The notes under the pieces are model-generated. The model saw only the letters and a list, made by a program, of their open reading frames with translations, searched no databases and was not told the origin of the DNA. From contig OZ316893.1 in NCBI GenBank assembly GCA_973895155.1, positions 17,552,770 through 17,616,769 on the forward strand: 64,000 nt of DNA, read 5' to 3'. Positions 1-64,000 of the stretch are shown here, piece after piece (within the stretch, counting starts at the first letter, position 1; each line of letters starts with the position of its first letter). This DNA is from Marsupella aquatica (Eukaryota > Plantae > Marchantiophyta). Both the position numbers and the translations under genes were made by a program.

Positions 1-2636
1 TTAGGATAGGCGACTAAGTCGGGACCGGAAAATGACCCGACACCTGACATCTTATTTTTGGCTGATATTTCTCCCATGGGTGCTGGGAGGTCCCTAGGGA
101 TCCCTGAAAAAGTATGAAGTCAAGTGGGGTCTCAACCTAGGAGTTGAGTATTTTGACAGAAATTAAAATAACCAACTAGCGGGCCCTGGAGAAAATAGCC
201 AAGGGGTAAATTTTGTGGGTTCGAGGTTATAATTGAGTTTATTATAGACCATAATATCCCTGGATTGTCTCAGAAATAATTTGTCACCTTTTGTTACTTT
301 TTGGGAACACCTCAAAGATTGGGAATAGTAATGCACTTTAATAGATATGGTCAAACTTATGTATTTTTAGAAAAGTCGTTATGGAGTGTTTAGAGAGTTT
401 GATAAATTTAGGAGTGAGTCCTATGTCCAAGTATTCCAGAAATGTGCTCAGAAGTACGTTTGGACATTTGAGTGAATTATGGCATAGCCTTCAAGAGGGG
501 CCAGTATAACTGTTTCTCCTGAGAGGAAAACGAAATTTTTCTAAGTGTCAAAACGCGTCGACGTGGCTGCGACCAGACTAGCACGAGGTCAGGCAAGCAC
601 GACATGGGTAGGAATGCACGAGGTGGGCTAATTGAAGGGTTGGTGCTCATCAAAATAGGCCACTCTTGATCTGAATAGGCAGATGTGGGATTGAATTGAG
701 CTAGCTGTTGCTGAGAAGGACTTGACCCAGTTGCTACTGTGAAATTGAATTGTGAGCTATGGTTGCTGATTGGAATAGGGAGGCTGGCTTTGAATTGGGA
801 AGGTTGCTTGCTGCTATGGCAGCGGCACAATAGATTAGAGGTGCTGCTATTAATCAGGCATGAGATGCTCACGAGAATTGGCTGGCTGCTGCCTTGATGC
901 TGCTGAATTGATGGATGTTGCTGCTAGCTGCGAAATTGCAGAGGTGGGCAGCTACAAAATTGAGAAGAGAGACCTGTTTGGCTAAGTGATTGGAATGGAG
1001 CTAGTTGTTGAGAAGGAATCAAGCTATGGCTGCTGCTGCTGTGCTTTGAATCAGCTGCTATGCTTCGAATCTGCTGCTGTGTTGTTGTGCTGCAAGCTGC
1101 GAATTGGTGGGCTATGGCTGCTGCAAAATTCTGCTGCGATTTTGAATCACTTGCAAGGCTGGATGGCTATGGAGGTGGACTGAGAAGGGTGCTGTAGACC
1201 TGGCTGAGCTATCAATTGACCTGCTGTCATTCGATCCAATAGAGAATGTTGCCGTTTCAGATTGAATTCAAGAGAGAGGAAAATGCTGCAAAAATTGGTG
1301 TCCTTATCAATCTTCTTCATAAGAAACGTGAGTATAATGAGAGTACTCTCCCCTCATGACACGTGGAATCCCCATAAGGGGCGTGTAAGGTTCAAGTGTA
1401 ATCTGGTCGCCGCTTACACCCACTTTACACCAAAAACAGGCCTTGGGAGAATGGGCATAACTTTGGCTAGGGGTATCCGTTGGGGCCCAAATGTTTTTGT
1501 GCTGAGTTAGGGGAAGGTAAGGCACTCCTTGGTGAAAGTGGAAACCCAGAAAAATAATCACTCAAATATATTTTTAGCGGAGGCCACGAGGGGGTCCCCA
1601 TAGCTTGCAAACAGGAGTTGGCATGGGGGAAGTAAGACCAGGTTTTTAGGCCGACACTTCTTGCACCCGTGTCACCCAAGTTAGGATACATGGAGAAGAG
1701 AGTGCCTCAGGGTAAAGGTGCAAGGCCGTTAGGGTAAGGAAAGTAAGTTGATAGGTCGGGGTAGTAAGTAAGAACTAGTAAATAAGGAGCCAACTTTGAC
1801 ATGACACAACTTGAGACTCACTCACTCTTTTTGCAAGCTTTCAAGTGGGTTGGGAAGCTGGTGAGGAGGACCATAAGTGAGAGCAGGTTTGGAGGTCAAA
1901 GCATGCAACTCATGTGTGGCATATTCCAGGGCTTGGAAGGAGTCAAGCAATAGGTTGTAGAGTGAGCTACAAACTATAGAGTTGGACTTTGTGTATTAGG
2001 AGGACTTGGGGGAGGAGTAGTTGGACCCCAGGTCAAGCTTGGTGTGGTGTGGAAGGAGAATAGTATATAAGGAGAAAGTTTTTCTTTGTTAGGGACCGGG
2101 AGTCTCATCTCTTAAGTGGAATCTCTACCTTGCCAAGGTAGGGCTAAGCTTGAGAAGGGAGAGGTGGTCCATGCTTAGTGTGGAGAATGTGTAGTGAACT
2201 TTTGTTGTAAAGGTGAAGCAATAAAAGGAGACTTGCCAATCTTCATTGTGACCATTAAGTGTGAGTGCATTTGAAGCATATGAGAGCAAGAGAAGGCATG
2301 CTATGATGTAATCTTGGTCTAAGCTTGAAGGGGATGTGCTAGTACAAAACCAAGGCCAAGAGGCAAGGTTAAGGTAGAGCACTACTTTGAGACTTAGAGA
2401 GGATTATAGCTTGAGGGTGGAAAGTATTTTGCTTGGTGTGTGGTGTTAACAAGAAGTAAGAACAAGAGGAAGAGTCCTTAGATAGAGGAGCCTTCTCTAG
2501 AGCTCAAAGGGGATGTGTGGATGTGATGCCTAGACAGGAATCACTCGGCCGGTTAAGTGGGTAAAGCAGGAAGGCACCCTAGGAACACCTTAGTATAGGG
2601 ACAAAACAAGGAAAATATAAACAATTAGGGGCAACC

Positions 2637-5600
2637 ATGGAACCCGGGCCGAGGCCGGAGGTAAGGCTAAGGGTGAAAACCCGATTAGGGTTAGGGCGCG
2701 TTAAGCGTCGGCGGCTAGGAAGGATCAACGGGAAGAAGGACCGGCAGAGGAGAGGGGTAAGGAGCGCTTGCAGGAGATGGTGGCTCATTTGCGAGCACGA
2801 ACTAGGCAGACGACTACGGGAGGCCAACTACTGTCAGCTGCTTAGGCAAGCACTCGGGGAGAGAGTAGATACCGACGATCGACCTAAGGAGGGTATGAGC
2901 AACGTCAATCAAGCGGCACATTTCTGGGGATGCCTGTTCGAACGGGCAACTGAGTACATCAAGACTTACGAGGACGAGGAGTCAGAAAGGGCAGCTCGAG
3001 AACGGCAGGAGCTCGCTCGATTGTGGGAGCTGCAGAAGACGGCTTTCTTAGGAGGCGAACTCATCAAGGACGAGTTCCTGTGGACGCCTACTTCCAATCA
3101 ACTCGACGATCTTCTATTTTGCAAAGACAGCGTCGTCGGCATCCGAGAGGCCATCAAGAACTGCAACGACATACACTGGGAATTAAAGGGTAGCACGGAA
3201 AGGTGGACCCAGGCAACGGTGCTAGGAGAAACCTCCACGGCAGCAGAGATGAAGAGGAAGGGGGCCGTCAACGATGAAGCCACCCCGGCAAAAAGAACGA
3301 GGTCGGCGGCACCAAAGAGGCCAGCCGAGCAGCAGAGCAGGAGGCAGGGAGAAGCCGAAGAGGAGGAGGTCGATCCCATCAAGGCCATTCCAACCAGGGA
3401 TGACACCTGGAAGGGCTGGGCGGCAACCCTACCGGTGGAGGTGCAACTACATTTTGCACGGGAGGAGGATGCATGCTTTACGGCCATGCAGACCAAGAAG
3501 TACCAAGGCTTCATGGCCGGATCCGACTTGGAGGCCTTTGTAAGATTACCATGGCTGAAGCCGGAGGTACCGGAGTCAGACCTATTAGAATTCGTGGGGT
3601 CATGGGAACCCGAGACCAATTGCACGAGGATATATGGGAAGGATTTCTATCTTACTCCCAAGGTAATTGCCGAAGTGTTTGGCCTGCCGATAGGCAATAA
3701 GACCAAAGTTGATACCAGGAAGACCTTGCCTGACAAGGAGTTCCGGTCGTTCCCCGGGCCATCAACGAAGAATGGCTTCTTCCGGAACACCTGCACCAAC
3801 CCGCACATAGGAGAGATGATCGACTTCTTGCGGGTGACCATGCATTGTAACTTGCCGAGGGCAGAGATCGGCAAGGCACAGGTCTATCTGGCAGAAAGGC
3901 CAGACCCAAGCCGGGACTACAACGGGTACCTCCTCAACCAATTGAAGAAGATCTTAAAGGAGGAGCAGCAGGTAATCGGCATGGGGAGCGTGTCGCGGCT
4001 TGGCTATCACATGCCGCTGTTGTGCCGGTATGCCAGAGGTCAGACTTTTGCCCCGGTACTTCCCCTGCAGGTAAGGGCACCCGAGGAAGCTCCAACGCCG
4101 AGGCCGTTGGCTGAGAAGCCTCAACCACCTGTTAGTCCTACGATCGAGCAGGTGTTTAGGCCCAGGAAGGAAGACTTGCCGATGCAGCAACCAGGCATGC
4201 AGAGTCTGCTAAAACTACTGGAGAAAGAAAAGAAATCGGCATCGGCAACAACAACGGCAACGGCAACAATGCAGGACACTACTACAGAGGTAGGCCTACA
4301 CCGGCTCACAAGAGAAAACCCCTTTGCTGGAGACAAGGAGAGAATCAGGCCGGAATCCAAGCCAGGTGTTCGAATGTACGTGGGAACCTCAAGCTCCGAA
4401 TCTGAGGCAGAATTGCCTGAAGCTCCTACCGACGAAGAGGAGAGGGAGAAGCCGGACGTCCAAGAGGTAGAGGAGGCAGTGGAGGACTGCAGCCATGATA
4501 ATTCCGGCTATGGGTCGGACCATCACGTTCCAGGAGTAAGGACCTGTGGCCGGTTTGTCCCCACACTTCCAAGGGTAGTGCGAGGGGACCCCAACCAGCA
4601 GAGTAGCCCTGAGTCTCCCCCACCAGATGTTGCTCCCCCGAGCTTCGACGGCATAAAACAGACGGTGCAGGAATTTTAGGAGCGAATCAAGCAGGAGGAA
4701 GAGGCCGCCCTGGCTAAGGAAAAGGATTTACCAGGAGGAGATTGGCCGGAGGACATCAGGCGGCTAGCCGAAAAAGGAAGCAAACCTCTAGCCACGATTG
4801 AAGAGATCCGCAGGACGGCTTGGGAGCAGAGGCCACGATGGGCGATGCCGATCACTTCTACTTACTCCACCTACGCTAAGAATAGAGCCATGGAGTATGG
4901 TGAGATGTGTGGGGAACTTGCGCTCGGCATCTTTGGAGAGGAGTTGGAGGTAGGACCCTTTTTCCATAGGGAGCAGTTGGAGAAGCACCAATTAGAAGAA
5001 GCGGTGGCTTTAGAGAGAAGCAAGAAGGACGAGGTCATTCGGCGGCTTAGGAGGATGGAAGCCGAGATTGAAGATCTAAGGGCGGCCAAGAAAGCCCAAG
5101 ATGAACTGCGGATTAAACGACATGAGCTGAACATCATGCAGGGGCAGTTGGACACCGCGCAGGCTGATAATCAGAATATCAAGGATAAACTGACTCAGAC
5201 GCAGGAAGAGTTGGCCGACATGATCAAAGAGAGGGAGAAGTGGAAGCAAGAGCTGAAGAATACAGAGGAGGCCCACATAACAGCCAACAGCCGGGCCATG
5301 GCGGAGACCCAAAGAAAGGAATGGGCGTTGAAAGGGGAGCTCGAGAAAATCCGCGGAGCCCTTGAGCAGCAGGAGGTCGAGTTAGGGAAATCCTATCAAG
5401 GGATTATGGCGCTGCAGCAGGAGCTTGCGTCCCTGACGGCCAGCTTCAAGGCCGACCTAAGGGAGAAGGACGAGATGCTCGAACAGACTTACGCCAAGAT
5501 GAACCAGATGGAGTCTGTCATCATTGCAGAGCTCGACAAGGAGCTAAGAGCAACCCAGGAGGAGAGGGCTACCTTGAAGAAGGAATTGGAGGAAGCCCAC

Positions 5601-6278
5601 AGGGAGCAGGAGGAGGCCAAAAACGAGCTGGAGGGGGCACGTAAGGACCTGGATGAAACCCAAGAGGAGTTGGAGGAAATCACGAGGAAGATGGAGAACC
5701 TACAGCGGCGGGCCGACAACCAAACAGAGCGGCTGAAGAAACAAGCCGCAGTATTTAAATGCTTAGCTGCAGCAGGTCCATCTCCCGTTGGGACAAACCA
5801 GTTACCAGGGGTGGTAATTGCCGAAGGACAAGCCGCGTCAACTGCACCAGTGCCGGAAGTAAGTGGGAAGGGGAAGGGACCAGCTGCCGAGCCACCAACG
5901 AAGAAGAAGCGGAAACCTCCAGGGTCAAGGAGTAATACGACTTCACAGGCCGTGGTGATCAAGGAGGTAGACCCAGCACCGACCCCAGACAGGGTCACGG
6001 CTAAGGATCCAACTACCCTAGGGGAAGGGGAGGCCGAAGCCGTGGGAGTGGCCGAAGCCGAGGGAGTGGCTGAAGCCGAAGCCGTGGGAGTGGCTGAGGC
6101 CGAAGCCGTGGGTATTGCCGAGGCCGGTGTCGAGGCTGAAGCCGAAGGTGGACCCAGTCAGGCCGATGGAGAGTTGACTCGGTCAAGGGCAGGTAATCTG
6201 TCAGTAGGCGGGCCAACGGCAGTGGCTGAGGAGGAAGTGTTGGGGGCGTCCATTGAGGATCCACCACCGGTGTCGTGA
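2637..6278 (+). pseudogene. Family A protein (PMD/Athila-ORF-like domain, long coiled coil, EAEAVG repeats) broken by one premature stop
   Basis: ORFs 2637-4679 and 4845-6278 are one frame; TAG at 4677-4679 is CAG in the intact 1191-aa copy at 17668-21243. The true start may be Met at 2895. Confidence 0.85.
6030..6147 (+). repeat. Coding minisatellite (GAGGCCGAAGCCGTGGGAGTGGCC-like units, EAEAVGVA)
   Basis: Copy 1 has 66 bp (22 aa) more of this repeat than copy 2. Confidence 0.85.
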
Positions 6279-7574
6279 CGGTGCAAGGGCGCCGTTCCTT
6301 TTAGGGAGGGCGGAAGTGGAGGGAGGAGGCGTGAGTGGGCAGGGCGGGCGCGGATCTCCACGTTTAGGATTAGGATCAGAACCAGGAGCGGCCCTGACAC
6401 TTAGCTTAGTGGGATTGCGGTCCCACTGGTAGGAGCAACACTTGTGCTCCTGCCTTGCTGTACATAGGTAGATTCGGGCAAGTAGATTACTGTCAGGTAG
6501 ATTAGGCTTACGATGCAAAGAATGGCGGATCCACTACCAGGATAAGTACCTGGGCAGCGGGGAGCTCAGGGCCTCTTCTTTAGCAAGTTTTTAGTTTGCA
6601 CCAGCCGGGCTGGGATCAAGTAGTACGAGAAGCTCTCGGTTAGTCATACAGTGACCCTTGTGTATATTCATGTTTCCTCATGCCTAAGAGCTGAATAGAG
6701 TTGGCCTCACGGCTTAGTTCGCAGAACTTGTGTATGAGATGTACTGTTTGTATGGCAAGTGCATGGTATGACTCAGTCAGAATGAGTCATTTTGCTATTT
6801 GTGTGTCGCATTAACTTGTGTGAAGAGTGCCCACATCAACAGAAGGAAGGAAAGTAAGTAGGGGAGTGAGAGTTGGATGTGTCGAGCTGAGAGAGGTCTT
6901 AGCGGCTTAACCAAGCCTATTGGGGATCATTCCGGCGGCGGAATCCAAACATACCTAACAAGACGGAGGGGAAGACAGGGGAAGACAGGGGAAGGCCTAT
7001 ATTAGGCCGGCTACGTATCTCATGACCCGATGAAGGATCTGTCCAGTATATGTGTGTAAAATGTTAATAGTAGTAGTAGAAGGTTAGCAGCGTCCCATGC
7101 CGCTAAGCCGCGGAAACGGCCTCGCCAAGCACGAAACCTGCGGGAATCGGCTTGAGCTGGGGGGTTTCTTGGGTTTAGGGAGCCATGGGACGCACCACAG
7201 TGGACCCAAACCAAGGCCAGGGGGAAAGGTTGAGGGGTAACACTACTTTGAGGGTCTTGAGGAGACTTAAGCTTGAAGAGGAAAGTACTTTGGTTCTTGG
7301 GTGTTTGTGTGAGAATCTACTCTAAGGTGACAGCTTGGAGCGGAGATCCCCCTTGCTGATCCTTGGGGTAGAGGAGAGGGGAAGGGTGTGAGTACAAAAG
7401 TAGTCAAGGGGACTACCTCTCTAGAAGTGGAGAGTTGAAACTACTTATGTATGGAGTGATTAGACATTGTAGGCACATTTCAGAAATTTTGTCAATCCTT
7501 TGTGACCCTGGTATGATATGGAGCAGGTATTAGGTAGTCTTTTGGGGAGAAAAGCCGCTTAAGCTCCTTGACAA

Positions 7575-8214
7575 GTGTTTGACACACGTCGTGTAACTCG
7601 TTCCACAAAGTTGCTGCCTCCTACTTCTGTTAGCGCTGTTTTGGTTCCTAAATCTCTGCGTAGAAAGATGGAGAACCTCGACACGATTGCGATCCAAGAT
7701 GTTTCGGACTGCGCACTCGCGGAGACTGAGCTCATCTCAAAACATGTCATGTGTTTTGGAAAGGATTCTCGTGGATTTGACAAGGAGCCGCCTCGAATCC
7801 CTCTATGCCGATTGGTTCACATGGAGGTGGTTCGTACTTTGCAGAAAGATAGCTTTTCCATCGAGAAGCTGAAAGACTCATTTTGCAGTATGGGTTACAA
7901 TTCCTCCATAGGAATGCGTTTCTATGTTCAGCCAACGGATGAGAATGGAATTGTTCTGACCTGTACCCAGGAAATTCGTGAGTCATGGGATCCAATTTGG
8001 CAATTGGAGAACGAGAAGTTTGAGGCTGAATGCGAGGCCGATCCAGATTTTCTCGTGCTGAAGGATAAGATGTTCTCTATCTTCGATGGAAATCACCGGC
8101 TGTACTCATGGACGCTTGTTACCGAGGAGAACCCAGACAATCCAAAATACCATCCTTGTGTGCTCTGCACAATATTTAAGGGAGACAAGGGATCTCTTAT
8201 TGAAATTGAGGCAA
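7575..8214 (+). pseudogene. ParB-like/MTase-like accessory gene copy 1, exon 1 (5'-truncated; continues at 31221 after the Sola2-like insertion)
   Basis: KMFSIFDGNHRLYSW motif; homologous to 59239-59972; EIEA|TMHTVN junction is restored when 8215-31220 is removed. Confidence 0.85.
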
Positions 8215-9413
8215 GGTGGATGGCAAGATTGAGGGGTACTAAAAGGATATCCTTTTTCTCCTCAAAAAGGACTAGACTCTTTGGCCACATACGCATGGGA
8301 TACCAAGAATGACCAAATGTTACATGGAATGGCCTAGATTTGTTTGGGTCAATCTTACGGTCAGATTTGAATTTGACAAGATATTTAATTTATTTCCCTA
8401 GTCACGAGAAAGCATGACAATGCACAAGAGCCTGTCAAACATGGAAGAGCGTGAATGCCAAGGATCCTGTCCATCTTGGGAAAGCGTGAAAGCCAAGGAT
8501 CCTGTCGAGGCTTGAGTCCTACTACTTTGCCAGATATTCAGAATTGTCGCTGACTGCCTAGAGGTTTGTGCGTTGTTTGAATTAATTTGAATACGAGGAC
8601 TCCCAAAAGGAGAGAGTCCTCAAGAAAGGACTCACAACAATTTCCCAAGATCACAAACGATGGTACAACTTAGGAGAGAAGTTTGTGCGTGCACATTCCC
8701 ACGCGAGTTGGTGATTTTGGTCACTGATGATAGAGAAACCGCGACACAACATCAATGAATGTCGATGAGTTAATCACAGGCCTCTTGAGCAAAATTTGGC
8801 ATTGTGAAATAGACGTATGCCTGGCATTCTGAAAATGGAAAGGAGAAGCAACTTAAGTTATAAGACAGAAGGGAATTGGCAATGGTAGCTTGGTACGTAG
8901 ATATATATGGGAGGCGCTCAGTTCAAATTAAGATTCCGCAGGCTGGTTGAAGGGAGGCACTCATCGTCTGAAAGTGCAACTACGGGCTTGAGATGCTCGC
9001 CGAAGGGAGGCGCTGATCATTTGATCAGTGAGAGGCTCCGGGTGCTCTTCCACGGCAGGCACTCATCATCTTAAGCTGAATCACATACAGGCGTTAGGTA
9101 TGCCACATTGTGATTTAAATGTTCCGCTAAAGATTTGGTTGGACCTATTGTATTGCAATGACCTGATTGTGCGGTGAATGCTCAGCCTACTAGCTATTGA
9201 GAAGAGCGCAAATGAGTCTACACTTCCTTGCAAGAAATTAAGTCCAAGAAGACTGTAATTCCCGCACATTGCAACGCAGGTTCCAATCTAACAACTCCCG
9301 CACATTGCGATGCAGGTTCCAATCAATCGACTCAATTCCATCAGATATCACAAAGCCCCGTACACGGGCCCGCCCAAGCATTTGATAGAGTACAAGTCTT
9401 TGAGTATTAGAAG

Positions 9414-12400
9414 TTGATCGATGAGATCATGGTGAAGGTCGTTTGTGAAGCAGAAGATGAATCGGCACAAAAGAAGAGAGAAGCGCGAAATCTTCAAAGG
9501 CGCAAGGTTTACTACGAGAAGGAGCAGAGGAAGAAATATGCTGTGCTAATTGAGCAATCCATGTTGGAAGAAGTTGAGCAGCAAGGTCTACAATTGCTTG
9601 CTGATGCAGAGGAAGAAGGTGCGCAGTTGCTTCTTCATGCAAAGCAACAATGTGCAAAGCTTGAGAATGCTGCCAAGATTGAGGCACTTCAAATCACTGC
9701 ACGGGCACATCAAGATGTCGTTACGTTACAGGCTCTATTGGCTACACACAAGGAAAGGCTGTCCAGATTGGATGTGAGCATAAGTCGAAAGGAAGCACAT
9801 CTCCAAACCTTGAATAGACGAGTCGGGTGTAGTACCGACGAGGTAGGGTTGGTTGTTGATGTAGACAAGGCTGCGGCATTCAAAAGGAAAGAGGCATCGA
9901 GGAAAAGAGTTGCATATTGGGACAAGCAACAGTATAGCACAAGGATGAAAAGAAAAACCACAAATAACAGTGAGGTGCATCCAACTCCCAATAGGAAGCG
10001 AAGGTGTATTGATGCTTTAGTCCATGAGATAATTAGAGATCTATTGAATCGAATGGAGAAGTTCAATGTAGATGCAAAAAAATTAGTCTTGCAGAGATTT
10101 TGGATGCACAATTCTTTGAGGGATTATCAACCCGCAGCACTTGGTTGCCCAAGGTTGGACAACTCCTTAGGTGCTGTAGTGGCGGATCTCATAAAATCGT
10201 TGCAAGTAGTAAAAACAGCTAGGCGGAAAGATCATCTAGCTACAAAGCAAGCATTGTTGACAGCATTGGTTGGAAAATTCACAATAGGGAATAGGTACCA
10301 GACCTCATTGGCATCAAACGGCAGAACCTTCATAAAGCATCACTAGTGAGGAGACAACTAGATGAGGATGCATCAGTCAAATATCCAATGGGGGAAAGAC
10401 AAGTGCGCAGTGACAAGATTTCTGATGAAGTCAGACACATTGTGGAAAAGTTTTGGGAGACCCACACTCGCATTTCTCCTTGTAAGAATGATGAAGCCAG
10501 ATTCCGAGTGGGTGTGAACAAGTATGAAACACATCAAAAGCATTGGCTTGAGGATACAGAGGTAAATTATTTTGTTTACTTCTCTCACAGTTTGCATTTT
10601 GTGAGTCTAGGTTTTGGTTGAATCTGATTATCTAGAGAACAGGGAATGACTATATTTAGACCTCAATGAATCTACTTGTGTGGCAATGAATTTCATTTCC
10701 TGAAGCTGTGAATTTTGTCTTCAATTCTGCCATAAGTCTAACCTGTGCATTACTCCCATCTTGCAGGTTGAGTTCTTTATGAAATTCTGTGATTGGTGGA
10801 CCTTGGAGCGAAATGCAATTTCTTTAATAGGACTCAGGTCGTTCTCTAACCTGAAGCCCTACTACATCCGCACTATGAAGGATCAAAATGTTTGTTGCTG
10901 CAAACAACATGTGGAGATGGATCTCTTGAAAGAGGCACTCAACAAGTTCAGGAAACACCACCACCCTAAGGATTGTACTTGTGATTGCTCCGTATGTAGT
11001 TCAGAAGGTGTTCTTTCCTGTGTAGCTTATAAGAGTCACATTACATCTGTGTGAGAATGGATTGAGGGAGCAGTTTGTCCAAAAGGCGAGGGGCAGGAAT
11101 GGCACAAGAAAGAATGTATATTTGGGCGTTGTAACTCATGTGGAGTTGATAAGTTGGTGTGGTGTGAAAAGGAGCTGGACATCACAGAGAGGCTCTATGT
11201 TGATTGGTCCACGTTTCAGTATGTGGACCTAGATGAGAAGGCTCAGACCAAGAGGGAGAAGAAGAAAGGAACCGCTGAAAGTGCGCTGCAAAAAGTGAGG
11301 CGATTGAGGATGGTGCACAAGAAAACTTCTCTTCCAGATTTCAAGCTGCAGGTATTAAGTACAATGAAGACTTTTCTTATTCATAATTTCAGAGCCCGTT
11401 GGCAAGGTGTTCAGTCCAAATTGTGCTTGAAGACATTTCCAAGGGGAACTATAGTCTCCTCTATAGATTTTTCTGAGAATTATACATTCAAGATTCAGAA
11501 TGAGATCCAAACTCAGCATTGGGATAACAAGCAGATAACCTTGCTGATACATGTCACCTATCGCCATCGGGAAGATGTCACATCTCTTGAGGCTGCTGTG
11601 GGTAGGTCTGTCCAAATGGCACAAGATGACAGTGGGACTCGAGATATTATAGCTGATTATCACTTCTATATTAGTGATGACAATACCCATGACACTCTGT
11701 TTGTGCAACACTGCATGGATTCACATGCACAATGGATGAAGGATGAAGGAATTGCATTCAATCAACATTGGGTTTAGTCAGATGGAGCGGCTTCACAGTT
11801 TAAGGCTTGCAGGCCATTCTACTATGTCTCAAGATACTACAAGCGTCATGGTGCTAGAATGAAGTGGTTCTTCCATGCTTCAAGACATGGGAAAGGTGTT
11901 GCTGTGAGTTTCTAAACTTTGCTCTAGCTCCTCTGCATGTCTTTGTAGAACAATTTTTCATTTTTCATTGTACAGGTTGTACATACATTCACCTCTGATG
12001 CTGAATTGGTGTACTGATTTTAGGATGCTCTCGGTGGTCACATCAAAAGTGGAATTGAGAAGGAGCAGTTGAAAGGAATTCATGGCGCTCGGTTAGAGGA
12101 TGCACATGACGTAGTTGCATTCTGCAAAGACAAATTTGCGCTTGGCCAAGAGAAAGAGTATGGTGATGTTCAAATGGTGAGGCGTATGTTTTGGGAAATT
12201 GGTGCACAAGATGTGAATCGCAGAAAGAAATGGGATTGTAATCCGATCAAGGGAAGTAGAACTTTACATTGCTTTGATGGTTTTAGTAACATTCTTTCAA
12301 CTCTTTTACAAGTGAGGGAGCTTTGTTGTTTCTGTGCTCATTGTGTAGATGACGAATCGGCCAAATGTGAGAATATAGAGTGGGTAGGACATTTTAAACT

Positions 12401-12905
12401 TGAGATGGTGAAAGGAGTATTGCCAAGTGATGTTCAACTTGACATAGAGAGCTTTGGAGTGGGGCAAGGGGGCTCTGAATGGGAGGAAGGCTCGTTGGCA
12501 GAGTTGGTCACACTGGGTGATTTCTATGCTGTGGAAGCTGACCAACCAAATAAGTGGAATGTTGATTTTTACATCCTTCAATGTGAGGCAGTGCTGCAAA
12601 AAGTTCAGAAGAAATTCAGGGATGATTATGAGGTGGAGTTTGACGCAGGTGACTTAGCATTGAAGGGACATTGGTATCAACCAAACCCAAGGAGCGAAAC
12701 AAAATTTGTGTACAATGCTGCTGCACCTTCAAGCTATACTCATGCAAGGTCTGTTGTTCACATCAGATTTGCTTTGACTCCTTGTGAGGTGAGTACGGGT
12801 ACAAAAGGTGGTAGCAGATGGTACAACTTAGACGGAGATACACTTGCAGCGATTACAGCTTCCTTAACTTCACAAGTTACAGTTGGTTCAAGGGAGTTTG
12901 TTTAG
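9414..12905 (+). pseudogene. Sola2-like DDD transposase, 3 exons (introns 10562-10766 and 11904-12023), with a frameshift and stops
   Basis: IDFSENY..QNEIQTQHW, (W*)SDGAASQFK, spliced HGKGVA|DALGGHIK, Cys-rich motifs (CCCKQH, CFCAHC); stops at 11052-11054 and 11775-11777; frameshift near 10320-10346. Confidence 0.82.
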
Positions 12906-13129
12906 GAATTAGAACGTTGGAGCCCTGGCCTGACCTGTCTAGGTGTTTCATTGTGAACATTGTGACCAGAGCTTCCCCATGAGTTTCTGTCATGATTGCG
13001 AGCAAGGTATTGAGTTCTAAAGAAGGCCAGGACTTTCTACTGTTTTATCACTTATTTGACCCTTTCAACTAGTCAGACTGTAACTATTTTATTGTAAGAG
13101 TGCTATTATCATGAGTCTCGTGATTTGTG

Positions 13130-13552
13130 TTAAGTCCTTGGGTCTAAGGACCTTGATTAATGTGGCCCATTTACTCTTTTGCTTGACAAAGGAGTTGAGT
13201 CCTTGTTTGTCCTAAATTCTTGCTGATTGAAGGACTGTAGTACTTCAAAGCATTTGAGTCCTTGGGTTCGAAGGACTAGAGTCCTTGGATTTGAAGGACT
13301 AGAGTCCTTGGGTTTGAAGGACTAAAGGGTTGAAAGGACTTTAGTCCTTACGGTTGAAGGGCTCCAGTCCTTATGAAGGACTCATGTCCTTCGGAGTGAA
13401 GGACTTGAGTCCTTTAGACCCTAGGACTCTTGTGCTTTTGAAGGACTCGGGTCCTTTACAAGGGACTAAAGGACCCGATTCCTTTGGAAGGACTCATGTC
13501 CTTTCAAAGGACTTAGGTTCTTTGGAATGAAGGACTTGACAAGTCCTTAGGA
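13130..13552. repeat. Dense AAGGACT / AGTCCTT motif array in both orientations
   Basis: Many GAAGGACT and GAGTCCTT words, including ~21-bp tandem units gaaggactagagtccttgg(a/g)ttt. Confidence 0.85.
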
Positions 13553-14949
13553 AGCAAACTACAATCAGCTTTCAATCAATGGTTGATTGAAAGGAGTCGA
13601 GACGTGAATGAGCACAGGTTTAAGTACTCTGTCCAGGACAGTCAGTTTAGGCACTGCTTTCATAGATGCTCTTTGTTTCAGTTGAACTCCATGTAGGTAG
13701 ATTGATTCAGGAAATTGAGATATGACATTTGACATACCGGTAACAGTACGTACATTAATTGGAGGAAAGAAATCAGATATGACTTATAGCAAGGAAATGT
13801 AGTACAGTTTGTTGGTTCTAGTCAACATGCATACAGTTTACTGAGTAGGTAGTGTTAGCGCGCCCCCAGGAGCAGCCCAGGACCAGTTATAAGTCATATC
13901 TGATTTCTTTCCTCCAATTATATTGTATTAGGTAGTGTTAGCGCGCCCCCAGGAGCAGCCCAGGACTCCTGGATTCAGAAGGATTATTTTGAATTTAATC
14001 TAATACATAGCATCAGGGGGCCACTAGACTCGACTGCACTTGTGGCATGTTTTAGCTTCTTAATTGCCAATTGTTGTGGCTCAGCTACCAAGCTCTCAAA
14101 TCCATCCTATAGGCACATGATGGAGGCCAGGGTATCATTTGGTTGTTGCCTATTTCACCATTATTATCATCATAGGCCATGTATAGGCATGTTGACTTGT
14201 TTAAAGAAAACTCCACAAAGCATGTGCTCTTGAAGACTGCTTTTCAAGCATAGTACATCTCATTCCAGATATCAATATATGTTGGCAAGTACCACCTTGT
14301 AACTTTTGCATCCTTTAGTTTCCAATCCAGGGCTGAAATTCTTGCCCGGATTCATGGAAGCTATCTTGTTCTCTTATGCTTCAGTCATTGATTCTTTCAG
14401 TCCAACAACCAGAGCAGTCAATGTTTGTGCTCCTTTAATTGAATGAAAAGTTGTAAAGTTGTAAGTCTTTCATCTCCTACAACACATGTAGTATTATGTT
14501 TATATTTATGTATTTTTGCACTTGCCCAGGTTTAGGATTTCATGACCACATTCCATCCATGTCTTACAATTTGAATGGGCTGCTTGGATTTAACACTTGT
14601 GAGATTATATTGTTGCATTGAGATTTTTGTTAGAAATCCACGTACCAAGGCAAAGAATAATTGAGTAAGCAAATTAATATACATACAGTTTCAGAGGTCT
14701 ACAGAGTACTTTGTTGGAGAACAGACCTTGATCAAGTCTATATTGTCTCGTGCCTCTCAACGATTGTGTAAACGTTGTTTTGACATTCAGAAGTGGGATG
14801 GCCCCATATATAAAGTCTGTAGTTCAGGTGCAGAAGAGATCCACATAATCCGAGGTCTCCAAATAGTGAGTCCTGAATCGAGAGCCTCTTGGGGGATCAT
14901 TGTGCAGGGAAATCTCTTATAATGTCCACATTGATGTATTACTACGCAT

Positions 14950-15138
14950 TGTTAGAATACACTTAACCCTAACTCATAGAGTGATACAAAGGGGTATATA
15001 GGGACTAGATATAGAGAGTCATGAGACTAGGAGAAGGTAGTTATAACCATCCAATGTGTAACACCTTATAAGCCACATTGGCTCATGAAAAGATTATCCT
15101 TGTGTTGTTGGTGTATGAACTATAGCCATCGTCTAACA
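14950..15138 (+). repeat. 5' LTR (189 bp)
   Basis: Identical to the 3' LTR except for one 25-bp indel. Confidence 0.96.
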
Positions 15139-15151
15139 CGTTATCAGCACG
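15139..15151 (+). promoter_or_regulatory. Primer-binding site, Bianca type (internal tRNA-Met half)
   Basis: CGTTATCAGCACG directly after the 5' LTR, without the usual TGG start. Confidence 0.8.
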
Positions 15152-15312
15152 TTTTATGCCCTTCAACCTCCTCGAGCTTATTATTATTATTTTTTCCTCC
15201 TTCTCCCTTCGATAACTTCCAATTGTCATCGACAATTCTTCATCGCCCGCACCCTGATTTACATAGATCAAGACCAATCCCCCAGGGCTACTAGACTTTA
15301 ATTAACCCGACG

Positions 15313-16757
15313 ATGACAACCTTGGAGAAGCTCCAATTCCCGTCACTCGTAATAGACGGCGAGAATTACTTATCTTGGGCACAGAATGCCGAAATCGTTC
15401 TCAACATGAAAGGCCTTGGCGATATTTTATTGGGGGACAATTACGGAACATTACAGGAGAAGGCCCAGGCCCTGTACATTATCCGCCATCACCTAGATGC
15501 TGATTTACAACTTGAATACCTCACAGAGTATAACCCGAGAACCCTCTGGGATGCTCTAAAATTGAGGTTCGATCACCTCCGCCTAATCTCCCTCCCAGCC
15601 GCTCGCAACGAATGGATCCATCTAAGAGTCCTAGATTACCCGACTATCGCAAAATATAATAGCGCCCTCTTCCGTATAACTGCTCAACTCGCAACATGTG
15701 GAGAACCCATCAACGAGGCAGCCAAGATCGAAAAAACACTCTCCACATTCTCTGCAATGAATATGCAATTATCACAGATTTACCGACAACGCCACTTCAC
15801 CCAATTCTCTGATCTAATTGTAGTTATGCTCCTGGCTGAGAAGAACGATCTCCTTCTCCTTAAGAACTCCCGAGAAAGACCACCAGGTACGCTACCAAGG
15901 ACTGAAACCCAATTCACGAGTACCAACAGAGGTAATCCCTCTTACAAAGGCAAAAATGGCCCTCTTAGAAGAAATACGGGCCGCTTCAAAAGATTTAATT
16001 GGAGACGCCAAGCACGCATGGACAACGGCACCACACAGCCAACCACGAATCCTTGGCAACGCAAGCCAAATTATACTCAAAACATACCTGCACACATCAC
16101 ACCCACAAAGAATCAGGCTAAGTGTTTCCGTTGTGGCGGACCTGGTCATATCAGAAAGAACTGTAAAGCCCAATCCCACCTGGTCAAACTATACCAGGCC
16201 TCTCTGCAAACCACGAACACGGCCATAGCTGCAAACCACCTTGAGATTGATGAAGACCTCTCACAATACACACTTGCAATGCCCCCACCAGAGATACACA
16301 TGGTATTACAGGGAAAGAACCCCAACTCACCCTCCGACATCGATACCTGCATCCTCGACAGTGGCACCTCCCACATAATATTAAAAGATAAACAATACTT
16401 TCAGTACATATCCCCATCCAATAGACCTGTGACCACCATTACAGGTATAAACCAATTAGAGGAAGGACACGGACCCGCTGAACTCACCCTCCCGAATGGC
16501 ACAATTATTCAAATCCAATCTGCCATCTATGCCCCATCCGCAACTAGAAATCTACTCAGCTTCCACGATATTCGCCAAAACAACCTCCACATTCGTTCTG
16601 CACCTGACCACCAAGTAGACGCTTTGCAGATCTTTCAGGAAACTGATACTGGCCCAATCATACTAGAGACCTCACCACTTCTTCCCCCTGGAGTATACGC
16701 CACCAAAATCACAACTTATCATTCACAGGCCCAACCCTTATCACCCACACAACTATG
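15313..16757 (+). CDS. gag-pol: Copia Gag-protease part of the polyprotein, interrupted by an insertion just before the integrase zinc-binding motif
   Basis: NYLSWA, LWDALKLRFDH, zinc knuckle CFRCGGPGHIRKNC, protease ILDSGTSH; ...SPTQL|WHFRLGHPG is rejoined at 21362. Confidence 0.93.
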
Positions 16758-19700
16758 TGTGGTGCGTCCCATGGCTCCCTAAACCCAAGAAACCCCCCAG
16801 CTCAAGCCGATTCCCGCAGGTTTCGTGCTTGGCGAGGCCGTTTCCGCGGCTTAGCGGCATGGGACGCTGCTAACCTTCTACTACTACTATTAATATTTTA
16901 CACACATATACTGGACAGATCCTTCATCGGGTCATGAGATACGTAGCCGGCCTAATATAGGCCTTCCCCTGTCTTCCCCTCCGTCTTGTTAGGTATGTTT
17001 GGATTCCGCCGCCGGAATGATCCCCAATAGGCTTGGTTAAGCCGCTAAGACCTCTCTCAGCTCGACACATCCAACTCTCACTCCCCTACTTACTTTCCTT
17101 CCTTCTGTTGATGTGGGCACTCTTCACACAAGTTAATGCGACACACAAATAGCAAAATGACTCATTCTGACTGAGTCATACCATGCACTTGCCATACAAA
17201 CAGTACATCTCATACACAAGTTCTGCGAACTAAGCCGTGAGGCCAACTCTATTCAGCTCTTAGGCATGAGGAAACATGAATATACACAAGGGTCACTGTA
17301 TGACTAACCGAGAGCTTCTCGTACTACTTGATCCCAGCCCGGCTGGTGCAAACTAAAAACTTGCTAAAGAAGAGGCCCTGAGCTCCCCGCTGCCCGGTAC
17401 TTATCCTGGTAGTGGATCCGCCATTCTTTGCATCGTAAGCCTAATCTACTTAACAGTAATCTACTTGCCCAAATCTACCTATGTACAGCAAGGCAGGAGC
17501 ACAAGTGTTGCTCCTACCAGTGGGACCGCAATCCCACTAAGCTAAGTGTCAGGGCCGCTCCTGGTTCTGATCCTAATCCTAAACGTGGAGATCCGCGCCC
17601 GCCCTGCCCACTCACGCCTCCTCCCTCCACGTTCGCCCTCCCTAAAAGGAACGGCGCCCTTGCACCGTCATGACACCGGTGGTGGATCCTTAATGGACGC
17701 CCCCAACGCTTCCTCCTCAGCCACTGCCGTAGGTTCATTCTCTGACAGATTACCTGCCCTTGACTGAGTCAACTCTCCATCGGCCTGACTGGGTCCACCT
17801 TCGGCTTCAGCCTCGACACCGGCCTCGGCAATACCCACGGCTTCGGCCTCCCCTTCCCCTAGGGTAGTTGGATCCCTAGCCGTGACCCTGTCTGGGGTCG
17901 GTGCTGGGTCTACCTCCTTGATCACCACGGCCTGTGAAGTCGTATTACTCCTTGACCCTGAAGGTTTCCGCTTCTTCTTCGTTGGTGGCTCGGCAGCTGG
18001 TCCCTTCCCCTTCCCACTTACTTCCGGCACTGGTGCAGGTGGCGCGGCTTGTCCTTCGGCAATTACCACCCGTGGTAACTGGTTTGTCCCAACGGGAGAT
18101 GGACCTGCTGCAGCTAAGCATTTAAATACTGCGGCTTGTTTCTTCAGCCGCTCTGTTTGGTTGTCGGCCCACCGCTGTAGGTTCTCCATCTTCCTCGTAA
18201 TTTCCTCCAACTCCTCTTGGGTTTCATCCAGGTCCTTACGTGCCCCCTCCAGCTCGTTTTTGGCCTCCTCCTGCTCCCTGTGGGCTTCCTCCAATTCCTT
18301 CTTCAAGGTAGCCCTCTCCTCCTGGGTTGCTCTTAGCTCCTTGTCGAGCTCTGCAATGATGACAGACTCCATCTGGTTCATCTTGGCGTAAGTCTGTTCG
18401 AGCATCTCGTCCTTCTCCCTTAGGTCGGCCTTGAAGCTGACCGTCAGGGACGCAAGCTCCTGCTGCAGCGCCATAATCCCTTGATAGGATTTCCCTAACT
18501 CGACCTCCTTCTGCTCAAGGGCTCCGCGGATTTTCTTGAGCTCCCCTTTCAACGCCCATTCCTTTCTTTGGGTCTCCGCCATGGCCCGGCTGTTGGCTGT
18601 TATGTGGGCCTCCTCTGTATTCTTCAGCTCTTGCTTCCACTTCTCCCTCTCTTTGATCGTGTCGGCCAACTCTTCCTGCGTCTGAGTCAGTTTATCCTTG
18701 ATATTCTGATTATCAGCCTGCGCGGTGTCCAACTGCCCCTGCATGATGTTCAGCTCATGTTGTTTAATCCGCAGTTCATCTTGGGCTTTCTTGGCCGCCC
18801 TTAGATCTTCAATCTCGGCTTCCATCCTCCTAAGCCGCCGAATGACCTCGTCCTTCTTGCTTCTCTCTAAAGCCACCGCTTCTTCTAATTGGTGCTTCTC
18901 CAACTGCTCCCTATGGAAAAAGGGTCCTACCTCCAACTCCTCTCCAAAGATGCCGAGCGCAAGTTCCCCACACATCTCACCATACTCCATGGCTCTATTC
19001 TTAGCGTAGGTGGAGTAAGTAGAAGTGATCGGCATCGCCCATCGTGGCCTCTGCTCCCAAGCCGTCCTGCGGATCTCTTCAATCGTGGCTAGAGGTTTGC
19101 TTCCTTTTTCGGCTAGCCGCCTGATGTCCTCCGGCCAATCTCCTCCTGGTAAATCCTTTTCCTTAGCCAGGGCGGCCTCCTCCTCCTGCTTGATTCGCTC
19201 CTGAAATTCCTGCACCGTCTGTTTTATGCCGTCGAAGCTCGGGGGAGCAACATCTGGTGGGGGAGACTCAGGGCTACTCTGCTGGTTGGGGTCCCCTCGC
19301 ACTACCCTTGGAAGTGTGGGGACAAACCGGCCACAGGTCCTTACTCCTGGAACGTGATGGTCCGACCCATAGCCGGAATTATCATGGCTGCAGTCCTCCA
19401 CTGCCTCCTCTACCTCTTGGACGTCCGGCTTCTCCCTCTCCTCTTCGTCGGTAGGAGCTTCAGGCAATTCTGCCTCAGATTCGGAGCTTGAGGTTCCCAC
19501 GTACATTCGAACACCTGGCTTGGATTCCGGCCTGATTCTCTCCTTGTCTCCAGCAAAGGGGTTTTCTCTTGTGAGCCGGTGTAGGCCTACCTCTGTAGTA
19601 GTGTCCTGCATTGTTGCCGTTGCCGTTGTTGTTGCCGATGCCGATTTCTTTTCTTTCTCCAGTAGTTTTAGCAGACTCTGCATGCCTGGTTGCTGCATCG

Positions 19701-21358
19701 GCAAGTCTTCCTTCCTGGGCCTAAACACCTGCTCGATCGTAGGACTAACAGGTGGTTGAGGCTTCTCAGCCAACGGCCTCGGCGTTGGAGCTTCCTCCGG
19801 TGCCCTTACCTGCAGGGGAAGTACCGGGGCAAAAGTCTGACTTCTGGCATACCGGCACAACAGCGGCATGTGATAGCCAAGCCGCGACACGCTCCCCATG
19901 CCGATTACCTGCTGCTCCTCCTTTAAGATCTTCTTCAATTGGTTGAGGAGGTACCCGTTGTAGTCCCGGCTTGGGTCTGGCCTTTCTGCCAGATAGACCT
20001 GTGCCTTGCCGATCTCTGCCCTCGGCAAGTTACAATGCATGGTCACCCGCAAGAAGTCGATCATCTCTCCTATGTGCGGGTTGGTGCAGGTGTTCCGGAA
20101 GAAGCCATTCTTCGTTGATGGCCCGGGGAACGACCGGAACTCCTTGTCAGGCAAGGTCTTCCTGGTATCAACTTTGGTCTTATTGCCTATCGGCAAGCCA
20201 AACACTTCGGCAATTACCTTGGGAGTAAGATAGAAATCCTTCCCATATATCCTCGTGCAATTGGTCTCGGGTTCCCATGACCCCACGAATTCTAATAGGT
20301 CTGACTCCGGTACCTCCGGCTTCAGCCATGGTAATCTTACAAAGGCCTCCAAGCCGGATCCGGCCATGAAGCCTTGGTACTTCTTGGTCTGCATGGCCGT
20401 AAAGCATGCATCCTCCTCCCGTGCAAAATGTAGTTGCACCTCCACCGGTAGGGTTGCCGCCCAGCCCTTCCAGGTGTCATCCCTGGTTGGAATGGCCTTG
20501 ATGGGATCGACCTCCTCCTCTTCGGCTTCTCCCTGCCTCCTGCTCTGCTGCTCGGCTGGCCTCTTTGGTGCCGCCGACCTCGTTCTTTTTGCCGGGGTGG
20601 CTTCATCGTTGACGGCCCCCTTCCTCTTCATCTCTGCTGCCGTGGAGGTTTCTCCTAGCACCGTTGCCTGGGTCCACCTTTCCGTGCTACCCTTTAATTC
20701 CCAGTGTATGTCGTTGCAGTTCTTGATGGCCTCTCGGATGCCGACGACGCTGTCTTTGCAAAACAGAAGATCGTCGAGTTGATTGGAAGTAGGCGTCCAT
20801 AGGAACTCGTCCTTGATGAGTTCGCCTCCTAAGAAAGCCGTCTTCTGCAGCTCCCACAATCGAGCGAGCTCCTGCCGTTCTCGAGCTGCCCTTTCTGACT
20901 CCTCGTCCTCGTAAGTCTTGATGTACTCAGTTGCCCGTTCGAACAGGCATCCCCAGAAATGTGCCGCTTGATTGACGTTGCTCATACCCTCCTTAGGTCG
21001 ATCGTCGGTATCTATTCTCTCCCCGAGTGCTTGCCTAAGCAGCTGACAATAGTTGGCCTCCCGTAGTCGTCTGCCTAGTTCGTGCTCGCAAATGAGCCAC
21101 CATCTCCTGCAAGCGCTCCTTACCCCTCTCCTCTGCCGGTCCTTCTTCCCGTTGATCCTTCCTAGCCGCCGACGCTTAACGCGCCCTAACCCTAATCGGG
21201 TTTTCACCCTCAGCCTTACCTCCGGCCTCTGCCCGGGTTCCATGGTTGCCCCTAATTGTTTATATTTTCCTTGTTTTGTCCCTATACTAAGGTGTTCCTA
21301 GGGTGCCTTCCTGCTTTACCCACTTAACTGGCCGAGTGATTCCTGTCTAGGCATCACA
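16758..21358 (-). mobile_element. Family A TG...CA single-ORF element, copy 2 (4601 bp), ORF intact
   Basis: TGTGGTGC...GCATCACA; 5-bp TSD CTATG at 16753-16757 and 21359-21363, splitting copia codons CTA-TGG (L-W). Confidence 0.95.
17668..21243 (-). CDS. 1191-aa Family A protein: PMD/Athila-ORF(Transposase_32)-like domain, acidic linker, ~290-aa coiled coil, NLS-like KKKRK
   Basis: Uninterrupted ORF with LPW..EFV..TR..LT..IAEVFGLP motif; no gag, protease, RT, RNase H, integrase or DDE motifs. Confidence 0.85.
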   Translation of the reverse strand: MEPGQRPEVRLRVKTRLGLGRVKRRRLGRINGKKDRQRRGVRSACRRWWLICEHELGRRLREANYCQLLRQALGERIDTDDRPKEGMSNVNQAAHFWGCLFERATEYIKTYEDEESERAARERQELARLWELQKTAFLGGELIKDEFLWTPTSNQLDDLLFCKDSVVGIREAIKNCNDIHWELKGSTERWTQATVLGETSTAAEMKRKGAVNDEATPAKRTRSAAPKRPAEQQSRRQGEAEEEEVDPIKAIPTRDDTWKGWAATLPVEVQLHFAREEDACFTAMQTKKYQGFMAGSGLEAFVRLPWLKPEVPESDLLEFVGSWEPETNCTRIYGKDFYLTPKVIAEVFGLPIGNKTKVDTRKTLPDKEFRSFPGPSTKNGFFRNTCTNPHIGEMIDFLRVTMHCNLPRAEIGKAQVYLAERPDPSRDYNGYLLNQLKKILKEEQQVIGMGSVSRLGYHMPLLCRYARSQTFAPVLPLQVRAPEEAPTPRPLAEKPQPPVSPTIEQVFRPRKEDLPMQQPGMQSLLKLLEKEKKSASATTTATATMQDTTTEVGLHRLTRENPFAGDKERIRPESKPGVRMYVGTSSSESEAELPEAPTDEEEREKPDVQEVEEAVEDCSHDNSGYGSDHHVPGVRTCGRFVPTLPRVVRGDPNQQSSPESPPPDVAPPSFDGIKQTVQEFQERIKQEEEAALAKEKDLPGGDWPEDIRRLAEKGSKPLATIEEIRRTAWEQRPRWAMPITSTYSTYAKNRAMEYGEMCGELALGIFGEELEVGPFFHREQLEKHQLEEAVALERSKKDEVIRRLRRMEAEIEDLRAAKKAQDELRIKQHELNIMQGQLDTAQADNQNIKDKLTQTQEELADTIKEREKWKQELKNTEEAHITANSRAMAETQRKEWALKGELKKIRGALEQKEVELGKSYQGIMALQQELASLTVSFKADLREKDEMLEQTYAKMNQMESVIIAELDKELRATQEERATLKKELEEAHREQEEAKNELEGARKDLDETQEELEEITRKMENLQRWADNQTERLKKQAAVFKCLAAAGPSPVGTNQLPRVVIAEGQAAPPAPVPEVSGKGKGPAAEPPTKKKRKPSGSRSNTTSQAVVIKEVDPAPTPDRVTARDPTTLGEGEAEAVGIAEAGVEAEAEGGPSQADGELTQSRAGNLSENEPTAVAEEEALGASIKDPPPVS

Positions 21359-21361
21359 CTA

Positions 21362-24300
21362 TGGCACTTCCGCCTTGGCCACCCTGGCCCAGGAATGTAC
21401 CACAAAATCCTCAAGAACACCACGGGCATTCCCCAAGGAGTCCATCCATCATCTAAACATGAGACATGCATCCCATGTGCACAAGGCAAATTGATTACAA
21501 TGCCTGCCATCACTAAAAACACCTACCACATACCTGATTTCCTCTCACAGCTAAACGTGGACGTCTGCGGCCCAATAGACCCACCAAGTGGACCATTTTG
21601 GTTCTTTCTAGTGATGATATGCTCATCCACGAAATGGTCCTCGGTCTCACTAATCTCCACCCGAAATCTGGTATTTGCTCGCCTACTAACTCAGATTATA
21701 CGCCTAAGAACTCAATTCCCCGACTCAGCTATCAAGACAATAAGAATCGACAATGCTGGTGAATTCACATCACCTGCCTTCGACGATTTCTGCCAAGCCC
21801 TAGGTATCACCATTCAATACTCGGTACCATATGTACATTTCCAAAATGGCGCTGCAAAAGCAATGATCAAACGTATACAACTTATCTCAAGACCTATATT
21901 ATTACAGACACAATTGCCACTTACAGCTTGGGGACATGCTGTACTCCACGGTGCCGCATTATTAAGGTACAGACCATCGGCATTCAACACTTACACACCA
22001 CATCAGCTAGCATATGGATCTACACCAGACATTACACACCTGAAAATGTTTGGCTGCCTTGTTCTCGTCCCAATTCTAGGCCCTAAACACACTAAAATGG
22101 GACCACAGCGGCAACGCGGCATCTATGTGGGATTCGACTCTCCTTCAATCGTCAGGTACCTCGAACCAACTACAGCTGATGTGTTCCGAGCTAGATACCA
22201 GGATTGTAAATTTTGTGAGGATATTTTTCCCCCACTCCTTACCCCTGCACAACTCTACAAACAAAACACTCTAACCCCCACGTTAGAATGGACAACTAAG
22301 GACCCATTCTGGAATGACCCCCGTACACAACTCACAAACGACGAAGTAAAGCGCATCCTGAATCTTCACCGAATCATGGAAAAAATACCAGACGCCTTTA
22401 ATGACGCTGCTGCTGCCACGAAATCCCATATAGAAGCAGCTAACGTCCCTGCCAGAATTTCCATGCCCGATACCCGAGCCACAGACCATGCCCCCAAGGC
22501 AAAGAGAGGCAGACCCCCTGGATCCAAAGACTCCAGATCACGACAAAAGAAACCTGTATCAACACAGCTCTACTTACGTTCACCAGGAACTACACTGGTC
22601 GATAACGAAGAAATATCAATACATTACATGCACACCGGGCACTTATGGCCTAGAGATACAACTGACCCTGACGAACATTTTGCCTTTCTTATCTCCCAAG
22701 ATATATCCAGTGACTTACCAGATCCCCGGAATATTAAAGAAGCCCAACAACGCCCCGATTGGCCTAAATGGGACTCTGCCATTAACTCCGAGCTCGACTC
22801 ACTCATAAGCCGCCAAGTATTTGGACAGATTCGAACTGTACCTGCTGAACAACACCTCACAAGATACAGAATTACACTAGTACGTAAACGAAATGCAGCA
22901 GGCGAAGTAGTCCGCTATAAAGCCCGACTTGTTGCTAGAGGCTATACACAAATCTATGGAAAAGACTATGACTTGACTCATTCCCCGGTTATGGACTCTA
23001 TCACTTACAGATTTTTGATTGCCTTCGCTCTTACACATAAACTCCTAATGCACCTTATGGACGTTGTTACCGCTTACCTTTATGGCATACTCGACACCGA
23101 TATCCATATGAAAGCTCCACCCGAGCTAATTCAAAGAGTAACCTTCCACATTAAGGGGGAGCATCAAACTACTCTATCCCCGGACATACAGTCGGGTATT
23201 GATAAGATTGTTCCTACACAGGAACTTAAGGATTACCTTGTTCAATCAGGCCCACTAGTACCTGAACAAATAACCGAACACTTATCAGAGGATCAGAACG
23301 TACATGAAAAGCAAATTGCTCATGGTGGACATCAAACAAATTCCTCATTGAATTCCCTGATTTTACCCACAGAGGTAAACCTCGTCCATCAGAGGATACC
23401 TAAGCCTCAAAAACCAGCGAAAGCATTTGCTGTACAAGTTCTTCGATCCATTTACGGCTTAAAACAGAGTGGCCGTATTTGGTACAAGCGCTTCCGTGCT
23501 GAGATGATAGCACTTGGTTTCATGAATGAGGACATCGCTCCCTGCCTATTCATAAAACGAACCGGAACTGAACTCATTATCATAGCAATCTATGTAGATG
23601 ACATAAATCTTATGGGCACTAAGCTTCTTATGGAACAAACAATTACAACACTCAAAGGCATCTTCGCAATGAAGGATATTGGGACACCCCTCTTCTGCCT
23701 TGACATTCAATTCGAACACTTACCTAATGGCGTTCTGATTCACCAATCCACATATACTAGGAAGATGTTAAAACAATTTAATATGGACAACACCTATGGA
23801 ACTTCGCTCCTTAGATTCATCCAAAGATATGTACAAGCGCAGAACTGAACAAGAACCGATCTTGGGCCCAGAGAAACCTTACCTCTCAGCTATAGGCGCC
23901 TTGATGTACCTGGCAAACCAGACACGCCCGGATATCTCCTTCGCTGTCAACTTGTTGGCTCGCCACAGCTCTCAGCCAACGATAAGACATTGGAACGGTA
24001 TAAAGAGAATTTTGCGCTACCTTCAAGGTACGATCAACACTGGCCTCTACTTTCCTAAAGATATGCCTAATGAACTGATTGGTTTCGCTGACGCAGGTTA
24101 CCTCTCCGATCCCGATGATGCCAAGTCCCAGACGGGCTATGTCTTCCTGCAAGGATCCACGGCAATATCCTGGAAAAGTACTAAGCCGACACTGACAACA
24201 ACTTCCTCCAACCATGCGGAAATAATCGCCCTATACGAAGCCAGTCGCGAATGCTTATGGCTTCGCCAACTTATCAACCATATCCACGGATCCACCGGCC

Positions 24301-24569
24301 AAGAAGTCCTCACCAAACCAACAATCATCTACGAAGATAACAGACCCTGCATTGACCAAATTACTAAAGGATTTATCAAGGGAGATCGAATTAAGCACAT
24401 AGCACCTAAATTCTTCCATACACATGAACAGCACGGCGATCAGATTAACGTTCAATGGATACCTTCTAAAGACAATCGCGCTGATCTATTCACGAAGCCC
24501 TTACCTCGTGTCCTGCACGAAGCACATTCGACAGGAATCGGCCTACGCAAACTCTCAGATTTTCCCTAG
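21362..24569 (+). pseudogene. pol: Copia integrase-RT-RNase H with a frameshift near 23795
   Basis: WHFRLGHPG, CIPC, VDVCGP, IDNAGEF, YKARLVARG, YGLKQSGR, YVDD, ADAGY, SSNHAE, YEDN, ADLFTK. The integrase catalytic E appears as K (QNGAAKA). Confidence 0.93.
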
Positions 24570-24839
24570 TACCTAAATGCTCTTGACTACTCATTTCAGG
24601 CATTATTATTACGATCACTCTAAACCCATAATACCTGGTAGAATGGCACATTACTACTTAGCATATACTCAGTCCCCTCAACTTAACGAACTTATTACAT
24701 GTAAGACAGTGATACTCTTTTTACCCCAAAGAAGAAAGCAGGGGGTTTTTAATGAGATCATGTCGTTTATAAGTTCTAATATACCCTGATTTAGGATTAA
24801 CTCTATTCTATAGAATGGTTACTTTCTATTGAAGTAACC

Positions 24840-24848
24840 AAGGGGGAG
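24840..24848 (+). promoter_or_regulatory. Polypurine tract
   Basis: AAGGGGGAG directly before the 3' LTR. Confidence 0.9.
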
Positions 24849-25012
24849 TGTTAGAATACACTTAACCCTAACTCATAGAGTGATACAAAGGGGTATATAG
24901 GGACTAGATATAGAGAGTCATGAGACTAGGAGAAGGTAGTTATAAGCCACATTGGCTCATGAAAAGATTATCCTTGTGTTGTTGGTGTATGAACTATAGC
25001 CATCGTCTAACA
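24849..25012 (+). repeat. 3' LTR (164 bp)
   Basis: Lacks CCATCCAATGTGTAACACCTTATAA relative to the 5' LTR. Confidence 0.96.
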
Positions 25013-25935
25013 CGCATGACTCTCTCTTCCCTATTATCTTCATCAATATCAATTGTGGAAGCGAAACCTTTGATCAGCACATTGTCCCATGATCCAAATA
25101 AAATTATCTAAATTAAGTTACAATTTTTATTTGGTGGGAATTGAAGACAACAGATCCATGAAATTCTATTACATTCTACTATAGCATTTGACAACCATGG
25201 GCTCTCCTCTGTTCTTGATGGCGTGCCACCTCCATCTGTGCAAGTTTGAATACAACGGCCCTTCTCCACATTGTTGAGACTGAAGGTTACCACATGGCCT
25301 GGCCATCTCAATCGGGTGGTTGGGCAACAACATCAACAAAGCTCACCTGGCCTCGACTATTTCTATGGGCTTGACAACTGCGCTTGCTCTGGACTTTGTG
25401 CTCTAGTTCATGGTGGCCCATTGGTGAGAATGACATTAGCATCTCAACCAAATGATGGATCAATCAAGCATGCCGCACTGTTCACGTAATTGCCTACACA
25501 TACAAAGTTTCTACACTCGAGAGTAAATGCTGAGCTTCTTTGAAGTCCAGTGAGTCTGTGTTTCCATCTCGGTTTCCATCACAAAACTCCCAGTCAAACT
25601 CTTTCTTGTGCTTGCAAGGATCACCAAAAGTTATTGAAAATGCTCAGGATCTTTATATATATAAAAGTCATGTGCAAACTCCAAAAGAGATAGCAGAACT
25701 CCAAAACATCAAAGACGTACTCTCTGAAATCCTTCAAAACTGTAAAATTAGCCACTTTTGTTCTGCTAGATGGGATTTACAAATTTTTTGTCTGGCTACT
25801 TATAGTGCTGAAATGAAATGTCTACTCATGGATGAGAAATGACTTCAACGAATGTACTATGTCCCCTGATAAATCAGTAATAGCATCCTTCAATCTGCCT
25901 AATGATGAAGTAAATCTCCTATCCATATGCTTCTC

Positions 25936-26532
25936 TCATTTTAACTTGGAATCCTCTTTGTCACCATCTACATCCAAGGGGCACTCTACAAAGCTTGTCG
26001 CACCCTCGGTCTCACCATCAGCTTCAGAGGGGCACTGTTCAAATCTCACAGCCCGAGGCAGATCATTTGCACATTCATCTTTCACATAAGTAATCATCCA
26101 CAACAAACTCATCACATGTTCACAAATTTCAGTTCTCTTTGATTTGTCAAGTTTGCAAGACTCCTTGAACAACTGTCCCGAAATCCCCATCAATTGCAGG
26201 CCCTTATCTTCGTTCACCTGGATGACAACATCACCAACCTGCACAGCAAAACAAAACATGTACGTGCCACTGCCATCTTCACAACAAATATGCTCCAACC
26301 TACTCCGAGAATGAGGACCAAATGGTGACTGATCCTGCCTCCTGAGTTTACGTTTGTGCTTCCCCAAGGAACACGCCCTTCCATCCTTCAACAATACACC
26401 ACAACCTTCATACACAAAAGCTCCAGCACACAACCCCCACATCGAGTCAATCTTGGCCCTCTTCAAAGTGCAGAATAAGTCTTTCTTGTCCATCTGCACA
26501 AATCCAACAAAAGGAGCGTGCATGAGACTCAA
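25936..26532 (-). CDS. Unknown Cys-rich cargo ORF of the Sola2-like element, probably the first exon of a decayed gene running toward 14000
   Basis: 198-aa ORF; broken coding-like frames continue on the minus strand at 25020-25500 and 14280-14945 across the copia insertion. Confidence 0.4.
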   Translation of the reverse strand: MSLMHAPFVGFVQMDKKDLFCTLKRAKIDSMWGLCAGAFVYEGCGVLLKDGRACSLGKHKRKLRRQDQSPFGPHSRSRLEHICCEDGSGTYMFCFAVQVGDVVIQVNEDKGLQLMGISGQLFKESCKLDKSKRTEICEHVMSLLWMITYVKDECANDLPRAVRFEQCPSEADGETEGATSFVECPLDVDGDKEDSKLK

Positions 26533-26669
26533 TCTATTACAAATGAGTGAGAAACTATTTGGTGCATTGATTTAAACTATGGTTAATTTGACGCTGAAGT
26601 TTGACGCTTTTCAAGCACACTGCTCAGGCACACAATATCATTGGAAAAAGACACTGAATCTTTTCGATC

Positions 26670-27105
26670 AAAGGACCTGAAACGTGCTTTGCCACTGATT
26701 AATCCTTGGCAAAGCGCTCTGAGTCCTTGGAAAAGGACTTTCGAAAGGACATAGTCCTTAAAAAGGACTAAGAGGACTAAGAAAAGGACCGCACTCCTTA
26801 TAATGACTAGGCCAAGGACCCCAATTATTGGAAAAAGGACTCAGACTCCTTTCCAAAAGACACGAACTCCTTCCCAAAGGAGTCAAACTCCTTAATTTCC
26901 AGAGGAGTTCAAGTCCTTGGAAAGGACGTGGTAGTTGATCCCCTTGGGAAAAGACCAAACCTTGCTTACACTCAAGGACCCTAGATCATAGAGATGGACT
27001 AGGAGTCCTCGGCGAATGACCTTCAGTCCTTTGTGAAGGACACAGATTGCATTTCTGAATGAGTAGAAGTCCTTCTAAGAGAACTGCCACTCCTTGGAGT
27101 CCTGA
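26670..27105. repeat. Second AAGGACT / AGTCCTT motif array
   Basis: Same words as 13130-13552 (AAAAGGACT, GAGTCCTT, ACTCCTT), placed 3' of the RING gene. Confidence 0.8.
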
Positions 27106-27462
27106 ATCAGATCTATACAGCTTGAAGTCTCATTAATCTCAAAGAATCGATCTGGTTCCTTCTGTACTCTAAGACTACCAAAGCAAAGGATATACCTAGT
27201 TTATAATAAGGACATGCACAAATTACCTAATTGTTAAGCAAAATTTGGAGTGCAAGGATCAAAGTTACCTTTCAACCTGCTGCTTGACTATGTTCAGAAA
27301 TAGGACACACGCTTGGCTCAAGATGATTGCTGCACAGAACAAACGCTCAGTGTTATCAACTAACTCAACAATTCAAAATCAACCCAAGACTAACTGTATT
27401 ATAGATATTACATAGAAGTCAGTCCAATCAGTGGGCAAACTTGCCAGCTTGTAACTCCAGGC

Positions 27463-30180
27463 TCAAGGATAAAGCCCCATTTTCTTTCTGGACTTGGTTG
27501 ATGGTTTAGAGCAAACACTCTTCACTCCATCAGGTGGGGGCAATTCCGGGTTTGGATGTCCAGGGACAGCCTCAACAAGTTCTAACATCCGCTTGAAGGA
27601 AACTTGAGATGGAGACTCTGGGTTAAAGGGCATCGTGTTATTCTCTAAACTTGTCAAAGATCTACTTGTCACCTTCCTAGCGGATTCCACAGTCCCCACA
27701 GCCCTCGGTCTTTTCTTCAAATCCGCACCCTCCACTTTGGGTGTCAAGAAAGGCATTTTAGATGACTGGTCTTCACTGTCATCAGCCGGTTTGCATAAGA
27801 TAGCCTCTGAAGAACTCAAGAAGATTTCTGTTTGGGCATAGACATTTTCCTGGACACATACATACAACCAAATTAATAATGAGGAAATTGAATGCTGACA
27901 CCTGATCGATGATAATCTCAACTTTGTCATAATTTCTTCTAATCTGAAAAGATGGATGACTGTGACTTGAGATATTCTCTTAATTATTTCAAGCGTCAAC
28001 ACATGCCATGCATTATGAATTCAATGAAGTTCAACCGATGCAATGGGTTTTCTACAGTAGGTGAAGATAAATGCAAACAAACGATTGATACAAAGTAGAG
28101 AGGTAATACAATGCAGTTGAGACAAAAGTAGATGTACCCTTTGTTGCAAATATTGCATTTGCTCTCCAAGTTGTCTTCATTTTCCAAGATGAATACTGTG
28201 CTTCCCGTACACTTCTTTCAGGTCTTCGATGTAAGAAACACGCGTCTGCTCCGGATCCCCCTTGATGGGCAAGCCCCAACTTCGCAACCAATCATTAGAG
28301 AAAAGTGTCCCACAAGCAAAACACTTTGGAGCAGTCTCTGAGTTACCACCAATCAAATGAAACAGGCAGCTTGGATGATAGGTGTACCCACACGATGCTA
28401 GGATCCAATTATAACAATGATAGCCATTGCAACAAACTGGACAACCCGATACTGTAACTTGGGTTGCCTCTGCATGAGCTGATGTTGCAACAAAGGTGGG
28501 TCTCAATTGCGGACACGGATTGCCAAGTACCGCTGCCAAAGTAGAATATTCAGACCTTTGAGCTCCCTCGGCTAACTTGAGTTCCTTCAATTTCAACTCC
28601 AGTGCTGCAGCCACTTTTCTCAATCGGTCCACCATCCCTGGCAAGGTCTCATACCGCTTCCGGTCAACTTCAATGAGCTACTCCAATGTGTTCAACTCCT
28701 TCACAACGGTTCCTTGGCGCTCCTTCAACTCCACAATTTTTGCCTTTTCAGCCTTAAGCCGGTCTTCCAAAATGAGTGTGTACTGAGTGATCCCCTGTAA
28801 TCATGGACAAGAAGCACTTTCCATTGTAAGATTCTAGTACCTTGATTGTTGGACTAACAGTCTACACTGTTAAGTTACACAAATGCAGAACGCAATACAG
28901 GTCTAGCTACATAGCATGGAAAACTATAGATTGACAATGTGGTTGCTGCAAACTGGCAATGACATACTTGAGAGTACATTACGCTTCACTTCAGGGAAAG
29001 GCTCCACTATGCATTCTCTTACACATCTAAGAAACAAACTTAGCGAGAATTTAAGCAACAAATATTAATACCTCATTGTTCTCGACTTCTTCTATGTTTT
29101 GCTCTAGCTCAAGCTCAGTCGTAAGTTCTTCAATTGCGTTGTCTGTTGACTCTATGCTCTGCCCAACTTCAGCTACCTCCATCTCCCTAGTTCTGAAATC
29201 ATCACTGAGTTTTGCAAGCGTTCTTGGGTGATCCCGTATAGACATATGTAGTCTCTCCAAGCTTGTTTCAACCGTAGCAAAATCCTGGTGAGTCTCACGT
29301 AGTCGGATCTCTGTTAACGATATTGCAGAGTCAAGAATTCCCAATAACAGTGCAGGGGCCCAGCTTCAGGAATGAAATGAACCTTCGGGATGTCCAAACT
29401 GTCCAAAGACAAGTGTGTATCCGCTTTGCTCTGCCCGATGTCCATCGCACCAGCTGCATTATCCCAAAGGCAGATCTTCAACTCCTTGGATGCATCAGTT
29501 GATGCGGAGGCTCTCTGAATTGCTTGAACTACATCCTTAGTCTCTGTATCAAACTCTTTGGGCACCGGCGGTTGGTAGAAACGTGGCTTCCGGACACAAG
29601 GAGGCCCATCAGGCCTACCTTTCCCCTCTCGCTCCCATTGCAAAATCTGTCCCTTCAGCTTAGCAGCCGCATATCCTGCCCAATTGACTTTCCTATGAAG
29701 AACTCGCTCAGCGTAGGCCCCTTTCACAAATGTATGAGCCAAAACTCCATTCACTGGTTTCTCATACCCATCCACAACTTGGGATAGATGTAGTATGTCT
29801 TCAATGGGAACACCTACGCAGTTATTCAGCTTATAACCGCTCCTTGTTTTCTCTCCAAAGCATGCAGCCAAATCATTGTCACGAATACCACTTATCTTAT
29901 ACGGATTCTCGCCTTCATCGGGGAGTCCAAACGTCAATGCAAAATAAGATGCATCCTTCTGGAACTCTGCTGTATCCCAAGACTCCATGAGCTTCTCAAC
30001 ATTCTTGCCTCTAGAGGCTTTTGGCTTCTCATCACATGCAGGAGGTGTTGCTACCTTAGAAGGTTTCTTTGCACTACGTTTACCAAGTACATTGACTGGG
30101 ACCTGTGGTTCTACCGTGTTTTGTATCGATTCGACACCCACGACTCCATCAACTGTCGATGGAGCCTCAGTATCCATCAA
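27463..30180 (-). pseudogene. Multi-exon cargo gene: PMD-like N-terminus, coiled coil, RING finger
   Basis: FALTFGLPDEG...GYKLNNC...VNWAGYA; heptad-rich 29051-29344 and 28560-28794; RING CPVC..SCGYTYHPSC..CFAC (28177-28644); intron about 28795-29071; frameshift near 29340. Confidence 0.7.
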
Positions 30181-31220
30181 AACCGCCTAACAACAATGAT
30201 GCCAATGCAACAAATAAACCAAACGCACAGCTTACCGAACTCCAAATGTTTTGCAGGAACCGACCGAATATTCAATAGCCGGAATCCCTAAGTAATGGCC
30301 AGAAAAAGAAAACAAATTGGTTCGCACTGCTTGCAGGGAAAACCTACAGTAGACGACGTCAAACTTATTGTTCAAGAAGATGTGGCTCACCACGACTCCA
30401 AGCAGCACTTGAACCAAACTCTGAAGAGACGCAGTCCAGCTTCAAGAATAGTTAGACCAAAAACCACAGTATGATCAGCAAGCGGTGCAAGCTTCAATCA
30501 CCTCCACTCGAATCCCATGCACCAGTCGAGCTTCAGGAATACTTGACAAAAGCACACTACGAACAGCAACCGGCCCAACTCCAATCAGTTCCAATCGGAT
30601 TCCACCGGTGATTCCTCACACAAGCCCAGGTTTAGGAATACTCCACAAACTCTTTGACACTACGAGCAGCAAATGGCCCGTGCTCCAAATGAATCACGGT
30701 CTCCAGTCGCATTCCACACAACAAATCACAGAGAAAATCAGGAAATCTATTGACAAACCTCATTCAGCCTCGAAGGACTCAAACTTAGACTCCACGAAAG
30801 AGTTGACACTAGCTCCAATCGATCAGCCCACACATCGGGGTCCAAAGAATTCAAAATGTGACAAGTTCCAGCATGCGCAAACCAAACACAGAGCTCAAGG
30901 ACAGGCGGGGAAACCAATGGACATACAGAGGTTTCAGGGTGACAGGGCTGAATTTGAAAGTTCGACATTCAGAAACCAATGCTTACTAAAGGACAGCGGG
31001 GAAACCAATGCGCGGCTCAGGCAGGTTGGCGCTTCTTACCCTGCAAAGGACGTTTATAGTCAGTCTCTTTAGCAGTACTTTCAAAATTCAAATGGACTCC
31101 TATAACTTAGATCCTCCAATCCTGGCCATACATTTTCAAAGGACTCAAAGGTTCATAGTGCTTTTTTCCACAGTCCTTTTTGCGTCCTTTGGTACCCCTC
31201 GATCTTGCCATCCACCGCAA

Positions 31221-34200
31221 CTATGCACACCGTGAATTAGTAAGTTCTCATTCTTTTCCGGTACCTTCTTTGAATCTTTCGAGTGTTCTATTTAAGAGCG
31301 CTCGGCGCTGGTTATAGATAAATTGTACTTTGACTCTAACTCGCTGCATCTCTTCGTGTAGGCTTGGCCAAGCCGTTGTTGAGCCATCCTGGATTCTCGA
31401 TGCAGATAGAATCAAACAAATTCTGGCGCATGACCTTGAGTATTACAGTAAATTGATTGACCCGGATAATTTCAAGAAGTTTGAGAGCATTTGGCTAAAG
31501 ACTCGGAAGGGGTCATGGTATACAAAGAAGATGCCACAAGAAGCTCTTGTTTACATTCTATGTGAGAATAAGATAAAGTCCTATTCTCACCAATTCAAGC
31601 TTGACATGGAGGCAGCCGAGGCTCAAGGGAGTCCCTGGTCGGTGGACGAGATTTCCAAATTAACGCCATGCGGCCATGATGAAGGACGCAACCAAAGACT
31701 GGGCAGTGAAGTCCTCAAAAATTATGCCCTTGTTAAGTCCTGAATTTGAAGATTTTCTTAGTACATGTGCAGAAATGTATGCTGTCACAAAGAGAAACAA
31801 GAGAGAGAAGAAGCCTGACACCGTCGTATGTACAATGGACCGCGCCCGATTGTTCAATGCTGTTTTTGCCCTAGACCCAAAGTTGCAAAGCACCCTACTT
31901 GTGGCACATTGCAATCCTGAGTTGCGGAGACAGTTTTTCCACCCAGCAAGTGTTAACGACGACCCAGTCAAACAATGGTGTCATACTTGGATCACTTGGA
32001 ATAGTGTAGAGGGAATTGTTGTCGGCATGTTACATTCATGTCTGCGTGAAGTAGAGCAGACGATGCCCGCGACTAGATTAGAAGAGTGGAATTGTGGTTC
32101 ATTTGATGATCTCGTTCAGTTTGTTACAAATGAATTCAAGAGATATGGTGATTCTGTGAAGAGTAAGTTCTTTCACACTATGTGGCCTTCAAAGTATCCA
32201 GACAAAGAAGACTACACCCAGAAAAACCAGAAGCGGGCTAAAAGGTATCTTTACAAGTTCTACATGCACATGGAGGTAACCAAACCTGATTACTTCTGGG
32301 CATATCCTACAGCTTTCATGAAGTGGATTACAATAAGTGAGGATGACGCCATAGCTGATTTGTACTCCATGTACCCAGCGGAGGGCATATTTCCTCCGAG
32401 ACCTATGACAGAATGGGAGAGAACTCACTGCCCCTGGTATCTAGATACAGATAGATGGGATTCTCCTTTTGATCAAAGGGAGAAAGATGCATTCCATAAG
32501 CTTTCAAAGCTAAACCCACATACCAGCAAAAATTGTGTCCGACATGAAGCAGGGCCTGCTAGACGATGTAGACAAGTCTGCCACTGGCTTGCAAAGTATC
32601 TGTGAAACGACTATTGTTCATGTGGACCGAAGTCAAAAACCTCGAGCTAAAGCAAAAGCGGAGTTAGCAGCACCAAGCGAGTCAACGAAATCTGGGAGGA
32701 AAAGTGAGTATAATGTTCCGTGGTTTGGCCAGCGCCTGGCGGTGGCTAGAACTGTGATGCGAATTCACATTTCTTTCTAGATTCTTAGGCCATCGTTGAG
32801 ACCTAAGTGATTTGCATTTGGTTAGGCGCTAGCTTGTTTCAATACTCGGGATTTACTTGTTCTAACTAAGACCTATTGATAATTTAGGAGGGAGGAAGTC
32901 TAATACAGCGGGAACAGGAGATACTAAAGTGGATGCTACATCTGAAGTTTCTGAGGCAAACACCGGAGCCCGATCGGACCCCATTACTCCTGTCGATAAG
33001 GGGAAAGTAATAGTTCCGGTCGACACCACAAGTACCAAGAAGAAAAGAAAGAGAGCTATCAAAGGTGGACCTTCTTCAAGGGAGAGTGTTGCAGCATCTG
33101 GTGTCCAACGTGAAGTTGGAAACTTCAAAACTAGATTGTCTCGTCATGCCATGGTTGAGACAAGCATATCCGAATTTTTTGACTCGACTTTCAACAAGGG
33201 GGAAAAACCTGATTGGGTTAGTTATGTGGAGAAGTGGGGGAAGGATCTCGTTAAGTCGGGATATAAAGAGAAGGGTGTTGTGCGGGGAGGAAAAGAAAGA
33301 TCGTTTGGAGTGGATGTGGGTTTCATTACCTACCGACCGGGTTCAAACCAACGATCATAGATAAGAAGGTTCCTAAATGGAACACTCCAGATCACTCCAT
33401 GGCTAGATCTTTTTTCAAGTCCATGGATCCATTTCTATCAGATGATGGATTCCTTGCAATTCTACAAATGGGGAGTATGATCCCATGTCTCAAGTCATTG
33501 CTGCCTGTCAGGAATCCAAGAAATTTCAGTGCATATGCACGCATAATGTTGTTATGTCTGTCCCGATGTACGCGGCAAAGACAGACCGTCAGGTAATTAT
33601 GTACTCTTAACTATGTCGCATTTTGAATTATATCTCATTTAACCTGGAGTTGCCAACTGACACTTGGGATTGCTTTCCGCAGATGTTTACCCTCAGGCTG
33701 GACATATTTGGTCGAATTAATGGGAAATGCAAAATTCCCAAAGACCCTAAATTCCGTCCACTCTCCATCAGTGAGGACCCCTCGGTCACCAATTTGATCG
33801 GACTCCCTTCTCTCAAATCCGATCCATTCCCACAAATGGAATTTTCTGGAAATGCTCGCCTGTCTGTTGGGTTTATGCAATCTGTCATTGAGCTTGTCAC
33901 CCGACCTCGTGATATTTTTATGGATTGGACCGCTGGGGCTGGAAGCTCCTTCATTGCTGGAGACTTCTCCGGGAGGTTTGTGCTCGGGATAGAACATAGA
34001 AAAGAATTTATTGAAACCACTTCGAAGGTTTTCATGGATTTTTTGTCTCCCAAAGAGATTGCGTTTTTACCTCCATCTGTTCCTATTGCCGACAGAAAGA
34101 AGCAAGATAAGCTTCGGTCGGTACTCAATTTTGATTCTGATGATGAGTCCAGTGAAGGTGGAGATGGAGAGGAACAAGGTACAGGGGACTCGGAGGAGGA

Positions 34201-34671
34201 AAAGGAAGAACCTCGTCGATCTCCTGATGAAACCGATAGTGATGACTCTTCCGAGTAATGTTCATAAACTTGTAAGCTTCTTTCTCCATTCCATCAAATT
34301 TATAACATTTATGTGTTGTTTTGGAGAAAGGCACCTAACTTGATGGATTTTGTTTGATCAGGTCAGAGTGGAATGCAAGGAGACGTTTCAAACTGCGAAG
34401 GAGGGTTGCTAGACACAACATAGAAACACCAGAAAAACCTTTTGTTCTTCCCTCCTATGCAGAGAAAGCCGCAAGGAAAGCCGAGAGTACAAGGACGCTT
34501 TGCTGGGAAAACAAAGGTCTTCGGTTACGAAGGGGTGTTGACAGGAAGTTCATTAAACATCCTTATGTTGATGACTTCTCCCGCAGCCAGTACGTAGATG
34601 ATGAGGCTGTGTCCACGGACAAATCCGAGAGTTTAGATTCTGGTTCCGAATCAGAATCTGTAGAATTGTGA
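31221..34671 (+). pseudogene. ParB-like/MTase-like accessory gene copy 1, remainder (end of exon 1 and exons 2-5)
   Basis: Colinear with 59950-63570 with the same intron positions; C-terminal MQSVIELVTRPRDIFMDWTAGAGSSFIAGDFSGRFVLGIE resembles the SAM-binding motif of N6/N4 MTases; several frameshifts. Confidence 0.85.
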
Positions 34672-35004
34672 CACGTATTGAGGAATTTAGGGAAAAATCT
34701 TTTACCAGCGCCTGGCGCTAGTACCAACTTGTATTCAAATCCTCTCATTGAGTCCCTATAAATTAATGTCTGATTCCTTGTGTTTTTTACAAGCGCAGGC
34801 GCTCGCCAAATGGATATTCATAAAGTGAATATTTCTAGCTCTTATTTGTGTAACACGGCCGTTTGGTCTTTGTCGTGTCCTACCAACGGTCATCATAATG
34901 AGACAAATAGTAGTCAATACATAGTATAATATACGTTTTGGATACCAACGGCCATTTCATTTAGGTCCGTTAGTTTTCTAAAGAAACCCACATCGGCTGT
35001 ATTC

Positions 35005-35345
35005 GGACGACATTTTTGGATCTCTTGGATGACATATTTGGATCTCTTGTTGACAACTTTTTTGCACGACATTTTTGGATCTCTTGTTGATGACATCTCT
35101 CTCGGATGACATTTTAGGATCTCTTTTTGACAACAGTTTTCAAGGACGACACTTGTCACAGACGACAAGTTTTTGGACAGGGGATTGTTTTGGGACCGAC
35201 GCCCGTTTGCGGCCCGTTTGCGGGAGATACATTTCGGGTGTTTCGCGAGAGACATTTCTCCTAGACGAGATCTTTCGGACCCATGACCATTTTTGGACCT
35301 TTGTGGACCTTTTGCGGACAGTTTTTGTGTTTTTTCAGAGGGGAA
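35005..35345. repeat. Degenerate GACATTTTTGGATCTCTT repeat cluster
   Basis: Four to five imperfect copies at 35009-35125 and related words to 35300; not seen at the equivalent place of copy 2. Confidence 0.65.
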
Positions 35346-35764
35346 GTTGCCACTAGATCGGATTTATTAAACATGGAGAGAAACGGTGAGCTCATGGATT
35401 GGGAGACAGCGTTCCTCCCTTCTCGTGTGCGTCCGGAAGAGAGCCATTTCCGTTCTTTTGAGTCACGGATGGCGACTAAAGAGACTGAAACCTCTACATT
35501 CCGGAACCATCACACTCTACCGTATGATGAAGCTATTAGTCCTGGAGAAAAGAACATCCCATGGATCGTTGATTCTCCTCCGCTCCCATTCACAAGCAAG
35601 TTCTCGTCTCATCAGGCTGTTCCCGTTGATGGTGTACTGCCAATCGATAGGAGAGTTCAAGAAATGTTTGGGTGAGTTGACTTTAAGGACAATAACATTC
35701 CCAATGAAGGTTATACGAGGGCAGTCCGTCGGGGTCCTTCTGAGAGATACATTCGATTGCGTGG

Positions 35765-38700
35765 TGTCACGTCATCAGCCTTGGCCTTAACTCGGGCTTT
35801 AGCTTTAAACGGGCACCTCCTTCGTAAATATGAGGGTTCGGGCAGGGAGGGAAGCGCGTAATGCACCTAATTCACGTAAACTAGCGCTAAGTGCGCCTAC
35901 TATTAGATACGGACATCTCCTAGGTATGGTTTATGTTCCGCCGCCGGAACGTACCTTAGTCGATAACAAGATCGACCCCGGCTTAAGGACTTCTAAGCCT
36001 TCGTGTTGTCCGCCTTTGATCCGAATTCAATGATACAGGTCCTCAACCCGTGCTCGCAACCACATACCCGCAAGCTGCACCCCGTGCACAACTCGGGTAG
36101 TGCGTTCGGCCCGGTATTGCCACCTATACACGAGATTCACACACACATACACGCGTACAAGCATACAATCTCGATTTACACGAAGGAAATAATGGGAAAG
36201 GATTTTACTACATAGGGGACATGTGCGTACACTTGGTTGACCCGACAGCTCCGGAATGAACAGATTCAAGGCCGAGAGAGTATACTACAATGGAGCCCGG
36301 CTCCGCACTCACCCGACGAGCTTAGTCCTACCCCCTCCCCTTGGTACTCTTTCACTCCCAGAGGTCGGGACTCCCCGCGCATACCACGGATGTCCAACTC
36401 TGAGACTAAAACCCCCCCTTGCCTCTACCGAGGGGTGCACTAAATACTAAGGGCCGGGGAACGGAGTGTCCTCCCGACCGAAGATTCGCTGACTTAGGTC
36501 CTAACTAATCTAACTGTTAGGCCAAAAAACGGCTGTGTCTTATTAGAAGATCCTAATCTACGCAGGCTGGACAGCATGGCAGTGCTGTTGTAACTAAGGC
36601 AGGTGCCTATCCCAAGAGCCTGACTTAGCTACTCCTAACCCTATTCTATTCCTACTCTGCCGCTAATGCCTGGTACGCTTGCCAGAGCCGCCCGAGTGGG
36701 AGCGGCCATCCCGCTGCTTACGAAGTCTGTCGTTGTTTGCCTTGAGGAGCTGGACCTGGTCCAGCAAAGATTCATTCTCTCGCTTCGCCGCGTCTGTCCC
36801 CTTCGCTGCCTCCTGGCATGCCTCCTCCAGCTGCTGGGCGTCGCTCGTCAGCTTGCCCGCCAGCTGGTCCTGCTTCTCGGCTTTGGTTTGGAGCCGTGCC
36901 ACTTTGGCCTGTAGCAACTACCTTTACTGCGGCAACTAACTCCTGATTGAAGAAACAGGCTACCTTCCGGGCCATGAACTCCCCGGTATCCCAGGCAATT
37001 TGATGAGAGAAATCTCCCAAAAGCCCGTTCAGAAATGTACCCGGTACGAAGAGTTCCGGGTGGTCCAGGTTGTGCCTGTCCGGAGTTGGGCACGGGCAGA
37101 CGTCAACACGCGCAGGGGCCGGGGCAGTGACATCCAGCCCTGGGGACGTAATGTTGGAAGGGGCTGGAGTGTCCTCCTGCAACAATGTCCGGTTCTCCGG
37201 AATAGCCATCGGTGGGTCTTTCGGAGACCCAGGCTCGAGTAAGACCTCCGCTGTACCGACTTCTGTACTTAGCCCGGCCTGTTGGATCGCATCAACGGTT
37301 GCGATAACCGACCCATCCGGTACCTCCTTGGTTACGACTACAACTACTTGTGGAGGTGGGGTGGGTGAAGCTTGCGTCTCCGCTGGACTTCGGGCCTCGG
37401 GTTGGGGCCGTCTCTCCAAGGCCGGAAAAACCCACCTAGCTGGGACCAGCTTTGTAATGTTGACACGGGGAAGGGTTCGTCGATCAAACCGAGCGTACCA
37501 CTCAAGAATGATCTCGATGTGGCTAGCGAAATACGCCTTCCCGCCAATGTACAGCGTCTTCCTTCGCCGCTCCATCTCTTCATGGAATTTCTTAGCAAAG
37601 TACGACGCCCACTTCCTAGGTCAATAGTTCTTGACCTGGATAACCTGGGCGGCGGAGATCTCCCCCCGGGGTTCCATCATGTGGAGGGCGTACCTTTGGA
37701 ACTCCAGTCACTCAGCTATCTCGGGGATGAGGCAGGTCCTCATCACGAACCCGTTGTCCACTGCTCCTTCTGAGGGAAAACTCGAGGATTGGTACTTGGC
37801 TCCCTTGCCCCCGGGAGCCCGTGATTCGACTCGATGGTCACCTTCGGGTAATCCGAAGATCATCTTGAGCCGTTCTTCCGTGAGGGACATATTCCTTCCC
37901 CGCAGCCGAGTATGCTGACGTGCGTCATCATAATTCTTGACGAATTCTGTCATGTCCTCCCCGTAGTACCTGCAAGTGTTCCAGGGCAGAGCGGCGAGGT
38001 GCTCGAATCCCTGAGTCTTCAGGTACACCACATGCTTGGGATGGAGGATGTTCTTATGCACGTTTTCCCCCATGCGGTGCATTGTCACCTTGGCCACGGC
38101 TACCGTGGCCAATGGTAACCCGGATGCAGTGGCGGGTTCCTTCCTCTTCTTCCCCCGTGACTGGCTCGGGGAAGGTGACACCTCCCTATCCTCTCGATCG
38201 GGCATAGGTAGTGCTACCGCCGTTAGTATTGGTCCCGGGGCGGCCACGGTCACCGTGTTGTCTACTGGAGCCGCTCCTTGGGTCCGAGCATGGGGAGGGG
38301 ACGATGTAGTGTTGGCCCCCTGAGTGTTTGCTCCTCTGGGCTGCCTGAGCAAGGGTGGGGTAGCCTCATCATTGTCGCTAAGGTCCACAGCGTTGATGAC
38401 GGAGCGTACTTGTACTGCTGGCGGGGCGATCGGCGGTGGGGGTTGGCTAGGCTGAGGCTGAGACTGAAGCTGAGCCTGAAGTTGAGCCTGAGCTTGAGTC
38501 TGCGTTGGTACGGGTACGGGTATGGGGTCCACTGGGCTGGCGCCGGTGTTTGCGGGTCTAGTTCCCATGAAGCTCTGCAGGTGCTGGTAGAAGTTCTCCG
38601 AAGCAAGTGCGGACAACCTTGTCAAACGGGTAGTGCTGGACTCGCTGTTGATGATAGCCCGAACCTGAGCAGGGATGTCGTTGCAAGTCGATCGTACCCG

Positions 38701-39465
38701 GGATATTGAAGACCTCGTCCGGAAGCCAAAGCAATGCTTCCCAGAAACCGATATATTTGTCTCCGTTGAAGAAGTACCCAGATACCTCTACTGGTCGGTA
38801 AAGCTCGCTCTGAGATGGGTAGTCAAAGTTAAGGATGTAGTGGTGTCGTCCTACTAGGCGGATGGCTCTCTCGTACTCGCGTTCGATTTCGTATCGGTGC
38901 GGGTTGGCGTGTTTCAATGAGTCGGCCAAGTGCCTTCCGGTAGATAGGAACTGCGTCCTGAATCGAATGGCCGAACTGGAGAGGATCGTGTGCGACATTT
39001 AGAGGAGATAGTAGTGGCGACTTAGAGCGAACGAGAGAGCTAGGGTCGAAGCTGGCGCGTGGACTGATGGACTGGTGCACTCCAAAGGGTCGGCTCCCTT
39101 TTTATACCTTGAGGGCTTGTCGATCCCCCGACATCTCCTCGTTGCCTATAGGCTGAACCGTTCACGCTTGTAGTGTACTGGCCACTCCGCCGGTCTGAGT
39201 CATCGCGTGTCAGTGGACGCCTCCCAAAGTTCGTTATACGGACCCGAGGGAGGGGCCCCTCCACGCTCATAACCCGGGCTTGCAAATGGCAATGCGCCGC
39301 CAGCCCGAACATGAATTACCCTTATTGACTAATGATTTCCTACTCATAATGGCTACCTAAATATTGTCGTTATGCTAATCATAGCGGCCTAAGATACTCC
39401 TAACGCGCGTGCTAGGCACGGTTTAGACCGAATTACTCATTACTCGCCGTACTGGCGGCGTCACA
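35765..39465 (-). mobile_element. Family B TG...CA single-ORF element, copy 1 (3701 bp)
   Basis: TGTCACGTC...GGCGTCACA; 5-bp TSD CGTGG at 35760-35764 and 39466-39470; homologous to 46241-50222. Confidence 0.92.
36663..38998 (-). pseudogene. Family B protein (Pro/Gln-rich, PMD/Athila-ORF-like domain, coiled coil), frameshifted and internally deleted
   Basis: ORF pieces 38558-38998, 37708-38625, 36772-37575, 36663-36917; LAALPW..EFVKNY..TRLRG..IFGLPEG..NGFVMRTC. Confidence 0.85.
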
Positions 39466-39989
39466 CGTGGTCTTGGATTTAAGAAAAATCAGAGGAGAGA
39501 AGCGGCAGGAGTGGAGGATGATTGCAACTCTGAAAGCTAGATGCAATCACTTATTTGTTGTTAATTCCTCCGGTTTTTCACAAAGAATGGCATCGCATTG
39601 TTCAGTTTGGTGATCACTTTAAGCTAGCACCGAGCGCTGCTTAAGCTCTTTCAATGTTTCGGGATGGAGTTGCCCTCGGCTTAGTTGTTAGGGTTTTTCC
39701 CGGATGTTGTCTTCAGGAATTCCATAGTTGTTCCTGCAGTTGTTGGCTAGCGCCGAGCGCTGCTTTTGTTTTATTGGCAATCCTCAGCCGGGGTCAACCG
39801 TGGCTTCTGTATATCAGATTTCTAGGCCTACAGGTTTTAACTTATATGTGCGTTTTTTGGACCTGCGCTGAATGCGTTATGTACTTTCCATTATATATGG
39901 CAGTTTTATTTTTCCCCTACGCATTTTGACATATATTGGTCTCGGATTTTGTTTATCTCAATTGTGAGACGATTTTATTTGTTGTAAAA

Positions 39990-42060
39990 TATTCCGTCTA
40001 GTCCAATTTCCTTTCACGCAAATTTGATCGTCTTCATTTCTATACCAGTAGTTTGAAACGCGTATTTTGTCCACTTTTTTCATGATCACTGTTCACTGTT
40101 ACCCAAACACTGTTCATTGGTAACAGTTTCTTTTAGCTGATAATAGTAACTGTTTGTTGTTACTGTTATCTGTTTGCTATCGTTTGTAAATTCCCCATTC
40201 ACACTATATCCATGGGAAGTATTATAATTACTCATAATACATCCTCGCAAAAGAATTTTTTTTGTGAGTGTGAGAGACCAAAATAATACTTGCGTTGTTT
40301 CCAACATTCTTCTAGACCTAAAGACCTCAAACAAAACTTGTCACAACAGGAATACTTAAAAATATCTTTAATTTTTTGTTTTTTCAAGTTCGCATTGATA
40401 AGTCTATCTTTTTGAATCATCTGGTCTCTAATTTTTTTGCTTGGTCTTCTCACCTCTACTCTATCCTGTATTGTGTAAGGAGAATTCACACCTCCACTAG
40501 TTTCCATGGGACTCATTGAAGTTAAAACAAAAGTATCTTGATCTTCTCCGGTATTACTTTCACTCTCTACATTTTCTAAGACTGGTTCGTGAGCACTCTC
40601 TAATCCAAGGATCTTTTTAACAATATTTGAAATTACCACAGTCTCTACAGCATCCTCTACGGCATCGGCATCCTACAGCATCCTCTTCAGATTCTTCTGG
40701 AAAAGCAATTGGTACCCGAAGATTTCTTGTTTGAAATATTCTACCTATATTCCTTGGTTCTATCGTAGTATCCCCCACTTGTCGTAATCCTTGCCTTGGT
40801 GTCTCATCTTGACTTGAGGGATCATCTTGACCATTGAATAGTCTCTAAACAACCTTCAATTTCCCTTCTAGCCTTGAATTTTTGGGACAAGTTTGCGGCA
40901 ACGCACTTCGCAACAATCTGTGAGGAATTTGATGGACACCTGTAGCATTTGCTATACTTGATCTCCTTCCTCCCTTCTGAACTGGTCGTCCTACCAAAGA
41001 TCCAACAACCTCACACTGCATTTGCACCAAAGGGCTTTGAAGGCCAAAGTTGACGTTTGATTGACCACTAGGCAAAATCACTGATGGGAATACGGAATGG
41101 GATCCCGACTCATATTTGTCCACTAGGACTTTGAAGTGAGAGCTGCCTCACTTGCGGTTCTACGGCGGCGCTTGACAATTTTTTGTTGTGTAAAACAAAG
41201 TGGGATCCACGGATCCCCTTTCTCATTCCTCCGCCCGAAGCGGCTAACAAAGTTTGTCCATTTTGCAACTCGGGCTCGACATTTGGTAAAATTCCAGGAG
41301 GGGATACCAAGTGGGATCCACAGATCCCGTTCCACATTCCTCTCCCCGAATCAGCAAGCAAAGGTTGTCCGCTTTGCATTTCGGGCTCGCCGTTTGGTAA
41401 AATTCCAGGGGGGATACCAAGTGGGATCCACAGATCCCCTTTTGCATTCCTCCCCCCGAATGAGCAGGCAAAGGTTGCCCACTTTGCAATTCTGGCTTGC
41501 CATTTGGTACAATTCCAGGAGCGAATACCAAATGGGATCCACGGATCCCACTTGGTATTCCACTAATGGAATTTGGTAGCGAAGGAGACAAAATTGGCAA
41601 TCCATGCTCTCCATTCTGCAAACTTTGAGTAGGGATCCCTCTGGGTATTCTCCGTGCGGCCGACATTTCTAGCACCGTCGGACTTCTGATTCGCTCAAAC
41701 TGCGATTGCACACTGGACAAAGCTATCTGGACTCCAGGAGAACACCACATTGGAAAAACCAGAGGAGATCTCTTGGCGGGCCTACATGGTAACATTGTTT
41801 TTGGCATTAGAAACCGAGGCCTACGGTTGGGTGCATTTGGTGGGGTTCGCGGTGAACTAGTCCGACCTAAGGGTATGACAGTGGACTTTCTCCCAAGCAA
41901 ACACCATTTAAGCGGTTTGCTTGGAGAAACATATTAAGATGTTGGAGCTCTAACAACACTTCTCCCAGACTCGGGATCAAACCCTGAACTCTTTGAATCT
42001 GATGAAAATGACATCTCTGGCAAAACTCTGTGTGAGATTGGAAGCTCCTTCATCAAATGA
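39990..42060 (-). pseudogene. 5' part of a second DUF7869/Sola1-like transposase gene, 3'-truncated, with 37-aa repeats
   Basis: IFKYSCCDKFCLR..RKYYFGLSH and QICVKGNWT match VFQVECCTKNCCR..RDEFYGLSH and RLCKEGFWT of the gene at 43779-51250; no catalytic region present. Confidence 0.55.
41088..41561. repeat. 111-bp tandem repeat, each unit carrying the palindrome GGGATCC-NN-GGATCCC
   Basis: TGGGATCCAC at 41201, 41312, 41422, 41533 (periods 111, 110, 111). Confidence 0.88.
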
Positions 42061-42408
42061 GATGGAATGAATTTGCGAACAACATTTGGCAAAGATGCAT
42101 CAGAACTATAAATAGACTCATTGCCTGAAGACTATATAGTCTATTTTCCCTTGTCTATATAGTCTATTTTCCCTTGTCGAACACCCGCGTCTATATAGTA
42201 TCAAGGTCCTATAGGACTAAGGATTCCTATAGAGAAGAGAACGTTCCAATGACTACAATCTAGAAAAAATAGACTCACTATTTAGGAACCTAAAATAAGT
42301 CATAAAAAATGAAGATAGAATCACATGCGAGTTTGTTCTTATATAGTTTGGGGGAATATGTCCACGTGGCGTTTGCTCATTGGTCCGTACACATTTCTAA
42401 ACAAGAAC

Positions 42409-42938
42409 GGGGGTAGTGAGGATCATCAGTTATCAATCACTGATAATTGATATCAGCGGCTGATATTAGTTATCAATTTTCCACTGAATTTTTTTGAATC
42501 GCAACTGAGCAATTGAGATGACGATTTTGCACTTCCACGCATCTCAGCTAGGCAACTGAGATTGACTCAATCTCAGCTGACCTCGCCGAGATCGGCGTGC
42601 GGACAAAAAAATGAGAAAAATTTATTTTCTTGAAAAATTCAAAACGAGAAAATAATTTGATTTTTTTTTTTACAAAATTCTATGTCCGTACCGTACGGAC
42701 ACTTGGCCATCTCGGTTGACCCCGCCGAGAAGTGATGTCCATACGATATGGACACCCATAGTGAAAAAAATTCAAAAAAGGTTTTTTTTCTTCATCAAAT
42801 TTTGAGAAAAAATTGGAAAAAAAAAATCGCATTTTTTTTGGCGTGCGATCTTGCATGGCGGCCTTTCTAAGATGATGTGGCGACTGATGTCAGGTCAACT
42901 GATGGAAACGACTGATAACTGATGATGTAACTTTACTC
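42409..42938. mobile_element. 530-bp MITE-like insertion (Mutator- or hAT-type)
   Basis: 8-bp direct repeat ACAAGAAC at 42401-42408 and 42939-42946; subterminal inverted ATCATCAGTTATCA / TGATAACTGATGAT; A/T tracts inside. Confidence 0.7.
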
Positions 42939-43010
42939 ACAAGAACCAAATTGATCTTTGAGAGAAAAGAGTATTCCAAAATTGTTTGTTTCTTAAGTTG
43001 AATCAGATTT

Positions 43011-43199
43011 TGGGATCCATGGATCCCGATTGGTATTCAAACGTTGATTTTTTGACGCGGGTGTTCGACAAGGGAAAATTTGGAAGGTTGAATACCAAAT
43101 GGGATCCGTGGATCCCATTTCGTATTCACCCCAACTTTTGGCTGAGTTGTTTTGGGACTTGGGAAATCAAATGGGATCCATGGATCCCTGTTGGTATTC
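43011..43199. repeat. Three long GGATCC palindromes (GAATACCAAATGGGATCC-NN-GGATCCCATTT.GTATTC type)
   Basis: At 43012, 43090-43127 and 43171; same motif as 41523-41560. Confidence 0.85.
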
Positions 43200-46100
43200 A
43201 TACCTCTAATTTGTTAGATGGAGGTCAGTGGTTGGGAAATAAACGGTCTACAATATGTCTAACCATCTGCTTGGGTTAACTTAACTGATTGCGTTGGTCG
43301 CTAGTAAATTTTCTGCAGTACATAGTTTTACCTTTGGTAAATATTCAAATCTAGTTTAATCGGTAGGTAACTTAAGGCGCCAAATGATCAACTTAGCGTG
43401 TTTTTGTTTAATTTTGATGGGATGAATCTGAAACGAGATACGACATATCCCATTTTGGTTTGAATGATTTGTTTATCGAATGGAGATTTGTGGTATTGAC
43501 AGTTTTCCCGGAAAATTGATTTAGCGTGCAGAGATAGGACTTGAAAATCATTGTTTTATGGGTTTTGTGTTTGAATTTTTTTCAGGATAAATTGTTCTAA
43601 AATCAAAGATTTCAAAGATTTGTCATTTTTTGTCAAAAAGTATCTCGATTTGGAATCCGATGTTGGATCCAATTTTACATTCATCCAAGAATTTGTGTTT
43701 TTGATATCAATTTAAGATATTTTTTGCCAAAATCAAAACACACTTCTTGTTTGGTCGTCACACTTCTTGTTTGGTTGGTCATCGTGTTCTTTGCCTTTGA
43801 ATTCCAACCATTGATTGTAGACGTTGCGAGGAGCTAGTCGTGTCGGATTGTAGGACTTTGGTAATTTGGATCAACTTCCCACAACTGTTTAGAATTGAAA
43901 CAATCCCGATATCGTTCAGAGTTTGGGACAGACAATTTTTGATGGACAGGTCTCCACCATTCCACCTCAAACTCTCCAGCATGAGCATCATCCGGAACCC
44001 GCACAACGCGATCCATGGCTCTTCCTAGCCAGAATTGAAGGGGAACTGTTTGTTTGAATTCATCTGTTAGATGAAAAATAACAAAGGTATCCTATTTAAT
44101 ATTCTCAATTGGGGAGAATCTTGATCTTTCTCGCTCCAAGCGGTGGCCGACAAATATTGTTTGTCTCTCATATTGATCTTCCTGAAGTTCACGTTCAAGG
44201 TTGCCCACGACATCATTGATAAAGCCAATGTTATTCTCAGAAATCCCAACCTCAGCTCAATATCCTGTTCCATGGTTAGTTCTTGGCCAAAACCCAATGA
44301 GTAGCTGATAGTCCATCTCCAGATTAGGCGCAGAGCATAGGGAACCTTCGAAGACCGTGACGACGTTTTCTCAATACTCAATTTCTAGGGATCAAAAATG
44401 ATATCCCTCTGATGTGACATCTTTCCAGGCGGCTTTTAGCTATGAAACGTAATGAATGAGATATTCAAGAATGTCACTTGCTCGCTTATGAGTCAACTCC
44501 ATTTGTTTTGAAAGAGGATTTCCGGAGGGAAACACAGAGTCCTTTCCAGTAGTTTTCCAAATGGTGTGACCTTTTGCAGGTAGCCACGACGAATCAATTT
44601 TCTCCCGATATTGATAAACAGGTGTATTTTCTTTCATTGAAAACAAGAATTGCACAGGGGCCGACTGACCTTGGATCTTCTTCACATAAGAAGAAACATA
44701 AGCTTAATATTTGGCAACCTCCCGGATGAATCTTGGGACTGGATGCTTCTTCTCACACTCCCAAACTTCAGCCATCAAACTAAAGAAAGTTGTTAACTCA
44801 TAATTATAAATCTGAATTCCTACTCGTGAAAAGAGAGCGTCCACGTCCTCATGAGTATGACCAACCATCAGGAAGGAGAGTGTAACAAACTCAAACACTC
44901 CTCGAAGAACAAGCTCACTACAATATGCGATCACGGTCTGATTCTTATTGTCCTTCCCTAAATTTTCAAGTTGGAGGTGCAAATGTTGTGGAAGTGGTCA
45001 AAAAGAATTTGGAGGATGAGGGTTCCACGCGAGGCTCGCGCGGAGCCTCGTTCTCAAGTCCTTTAAAATGGTCAAAATCCACATGCTTTCTTTCCAGATA
45101 GCCAATCTCAAAAGCCCGACGATCTAAAAGTGCAACAAAAATAGGATCAGACACGTCTGTGCTCTTCTTCAATAAGTCTCCAGTCTTATCCCTAGAGAAT
45201 GACTCAAGATCCGTGAACAACTTCAAAAGAGATGACATTGTGAAATCAAAATCACTCGCCCACAATCCACCAAGTGCAAAATGGGCATAGATTCTGGGAT
45301 CCCATCCATGCGTGAGCATTCCAGTCAACGTCATCGGTAATGGAATTGATTTACCCCCTTGACTTTTAAGAGTGGAAGTCATTTTTGGTATTCCTGTTTT
45401 GGCTTGATCCATTTTGTCATGAATCACCGACAGATACTTCTTTGGCTCTTGATCTGCTGCCAGTTTGGTGGCATAATACATGCTTCTCCAGGACTGTTGT
45501 TCCAGCATGCGACGTTCTCTTTTGGCCTTGATTTTAAGAACAACATCTTGTCTCTTCTTGCCTCAAAGAGTCTCTTTGATTGTAGTACAGAGATTGCATT
45601 TTGCAAAATTGCTTCGATCCGGAAACTGAAAATTGGGAAACTTTTTCTCCAGTGTCTTGTAGAACATAGCGATGACAGGAGAAGAAGCTCCAAGATTCTT
45701 GTTAAGCTTGCAAGCCTCTTCATAAACGTCTTTCCTCTTGTAGCTTATGGGAACCCTATACACAACCTTCTGCTTTTCAGACTCTCCAATTTTATGGAGA
45801 TGAGGCATAGGCTCTGCACATTTTTGGAATACACTTTGAATAGACTCCACAAATAGTGTGATGTAGTCTTTTGTTTTCATTGATCCTTGGTTGCCATGAA
45901 CGTCAACCTTTGCCCCATTCCTATAGTGACTATAGATTGAATAGAAGGTTCCTCTCGAGAAACCATGGATGGTCCAAAACCCTTCTTTACAAAGACGTGT
46001 CCCACAAAAAATAATAATCCCGGCCTCAATAGTTTCCATATCCCTCCCGTGTAGATGGTTCAAAACGTACGTCTGTTGATCGGCGTGAGAGAGACCATAA

Positions 46101-46240
46101 AATTCATCTCTAATCTGATTGACCACTTCCCACTATCGCCTTCTACAACAATTCTTTGTGCAACACTCAACCTGGAAGACAACATCAATGGATTTTCGAG
46201 TCTTCTTTCTGTTATGCCTTCTATGAATCTTCTTCCTTTC

Positions 46241-49200
46241 TATGACGCTGTCGGTACGGTGGGTAATGAGTGATTCGGCCTAATAATGCTTAGCACGCGC
46301 GTTAGGGGTATCTTAGGCCATAATTATTAGCGTAATGACAGTATTTAGGTAGCCATTATGAGTAGGAAATCATTAGTCAATAAGGGGTATTCATGTTTGG
46401 GCTGGCGGTGGGTTGCCATTTGCACGCCCGGGTTGCGAGCGTGTAATGGGCCCCCTTCCCCCCTCCCTCGGGTCCATATAATGAACTCCGGGAGGCGGCC
46501 ACTAACACGCGCTGACCCAGACCGGCGGAGTGGCCGGTACACTACAAGCGTGAAAGGCTCGGCCTATAAGCGACGAGGAGGCGTTGGGCAACCGACAAGC
46601 TCTCACGGTATAAAACGGGGGCCGATCCTTTGCAGTGCACCAGTTCTTCAGTTCACGCGCCAGCTTTGACCCCAATTCTCTCGCTCAGCCTTAGTCGCCG
46701 TCTATCTCCTGTGAATGTCGCACACAAAACTTTCCAATTTGGCCATACGATTCTGGACGCAGTTCTCGTCTATCGAAGGGCACTTGGCCAACTCATTAAA
46801 ACACGCAACCCGCACCAATACAAAATCGAGCGCGAGTACGAGAGGGCCATCCGCCTAGCAGGCCACCACCACTATCTCCTTAACTTTGATTACCCATCCC
46901 AGAGCGAGCTTTACCAACCCAAAGAAATATCAGGATACTTCTTTGACAGAGGAAAATACATCATTTTTTGGGAGGCACTGCTTCGGCTTCCGGACACGGT
47001 CTTCACTATCCCGAGCACGATCGACTTACAGTGGCTCCACTTCAACCACATCCCCGCTCGGGTCCAGGACATCATCAACAACGAGTCCAGCACTACCCGG
47101 TCGACAAGGGCGTCTACACTTACTTTGGAAAATCTCTACCGGCACCTGCAAAACTTCATGGGAACTAGACCATCAACCACCGGTGCCGGCCCAGTCGAGC
47201 CCATGCCCGTACCTGCACCAACATCGACTCAGGCTCAGGCTCAGCCTAGCCGATCCCCACCGCCGGTCGCCCTGACAGTACAAGTATGCTCCGTCGTCAA
47301 CACTGTGGACCTCAGCGACGACGACGAGGATACCCCACCCCTTCTCAGGCGGCCCAGAGGAGCGAGCACCCAGGGAGTCGGCACTACATCGCCCCCTCCC
47401 CAAGCCCAAACCCGAGTAGTAGCTCTGGTGGACAACACGGTGACCGTAGTCGCCCCGGCCCCAATACTAACGGTGATGGCTCTACCCATACCCAACCGGG
47501 AGGATGGCGAGATGTCAACCTCTCCGAGCCATCCCGGGAGCCAGTCTCGGGGAAAGAAGAGGAAGGAACCCGTAGTTATATCCGGGTTAACCATGGCCAC
47601 GGTAGCCGCAACCAAGGTGACAATGCACCGCATGGGGGAGAACGTGCATAAGAACATCCTCCACCCCAAACATGCGGTGTACTTGAGGACTCAGGGGTTC
47701 GAGCACCTCGCCTTGTTCCCATGGAACACCTACAGATACTACGGGGAGGACATGATGGAGTTCGTCAAGAATTATGACGACGTCTGTCAGTAGACTCGGC
47801 TACGAGGGAGGAATATGTCCCTCACAGAGGAGCGGCTCAGGATGATCTTTGGGCTACCCGAGGGAGATCAACGAGTCAAATCACGGGCTCCCGGGGGCAA
47901 AGGAGCCAAGTACCAATCCTCAAGTTTTCCCTTCGAGAGGTCAGTGGACAACGGGTTTGTGATGAGGACTTGCCTCATCCCCGAGATAGCCGAGTGGCTG
48001 GAGTTCTAGAGGTACGCCCTCCACATGATGGAACCCTGGGCAAGATCCCCGTTGCCCAGGTTATTCAGGTCGAGAACTATCGACCTAGGAAGTGGGCATC
48101 GTACTTTGCTAAGAAGTTCCATGAAGAGATGGAACGGCAAAGGAAGGCGCTCTACATTGGCGGGAAGGCATATTTTGCAAGCCACATCGAGATCATTCTC
48201 GAGTGGTACGCCCGGTTCGATCGACGAACCCTTCCCCGGACCAACGTAACTAAGTTGGTTCCAACTAAGTGGATCTTCCCGGCCTTGGAGAGACGGTCTC
48301 AACCCGAGGCCCAAAGTCTGGCGGCGACGCAGGCCTCACCCATCCCACCTCCACAAGTAGTGGTAGCTGTGGCCGAAGAGGTACCGGAAGAGGCAGTGAT
48401 CGCAACCTTAGACGCGATCAACCAGGTCGGGCCGAGTGCAGAAGTCGGGGCGATGGAGGCCTTGCCCGAGCCCGAGGGTCCAAAAGACCCACCAGTGGCT
48501 ATTCCATAGGACAGCCCGATGGTGGAGGAGGACACTCCAGCCCCTTCTAACACTACATCCCCAGGGCTGGATGTCACTACCCCGGCTCCCACGCGAGTTA
48601 ACGTCTACCCGTGCCCAACTCCGGACGGGCACAACCTGGACCACCCAGAACTCTTTGTATCGGGTACAATTCTAAACGGGCTGTTAGGAGATTTCTCCCA
48701 ACAAATTGCCCGAGATACCGGGGAGTTCATGGCCCGGAAGGTAGCCTAATTCTTCAACCAGGAGTTGGTTACCGCTGTAAAGGCCGGCCGGGCCCAGTTG
48801 GAGGCCCTTTAGAGGATAGAGCGGTACCGGGTTGAGTCCGTGTACCTAAAGGACAAAGTTGCAGCTCAAGAGGCTGAGCTTCTACAACTACAACCCAAGG
48901 TTGCAACCGCCGATGAGTTGTTAGCAGAGCCGCGCGCCCTTACCGTCTTAGCCGAACAGGCCAAAGCTGGGAAGGAGGCCGAGATTGCACGGCTCCAGAG
49001 CCAGGTTGACAGTTTGAAGAACTAAACTATCACCTGGCTGAAAGACCTGGAGGAGGCCGAAGAGCGAGCCCAGCGTGACACTACGGAGATTGCCGCCCTG
49101 CAGGCCGAAGTGGCACGGCTTCAAACCGAAGCCGAGAAACAGACCCAGATGGTGGACAAGCTGACAAGCAACTGGAAGAGGCATGCTAGGAGGCAGTTGA

Positions 49201-50222
49201 GGAGACGAACGCGGCAAAGCAAGAGAATGAATCTCTACTAGACCAAGTCCAGCTCCTCAAGATGGACAACGACAGACTCCGTAGGCAGCGGGATGGCCGC
49301 TCCCACTCGGACGGCTCTGGCAAGCACACCAGGCATTAGCGGAGAGTTAGGCTTAGAATAGAACTAGGAGTAGCTAAAACAGGCTGTTAGGACAAGTGCC
49401 GGCCAGAAGATAGCGGCGCTGACACATTAGCCAGCCTGTGTAGAATAGGTTAAACTAATAGGACAAGCCGTAACCAGGTTAGCGAGGATATAAGTTAGCG
49501 TAGATTTGGGCACGAGGCCAGGCTGGTCCTCAGCCCTTAGTATTTAGTAGCCCCCCGATAGAGGCACGGGGGGGGGGGATTTTTAGACTCAGAAGTTGAC
49601 CATTCGCGGTACACACGGGGAGTCCCAAACTTGGTGAAGTGTCGGAGTGCCAAGGGGAGGGTATACGACTAAGCTCGCCGGGTGAGTGCGGAGCCGGGCT
49701 CCGTTGTAGTGTATACTCCTTGGCCTTGGACCCGTTCATTCACGAGGTGTCGGGTCACCCAATCGTAAGTGTATGATCAAAGATGAATAAAATCCTTTCC
49801 CATCAATTCCTTCGTGTAAATCAAGATTTCTGCTTATGTATGAATGCATGTATAAGTCTCGTGTGCAAGTATCAGTGTCGGGCCGAACACGTCATGCCAA
49901 ACGTGCACGGGGTGCAGGTTACGGGTACGGGGTTGCGAGCCCTGGTTGAGCACTTGTACTAATGGATCTAGATCGAAGGCAGTAACACAAAGGCTTAGAA
50001 GTCCGTAAGCCGGGATTGACCTCGTGTCGACTAAGGTACGTTCCGGCGGCGGAACACAAAGCATACCTAAGCGTGCTTGTAAGTAAATGTATGCGCACTT
50101 AGCGCTAGTTTGGGAGAATTATACGCACACCGCACGTCCCCCCTACCCAAACCCAAATACTAACAAGGGAAGTGTCCGTCTTAGACGTAAATAGGCCTAA
50201 GGATTAGGCCAACGGCGTGACA
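46241..50222 (+). mobile_element. Family B TG...CA single-ORF element, copy 2 (3982 bp; first TG mutated to TA)
   Basis: TATGACGC...GGCGTGACA; 5-bp TSD CTTTC at 46236-46240 and 50223-50227. Confidence 0.92.
46715..49339 (+). pseudogene. Family B protein, full span but with many stops and frameshifts
   Basis: ATG at 46715 downstream of TATA-like TATAAAA near 46609; ORF pieces 46630-47793, 47815-48009, 47970-48509, 48519-48749, 48840-49025. Confidence 0.85.
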
Positions 50223-51928
50223 CTTTCCTTGTCCTCAGGATCCTGCGGGTTGCGACGTTGATTATTATAGCCTCGCTTTGGTTTAATGTATGATACAATT
50301 GCTCGCTTGGGATTGAGGAATTTGTTTTAATCCAATAGATTGCTTAACAATTGCATTCCAAGCTCGATCCAAGTTCTTTGCAAAGGCCATTTGATTGTGC
50401 AAGGCATTCCCTCAACAAAATAAGGGAACCTCATCTTTGAGATGTTATTGTTCGTAGCCAGTGTGAGAATATTGATCCCGACATGATCATCTCCAACTCT
50501 CTCATTGTTAATCGATGCTTGAGTGTGAGGATTGGTGATACACCCTCAAGCCAATAGTCTCTCATCATTGTCTCTGTAAATCAAAGCAAACTTCTTGAAC
50601 CACCTACTTCAATCGCTCAGGTCCTTGCTAATGAGTACACTGTCCTGACTGTGGACAGTGTCTCTCGTGGCATCTTGCTCCCCAAAACCTGCTTCCCGCT
50701 CCAGAGGACAATCCTCTTGGTTGTCACTTGGATAAACCAGGCCCTCTTGGTTTTCATTTGGATAAACTGGAAATTTGCTTTCCGCAAGCCTCACGCTGGA
50801 CCGATCCCACATAATTACTGAATTTAAGCTTTCACCCACCAGGTCCGCCCCTGCGTTTGGATAAGGTAGCTTGACAAGATGGAAGAATGCATCCTCAATA
50901 GAAACACTGATTCTATGGTCCCCAATCAGAATGTTGTGGCAAGAGTCCAAGGGAGTAATGCTGAAAATCGTCCCACCCGCAACCGGTTCATCGTTCAAGA
51001 AGAGATGAACTCGATCCCCAAGGGAAAACATATTATAGACCGATTCAAGGTTGACAGTAACTTTGACACAACTGTCGTGTGGACACAAGATGGGAATTAT
51101 TCACCGGCAAGAAAAGAGCAACGACGACAGGTTTTGACCTGGTTTGCCAGAATAGAACATGCACGTCGGTATCCCTCAACACGAGGCTCGTGTAGAATGA
51201 TTAAGGAATACAGTTCATCAGTAGGAAACACAACATGGTTCGATGGCTAGGCGAGCCTCGTGTAGAGCATCAGGTTAAATCTAAACATCTCCCAAAAGTC
51301 ATGGAATTATCACAATCATATGCATTTATGACAAAAAGTCCCACAAGAAGTAAGGAGAGGACCCACTATTGTTCAATGCTTCATTCTAAGAGAGAAGGAA
51401 AGTCCAATTCTTCATTTCCAATAGGGTACAAATCACCAATCCATGTAATATCATATTAAGGAACCACCCAGCTGATAAGTTTTGTTACAATTGAAGTCCA
51501 ATTCCTCAATAGCAAGACATAACCCATGACAAGACCCCCAATTGTCCTCAATTAAGAAGAAATGAAGTCTAATTCTAAAATTAGGGCACTTTTGGAAGAA
51601 ATGAGATCTAATTCCTCTTTGAAATCAAATATCCTATTAGAGTACCCCTATTTAGTAGAACTTCTGAAAGAAATGAGGTACAGATAATTGTCCTAAACAA
51701 ATATTCTCCAAGAGTACCTCGTGTTGTGAATGTGACAGAGACAATGACACGAATGAAATCCTAAAAGGGACGTACCAAGAACCCATGCTAGAAATTGTCC
51801 TCTAAACCATCCACGTCTTGCTAGAGAATGACGAGAGAATAACTAAGGACAACTACCCAATAAATACCAGTCCCAGATAGAAATCCTAAATATACTGCAA
51901 AAAAATGATAGGGTGGCCGCTTTGCCAG

Positions 51929-52128
51929 ATTGTCGTGTGGTATGATTTTCCAATATTTTTGGCGGCGCTATTAATGATGTCTCACAACTGGCAGATCATG
52001 ATGAGAGAATAAGGACATCTCCCCAAAATCCCAAAAATTCTGCTCAAACGTGATAGGCTGATAGCTCTGCACGATTGTCGTCTGGTATGATTTGTCGATA
52101 TTTCTGGCGGCGCTATTAATGATGTCTT
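51929..52128. repeat. ~55-bp imperfect direct repeat (ATTGTCGT.TGGTATGATTT...TGGCGGCGCTATTAATGATGTCT), two copies
   Basis: Copies start near 51929 and 52074. Confidence 0.75.
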
Positions 52129-52348
52129 CATGATCGGCCCCACTGCCCCAGCCTTTGTTGTGCAAATTCTTCATGTTTGCCCATTCCTCGTGTCAGGTAT
52201 ATATTTTAGGCAGATTTTCTCATTCATTCATTCCCTCATCTTTGCCCTCTCGCTCATTCTCCCGCCCTTTTGCTCATGCTTCTCTCCGCTGAGTTCTGCC
52301 CAATTCGTTCTCTATCTTGCAAATTAGTTCACACGTGCAAAGAGATTT

Positions 52349-53260
52349 CATGGCAAATCTATCAGAATTGGAGGTCCGAAAGATGGCGGTCGCAGCATTC
52401 ACCAGAGTTGAAGGTATTTCCACACAACAGTCGTGTAGATCTTTAGTTTTATTTTCTTTGTTTGCTTTCAATTTAAATTTCAGCCGTTGCTTCCACACGA
52501 GTTTGTGTAGATACATTATAGTAGTTAGCTTTTTGTGTTATGCGAGACCCAGTACTAAGTTTTCTACACAAGACTCATGTAGATGAGCTCCAGTACTAAC
52601 CCGTGAGCGCTCAGATCATGCTCAAAGGTAACCCTCAGTCTTTTGTCTCCAAATCATTATTAGACATTTTGTATCTCTATCTCCATGTGACTCTCGTGTA
52701 GATCCCAGACGTTCCTCATCCCATCAGAACTTCTGTATGAAAATGCATTGAGTAAATATCATTTTCATTTGCATTCACGCGACTCTTGTGTAGAGCATGT
52801 TACTCATCTCAGGCTAATTTGTTACCTTGAAGGCCAAATTGACAATGCCTTTAAACATTTGAAATCGATCAAAGAAAAATATGAGGAGTCCAAAATGACT
52901 GAGGATGTCCTAGAGGAACTTGAGACCCTACAAAACTGTGAAGGAGAAAGATGAAGAGATTAGTTCGATTAGAATGGATTATGCTGGCAGATATTTTTGA
53001 GCTCAGTCGAACCATCTTCAGACATGTCAGAAGTTGTGCCTAGTTATGAAGGAGGCCCCAAAGCTTGATGAGATCCATCAGAGTTAGATTCAAAGGCTCA
53101 CAAGGCAGTTGATTATCATGAAGGCCCAGGAGGAAGGCCATGTCCAGACTATCAAGAGGATGAAGAAGGAAGCAGCCTAGAAGACGTTTTTCTAGAAGTC
53201 ATCTCTCTCAAGACTTAGTTCTAGACAAGTTATTTAGTTGGAGATAGAGGCACCTAGATG
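52349..53260 (+). pseudogene. Decayed small coiled-coil gene fragment, function unknown
   Basis: MANLSELEVRKMAVAAFTRVE|gt...ag|GQIDNAFKHLKSIKEKYEE..., followed by stops. Confidence 0.3.
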
Positions 53261-54449
53261 AATATGTGCCCCAACTTTAGAAGATGGTAGTTGAGCGGGC
53301 AAAGTCCATTTTGATTGATTGAGTTATTTTCTGGACGAATTGTCCATTTTTGTGAATAATAAAGTCTTGGAATTTGTTTTGACATCTTGGACTCTGTTCT
53401 AAATCTTCCATTTTTGTTCTTTCCTAGGATTCCCTTATGTTTGTTTCAGCCACCCGCGCCTACCGCAGCCGTTAAGTCAAAGCACTATTAGCCACCAAAA
53501 TCCAATCGTCAATTCATGGTCTTTTGAAATGTGTCTGGAGGGTGACGATTGGAGGTGTTATTTAGGGGGGATTGTTATTGCAAAGCCCAAGAAGTACTTG
53601 AATGTGGTTGCCAATTGTAAGATTTCAAAAGCACCAAAGCACCAAAAGGGGAAGGTCTTTTTGACAGTGACGGTGGAGGATTGCGTTGATTGTGGATATA
53701 GTGAGTTCTCTCTTCTCGTTGAACAATATTGTGGCGCACATTGTCTGGAGCCAAATGATGCAAGAATGAACATAACGTCCTTAGGAGTTTTTTATCCATC
53801 CACTCATCGTTTGGGCATAGCAGTGGAGACAGGAAACAGGAAATTGTTATTGTAAAGGTGTACTATTTGGCAAAGTTTTTCAAAAATTCACGTAAGGAAC
53901 AACCACATACTTAAGCTTAAAATATTCCTACTCCCATAAGACACGACGTCAGATATAAGTGAAAGGTGTGCTTATAGTTGCTCGGAGAGGTTCCAATCCC
54001 TTGTCACTTGCTCAGATTATAGATAAAAAAGGGTTGTCATTCAATTCACTGCTGTTTAGATACAACAACATTTCTAAACAGTCCACTTTGGAATGCTTCA
54101 TTTAGTTCATATACTTCATTAGTGTGTTTTTTAAAAAGCCAAACCTTACAACCCATGGAGGAATGGAGTATGCTCAGGCGGGACCCACCACAAAGCCAAT
54201 TATAGTATGAATTAAGTTATCGGAAACATAGGGGTCTGTCAGGCAGAGTGTGAAACTAGCGCCAGGCGCTAACAAAGGATTAAGTACGCAGAATATAGGG
54301 ACGATAATCAAAGCTTACGGGACCATCCAATGACACTAACCAGATAAAACAATTTTTTTATAAATAAGTTATTGACCAGCGCCCGATGCTAACCAAAACC
54401 ACATAAAAAACTAGAGTAATATCCGTTGACTAAAGACAAAACAACATAG

Positions 54450-57400
54450 TATCCGTTATGGAATACGACACTTAAGGAAAAATCGAGTCCCTCTATAAAC
54501 CATTTGCGTTCTGCCTCTCCAACACAAGTCTGATTTCTCCAACTGTCAAAATTGGCTGGCTACACAGGGTAGACTCCTCTACATGAAACTTGAAGACATT
54601 TATGAACACCTAGTACAAATGTTTACAGGGCATATAAGGCTTGCCGCGGGAATGACGATGGAAGAAATCTTCATAGGAACAAGTAGGGAAGATGCACATT
54701 TGGACAAAGTAAGTGTTTGGGGAGCGAAGGTTCTCGTGAGTCCGTATTTTGAATTGTTTTCCAAAAGCAATTCCACTAATCACATCCCACTCTCCATCTA
54801 GAGTCATAGCTTCTTTTCGAGCCGACTCCATTCGTTTACTGTGAGCCACAGTTAGATTAGAGCGAGGTCTGGAGTTCCTCCCATTCCTACTACGAAGGCG
54901 CACGTTGGGCTCCGCAAAATTGATTTTCTCTGGAAATGTGTTTACATTGATTCTCAAGTCGAATGCAACAGGTACAGTTTGAGTTCGAGAGGTCGCAGCT
55001 GTTTGGACCATAGAGACTCCCTGCACTTGAAGGTACTCTATCTCGCCAGGCGAGAGGTTTGTTCCTTTCACAACTGGCAGGATGTCCGGTACAAGAGGAA
55101 GGCGTTCAACACCACAACACGGGCGGCTCTTGTAGCATGTGCTATTTGGGCAGAACCATATCATTTTGGCAATGGGCGTTCCTCTGAAAATGCAATGTCT
55201 GCTGACAACAATGCCGACAACACCAGCAGCAAAATAGAACCCTACTTTCTTGACACGATTTTGACACTCATCTTTGTGAGAATCTCCATGCAAGGTCCCA
55301 TTACACTGTGGCCCTGCCCCATATTTGGCCGTCCGTCTCAAATGCCAGCTCCCTCTTGGAACGTCCATTTCCAAAGGAGCTGATTCTGTCGGCAAACGTT
55401 GAAGCACAACAGGGGCATTGCGTGGTGGTTGAGATGATGTTGTTTCCCTCATGGCTTCAGGGGTGTTCGCAAAGGAATCACTTTCACTCGTTGAAGTGTC
55501 ACTCCCGCAAAGGTCTACCACACGATCTACTACATTGGTGGGAATGGAAGTGAACTCAATGTTGTTGAGATTCTTCCGTTTGAATCCTTGAGTATTTGGG
55601 GTAGTGATGAGAATGGTGTCATGCCGATGGGAGTCTTGTGGCGAGACAATCCCAGTTGCAAGTCCCTTCCTCTTAACCAATTTGGTGATGATATCTCCAT
55701 TCAGAGGAGAATTCCTACCCAGATCAAAATCGGCAGAGTTGGAAAGAATCATGTGAGTGGCTTCTTCGAATAACTTGGGTGAACCTGCTCGGTCTGCCAA
55801 ACGGAATGCTAATTCCTAGATAGGTGGCCCCTTCCCTCTATCTTTCCGATATGCACTGTAACCCGCAACTTGAGATATAGCTCGATTTTGATCAACTTTG
55901 CATGCTTCAAAGAGACCCACCATTTTTTGGGCTGCCCATGCTTTCATTGAAGCATGTCTTGACTCAGAACCTGTACAGTTTGGAATGAGGGCACTTTCTT
56001 CTGCGCTTTTGCTCTGCAATGAAGTGGATCCAGACCAACTTTAGTCAAATTGTTTAAGCAGCACCAGGCGCTAGCAATGTATATAATATATATTAATATA
56101 ATGTTGCTATTATCAAGTGTTCCTAAGTCATGAATATGGCAAAGTTATCTGTACAGTTTAAAGCAGCGTCAGGCGCTAGCAATGTGTATGATATGATAAT
56201 ATAATGTTGGTATCTGTACAGTTTAAAGCAGCGCCAGGCGCTAGTATAAACACATTGAGAAGTGACTATTGTACGCATTGATAAAACTTACCACGCGAAT
56301 GAAATTCCCCCACTGACGCCATCAAACGACCCACCATGATATCCAACTCTGCAACATCATCAATTTTCCTAGGACACAATTGCCTGCTTGCCACCACAAC
56401 ACAATCTCCCTAGAAACTCGGTACACCGCAACAAACGATGGAGCATTTCGCAATTTCTCCCACAGTCTTAGATGTTCAGGTTGCCTACCCTCCAGTACTC
56501 CCTCCGTGGAATGTCGATGGAAAGACTAGTAAAAGTGGAATGCATCGGAGCGTTCACGTTCAGGGTCTGGGTGACCTCCAAAAAAGACATTGCGAACGGC
56601 AATCCATCCAGTCTGAGCATTGTTGGCCATAAAACCTTGAATGGTAACCTCATGTAACCCATTTTCCTTACAAACCTCTATCATAATTCTCCATGCCTTC
56701 TCAAAGGACTCCGTGTCTTCAGCTTTTAGTTCGCATGTGAATATTATACAAAGAGCTTGAAAGTTGTGATCATAAACGTGTGCGCTAAAAGTAAACCAGT
56801 CGGTTGTCACTCGCTTCATGACATCAAAACTCACCCAAGCCCCTTCCAGTCTTTCGCCAGGTTGCATCTACCGTAGAAGATCTACACCAGATCCATGACC
56901 CTTGACTGACATTTTGAATATGTGGGGCCGATCTGCTAAACAACCCTGACCCGGCAGAAGATACCTTTGGAGGAAAGAAATATTATTTGACCTTTGCATT
57001 CGAGCTAGGAAATCTAACTCACCACGACCAGCCTGGTCCATTTGAACGCTACGACAAAGGGATGCAAATTTCTGAGGAGTAGATAGAACCATTAGAGACT
57101 TCCAAATTTCTGTTTCTTCAATATCTACGATGTTGTCAACATTCTTGCAAAGAGCTTTCACAAGCGAACCAATCGCCGAATTCAAAATCCTAGCCGGTTT
57201 TGCAAGAGGATTGGCTTCGTGATTTCTTTTTATTAAGTCCTCCGCCATCTTTTCAGCGCTCCTCGAGAAAACTTTTGTACTTGGATGGTTATGTTCACCT
57301 ATATGAACCGTGAGCCGAGACATGTGACTACAGGTTTCTGTATCAAGTAGGACCTGTGGATACATATAGAACAAGCGAGCATGGCAAGAGTCCACACAAA

Positions 57401-58312
57401 AAGGAATCTGTTCATAGTAGTGACATACTATATCACCCTCTTCAATGAACGAACCCACCACATGCTGGCCACTAAGCTTAGGGGTACCAGCCCAGGCTTT
57501 TGAATTGCATCTCTTCTTTCACCAAAAATACTCACAGGACTTGTTCCTGCACTCGACGAACCCAGTACAAGTGACTTTACCAAACTCCTAGTGTTTCTTA
57601 GGTTGCACGTTTGCGGTCGTCGGAAAAATTCTGGTCCAAATGTAACAATCTTTGGCACAGTCCATGTCACGAAGTCTGATCCTTTGGACTACATTTCCAC
57701 AATGGGAGGCAATTCAAATACAACATTTTCGTTGTACTTATTTGGCAAACAAGGAACTTAATCGTGTCGGAAGTCCCCTGCCGAGATAAATCTTGACAGT
57801 TCACTATGGCCCGTGGCCTTGAGTAAGGCGTCCATTGCACTCCGCCGGTAAACCTTATGGACACCTCCGAAAGTGGCCACCGATTCACTCTTAAGGCAAC
57901 TAGAGCCTGGAACTTCATGCTTCTCAGGAGGATTGGGTGCAACATCCTCATCTTCACTCTCAGATATTTCAACAACCTGGGGTGGAATGTCCTGAACAAC
58001 CGATTGAAGAGGAGTAGGTCTAACATGAAGCGTGTAACGAAGTCCGACATTCATGTGCCATAAATGTATTCCGTCATCCACATCAAATGCCGCAGCACGT
58101 TCAAGTCCTCCACTCAATGACTCCTCGGGAACAATCGACTCAATGTCATTGATTCTCAAATCAAATCTCCCGCACGGGTAGGTCTCGCTTACTTGCTTGT
58201 AAGTATCAGAAACTTGCATGGGAACCTTGACGACGTCCCCGGTACAAGCACGTGTAATAACAATTGAGCGCGACATTGTAGATGAATGAAGTGAAGGCCA
58301 GAGGAAATTCAT
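54450..58312 (-). pseudogene. Mutator-like DDE transposase with C-terminal SWIM zinc finger; intron about 56040-56290
   Basis: VSFDVMKRV (D1), GFMANNAQ (D2 position mutated), AFHF, NCTGSESRHA (E), SWIM-like PTCSYEDF...PCKHLY; upstream C/H-rich region CHARL..HNHP; stops and frameshifts. Confidence 0.78.
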
Positions 58313-59238
58313 GCACTAACCCAATCTCGACCGTATTGGTTGCACCACCCCTTCAAGGACCACCGGCCGTTAAAAGAGACGTTCCAATACGACAGAGAAC
58401 ATGCACAACTTTGCGTCCGTTGAAATCATAAATGAGACATTTGTCCTTTTTGCCCGGCAAGTGCAGGTGTCAAGAATATTTATTACATGAATACAACTAG
58501 ATAATAGCCTATACAAGTGCGTCCATTTCATTAGCGTCGAGCGCTACCTAAAAATCATTGGAATAACAATGACTTAATTTGAAAAGTCTCGTGACTAGCG
58601 CTTGGCGCTAGCATAATCATACACGAAATATTGATGAATTTGTTTTTCAAAATATTGCATCACAAGCATTTTTAAGCTCAAATATAGTGAATTGGTACTA
58701 GCGCCAGGCGCTAGTATTGATACAAAATACTTAATACCATAATATCAAGTAAAGTTTAGTTACTACGGGTGAAACGAGTACATTTGGAAGTTTGTTAACA
58801 ATATCTGTTACTAAAATAGAACGTTAATCAAATTATTTAAATGGCTAGCGCCGGGCGCTAGCATTTGTTCACCAATAAATTTTTGAATTTAGTAGTCACT
58901 TCTTCGTTAGCGCCCGGCACTGGCATTGCAGGTCTGTCAGAAAGGTGTTGAGACAACGGTAACATTTAACGGTAACTAATGTTTAGCGTGATGATCATGC
59001 CAACATTTTAGCGTAATTCACATTAATACTTATCGCAATTTCTAAATTGTCGCTTTCTGTCACGGATAAATAATATTGAATCTCGTCGTTCACAATGAGT
59101 AACGTCTCTCCAACCGATTACAAAGAGGGGAATAGCACTCATTGATCGGATATAATACGGCCGCAACTGTTAATATGGTATGGAAAACTGGTAATCAGTC
59201 GTGAGAATTCTGTTCGTACACCTTTCATCGTAAAGACG

Positions 59239-62200
59239 ATGGATGCAATCCCCTCCTTGTCGAGGGGGTATAGTGTGGTTGGGGATCAGGATCGTGGGTA
59301 TTGCGAGTCTTCTGAGTCTTCATTCTCTGGTTCAGTGTATACGCATCGAGTAACGAGATCCACCGCATTGCTTATTCCAATCTCTGGTATTTTGTTTGCC
59401 AAGCCAGCGAGAAAGAAGATGGAGAATCTTGACACATTTGCGATTCAAGATGTTTCATTTTCCAAGACGGATCTTATTTCAAAACATGTCATGTCATTTC
59501 GGAAGGATTTCAGAGGGTTTGACAAAGAGCCTCCATGAATTCCACTATGTCGGTTGGTGCATATGGAGGTTGTCCGAACTCTACAGAAAGATAGTTCTTC
59601 CATCGACAAGCTGAAGACTCTTTCCGTAGCATGGGATACAATTCTTTGATTGGAATGAGGTTTTATGTTCAGCCTACCGATGCTGAGGGAGTGCTTCTCA
59701 CTTGTACTCAAGAAATTCGTGATAGTTGGGATCCAATATGGACATCTGAGAATGAGAAATTCGAGGAAGAATGTGTTGCCGACCCAGATTTTTTGGTTTT
59801 GAAGGACAAAATTTTCTCAGTTTTTTACAGGAACCATAGGCTTTACTCGTGGACTCTTGTCACTCAAGAGAGTCCCAAAAACAAAGTACCACCCGCGTGT
59901 GCTTTGTACTATTTTCAGTGGCGACAAGGGTTCGCTGATAGAAATTGAAGCGGCTATGCACACCGTTAACCAGTAAGATACTCTTTTGTGCATAACTTCG
60001 TGAGTCATTGTGAATTGTTCATTCTTTCTAGCATAACTTTCCGAGGCCATGTTTTACGAGCGCCCGGCGCTGCTTATATGTTCTTCTCATTTCGTTCTTT
60101 TATTTCAGGCTTGGACAAGCCGTTGTGGAACCCTCCTGGATCCTAGACGTCGATCAAATTAAGCGGATCTTGATGCACAACCTAGAGTACTATAGTAAGC
60201 TCATCGACCCTGCAAATTACAAGAAGTTTGAGAATTTCAGGATGAAGACGCGAAAAGGATCATGGTACACAAAGAAGATGCCTCAGGAGGCTCTTGTGTA
60301 CATTCTATGTCAGGATAAGATTAAGTCGTATTCGAACCAGTTCAAGATTGACATGGAGTCCGTTGCGGCCCTCGGTACCCCTTGGTTGGTCGAGGAGGTT
60401 TCCAGAAGGCATGCCGTTATGATGAAGGAAGCAACCAAGGATGGGCAGTGAAAACCTCAAAAATCACTCCTTTGTTGAGTCCAAAGTTTGAGGACTTTCT
60501 GTCTACGTGCGCATAAATGTATGTTGTCACGGAGAGGAATAAGCGGGAGAAGAAGCCAGATACCGTGTTGTGTACCATGGACCGTGCCAGGCTTTTTACA
60601 GCTGTTTCGGCTCTTGACGCCAAGCTACAAAGTACTTTGCTTGTAGCACATTGCAATCCGGAGCTCCGAAGACAATTCTTCCATCCGAATAGCGTCAATG
60701 ATGATCCAGTAAAACAGTGGTGTCACACTTGGATTACATGGAATAATGTAGAAGGGATTGCGGTGGGGATGTTGCAATGTGCTTTACGAGAGGTCCAACA
60801 AACCATTCTCGTGAATCGTTTACAAGATTGGGCATGTGAATCATTCGAATCTCTCATTGACATAGTCACGAATGATTTTAGGAAATACGGTGACTCTGTC
60901 AAGGGTAAGTTTTTTAATACAATGTGGCCCTCAAAGTATCCTGACAAAGAGGATTACTCTTTGAAGAACCAGAAGCAAGCAAAATGGGACCTCTACCGTT
61001 TTTACATCCACATGGAAGCTACAAAACCTGATTACTTTTGGGCATATCCCGCCGCCTTCCTGAAGTGGACTGTAATACCGGAGAGTGATTCTTTAGCTGA
61101 ATTGTATTCTATGTATCCTGTCAAGGGAATTTTCCCAGCAAGACCTTTGAGTGAATGGGAGAGAACCCATTGTCCATGGTACCTAGATACAGATAGATGG
61201 GACTCGCCCTTTGATCACAGAGAAAAGGATGCTTTCCATAAGCTGTCTAAGTCCCAGATCCCAGTCAATGTTGTTTTTGACATGAAGCAGGGGCTTCCGG
61301 ACGATGTGGATCAATCCACAACACAATTGCAAACAATATGCGAGACAACAATTGTTCATGTTGACCGAAGCAGGAAGCCTCGCGCCAAAGCAAAAGCAAA
61401 TACTACAGCCCCAAGTAAATCAACAAGATCTGGGAAAAAATGTAAGTATAATTTGTTTCCTTTGGTTAGCACTCGGCGCTGCTATGGCAGTCAATATCTG
61501 TCACATTGTTAGCGCCCGACGCTGCTATGAGAGTCAATATCTGTTACATTGTTAGCGCCCGGCGCTGCTATGAGAGTCAATATTTGTTACATTGTTAGCG
61601 CCTGACGCTGCTATGAGAGTCAATATTTGTTATATTGTTAGCGCTCGGCGCTGCTATGAGAGTCAATATTTCAGAAACTGAATTGGTATTTTTAGTCAAA
61701 AAGTGTATATTTATGGCCAAGTCTTAGAGATAGTTTGGCCAGCGCTGGGCGTTAGCATTGTCTTTGTCTCAATATTAACGGATATCACCTCGGCATCCAT
61801 TTGAACAGGGAGAAAGTCAGACGCCATGGGGAGCGGAGATACAAAGATAGATGCCACCCTAGAGGCTTCTAGAGCCAATACCGGAGCACCATCCGATCCA
61901 ATTACTCCCGCCGACAAAGGGAAGGCGATCGCTCTAGTGGATGCGACCAGTACAAGGAAGAAGAGAAAAAGGACCATTGAGGGTGGATCTTCCTCTTGAG
62001 AAAGTGCTGCTGCTGTAGGTCTTCAGCGCGAAGTCGGGGACTTCAAGAGTAAACTTTCAAGGCATTGCCTTGTTGAATCTAGCATCTCAGAATTCTACGA
62101 CTCAACATTTAACAAAGGGGAGAAGCCTTACTGGTGAATGGTGTAGAGAAATGGGGAAAGGATCTCATGAATTCTGGCTTTGGAGAGAAGGGCATTGTGC

Positions 62201-63570
62201 GTGGTGGAAAGGAGAGATCGTTTGGAGTCCACGCGGGTTTTATCTACCTTCTGACAGGACTTAAACCATCTCTGCTAGACAGAAAAGTTCCGAAATGGAA
62301 TGTCCTTGACCACACTTTGGCCACCTCTTTCTTTCGTGGAATGGATCCATTTTTATCTGATGACGGAATGCTGGCCATTTTACATAACGGGGAGTACAAT
62401 CCGATGTCTCAGGTTACATCGGCTTGTCAGGATTCGAAGAAGTTTCATTGCATCTCGTTACACAATGTTGTCATGTCAGTTCCAATGTACGCGCCAAAGA
62501 CTGACCGACAGGTAAATTTCTCATCGTGACATCTGGTTTGCGGTTCAAAGAATGTTTATGAATGTGTCCATTGACATACCTTTCTTGGGTTATATTACAG
62601 ATCTTCACGCTCAGGCTGGACGTCTTCTGTTGAGTGTCTGAAAAAGGGAAGGTGCCAAAAGACTCGAGGTTTAGACCTCTGTCAGTCACGGAAGATCCCT
62701 CCATAACAAATTTAATTGGACTTCCCTCTCTCAAAGTCGATCCAACACCTGAGATGGAATTTTCTGGAAATGCCCGCTTGTCGGTTGGATTCATGCAATC
62801 TATGATTGAGCTCATCACTCATCCTAGGGATATTTTCATGGATTGGACAGTGGGGTCGGGTAGCGCTTTTGTAGCTGGAGACTATTCTGGGAGGTTTGTA
62901 ATTGGAGTGGAGAATAGGAAAGATTTTGTTGAAACTGATTCCAAGGTGTTCTTAGATCTACTTTCTCCAAAGGAAGTCGAAACTTTGCCACCCCCAATTC
63001 AACCACCCGAAAAGAAAAGGAGAGACAAGCTCCATTCTGTACTTAATTTTGACTCTGACGATGAGTCAAGTGGTGGTACAGCAGACGAAGATGAGGATGG
63101 CACACCTAAGGGGAAGGGTCAGGAACAATCCGCTGGCCAGAGTGACAGCGATGACTCTTCTGAGTAATGTTCTGAAACTCGTAAGCTTCTTTCTCCTTTC
63201 CAGTTCCTTCATGCTTTTGTGCTATCCATTCATACAATTGGTTGACGAACTTCTGTTCTGAGCACCTAGGTCCGAATGGAATACGAGAAGACGCTTCAAA
63301 CTCAGAAGAAAAGTAGCTCGTTTTGAAATTGTCACTCCGGAGAAACCATTTGTTTTTACCCTCTTATGCTAAGAACGCTGCAAGAATGGAAGATAATCAG
63401 AGGACTCTTTGTTAGGACAACAAAGGTCTCCGGCTACGAAGAGGAGTTGATAGAAAATTTGTCTGAAATCCTTATGTGGACAACGTTTGTAGGAGCAAGT
63501 ATGTAGATGACAAGGTGGTCTCGATCGAGAGGTCACAGAGCTCCGAATTGGAATCATTCGATTCTTGAAG
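59239..63570 (+). pseudogene. ParB-like plus N6A/N4C DNA-methyltransferase-like gene copy 2, 5 exons (introns 59973-60108, ~61442-61808, 62512-62600, ~63164-63269)
   Basis: Homologous over its full length to 7575-8214 plus 31221-34671; FLSDDGMLAILH, DWTVGSGSA, GRFVIGVE; GT-AG introns conserved in both copies. Confidence 0.82.
61465..61671 (+). repeat. Intronic 43-bp tandem repeat x5, each unit with the AGCGCCNGGCGCT palindrome
   Basis: Units start at 61465, 61508, 61551, 61594, 61637: GTTAGCGCCCGGCGCTGCTATGAGAGTCAATATTTGTTACATT. Confidence 0.95.
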
Positions 63571-64000
63571 CGTTTTTGCAGCTTAGATTTTACCAGCGCC
63601 GGGCGCTGTTATCATGATACATGTATTTATTATCCCAGATATGATTTGTTTACATTACATTGATAATAAAATGTATTAAATTCCTCATTTCCCTTACTGG
63701 CGCTCCCCAAACGTCTATTTTTCTAATTGTGAATTTTGAATCCTCCGTCCGTTCCTTGGCCCCGCATATTTTGTTGTTACCGGAAACATTCGTCTCTTTC
63801 TCAACGGTCCTTTTTGCGTTGAACCTTGCTATGATACGTTTTTGCTGATCTCCGAACCTAAACTCTCCATTAGGTCACTCTTGCAAGTTATTTTAGGCAC
63901 ATCCTCTCTCGAAGTCGGGTCATTTCAACAACACCGATCTTGTCATTAGCCTCAATTGCGTTTAACAGTGCCCACTAGATGGAGAAGAAGGAGATCATGT

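Follow-up and report, generated by a model that had tools for sequence, protein, structure and literature searches.

Giant gene-bearing units in a liverwort, probably solo LTRs of Athila/Tat retrotransposons, encode a protein with a predicted VANC-like fold

Genes that lie within long terminal repeats (LTRs) are known from retroviruses, where MMTV sag and HIV nef, each ~0.6-1 kb, are located in U3 and are expressed by splicing or from internal promoters. In plants, the LTRs of OTA elements can reach ~5 kb (PMC6317226), and the rice elements Retrosat2, RIRE3, and RIRE8, with LTRs of >3 kb, have left 429 solo LTRs vs. 162 full copies (PMC3485330). The accessory open reading frames (aORFs) of plant elements, namely the Athila ORF/Transposase_32, the antisense ORFs of Retand and Grande, and the plant mobile domain of Ogre, are placed in the internal region (PMC7264820; PMC6317226; PMC11728184). 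The VANC proteins are anti-silencing proteins of the Arabidopsis VANDAL elements, which are Mutator-like DNA transposons (PMC5735166), and have been described as dicot-specific (PMC13547354). Searches of the open-access literature brought up neither a plant LTR with an ORF within it nor a VANC-like retrotransposon protein.

The DNA that we analyzed, a 64,000-nt stretch referred to here as the window, contains four insertions. Family A comprises element 1 (2522-7199, + strand, 4,678 bp), flanked by the target-site duplication (TSD) GTGGA at 2517-2521 and 7200-7204, and element 2 (16758-21358, - strand, 4,601 bp, TSD CTATG). Family B comprises element 3 (35765-39465, - strand, 3,701 bp, TSD CGTGG) and element 4 (46241-50222, + strand, 3,982 bp, TSD CTTTC). 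An earlier note on this DNA had proposed these boundaries and 5-bp TSDs, which we found to be exact for all four elements; its description of TG...CA ends throughout was correct for elements 1 to 3 and not for element 4, which starts with TA and ends with CA. The imperfect inverted termini it reported were also seen, with the terminal 9 bp agreeing with their reverse complement at 7 of 9 positions in elements 1 to 3 and at 6 of 9 in element 4, and the reported absence of terminal direct repeats was borne out by a repeat search of elements 2 to 4 and by self-BLAST of element 1. Because each element has its own TSD, the four are not partner LTRs of one another. Perfect 5-bp flanking repeats occur at just 472 of the 437,573 TG..CA pairs spaced 3.5-5 kb apart within the window (0.1%). 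Elements 1 and 2, which are in opposite orientations, are 99% identical (43 mismatches in 4,601 aligned bases), and their alignment ends exactly at both termini, providing an independent fix of the boundaries. Elements 3 and 4, also in opposite orientations, are 75-82% identical. The proposed division into two diverged families was upheld: a core domain of ~200 residues is common to their proteins at 28% identity (E 4e-18), and their DNA is barely alignable outside a ~30-bp motif.

TRIMs and LARDs, which have two terminal direct repeats and no coding capacity, are set apart by the lack of terminal direct repeats in the four elements and by the presence of a gene under selection. Ginger and Polinton, which are integrase-type DNA transposons, are defined by a DDE integrase of their own and long terminal inverted repeats, neither of which was detected in the elements by Pfam and repeat searches. 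No Rfam families or tRNA genes were found across the 64,000-nt window.

Element 2 is inserted in the gag-pol region of a Ty1/copia element (14950-25012, + strand; LTRs at 14950-15138 and 24849-25012; TSD CGCAT), both pol halves of which are in frame across the insertion. This host looks young and is presumably Bianca-like; it has a non-Met primer binding site (PBS), and a 25-bp indel distinguishes its two LTRs, which are 165-190 bp long. The empty site of element 2 (joint 16751>21358) was found in sequencing runs X1 and X2. For coverage we used 5 of the 17 runs with matching sequence, leaving out low-share runs, including air metagenomes. Summed contig depth, which is not a measure of copy number, stepped up ~100- to 1,000-fold at both ends of element 2 (1.7e5-1.3e6 inside vs. 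0.9-3.4e3 in the flanking bins, X1 and X2) and was 4e4-4.8e5 inside element 3 vs. ~4e3 outside (X2); coverage of element 3 in run X8 was too low for its ends to appear. Elements 2 and 3 are coherent high-copy repeats, and are present in several organisms.

The earlier note assigned one long gene to each element. Such a gene, of 2.3-3.6 kb, accounts for 63-78% of the unit; it is intact in element 2 and broken in the other three. A Pfam scan of the element ORFs agreed with the claim that gag, PR, RT, RH, and IN motifs are lacking, and likewise revealed no transposase. The intact ORF of element 2 (17668-21243, - strand) has 1,191 codons. In the gene of element 1 (2637-6278, + strand), codon 681 (4677-4679) is a premature stop that divides the frame. 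Translation of the element 2 ORF likely starts at Met87 (20985), judging by an N-terminal F-W motif for which visual comparison shows counterparts in family B and in the relatives P0006 and P0031. The N-terminal domain of ~110 residues had no usable match in Atlas. It is followed by the core domain (residues 250-480; 19804-20496, - strand) and by a long heptad, coiled-coil-like region (approximately residues 790-1040; 18124-18876, - strand), recognized from its sequence and 21-nt periodic repeats, with a weak Pfam match to ATG16 (E 0.008). Element 1 contains an expanded 18-bp coding repeat close to the gene end (6032-6147) and, in its 3' non-coding part, a 15-bp repeat of 2.7 copies (6466-6504).

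The two copies of the family A gene differ at 10 synonymous and 17 non-synonymous codons, and thus there is no sign of constraint on single solo copies. The family B gene is disrupted in element 3 (36663-38998, - strand) by stops, frameshifts, a 14-nt gap, and an ~310-bp deletion, and in element 4 (46715-49339, + strand) by several stops and frameshifts. When these two copies were compared, dN/dS was 0.29 over 529 codons of the main frame and 0.14 over 226 codons of the core domain (37408-38100, - strand, in element 3), as opposed to 1.1 and 1.6 in the shifted-frame controls, indicating that the gene was under purifying selection during the spread of the family. The N-terminal part, in frame, had 19 synonymous and 25 non-synonymous codons out of 103.

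The best structural match of the predicted core domain was VANC21 (PDB 9LNK/9LNJ), over ~210 residues, and the core fold of VANC21 was present in the predicted structures of both families, a shared feature that the earlier note had not recognized. Identity to VANC21 in the structural alignments was 7-10%, no PDB chain was recovered at E <= 10 with domain profile A2, and nothing in a library of viral structures was a credible match. A domain profile search retrieved 68 proteins among 1.84 billion; of 20 that were looked up, eight came from Calypogeia fissa and one from Riccia sorocarpa, which makes a liverwort host probable. Transposase_32 was detected in 4 of 34 relatives by Pfam scan, below its cut-off, and the leading Atlas clusters for the core domain were Transposase_32 (cosine 0.89) and ATHILA (0.87). 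A further alignment search yielded seven proteins, five of them with PF20167, three PF20167 rows being already part of the query alignment. No window protein matched PF20167, PF03078, or PF10536 in Pfam. These results suggest a distant link between the core domain and Transposase_32 (PF20167) by way of the relatives. Word-indexed protein searches found no relatives for the full family A protein or, among longer proteins, for the family B alignment; none of the 106 pattern matches from a metagenome scan with alignment A3 was confirmed, nor was any of four candidates for the family A domain in viral contigs. Within the window, a 290-codon ORF (29314-30186, - strand) with a faint by-eye likeness to the core domain was unsupported by BLASTP and hhalign.

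On balance, we lean toward the explanation that each of the four insertions is a solo LTR, that the two families are Ty3/gypsy and probably belong to Athila/Tat (OTA), and that the LTR gene encodes a predicted VANC-fold, anti-silencing, DNA-binding factor. A parent of the form LTR-PBS-(gag-pol)-PPT-LTR would integrate, creating the 5-bp TSD, and recombination between its two multi-kb LTRs would remove the interior, leaving one LTR with the gene. Each LTR, solo or paired, would be able to produce its own mRNA. The protein may reach the nucleus through its basic KKKRK and KKRK patches, oligomerize via the coiled coil, and bind the non-coding DNA of its own family; in trans, this would weaken silencing, the effect that VANC has on VANDAL. 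It is probable, in our view, that the LTR protein binds DNA as an oligomer in the nucleus and acts on copies of its own family. In the non-coding DNA of the elements, no 6-8-mer rose above shuffles as a VANC-type dense, same-orientation target motif, and no tandem target arrays of the VANC kind were found. TTAG was ~2.3-fold enriched in three of three elements, a post hoc observation.

A common fold does not reveal function, and the same gene-bearing solo LTRs could encode a protein with another job; it might scaffold particles, target integration, or, like MAIN or the plant mobile domain proteins, impose self-limiting silencing. VANC itself resembles MAIN, a silencing factor (PMC13547354), and the functions of plant aORFs are unexplained (PMC7264820). 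Weak Harbinger-type DDE_Tnp_4 matches in 2 of the 34 relatives imply that the domain serves several transposon classes. However, the sole solved structure of this fold is that of a DNA-bound, sequence-specific anti-silencing factor, and VANC is described as having a comparable layout, with a core domain, variable low-complexity linkers, and a coiled coil. We regard a different job as rather unlikely, and prefer the anti-silencing role.

The earlier note left open whether the insertions were protein-coding LTRs left solo or LTR-less units integrated as such, and reported neither a PBS nor a polypurine tract (PPT). Both are indeed missing at the four window loci, but junction contigs from some sister copies elsewhere gave indirect evidence of a PBS after family A and of a PPT-like, purine-rich flank before family B. 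These data extend 30 letters beyond the element ends, too short to show gag-pol. At the 3' end of element 2 (in gene sense), 37 contigs of run X2 departed into other DNA with an agreement of 0.37, as would be expected of many insertion sites. Their majority letters matched TGGCGCTAGAAGGAGGG at 13 of 17 positions, beginning four bases beyond the CA, a score that no shuffle attained among 20,000 when the offset was left free, or among 100,000 when it was fixed. At the same offset, three X3 contigs matched at 10 of 17 positions (194 of 100,000 shuffles reach this), and the 7 of 17 seen with three X6 contigs was not significant. The motif was chosen after the X2 junctions were known; using the 12-mer only and a family-wise correction, the X2 score was reached by 1,161 of 20,000 shuffles. 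PBS motifs for Met, Asp, Lys, and Arg did not fit the X2 junction letters. Simulating 6 PBS-bearing contigs among 37 gave an agreement of 0.366 and a match of 13.6 of 17.

We take TGGCGCTAGAAGGAGGG to be the complement of the tRNA-Asn 3' end. Primer iPBS2083 (PMC3561071) is complementary to its first 12 bases, and a CCA-ended plant small RNA listed as a microRNA (PMC8747174) is complementary to all 17. Athila, TatII, and Retand are recorded as having a tRNA-Asn PBS (PMC6317226), and Tat lineages are present in liverworts (PMC10508981; PMC13468544; PMC12885004). The Asn-type motif, as a non-Met tRNA primer site, and the 5-bp TSD agree with OTA lineages. Beside the four window loci the motif was absent, and its one three-mismatch match elsewhere in the window is what chance gives. 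Viral contigs contained two matches to the motif, one of which (L001) lies in a phage and is due to chance; a tRNA scan of the other (L002) found none.

At the family B 5' end, seven contigs of run X3 agreed at 0.56, compared to 0.457 +/- 0.02 for unrelated flanks, and displayed a short purine run just before the TG, as expected of a PPT, in this one run of seven contigs. No junction row for the family B 3' end (35765) occurred among the 24 of 839 loose ends listed, and a single X6 contig extended 106 letters beyond the family A 5' end. Identical junctions are collapsed in contigs, so the junction data provide no solo-to-full ratio. The PBS and the purine-rich flank support the first alternative, and we consider it very probable that the parents had paired LTRs.

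Such parents might themselves have been non-autonomous, consisting of LTR-PBS-short interior-PPT-LTR without pol (LARD-like) and depending on a helper Athila/Tat element, with the LTR gene as their only gene. No gypsy pol was found within the window by Pfam, all four insertions are solo, and junctions reaching 30 letters cannot show gag-pol. Nothing counts directly against such parents, but two families whose DNA is alignable at one 30-bp motif only would each need a compatible helper, and we judge this scenario improbable. Most doubtful of all is that LTR-less units were copied and integrated by a helper integrase, or form a new kind of DNA transposon: the four window copies are single units with TSDs, the junction contigs at the element 2 3' end are mostly unrelated (agreement 0.37), and DDE transposase fragments accompany some relatives of the domain, but a PBS right after the 3' CA and a common purine-rich flank ahead of the 5' TG in sister copies are what paired LTRs predict, the elements lack an integrase, a transposase, and long inverted repeats, and we know of no route by which an RNA without a PBS could regenerate both element ends.

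Within the favored solo-LTR interpretation, several consensus matches are candidate promoter and 3' signals. TATAAA occurs 95 bp inside element 2 (21259-21264, - strand) and in the same place in element 1. In family B, it lies 360 bp inside element 3 (39101-39106, - strand), ~100 bp upstream of the ATG, and its counterpart in element 4 is at position 369 (46609-46614, + strand). Downstream of the stop codon in element 2, a TGTA-rich stretch (17159-17358, - strand; 4 TGTA per 200 bp vs. an element mean of 0.39) appears to resemble a plant 3'-end-processing region. In element 4, AATAAA (49786-49791, + strand) falls inside a TGTA-rich 3' region, and element 3 has a variant of it at the equivalent place. 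Since family B's only TATA box sits upstream of the gene, we favor placement of the gene in a very long (~3-kb) R region, which would necessitate read-through of the 5' LTR poly(A) site. Alternatively, the gene may be located in U3 with a second promoter, in which case an Athila-type 3' accessory gene could have been captured when the PPT moved upstream.

DNA comparison of the families identified the ~30-bp motif (element 2, 16989-17017, - strand, TTCCGGCGGCGGAA...CATACCTA; element 3, 35921-35949, - strand; element 4, 50041-50070, + strand) as their best match (E 2e-4), 180-260 bp from the 3' end. As a hairpin it folded no better than shuffles (z -0.1 to -1.2), and a ribozyme reading was dropped; a metagenome scan with the motif returned 0 matches. 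On the opposite strand, its CATACCT half (16989-16995, 35921-35927, and 50063-50069) reads as the splice-donor-like AGGTATG.

More tentatively, liverwort Athila/Tat-type elements may have placed a VANC-fold gene in the LTR as a full transcription unit, so that LTR-LTR recombination, the principal means by which the host deletes these elements, leaves many stand-alone anti-silencing genes acting in trans on the full-length copies that survive, with VANC, Transposase_32/Athila, and MAIN representing one pre-dicot fold; we see this as possible rather than probable. If true, one old fold would span DNA transposons and retrotransposons, and VANC-type anti-silencing would extend from dicot DNA transposons to the retrotransposons of early land plants. 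Solo LTRs are regarded as scars without coding content, and annotation pipelines for which paired LTRs or pol domains are a requirement would leave such abundant units unclassified; if plant LTRs hold a selected 2-3.6-kb gene, a family stays armed when its copies become solos. For the plant accessory ORFs of the Transposase_32/Athila type, which have long lacked an explanation, the match in fold offers a testable function, sequence-specific chromatin control, and the intact copy in element 2 permits a direct test of protein function.

The window also contains other repeats. Two diverged copies, 68-74% identical (31360-34601 and 60107-63510), each carry one methyltransferase-like ORF, with weak N6/N4 DNA methyltransferase matches at 33611-34258 (E 0.0018) and 62634-63167 (E 5.6e-5) as well as similarity to bacterial DpnA (E 3e-4), possibly representing a transposon-borne bacterial-type methyltransferase. 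Liverworts have a 4mC methyltransferase. An ORF run at 7572-12905 (+ strand), lacking Pfam matches and with cysteine-rich and DDE-like stretches, looks like a decayed DNA transposon; part of this region (7665-8212) has a 74% copy at 59416-59951. ORFs at 54610-58315 (- strand) had no Pfam match, but a SWIM-like zinc-finger pattern at their end hints at a Mutator-like transposase. Tandem arrays are located at 41198-41549 (111 bp x 3.2) and 61465-61671 (43 bp x 4.8).

Among known systems, the elements resemble the solo LTRs of long-LTR plant Ty3/gypsy elements in their TG...CA ends, short imperfect inverted termini, 5-bp TSD, and multi-kb size, and the family A sister copies share the non-Met tRNA PBS of OTA lineages. 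In those elements, however, the extra ORF is placed outside the LTR, as with ORF0 of Retrosat2, which precedes gag-pol, and no coding role is described for the long LTRs, whereas here the gene is within the unit. Like the plant aORFs, it is a family-wide accessory gene under selection, with basic nuclear-signal-like patches and a coiled coil, but those are internal and thus lost at solo formation, while the gene described here survives in the solo LTR. MMTV sag and HIV nef share its position within the LTR, hence its presence twice per element and its retention in solos; the gene described here differs in being 3-4 times larger, in being preceded by a TATA box within the LTR, and in its unrelated sequence. 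Similarities to VANC include a transposon-encoded status, a conserved core with variable linkers, and a coiled coil. In contrast to VANC, which sits in a Mutator-like DNA transposon, this protein is encoded in a probable liverwort retrotransposon LTR with LTR-type ends and no transposase, and by both sequence and host element it is not a VANC family member. We conclude that these giant gene-bearing LTRs with a predicted VANC-like product are real, and that the elements from which they derive are probably of the Athila/Tat type.

Follow-up and report, generated by a model that had tools for sequence, protein, structure and literature searches.

The 64,000-nt stretch of DNA analysed here (the window) contains two copies of an element that belongs to a high-copy DNA transposon family of the liverwort. 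The genes, insertions and palindromic sites of both copies are listed in Table 1. We infer that the copy-1 segment behind the TG..CA insertion also belongs to the element; copy 2 exits the window before the equivalent part. The short ORF behind the methyltransferase gene is 64–83% conserved between the copies and matched no Pfam family.

Table 1 Features of the two element copies in the window.
Feature	Position	Strand	Remarks
ParB-like exon, copy 1	7584..8214	+	Separated from the remainder by the TIR element
TIR element inserted in copy 1	8215-31216		Target duplication GCAA
Exons 2-4 and 3' region, copy 1	31217..35764	+	
Sites, copy 1	31297, 32731, 34707, 34792		31297 in intron 1, 32731 in intron 2; 34792 a variant
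TG..CA insertion in copy 1	35765-39465		Duplication CGTGG
3' region continued, copy 1	39466..40230		Sites 39626 and 39749
Sites 3' of transposase gene, copy 2	54258..54390		54258 exact; 54378 two mismatches
Broken MULE-like transposase gene, copy 2	54613..58315	-	From ORFs, and motifs by eye
Three sites in transposase intron (about 56015-56291)	56060..56242		56060, 56165, 56230
Five divergent-promoter sites	58533..58921		58533, 58597, 58700, 58847, 58909; cores kept across family copies
Broken four-exon ParB-MTase-like gene, copy 2	59093..63166	+	
Inferred introns of this gene	59973-60108, 61442-61808, 62512-62600		GT-AG and cross-copy conservation
Exact site in intron 1	60059..60071		Same intron holds other palindromes in L002 and L003
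Intron-2 array	61465..61753		43-bp unit x4.8 with five sites, plus site 61741
Short conserved ORF behind MTase gene	63268..63520	+	Copy-1 counterpart 34360-34670
Exact site 3' of genes, copy 2	63595..63607		Counterpart of 34707 in copy 1

The transposase was interpreted by eye. It contains a zinc-finger-like C-x4-C...HxH stretch, which we take to be of the FAR1/WRKY-GCM1 kind, FD and FMA(D/N) acidic motifs, D-x2-H, and a SWIM-like CxxC...CKH at the C-terminus; the meanings given to these motifs are presumed. The codon at the second acidic motif specifies D in other family copies (variant row 56624). Searches of the transposase against Pfam, PDB and plasmid libraries gave no match, and the by-eye motifs may point to a host element of the MULE superfamily. 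Local duplications are present within the transposase intron.

Sequence and location of the palindromic sites

The core motif is a 13-base palindrome, AGCGCC-N-GGCGCT, which occurs in the window as 23 sites with at most two mismatches and one shorter variant. The sequence-only reading had listed about 25 exact or degenerate copies, and 23 of its 24 coordinates match AGCGCCNGGCGCT with 0–2 mismatches (8 exact). A site is present at the remaining coordinate, 34792, but it lacks one base in the middle of the palindrome and is hence shorter than AGCGCCNGGCGCT. At a threshold of one mismatch, 18 matches were obtained, while 100 shuffles gave a mean of 0.06 and a maximum of 1. The reported longer palindrome (21 bp) is present at 58696-58716, and 19 of the 20 mismatches are C>T or G>A, as had been stated for most variants. 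The site extends beyond the 13 bases noted earlier to about WWRNY-core-RNYWW; with the tandem array counted once, position three outward from the core holds a purine in 38/38 half-sites, and position one a pyrimidine in 36/38. The left and right flanks vary independently of each other, as the half-sites of a dimer would. Their complementarity (36 matches) is not above the shuffled mean of about 40, and there is therefore no hairpin signal. The palindrome thus appears to behave like a double-stranded protein site rather than a hairpin, and a hairpin or RNA-structure role was rejected because left-right covariation is absent.

All of the 23 sites are non-coding on a hand-made exon map (10,699 exon bp and 4,627 non-coding bp), in agreement with the earlier claim that the motif is confined to introns and spacers. 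The approximately 48 kb of the window outside the two element copies, including the 23-kb and 3.7-kb insertions nested in copy 1, contain 0 sites. The statement that the motif was not seen in other elements holds for AGCGCC-N-GGCGCT itself but not for private palindromes as such: two further DNA transposons of the window, unrelated to the element, each bear a palindrome private to them in non-coding DNA, namely 15 AAGGACT-NN-AGTCCTT and 7 GGGATCC-NN-GGATCCC sites. A relative of the ParB-MTase gene is absent from both of them in the window. Equivalent positions in the two copies were observed for the intron-1, intron-2 and 3' sites; however, these were probably inherited, so the number of independent sites is lower than the count. 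The count of independent sites is reduced further because five of the intron-2 sites form one 43-bp tandem array. In both copies, no site occurs in intron 3 or in the short intron that follows the stop codon.

The clustering of sites in the divergent promoter, another feature of the earlier reading, is evident from Table 1, and conservation across family copies was examined there (58490-58960; four runs, 40 of 99 variant rows listed). Three of the 40 listed rows fall in palindrome cores, and all three restore the consensus at 87–100% of depth. None of the other 37 listed rows (of 99) is in a core, with P of about 0.006 (0.003 for G/C positions only). Contig depth in the region is highest on the palindrome sites, to whose cores contigs that stem from sites elsewhere can also align. 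The comparison supports constraint on the palindrome cores across family copies while the spacers drift. The CpG observed/expected ratio in non-coding DNA, used as a proxy for hypomethylation, is 0.70 within 100 bp of sites, 1.11 at 100–300 bp and 0.78 at 300–700 bp, showing no gradient with distance. CpG retention near the sites as a sign of hypomethylation was rejected; the promoter is high (1.2) and two site-rich introns are low (0.25–0.27). The apparent decay of the sites by deamination suggests that both copies were methylated. A double site in phage contig L001 was dismissed as a coding coincidence within a gene.

Related loci were found on two short contigs of one metagenome (L002 and L003), in which the transposases are not in view. 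L002, whose ParB exon is 63% identical, has thirteen AAGCCC-NN-GGGCTT-type sites in intron 1 together with five AGC-N7-GCT sites, one of which is AGCTCC-G-GGAGCT. The L002 array lies in an 816-bp intron and has several palindrome registers, a period of ~20 bp and a minisatellite-like look; it could be an inserted repeat. In L003 (40% identical), ATCTCRGC-N7-GCCGAGAT occurs twice in intron 1, a result reached by 0/100 shuffles. The palindromes of all three loci share RGC-N7-GCY, which has little information content. Co-diverged motifs in sister families had been anticipated, and both relatives with intron 1 in view (2/2; two loci only) carry a different palindrome.

The ParB-MTase-like protein

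The protein consists of a ParB/Srx-like N-domain, a ~450-aa region without known family, and an amino-methyltransferase-like C-domain of beta order. A bacterial ParB profile of 36 sequences gives a collinear alignment with the N-domain that scores above all 40 column shuffles in every one of three tests; the hhalign probability for ParB is only 3–16%. Pfam gave no ParB match on the protein. The Atlas leads were DUF3723 clusters (score 0.94; 31% of members carry the family), a likeness for which alignment-level homology was not seen, and ParB_N (11%), and the match to phrog_1033 had an E of 0.05. ParB CTPases have the arginine patch GxRR. This patch reads DGNHR in 9/10 aligned sequences, whereas strong bacterial ParB matches mostly have GxRR. 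No profile match to ParB+HTH was obtained with the first 170 residues of 9 exon-2 proteins, and a scan of 26 ORFs turned up no ParA-like family. The predicted structures of the N-domain were of low quality (pLDDT 34 and 48), and the fold search with them, which gave no Z ≥ 5, argues neither for nor against the assignment; PDB sequence searches with the domain gave no match. We have moderate confidence in the ParB assignment, because an HTH was not detected and the arginine patch reads GNHR rather than GERR.

The middle region has no Pfam family and no usable Atlas match. The C-domain matched positions 164–219 of PF01555 (N6_N4_Mtase) with E of 5.6e-5 and 1.8e-3, both under the curated cut-off, and also DpnA (E 3e-4) and phage methyltransferases. 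Motif IV and the TRD precede motif I, which reads DWTxGxG and lies close to the C-terminus; this is the beta-class order. The motif-IV position was anchored by a shared PKW...SDxG block with weak anchor scores, and reads YL(L/P)TG in copy 2, DLPT in P0062 and SVGT in P0043; copy 1 is frameshifted there. The catalytic (D/N/S)PP(Y/F/W) is thus seen in 0/3 readable sequences. The methyltransferase domain is probably catalytically dead, and methylation as the output of the system is disfavoured by this degeneracy.

The named homologues that were looked up are liverwort proteins. No relative was found with the middle-domain alignment in metagenome or viral contigs, with the ParB alignment in prokaryotic genomes or viral contigs, or with P0087 in phages; a full-length search for longer proteins found nothing, which is weak evidence. 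Several ORFs also gave faint Pfam matches with E > 0.01, which we regarded as chance.

Candidate binders of the palindrome

We propose, with a probability of about 0.4, that the palindrome is bound by a dimer of the ParB-like protein that the element itself encodes, whose methyltransferase domain is probably catalytically dead; the bound protein would label copies of the family and keep these active in the manner of VANC. Binding as double-stranded DNA is suggested by the two-fold symmetry and the independent half-site flanks, and an element-encoded binder by family privacy and co-divergence. The ParB-MTase product is preferred to the transposase because the motif varies with the ParB-MTase gene and because ParB-type proteins and split-site methyltransferases both read palindromes. 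Protection from host silencing as the outcome is the least supported step. Sites would accumulate only where coding is undisturbed, multiply through tandem duplication, and erode by C>T changes after a copy becomes methylated and dead. The self-recognition module of the sequence-only reading is in part sustained, by the cross-copy site constraint, the independent half-site flanks and the different palindromes in the sister intron, and these features follow the VANC pattern, in which motifs lie outside coding sequence, are amplified in tandem and diverge from family to family. The case for ParB as the binder is weakened by the two ParB-less transposons in the window: private palindromes are consequently not a pointer to ParB specifically, and the transposase or another accessory protein could explain the sites. 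That liverwort transposons domesticated a prokaryotic ParB-methyltransferase fusion as a nucleotide-gated clamp, with loading at parS-like, family-specific palindromes inside introns, sliding along the element to shield it from host 5mC silencing, and co-divergence of protein and site into an orthogonal, programmable code, seems unlikely; it would amount to a parS/ParB system operating in a plant nucleus.

The ParB/pseudo-methyltransferase protein remains the likeliest binder, and the MULE-like transposase comes next. The transposase might bind through its N-terminal zinc finger to sites that spread from subterminal regions to the introns and promoter for synapsis or autoregulation, similar to the TnpA motifs of En/Spm, with the ParB-MTase as cargo. 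This somewhat doubtful alternative draws on the private palindromes of the ParB-less transposons, the three sites within the transposase's own intron and the zinc-finger-like stretch; GC-rich CACGCGC is a target of FHY3/FAR1, which are domesticated MULE proteins. However, most sites lie deep inside the element rather than grouped at an end, neither terminal inverted repeats containing the motif nor the element termini were found in the window, and in L002 and L003, where the transposases are not in view, a different ParB-MTase gene goes with a different motif. Binding by another small ORF of the element (that at 63268-63520 and 34360-34670, or one starting at 35373) is quite improbable: the first is conserved between copies, and VANC is likewise a separate accessory gene, but the ORF is short, without a domain call, and nothing in it points to a DNA-binding fold.

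That the element encodes an active amino-methyltransferase writing 4mC/6mA at the site, thereby blocking host 5mC or marking self, is improbable given the degenerate motif IV, a motif I of DWTxGxG and a 23-bp constrained site, which is long for such an enzyme. On the other side are the beta motif order and the database matches of the C-domain. M.MwoI belongs to the beta-class 4mC enzymes. GC-N7-GC, which recurs in all three motifs, is the MwoI site as given in the part of PMC3458533 considered, and 4mC is in use in a liverwort (bioRxiv 2021.02.12.428880). The C in GC-N7-GC is mutated once in 46 half-sites versus four times on the CpG partner (not significant). We give equally little weight to a host transcription factor exploited by the element for expression. 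The grouping of five sites in the divergent promoter agrees with it, and purifying selection and double-strand symmetry suit any dimeric factor; the ~48 kb of other elements without sites speak against it, and a motif that differs among sister families is not favoured by a conserved host factor. A neutral origin of the copies, as a dispersed repeat or small hairpin that slippage and gene conversion multiplied, is largely refuted. It would fit the tandem array, the duplications in the transposase intron and the minisatellite-like L002 array, but the cores are conserved across copies while spacers vary, and the flanks are position-constrained but not copied, without compensatory pairing.

Comparison with known systems

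Bacterial ParB-parS resembles the liverwort system in the apparent ParB/Srx-like N-domain and in multiple dispersed palindromic sites on the same replicon. The liverwort protein differs in GNHR for GERR, a ~45-aa insertion in the domain and no detected HTH; no ParA was seen, and the gene is eukaryotic, intron-containing and transposon-borne. GNHR and the undetected HTH, together with the weak N-domain match, weaken the earlier parS analogy. TnpA of En/Spm, a CACTA-superfamily element, is element-encoded, binds repeated motifs in both orientations and affects methylation. Its motifs are mostly subterminal, whereas the liverwort sites occupy every large non-coding interval.

The closest parallel would be VANC/VANDAL, an Arabidopsis MULE, as described in the part of PMC5735166 considered: a MULE-type element has an accessory gene, and its short motif is enriched in non-coding DNA (introns, intergenic and terminal regions), is amplified in tandem, and differs between sister families. 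VANC motifs are 8–9-bp and non-palindromic (YAGTATTAY, AGTTGTCC) in contrast to the 13–23-bp palindrome, and the accessory protein, a ParB-like/MTase-like fusion, appears unrelated to VANC by domains. Binding and demethylation were demonstrated for VANC and are predictions for the liverwort system; that portion of the paper leaves open how a short motif yields an element-wide effect (PMC5735166).

Phage ParB-terminase-locus methyltransferases and their eukaryotic derivatives link ParB to a DpnA/MboIIA-type amino-methyltransferase, as in the liverwort gene, and a prokaryotic origin is likely shared (PMC4738411). The part of that paper considered includes group-1 clade 6 and a chlorophyte-type Dam with a ParB-type HTH, and describes no such clade for land plants or in a MULE; the liverwort protein is longer by ~450 residues, and its catalytic motif is degenerate. 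Marchantia MpDN4MT1a/b has the same prokaryotic-type beta-class amino-methyltransferase fold in a liverwort, but is a host sperm enzyme with TSPPY, while the transposon protein lacks TSPPY, carries ParB and belongs to a high-copy element (bioRxiv 2021.02.12.428880). The DUF3723 cargo of fungal Starships is also a conserved accessory gene of a eukaryotic mobile element, for which the considered part of the source describes no methyltransferase domain or target motif (bioRxiv 2021.12.13.472469). No description of the element or motif was found in the literature searched (mostly open-access texts without supplements; the Iyer 2016 supplement could list the clade).

If the binder were only the transposase, this would be an ordinary subterminal-motif story, and the literature searched would nevertheless contain no account of the ParB/MTase-like cargo gene. 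Judging from the window, DNA transposon families of the liverwort genome may generally be marked by private palindromes, which could serve to delimit families and find regulators. The long, palindromic, family-differing site provides three natural protein-site pairs that open binding specificity to direct test. Sequence-specific anti-silencing by a transposon's own protein has been best worked out for Arabidopsis VANC. If the proposed reading is true, the liverwort element would add a second system that arose independently, in a land plant of an early-diverging lineage, and would show the strategy to be convergent, and its ParB-fold protein would offer a testable spreading mechanism.

The palindrome and its placement

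The window consists of transposons nested in one another, and the two broken copies of the MULE-like element in it are 68–74% identical, copy 1 being interrupted twice. Contigs from four public runs overlie copy 2 in their thousands, at 80–99% identity, so the family has many copies, the contig depth itself being no measure of copy number. Of the 20 homologous proteins looked up, six carry a name, and these belong to two liverworts, Calypogeia fissa and Riccia sorocarpa, which makes it likely that the DNA is from a liverwort.

Features of the element copies and of neighboring transposons.
Feature	Coordinates	Strand	Remarks
First exon of copy 1	7584–8214		Precedes TIR element
TIR element in copy 1	8215–31216		GCAA duplication
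Putative transposase, DFSENY-type	9411–12902		Inside TIR element; presumably Sola-like
Densest AAGGACT-NN-AGTCCTT	13189–13522		
Accessory gene, multi-exon, RING-like exon	30186–25939	minus	Inside TIR element
TG..CA insertion in copy 1	35765–39465		CGTGG duplication; splits 3' region from sites 39626, 39749
Related TG..CA-bounded element	~46243–50230		75–82% identical to 35765–39465; both with long ORFs without Pfam family
Small intron-containing ORF, copy-1 3' region	35373–35764, 39471–39540		Frame appears continuous across insertion
Inverted element copies	2522–7199, 16758–21358		97–99% identical; 1,209-codon ORF without clear family
Copia-like element	14950–25014		Holds the 16758–21358 copy
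Region beside DUF7869 gene pieces	41200–43190		
Outward-facing 27-bp inverted repeats	42165–42191, 43054–43080		
Cluster of several other palindromes	42430–42760		Two of L003-intron type, weaker third at 42541; possibly relic of sister ParB-MTase family or far end of copy 1
Copy 2	~54100 to window end		
Broken transposase gene	In copy 2	minus	
Broken four-exon gene (ParB-MTase)	In copy 2	plus	Across divergent promoter from transposase
Divergent promoter	58320–59092		CpG observed/expected 1.2 (sites masked), compared with 0.28–0.82 for seven non-coding stretches elsewhere; slight indication that past methylation was lower

The palindrome AGCGCC-N-GGCGCT is a real and selected site, private to its family within the window. 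A pattern scan of the whole window gave 23 matches at two or fewer mismatches (8 exact), confirming the coordinates of the sequence-only reading, with position 34792 as a variant whose middle is one base shorter. At no more than one mismatch the count is 18, where shuffled sequence gave 0.06 on average and 1 at most, and the motif was the top-ranked gapped palindrome of the window in an unbiased scan (6-bp arms, spacer 0–9). The same reading had described confinement to introns and spacers and a C>T/G>A bias of the variants; both hold, as an exon map drawn by hand places each of the 23 sites in non-coding DNA and 19 of 20 mismatches are C>T or G>A. Because a 43-bp tandem array holds five sites and three positions, probably inherited, are common to copies 1 and 2, the sites are not all mutually independent. 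Neither insertion nested in copy 1 has a core site, and the two therefore serve as an internal control for confinement.

Conservation extends beyond the core. Entering the tandem array a single time leaves 38 half-sites. Counted outward from the core, position one is a pyrimidine in 36 of them, position three a purine in all 38 and position five A or T in 36, with an extended consensus of approximately WWRNY-AGCGCC-N-GGCGCT-RNYWW. Complementarity between the left and right flanks does not exceed that of shuffled pairings (36 vs ~40), which argues against a hairpin role, rejected here, and for two half-sites read independently. The promoter was compared across four runs over 58490–58960, and a selection of 40 of the 99 variant rows was listed. 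Three of these fall in cores and all restore the consensus (87–100% of depth); none of the remaining 37 listed rows touches a core (P ~0.006; G/C positions 0.003). Within the promoter, contig depth is highest on the sites, where contigs from other sites can map onto a core. Since the core variants restore the consensus and depth peaks on the sites, the degenerate sites of the window are mostly private decay, and the core is kept across the family while the spacers drift.

Proteins of the element

The C-terminal exon of the ParB-MTase gene matches N6_N4_Mtase (E 5.6e-5, below the curated cut-off) as well as DpnA and phage methyltransferases, and has motif I at the C-terminus, the order of beta-class enzymes. 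At the catalytic position, copy 2 has YL(L/P)TG, and the related proteins P0062 and P0043 have DLPT and SVGT, respectively. As xPP(Y/F/W) is present in none of the three, we infer that the domain is a pseudo-enzyme. For the ~450-residue middle region, searches gave 79 relatives (E ≤ 0.001) and no family assignment.

The N-terminal domain has no match in Pfam. It is collinear with a bacterial ParB profile purpose-built from 36 sequences (RIPL/eipv, LkdSF..GY/LaeSI..G, IFDGNHR/IiaGERR, HP.V/IPaiV, E/EN), scoring above all 40 column shuffles in three of three tests, though at probabilities of only 3–16%. The Atlas clusters listed for it contain DUF3723 in 31% of members and ParB_N in 11%. By language-model features, the liverwort N-domain (P0087–P0094) resembles Atlas clusters with fungal DUF3723. 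DUF3723 is described as conserved Starship cargo in the text consulted (bioRxiv 2021.12.13.472469), and ParB-like accessory genes may be a recurrent feature of eukaryotic mobile elements that are otherwise unrelated. The transposase matched no library searched; visual inspection of it shows a zinc-finger-like stretch, a pair of acidic motifs (the second being D in other family copies), D-x2-H and a SWIM-like end, which we take to be MULE marks.

Sister genes and other transposons

A metagenome scan of 188 candidates gave two loci with relatives of the ParB-MTase gene, L002 (63% identical) and L003 (40%), and in each of them intron 1 occupies an identical codon position. The 816-bp intron 1 of L002 has 13 sites that differ from AAGCCC-NN-GGGCTT at no more than two bases, plus five of the form AGC-N7-GCT, among them a perfect AGCTCC-G-GGAGCT; half-sites number 43 in the intron, compared with 3 across the 1,116 bases of exon, and sites of the window type with fewer than two mismatches were absent from L002. 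This array could be an inserted repeat. The 229-bp intron of L003 has ATCTCRGC-N7-GCCGAGAT twice, reached by 0 of 100 shuffles. This type also occurs in non-coding DNA of the window at 42570 (21/23 bases) and 42709, with no ParB gene detectable, and the pattern is found in only ~2,600 stretches over 596 Gb of prokaryotic genomes. RGC-N7-GCY is common to all three motifs. The co-diverged motifs that the sequence-only reading proposed to look for in sister families were seen, though in just two short contigs, both of the same sample.

Other transposons have palindromes of their own: AAGGACT-NN-AGTCCTT is matched 15 times in the TIR element, and seven copies of GGGATCC-NN-GGATCCC, four within a 111-bp tandem repeat, lie next to the DUF7869 gene pieces. 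The supposed absence from other elements therefore stands for the core motif and not for private palindromes as such. The TIR element and the DUF7869 region both lack any relative of the ParB-MTase gene. Palindromes private to one family are therefore widespread among the DNA transposons of the window, and can be explained by transposases or by accessory proteins of another kind.

Candidate binders and known systems

We give a probability of about 0.8, over all such candidates together, to the reading that an element-encoded dimer binds the palindrome as double-stranded DNA. Among single candidates the ParB/pseudo-MTase protein ranks first, tentatively. Binding by the transposase comes second and is rather unlikely, the palindromes of the two ParB-less transposons speaking for it. 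An active self-methylase acting at the site is improbable given the lack of xPP(Y/F/W), and so, to the same degree, is a host factor; a binder encoded by another small ORF of the element is less probable still, and neutral repeats are the least probable. The proposed self-recognition module is partly supported by the selected, family-private site and the co-diverged motifs of the two sister loci; a private palindrome by itself is no pointer to ParB in particular.

The system is not canonical ParB–parS, as the protein reads GNHR and no HTH was detected behind its N-domain. ParB-linked methyltransferase clades occur in haptophytes, chlorophytes and chytrids, and the consulted portion of that paper describes none in a land-plant transposon (PMC4738411). 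MpDN4MT1 has TSPPY in the portion consulted (bioRxiv 2021.02.12.428880), unlike the domain of the element. According to the consulted part of PMC5735166, the YAGTATTAY motifs bound by VANC21 lie in the introns and in the intergenic and terminal DNA of the element that encodes it; they are arranged in tandem repeats, and those of VANC6 differ. The layout here is similar, but the protein and the motif differ, and the element is therefore not filed as VANC. No published account of it was found in the literature searched.

CpG content has no gradient around the sites, so the sequence bears no mark of any protection against methylation. By analogy with VANC, the palindrome and an element protein would counter host silencing. 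Judged from sequence, the element may represent a new form of transposon self-recognition with a candidate binder.

Follow-up and report, generated by a model that had tools for sequence, protein, structure and literature searches.

A decayed Mutator-like transposon in the liverwort Marsupella aquatica carries an accessory gene with predicted ParB-like and methyltransferase folds, and a recurrent 13-bp palindrome

Transposon accessory genes that bring together ParB-like and methylase domains are already in print for Ectocarpus, with related genes in red algae, in both cases as proposals in the accessible text of the sources. In Ectocarpus, the ~1100-aa accessory protein of Sola1-1_Ec32 contains ParB-like and N4C/N6A methyltransferase domains, the proposal being that it binds and modifies the element encoding it; its methylase activity is predicted (PMC12477816). 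The accessory genes PAG2 and PAG3 occur on red-algal Plavaka elements and on Mutator elements of Chondrus, and PAG homologues are reported on Mutator elements (bioRxiv 10.1101/2025.02.11.637652). In the Arabidopsis VANDAL elements, VANC21 binds motifs in the non-coding regions and tandem repeats of VANDAL21 (PMC5735166), and the accessible part of the Bostrychia preprint describes VANC as the only transposon protein shown to bind and modify its own element. Outside subscription journals and Repbase, no report of a land-plant Mutator ParB-methylase appeared among the titles listed.

Here we describe such a locus in a 64,000-nucleotide stretch of the M. aquatica genome (the window), which contains, in decayed form, a Mutator-like DNA transposon belonging to a multi-copy family. 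A transposase gene and a five-exon accessory gene diverge from a 926-bp spacer, the head-to-head layout noted in the first-pass annotation (Table 1). As described for Sola1-1_Ec32, ParB-like and PF01555-type domains lie in one protein encoded on the strand opposite the transposase; the two systems are likened by description, and the carrier there is a Sola1 element of a brown alga, whereas here it is a Mutator-like element of a land plant (PMC12477816). The available description of Sola1-1_Ec32 mentions neither an altered catalytic motif nor palindromes (PMC12477816). PAG2/PAG3 likewise place a ParB-like domain beside tandem inverted-repeat arrays, with a PF01555 methylase in the same cassette, and their best ParB-like match, 7BNR, is also among the top Foldseek rows here; the red-algal domains, however, are on separate genes, ParB with a 2OG oxygenase and methylase with SET, rather than in a single protein (bioRxiv 10.1101/2025.02.11.637652). 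With VANDAL/VANC our element shares the Mutator type, an accessory protein and family-specific motifs in introns, spacers and tandem repeats, but the VANC21 motif (YAGTATTAY) is non-palindromic, and the anti-silencing demonstrated for VANC would be an extrapolation here (PMC5735166). No match to a VANC-type Pfam family was obtained. The first-pass annotation had recorded neither the decay of both copies, nor the palindrome, nor the algal accessory-gene precedent (PMC12477816).

Table 1. Features of the element and of the second accessory-gene copy (positions within the window).
Feature	Position	Strand	Basis or remark
Mutator-like DDE transposase pseudogene, two exons	54493–58312	-	Motifs, 13 relatives, Atlas
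Divergent spacer	58313–59238		Palindromes at 58533, 58597, 58700, 58847, 58909
Copy 2 exon 1, ParB/Srx-like domain	59239–59972	+	Frameshifts, stop, YRNHR for DGNHR
Copy 2 exon 2, helical middle domain, candidate DNA-recognition part	60109–61441	+	Inferred; model of relative
Copy 2 exon 3, linker then first half of methyltransferase fold	61809–62511	+	YLLTG at 62248–62262 (motif IV position)
Copy 2 exon 4, SAM-binding half (DWTVGSGS ... GVE) and acidic tail	62601–63163	+	PF01555, E 5e-5
Copy 2 exon 5, short, C-terminal	63270–~63570	+	Weak match of copy-1 exon to end of Riccia P0018, E 0.002
Copy 1 exon 1, ParB-like frame open and DGNHR intact, interrupted by the 23-kb insertion	7575–8214	+	
Copy 1 remainder, frameshifted	31221–34671	+	Palindromes at 31297 and 32731; 34707 just downstream
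Copy 1 3' flank	35376–39761	+	Possible third gene, LTR-type insertion, palindromes at 39626, 39749
17 palindromes, AGCGCYNRGCGCT	54258–63607		Non-coding DNA of both genes

The transposase and both copies of the accessory gene are broken. The second copy (copy 1), elsewhere in the window, is split by an insertion at 8215–31216 that is flanked by a 4-bp duplication, GCAA, and comprises five exons, the first at 7575–8214 plus 31221–31239 and the others at 31362–32703, 32888–33592, 33683–34254 and 34362–34671; no transposase lies beside it within the window. All introns are GT–AG, and the same four junctions are found in copies 1 and 2, so the earlier observation that the copies keep their introns holds. 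Copy 2 contains premature stops, and the stop after its exon 4 falls within an intron donor; exon alignments place out-of-frame gaps between the copies near 59613, 59881, 60404–60441, 61251, 62132, 62243, 62384, 63096–63124 and 63357. The introns, together with nested plant retroelements, rule out bacterial contamination. A host gene lying next to a transposon is ruled out by the multi-copy state, the decay and the palindrome common with the transposase intron. The same palindrome occurs in both genes, which supports their membership of one element at this locus and agrees with the first-pass proposal of a transposon-borne accessory gene.

Similarity of the transposase frame to its relatives begins at 58276–58285, and an intron lies at ~56039–56291. 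The protein has an N-terminal Cys/His finger (HxGxHxH), a D..D..DxxH..E core with a candidate catalytic Glu in ESRHAS, and a C-terminal SWIM-like finger. The second catalytic Asp reads as N in the window copy, which also carries frameshifts and five stops within the two stretches read. Both Asp positions are conserved in 13 relatives of 47–61% identity, and a DxxH motif occurs in relatives. The nearest Atlas clusters are MULE (0.92), with ten of ten in one clan. A Pfam MULE match is absent in all 13 relatives, as it is for the window transposase, so this would be a divergent branch, and support for the MULE assignment is moderate. The SWIM-like CxC...PCKH pattern was recognised by eye, lacks a Pfam SWIM match and has one Cys read as Tyr; contigs of other copies carry the Cys-giving base at this site (54674). 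The labels MULE, SWIM and ParB thus rest on motifs, folds and Atlas neighbours, none reaching a Pfam match, and a PDB sequence search with the transposase profile gave nothing useful.

The N-terminal part of the accessory protein probably adopts a ParB/Srx fold, a prediction of moderate strength. The DGNHR motif is intact in copy 1 (8086–8100), as first noted, and [DE]GNHR is kept in 96 of the 150 relatives listed; 28, many of them fragments, had no motif match. Among 48,161 chains, the best match to the ParB-like model of a relative was PadC (Z 7.5, rmsd 3.1, 99 aligned); Pnob8 ParB-N (Z 6.5), sulfiredoxin (Srx; Z 6.1) and SerK (Z 5.5) matched as well. KorB also matched the N-terminal fold, and aligned weakly over model positions 19–383, the middle part included (Z 6.9, rmsd 7.0). 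The middle part is all-helical in the model, and exon 2 is 25% identical to Riccia P0155. The top Foldseek rows were Noc/ParB at E 0.15 or worse, a DGQHR model matched at E 0.06, and the Atlas neighbours were DUF3723 (0.94), ParB_N (0.91, 11% of members) and DUF6551. The N-terminal fold and a GxxR-type motif are shared with the ParB/Srx superfamily (ParB, Noc, KorB, PadC) and fungal DUF3723, from which our protein differs by a large insertion ahead of DGNHR. Neither a Pfam ParB match nor a useful hit in a PDB sequence search was obtained for this part (weak Pfam rows, E>0.01, were ignored throughout), and no ParA-like gene was noticed in the Pfam scans.

The C-terminal part is strongly predicted to have a beta-class amino-methyltransferase fold. 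The model of the Riccia relative P0162, to which the window exons align, superimposes on M1.HpyAVI (Z 15.6, rmsd 3.5 over 186) and CcrM (Z 15.1), and has motif IV (at 134) before motif I (at 302). The same fold and order occur in CcrM, M1.HpyAVI, rotifer N4CMT and Marchantia DN4MT1; identity of the model to beta-class structures is 9–18%, and the methyltransferase part only is matched. The copy-1 counterpart of exon 4 matches M1.HpyAVI at E 1.4e-4. PF01555 matches are partial, the exon 3 alignment was used for its register only, its E-value being circular (the query is inside the alignment), and a PDB sequence search with P0162 alone gave nothing useful. The LSDDG.LAI and motif I stretches of the first-pass annotation are both present, motif I reading DWT[AV]G[AS]GS..G[IV]E in the two window copies (ELVTRPRDIFMDWTAGAGSS in copy 1). 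DF.GG.G occurs in 25 of the 42 relatives scanned, the other 17 being mostly truncated.

Motif IV is altered. The first-pass reading GFI[D/Y]LPTG appears directly in neither copy: copy 2 reads GFIYLLTG, and in copy 1 a single base is missing from that codon. Counted by alignment column in the 28 Riccia rows covering the motif, it is D-x-[PS]-[STI] in 27, and an aromatic fourth residue occurs in none, while motif I is kept. The alteration is therefore family-wide in Riccia and not a product of copy decay, which upholds the earlier caveat that the protein may be a pseudo-enzyme. The motif (D/S/N)PP(Y/F/W) of standard beta-class N6A/N4C methyltransferases is seen neither in copy 2 nor in any of these Riccia rows, so on its sequence the accessory protein would fall outside that class, and its domain is probably no longer a standard methylase. 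CcrM, M1.HpyAVI and rotifer N4CMT keep DPPY/SPPY, unlike the protein described here (PMC10406627). Marchantia DN4MT1, cited in the first-pass annotation, is not a close analogue, and orthology to it is rejected, because DN4MT1 keeps TSPPY; the accessible account describes it as two genes in tandem duplication whose expression falls in late spermiogenesis.

The accessory protein is nevertheless under purifying selection, its methyltransferase domain included, despite the altered motif IV. Between the window copies, pN is 0.10–0.16 and pS 0.70–0.85 in six segments from the ParB-like to the methyltransferase part (0.13 and 0.70 for the methyltransferase domain); constraint on the acidic tail is weaker (pN 0.26). 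Catalysis may persist, given that 27 of 28 Riccia rows retain the leading Asp of motif IV and that the motif is DVPF in one Adiantum model. These data bear on a reading that we consider somewhat unlikely but worth weighing, namely that a palindrome-loaded protein, using a variant D-x-P-[ST] site, actively deposits 4mC or 6mA on the element that encodes it, for example 4mC at the CG/CNG cytosines of the palindrome, blocking host 5mC or marking self. The beta-class fold, the retained Asp and motif I, a following acidic residue that is mostly kept, a methyltransferase half as constrained as the rest (dN/dS ~0.07), the DVPF variant, a palindrome rich in CG and CNG, and the methylase activity predicted for the Ectocarpus protein (PMC12477816) would all suit such a writer. 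Against it, none of the 28 Riccia rows has the Tyr of (D/S)PPY that is modelled to stack against the target base (PMC10406627), and the copy 2 sequence is YLLTG.

The 13-bp palindrome AGCGCYNRGCGCT occurs 22 times in the window against 0.13 expected, a count reached in none of 100 shuffles. No occurrence lies within an exon as drawn, although exons make up 73% of the copy-2 element, where one palindrome lies 3' of the transposase, three in its intron, five in the spacer, one in intron 1, six in intron 2 (five of them in a 43-bp tandem array, 61465–61671) and one 3' of exon 5. Intron 1, intron 2 and the 3' flank contain it in both copies, and it has been kept although silent sites are saturated and introns 1–3 are barely alignable (z 1.8, 2.5 and 0.1). 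Among five related contigs, 1.2–1.9 kb long, an array was found in one, L002, and none in L001, L003, L004 or L005 (1.2–1.8 kb). L002 is 63% identical in the ParB-like part and has an intron at the equivalent place, which contains 12 copies of AAGCC-N4-GGCTT (0.13 expected) and none of the window palindrome; the L002 palindrome is in turn absent from the copy-2 element.

It is quite improbable, in our judgement, that the palindromes are transposase-binding sites or by-products of tandem repetition, with the accessory gene acting elsewhere or being a passenger. Two unrelated DNA transposons in the window have private palindromes (13 and 7 copies) and no ParB-like gene was found in them, so palindromes do not depend on a protein of this kind, and the transposase has zinc fingers of its own. 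The sites are, however, in accessory-gene introns in both copies and in L002, and neither a pN/pS near 0.17 between copies whose silent sites are saturated nor the more than 35 Riccia paralogues would be expected of a passenger.

We tentatively favour, at a little short of even confidence, an accessory protein that, like VANC, protects its own element, loading at the 13-bp palindromes and shielding the element from host silencing, its methyltransferase fold probably not being a standard methylase. From models of relatives, the protein would consist of a ParB/Srx fold, a helical middle part and a beta-class methyltransferase fold. A dimer would recognise the palindrome as ParB does parS, and the clamp would perhaps close on nucleotide and then spread along the element. 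The methyltransferase fold would keep SAM and DNA binding but lack the aromatic that holds the flipped base, and so would cover or read CG/CHG sites rather than write a standard mark. From family to family, the protein and its palindrome would co-vary in the manner of VANC and the VANC motifs. Several observations weigh against this reading: the private palindromes of two unrelated transposons, the finding of an array in one of the five related contigs, the moderate support for the ParB fold, and the retained Asp of motif IV together with the DVPF variant.

ParB proteins load at palindromes and bridge DNA. The same properties could instead serve transposition or inheritance, the ParB-like clamp gathering DNA and joining distant ends or tethering copies after excision, and epigenetics playing no part. 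Mutator-like elements are flanked by 8–11-bp target-site duplications and end in long terminal inverted repeats or in non-TIR termini (PMC6446971). A search of the window, the surroundings of the inferred left end included, gave no terminal inverted repeat, which makes an end-pairing helper plausible, and mudrB is apparently required for integration (PMC6446971). We nonetheless regard this helper role as distinctly unlikely: it leaves a constrained SAM-binding fold unexplained, and the palindromes are internal and intronic like VANC sites and show no clustering at the single end available, the window stopping short of the right one.

Returning to the self-protecting protein, a broader version, which we put forward as doubtful, is that a large and diverse family of ParB-type sliding clamps, encoded by transposons and loading at family-specific parS-like palindromes, exists in seed-free land plants and carries a repurposed bacterial amino-methyltransferase along the whole element. 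If true, plant chromatin would contain a machine for anti-silencing or self-marking that is nucleotide-gated, spreads and is programmed by sequence, and whose target could be read from the introns of the element itself. The locus adds a land-plant Mutator version of the ParB-methylase accessory gene with a candidate site, a sister family (L002) whose different site is usable for swap tests, and a methylase fold that selection has maintained despite the change in its catalytic motif; the ParB-methylase self-modification proposal is thereby directly testable in liverworts. It may also offer a sequence-specific tool able to spread along plant chromatin.

The element probably extends past 64000, beyond the right end of the window, as indicated by a possible third gene (no Pfam match) and extra palindromes in the copy 1 3' flank. 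This gene starts at 35376, with a similar start near 63980 in copy 2, and the flank is interrupted by an LTR-type insertion (~35765–39466) with a 5-bp duplication, CGTGG. Contigs from sequencing runs cover all 30 bins of 50000–64000, spacer included; no listed piece exceeds ~540 bases, too short to bridge both genes, and depth does not equate to copy number.

An exhaustive search recovered 229 relatives at E<=0.001, so the observation is not due to chance; a word-based search had returned no long ParB-like relative among 388 candidates. None of 30 pattern matches in viral contigs and none of 7 in prokaryote genomes was a relative, both weak negatives. One intact family member is Riccia KAL3677308.1. 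Relatives occur in Adiantum and in Riccia, which has a full-length protein of 1207 aa, and in a quick version of the tree copy 1 falls within a 43-row clade (96) that holds most Riccia rows.

The right end of the window carries a transposase gene and an intron-containing accessory gene that diverge from a 926-bp spacer, the head-to-head arrangement proposed in the first-pass annotation. Five exons, separated by GT-AG introns, make up the accessory gene; its two copies (copy 2 lies beside the transposase) agree in their four exon junctions, so the annotated intron sharing holds as well. Exon 1 of copy 1 is split by a 23-kb element with inverted ends and a 4-bp duplication, and excising this element regains the reading found in copy 2. 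Frameshifts occur in both copies and premature stops also in copy 2; at two or three of the copy-2 frameshifts (59881, 60440 and 62132), other copies have extra letters in three of four public runs. Because both copies are broken in this way and many diverged versions cover the whole stretch in contigs of the four runs, the locus belongs, as a dead member, to a multi-copy family. The element is a real but dead Mutator-like copy whose accessory gene has predicted ParB-like and methylase folds.

Coordinates of the features in the window
Feature	Position	Strand	Remarks
Accessory gene, copy 1	7575-8214 and 31221-34671
23-kb DNA transposon	8215-31216		about 32-bp inverted ends, 4-bp duplication
Its transposase-like frames	9411-12905	+
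Copia-type retrotransposon	14950-25014		nested in Sola-like element
Accessory frames of the 23-kb transposon	25936-30186	opposite to its transposase frames	weak RING/PHD-like finger
Two LTR-type elements, 3.7-4 kb	35765-39466 and 46242-50222	opposite orientations	diverged copies, 75-82%
Third DNA transposon	41195-43190 and 44000-46240	-	weak DUF7869 match, E 0.02
Decayed multi-copy frames, kind not assigned	52340-53855	+	left of Mutator-like element
Transposase gene	58312 to about 54493	-	right end of window
Accessory gene, copy 2	59239 to about 63570	+	right end of window

The window consists of transposons nested in one another. We take the 23-kb transposon to be Sola-like. The Copia-type element is itself broken: 16758-21358 holds a copy (97-99%) of the 2522-7199 element in inverted orientation. 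The LTR-type elements have 5-bp duplications (CGTGG and CTTTC), and a Pfam search of their frames gave no match. The decayed frames probably belong to a neighbouring transposon, and GGCGCTA half-sites lie within a duplicated stretch at 51881-52127.

The Mutator-like assignment of the transposase gains from two Asp and a DxxH motif conserved among its relatives and from the MULE clusters that these relatives adjoin in the Atlas, but a Pfam search returned no match. The second Asp is Asn in the window copy. The relatives number 13, at 47-61%, one of them named Calypogeia fissa; the MULE features are those given in PMC6446971.

With copy-1 exon 1 as query, 229 clusters were found at E<=0.001, and organism names among the 17 looked up were Riccia sorocarpa and two Adiantum species. 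Given these names and that of Calypogeia fissa for the transposase, the host is probably a seed-free land plant. A Riccia relative of 1207 aa (P0155) aligns collinearly to exons 1, 2 and 4; each of the 36 matches obtained with its C-terminal part is a paralogue from Riccia. Both fold models were built from Riccia relatives rather than the broken window genes. For the N-terminal 584 residues of P0027 (pLDDT 79), the top match among 48,161 chains was PadC (Z 7.5), with further matches of its N-terminal part to KorB, Pnob8 ParB-N, sulfiredoxin and SerK. The annotated ParB/Srx fold is thus likely on this model and the Atlas neighbours (DUF3723 and ParB_N), but the Foldseek matches that ranked top, Noc and ParB, were not significant, and the call is less firm than that of the methyltransferase. 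Fungal DUF3723 clusters are the Atlas neighbours (0.94) of the ParB-like domain at 7668-8213; DUF3723 is known as a Starship accessory gene, and our literature search for DUF3723 together with ParB found no paper with both.

The C-terminal part is predicted to have a beta-class amino-methyltransferase fold, in agreement with the first reading: the Riccia P0162 model (pLDDT 65) matched CcrM in Foldseek (E 2e-9) and M1.HpyAVI with Z 15.6 (rmsd 3.5, 186 residues). The SAM-binding motif I is retained in the Riccia relatives. The catalytic motif IV, by alignment column, begins with Asp in 27 of the 28 Riccia rows covering it, and the fourth-position aromatic is present in none (DLPS 11, DMPT 5, DLPT 4, others 8). 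The string GFI[D/Y]LPTG annotated earlier was reconstructed: the actual reading is GFIYLLTG in copy 2, and copy 1 lacks one base at that codon. In N4CMT, the Tyr at the fourth position of motif IV is modelled as stacking on the target base (PMC10406627). Since motif IV fails, we do not class the protein as a standard amino-methyltransferase, and an active writer of 4mC/6mA seems rather unlikely. Some branches may nevertheless be catalytically active, the candidate being one Adiantum nelumboides gene model (P0118) with DVPF, aromatic included. Silent change between the copies has reached saturation (pS 0.70-0.85), against a pN of 0.10-0.16 across six segments, both methyltransferase segments included; the altered domain therefore had some role while the two subfamilies diverged.

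The palindrome AGCGCYNRGCGCT has 22 occurrences where 0.13 would be expected; 17 fall within the copy-2 element, 3 at copy 1 and 2 in the probable 3' flank of copy 1. None lies in an exon. Its presence in introns of both the transposase gene and the accessory gene, and in the spacer between them, is the best evidence at this locus that the two genes form one element. Nine of ten single mismatches are C>T or G>A, as would be expected from decayed host-methylated cytosines. The palindromes were absent from the first-pass annotation.

We tentatively favour a mechanism in which the accessory protein would attach to its own family's palindrome, possibly load there and spread along DNA on the model of the ParB/parS clamp, and shield the element from silencing, with the methylase fold serving as a SAM/DNA-binding module. 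That the protein instead helps transposition appears unlikely, more so than an active writer. A related contig (L002), 63% identical in the ParB-like part, has the same first intron filled by 12 copies of AAGCC-N4-GGCTT (positions 551-990 of L002) and none of AGCGCYNRGCGCT. A special tie between protein and palindrome is weakened because the other four related contigs (1.2-1.8 kb) showed no array and because two unrelated DNA transposons of the window have private palindromes with no ParB-like gene detected: the 23-kb transposon, in which no ParB-like domain was found, has 13 copies of AAGGAC-N4-GTCCTT (12 at 13189-13522), and the third DNA transposon has seven of GGGATCC-N2-GGATCCC (four within a 111-bp tandem array). 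The palindromes might then serve the transposase, with the accessory gene a passenger or acting otherwise, which we consider the least probable reading.

Protection of the element by its accessory protein would have a functional precedent in VANC (PMC5735166). In Ectocarpus, the accessory protein of Sola1-1_Ec32 (PMC12477816) combines a ParB-like with an N4C/N6A methyltransferase domain and has been proposed to act on the DNA of its own element. The Bostrychia preprint (bioRxiv 10.1101/2025.02.11.637652) places the ParB-like PAG3 of red-algal elements beside inverted-repeat arrays and reports accessory-gene homologues in Chondrus Mutators. PMC4738411 describes chlorophyte methylases fused to ParB-HTH and, on DIRS1 elements, methylases that are probably inactive; facts on DN4MT1 come from the DN4MT1 preprint. 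Our literature search for a land-plant Mutator with a ParB-methylase accessory gene found no case. Such transposon accessory genes are a recently described kind with a proposed function, and the window element is a variant not previously known.

In copy 2 (63164) and copy 1 (34255) alike, the intron 4 donor GTAATG includes a TAA in frame; unspliced RNA would yield a protein without exon 5, and the exon-5 tail varies in presence among Riccia models. Each accessory-gene copy is followed on its 3' side by a possible third gene (35376-35770 and 63980-64000), for which Pfam gave no match. Within 64 kb, each of three unrelated transposon types carries a private palindrome in its non-coding DNA.
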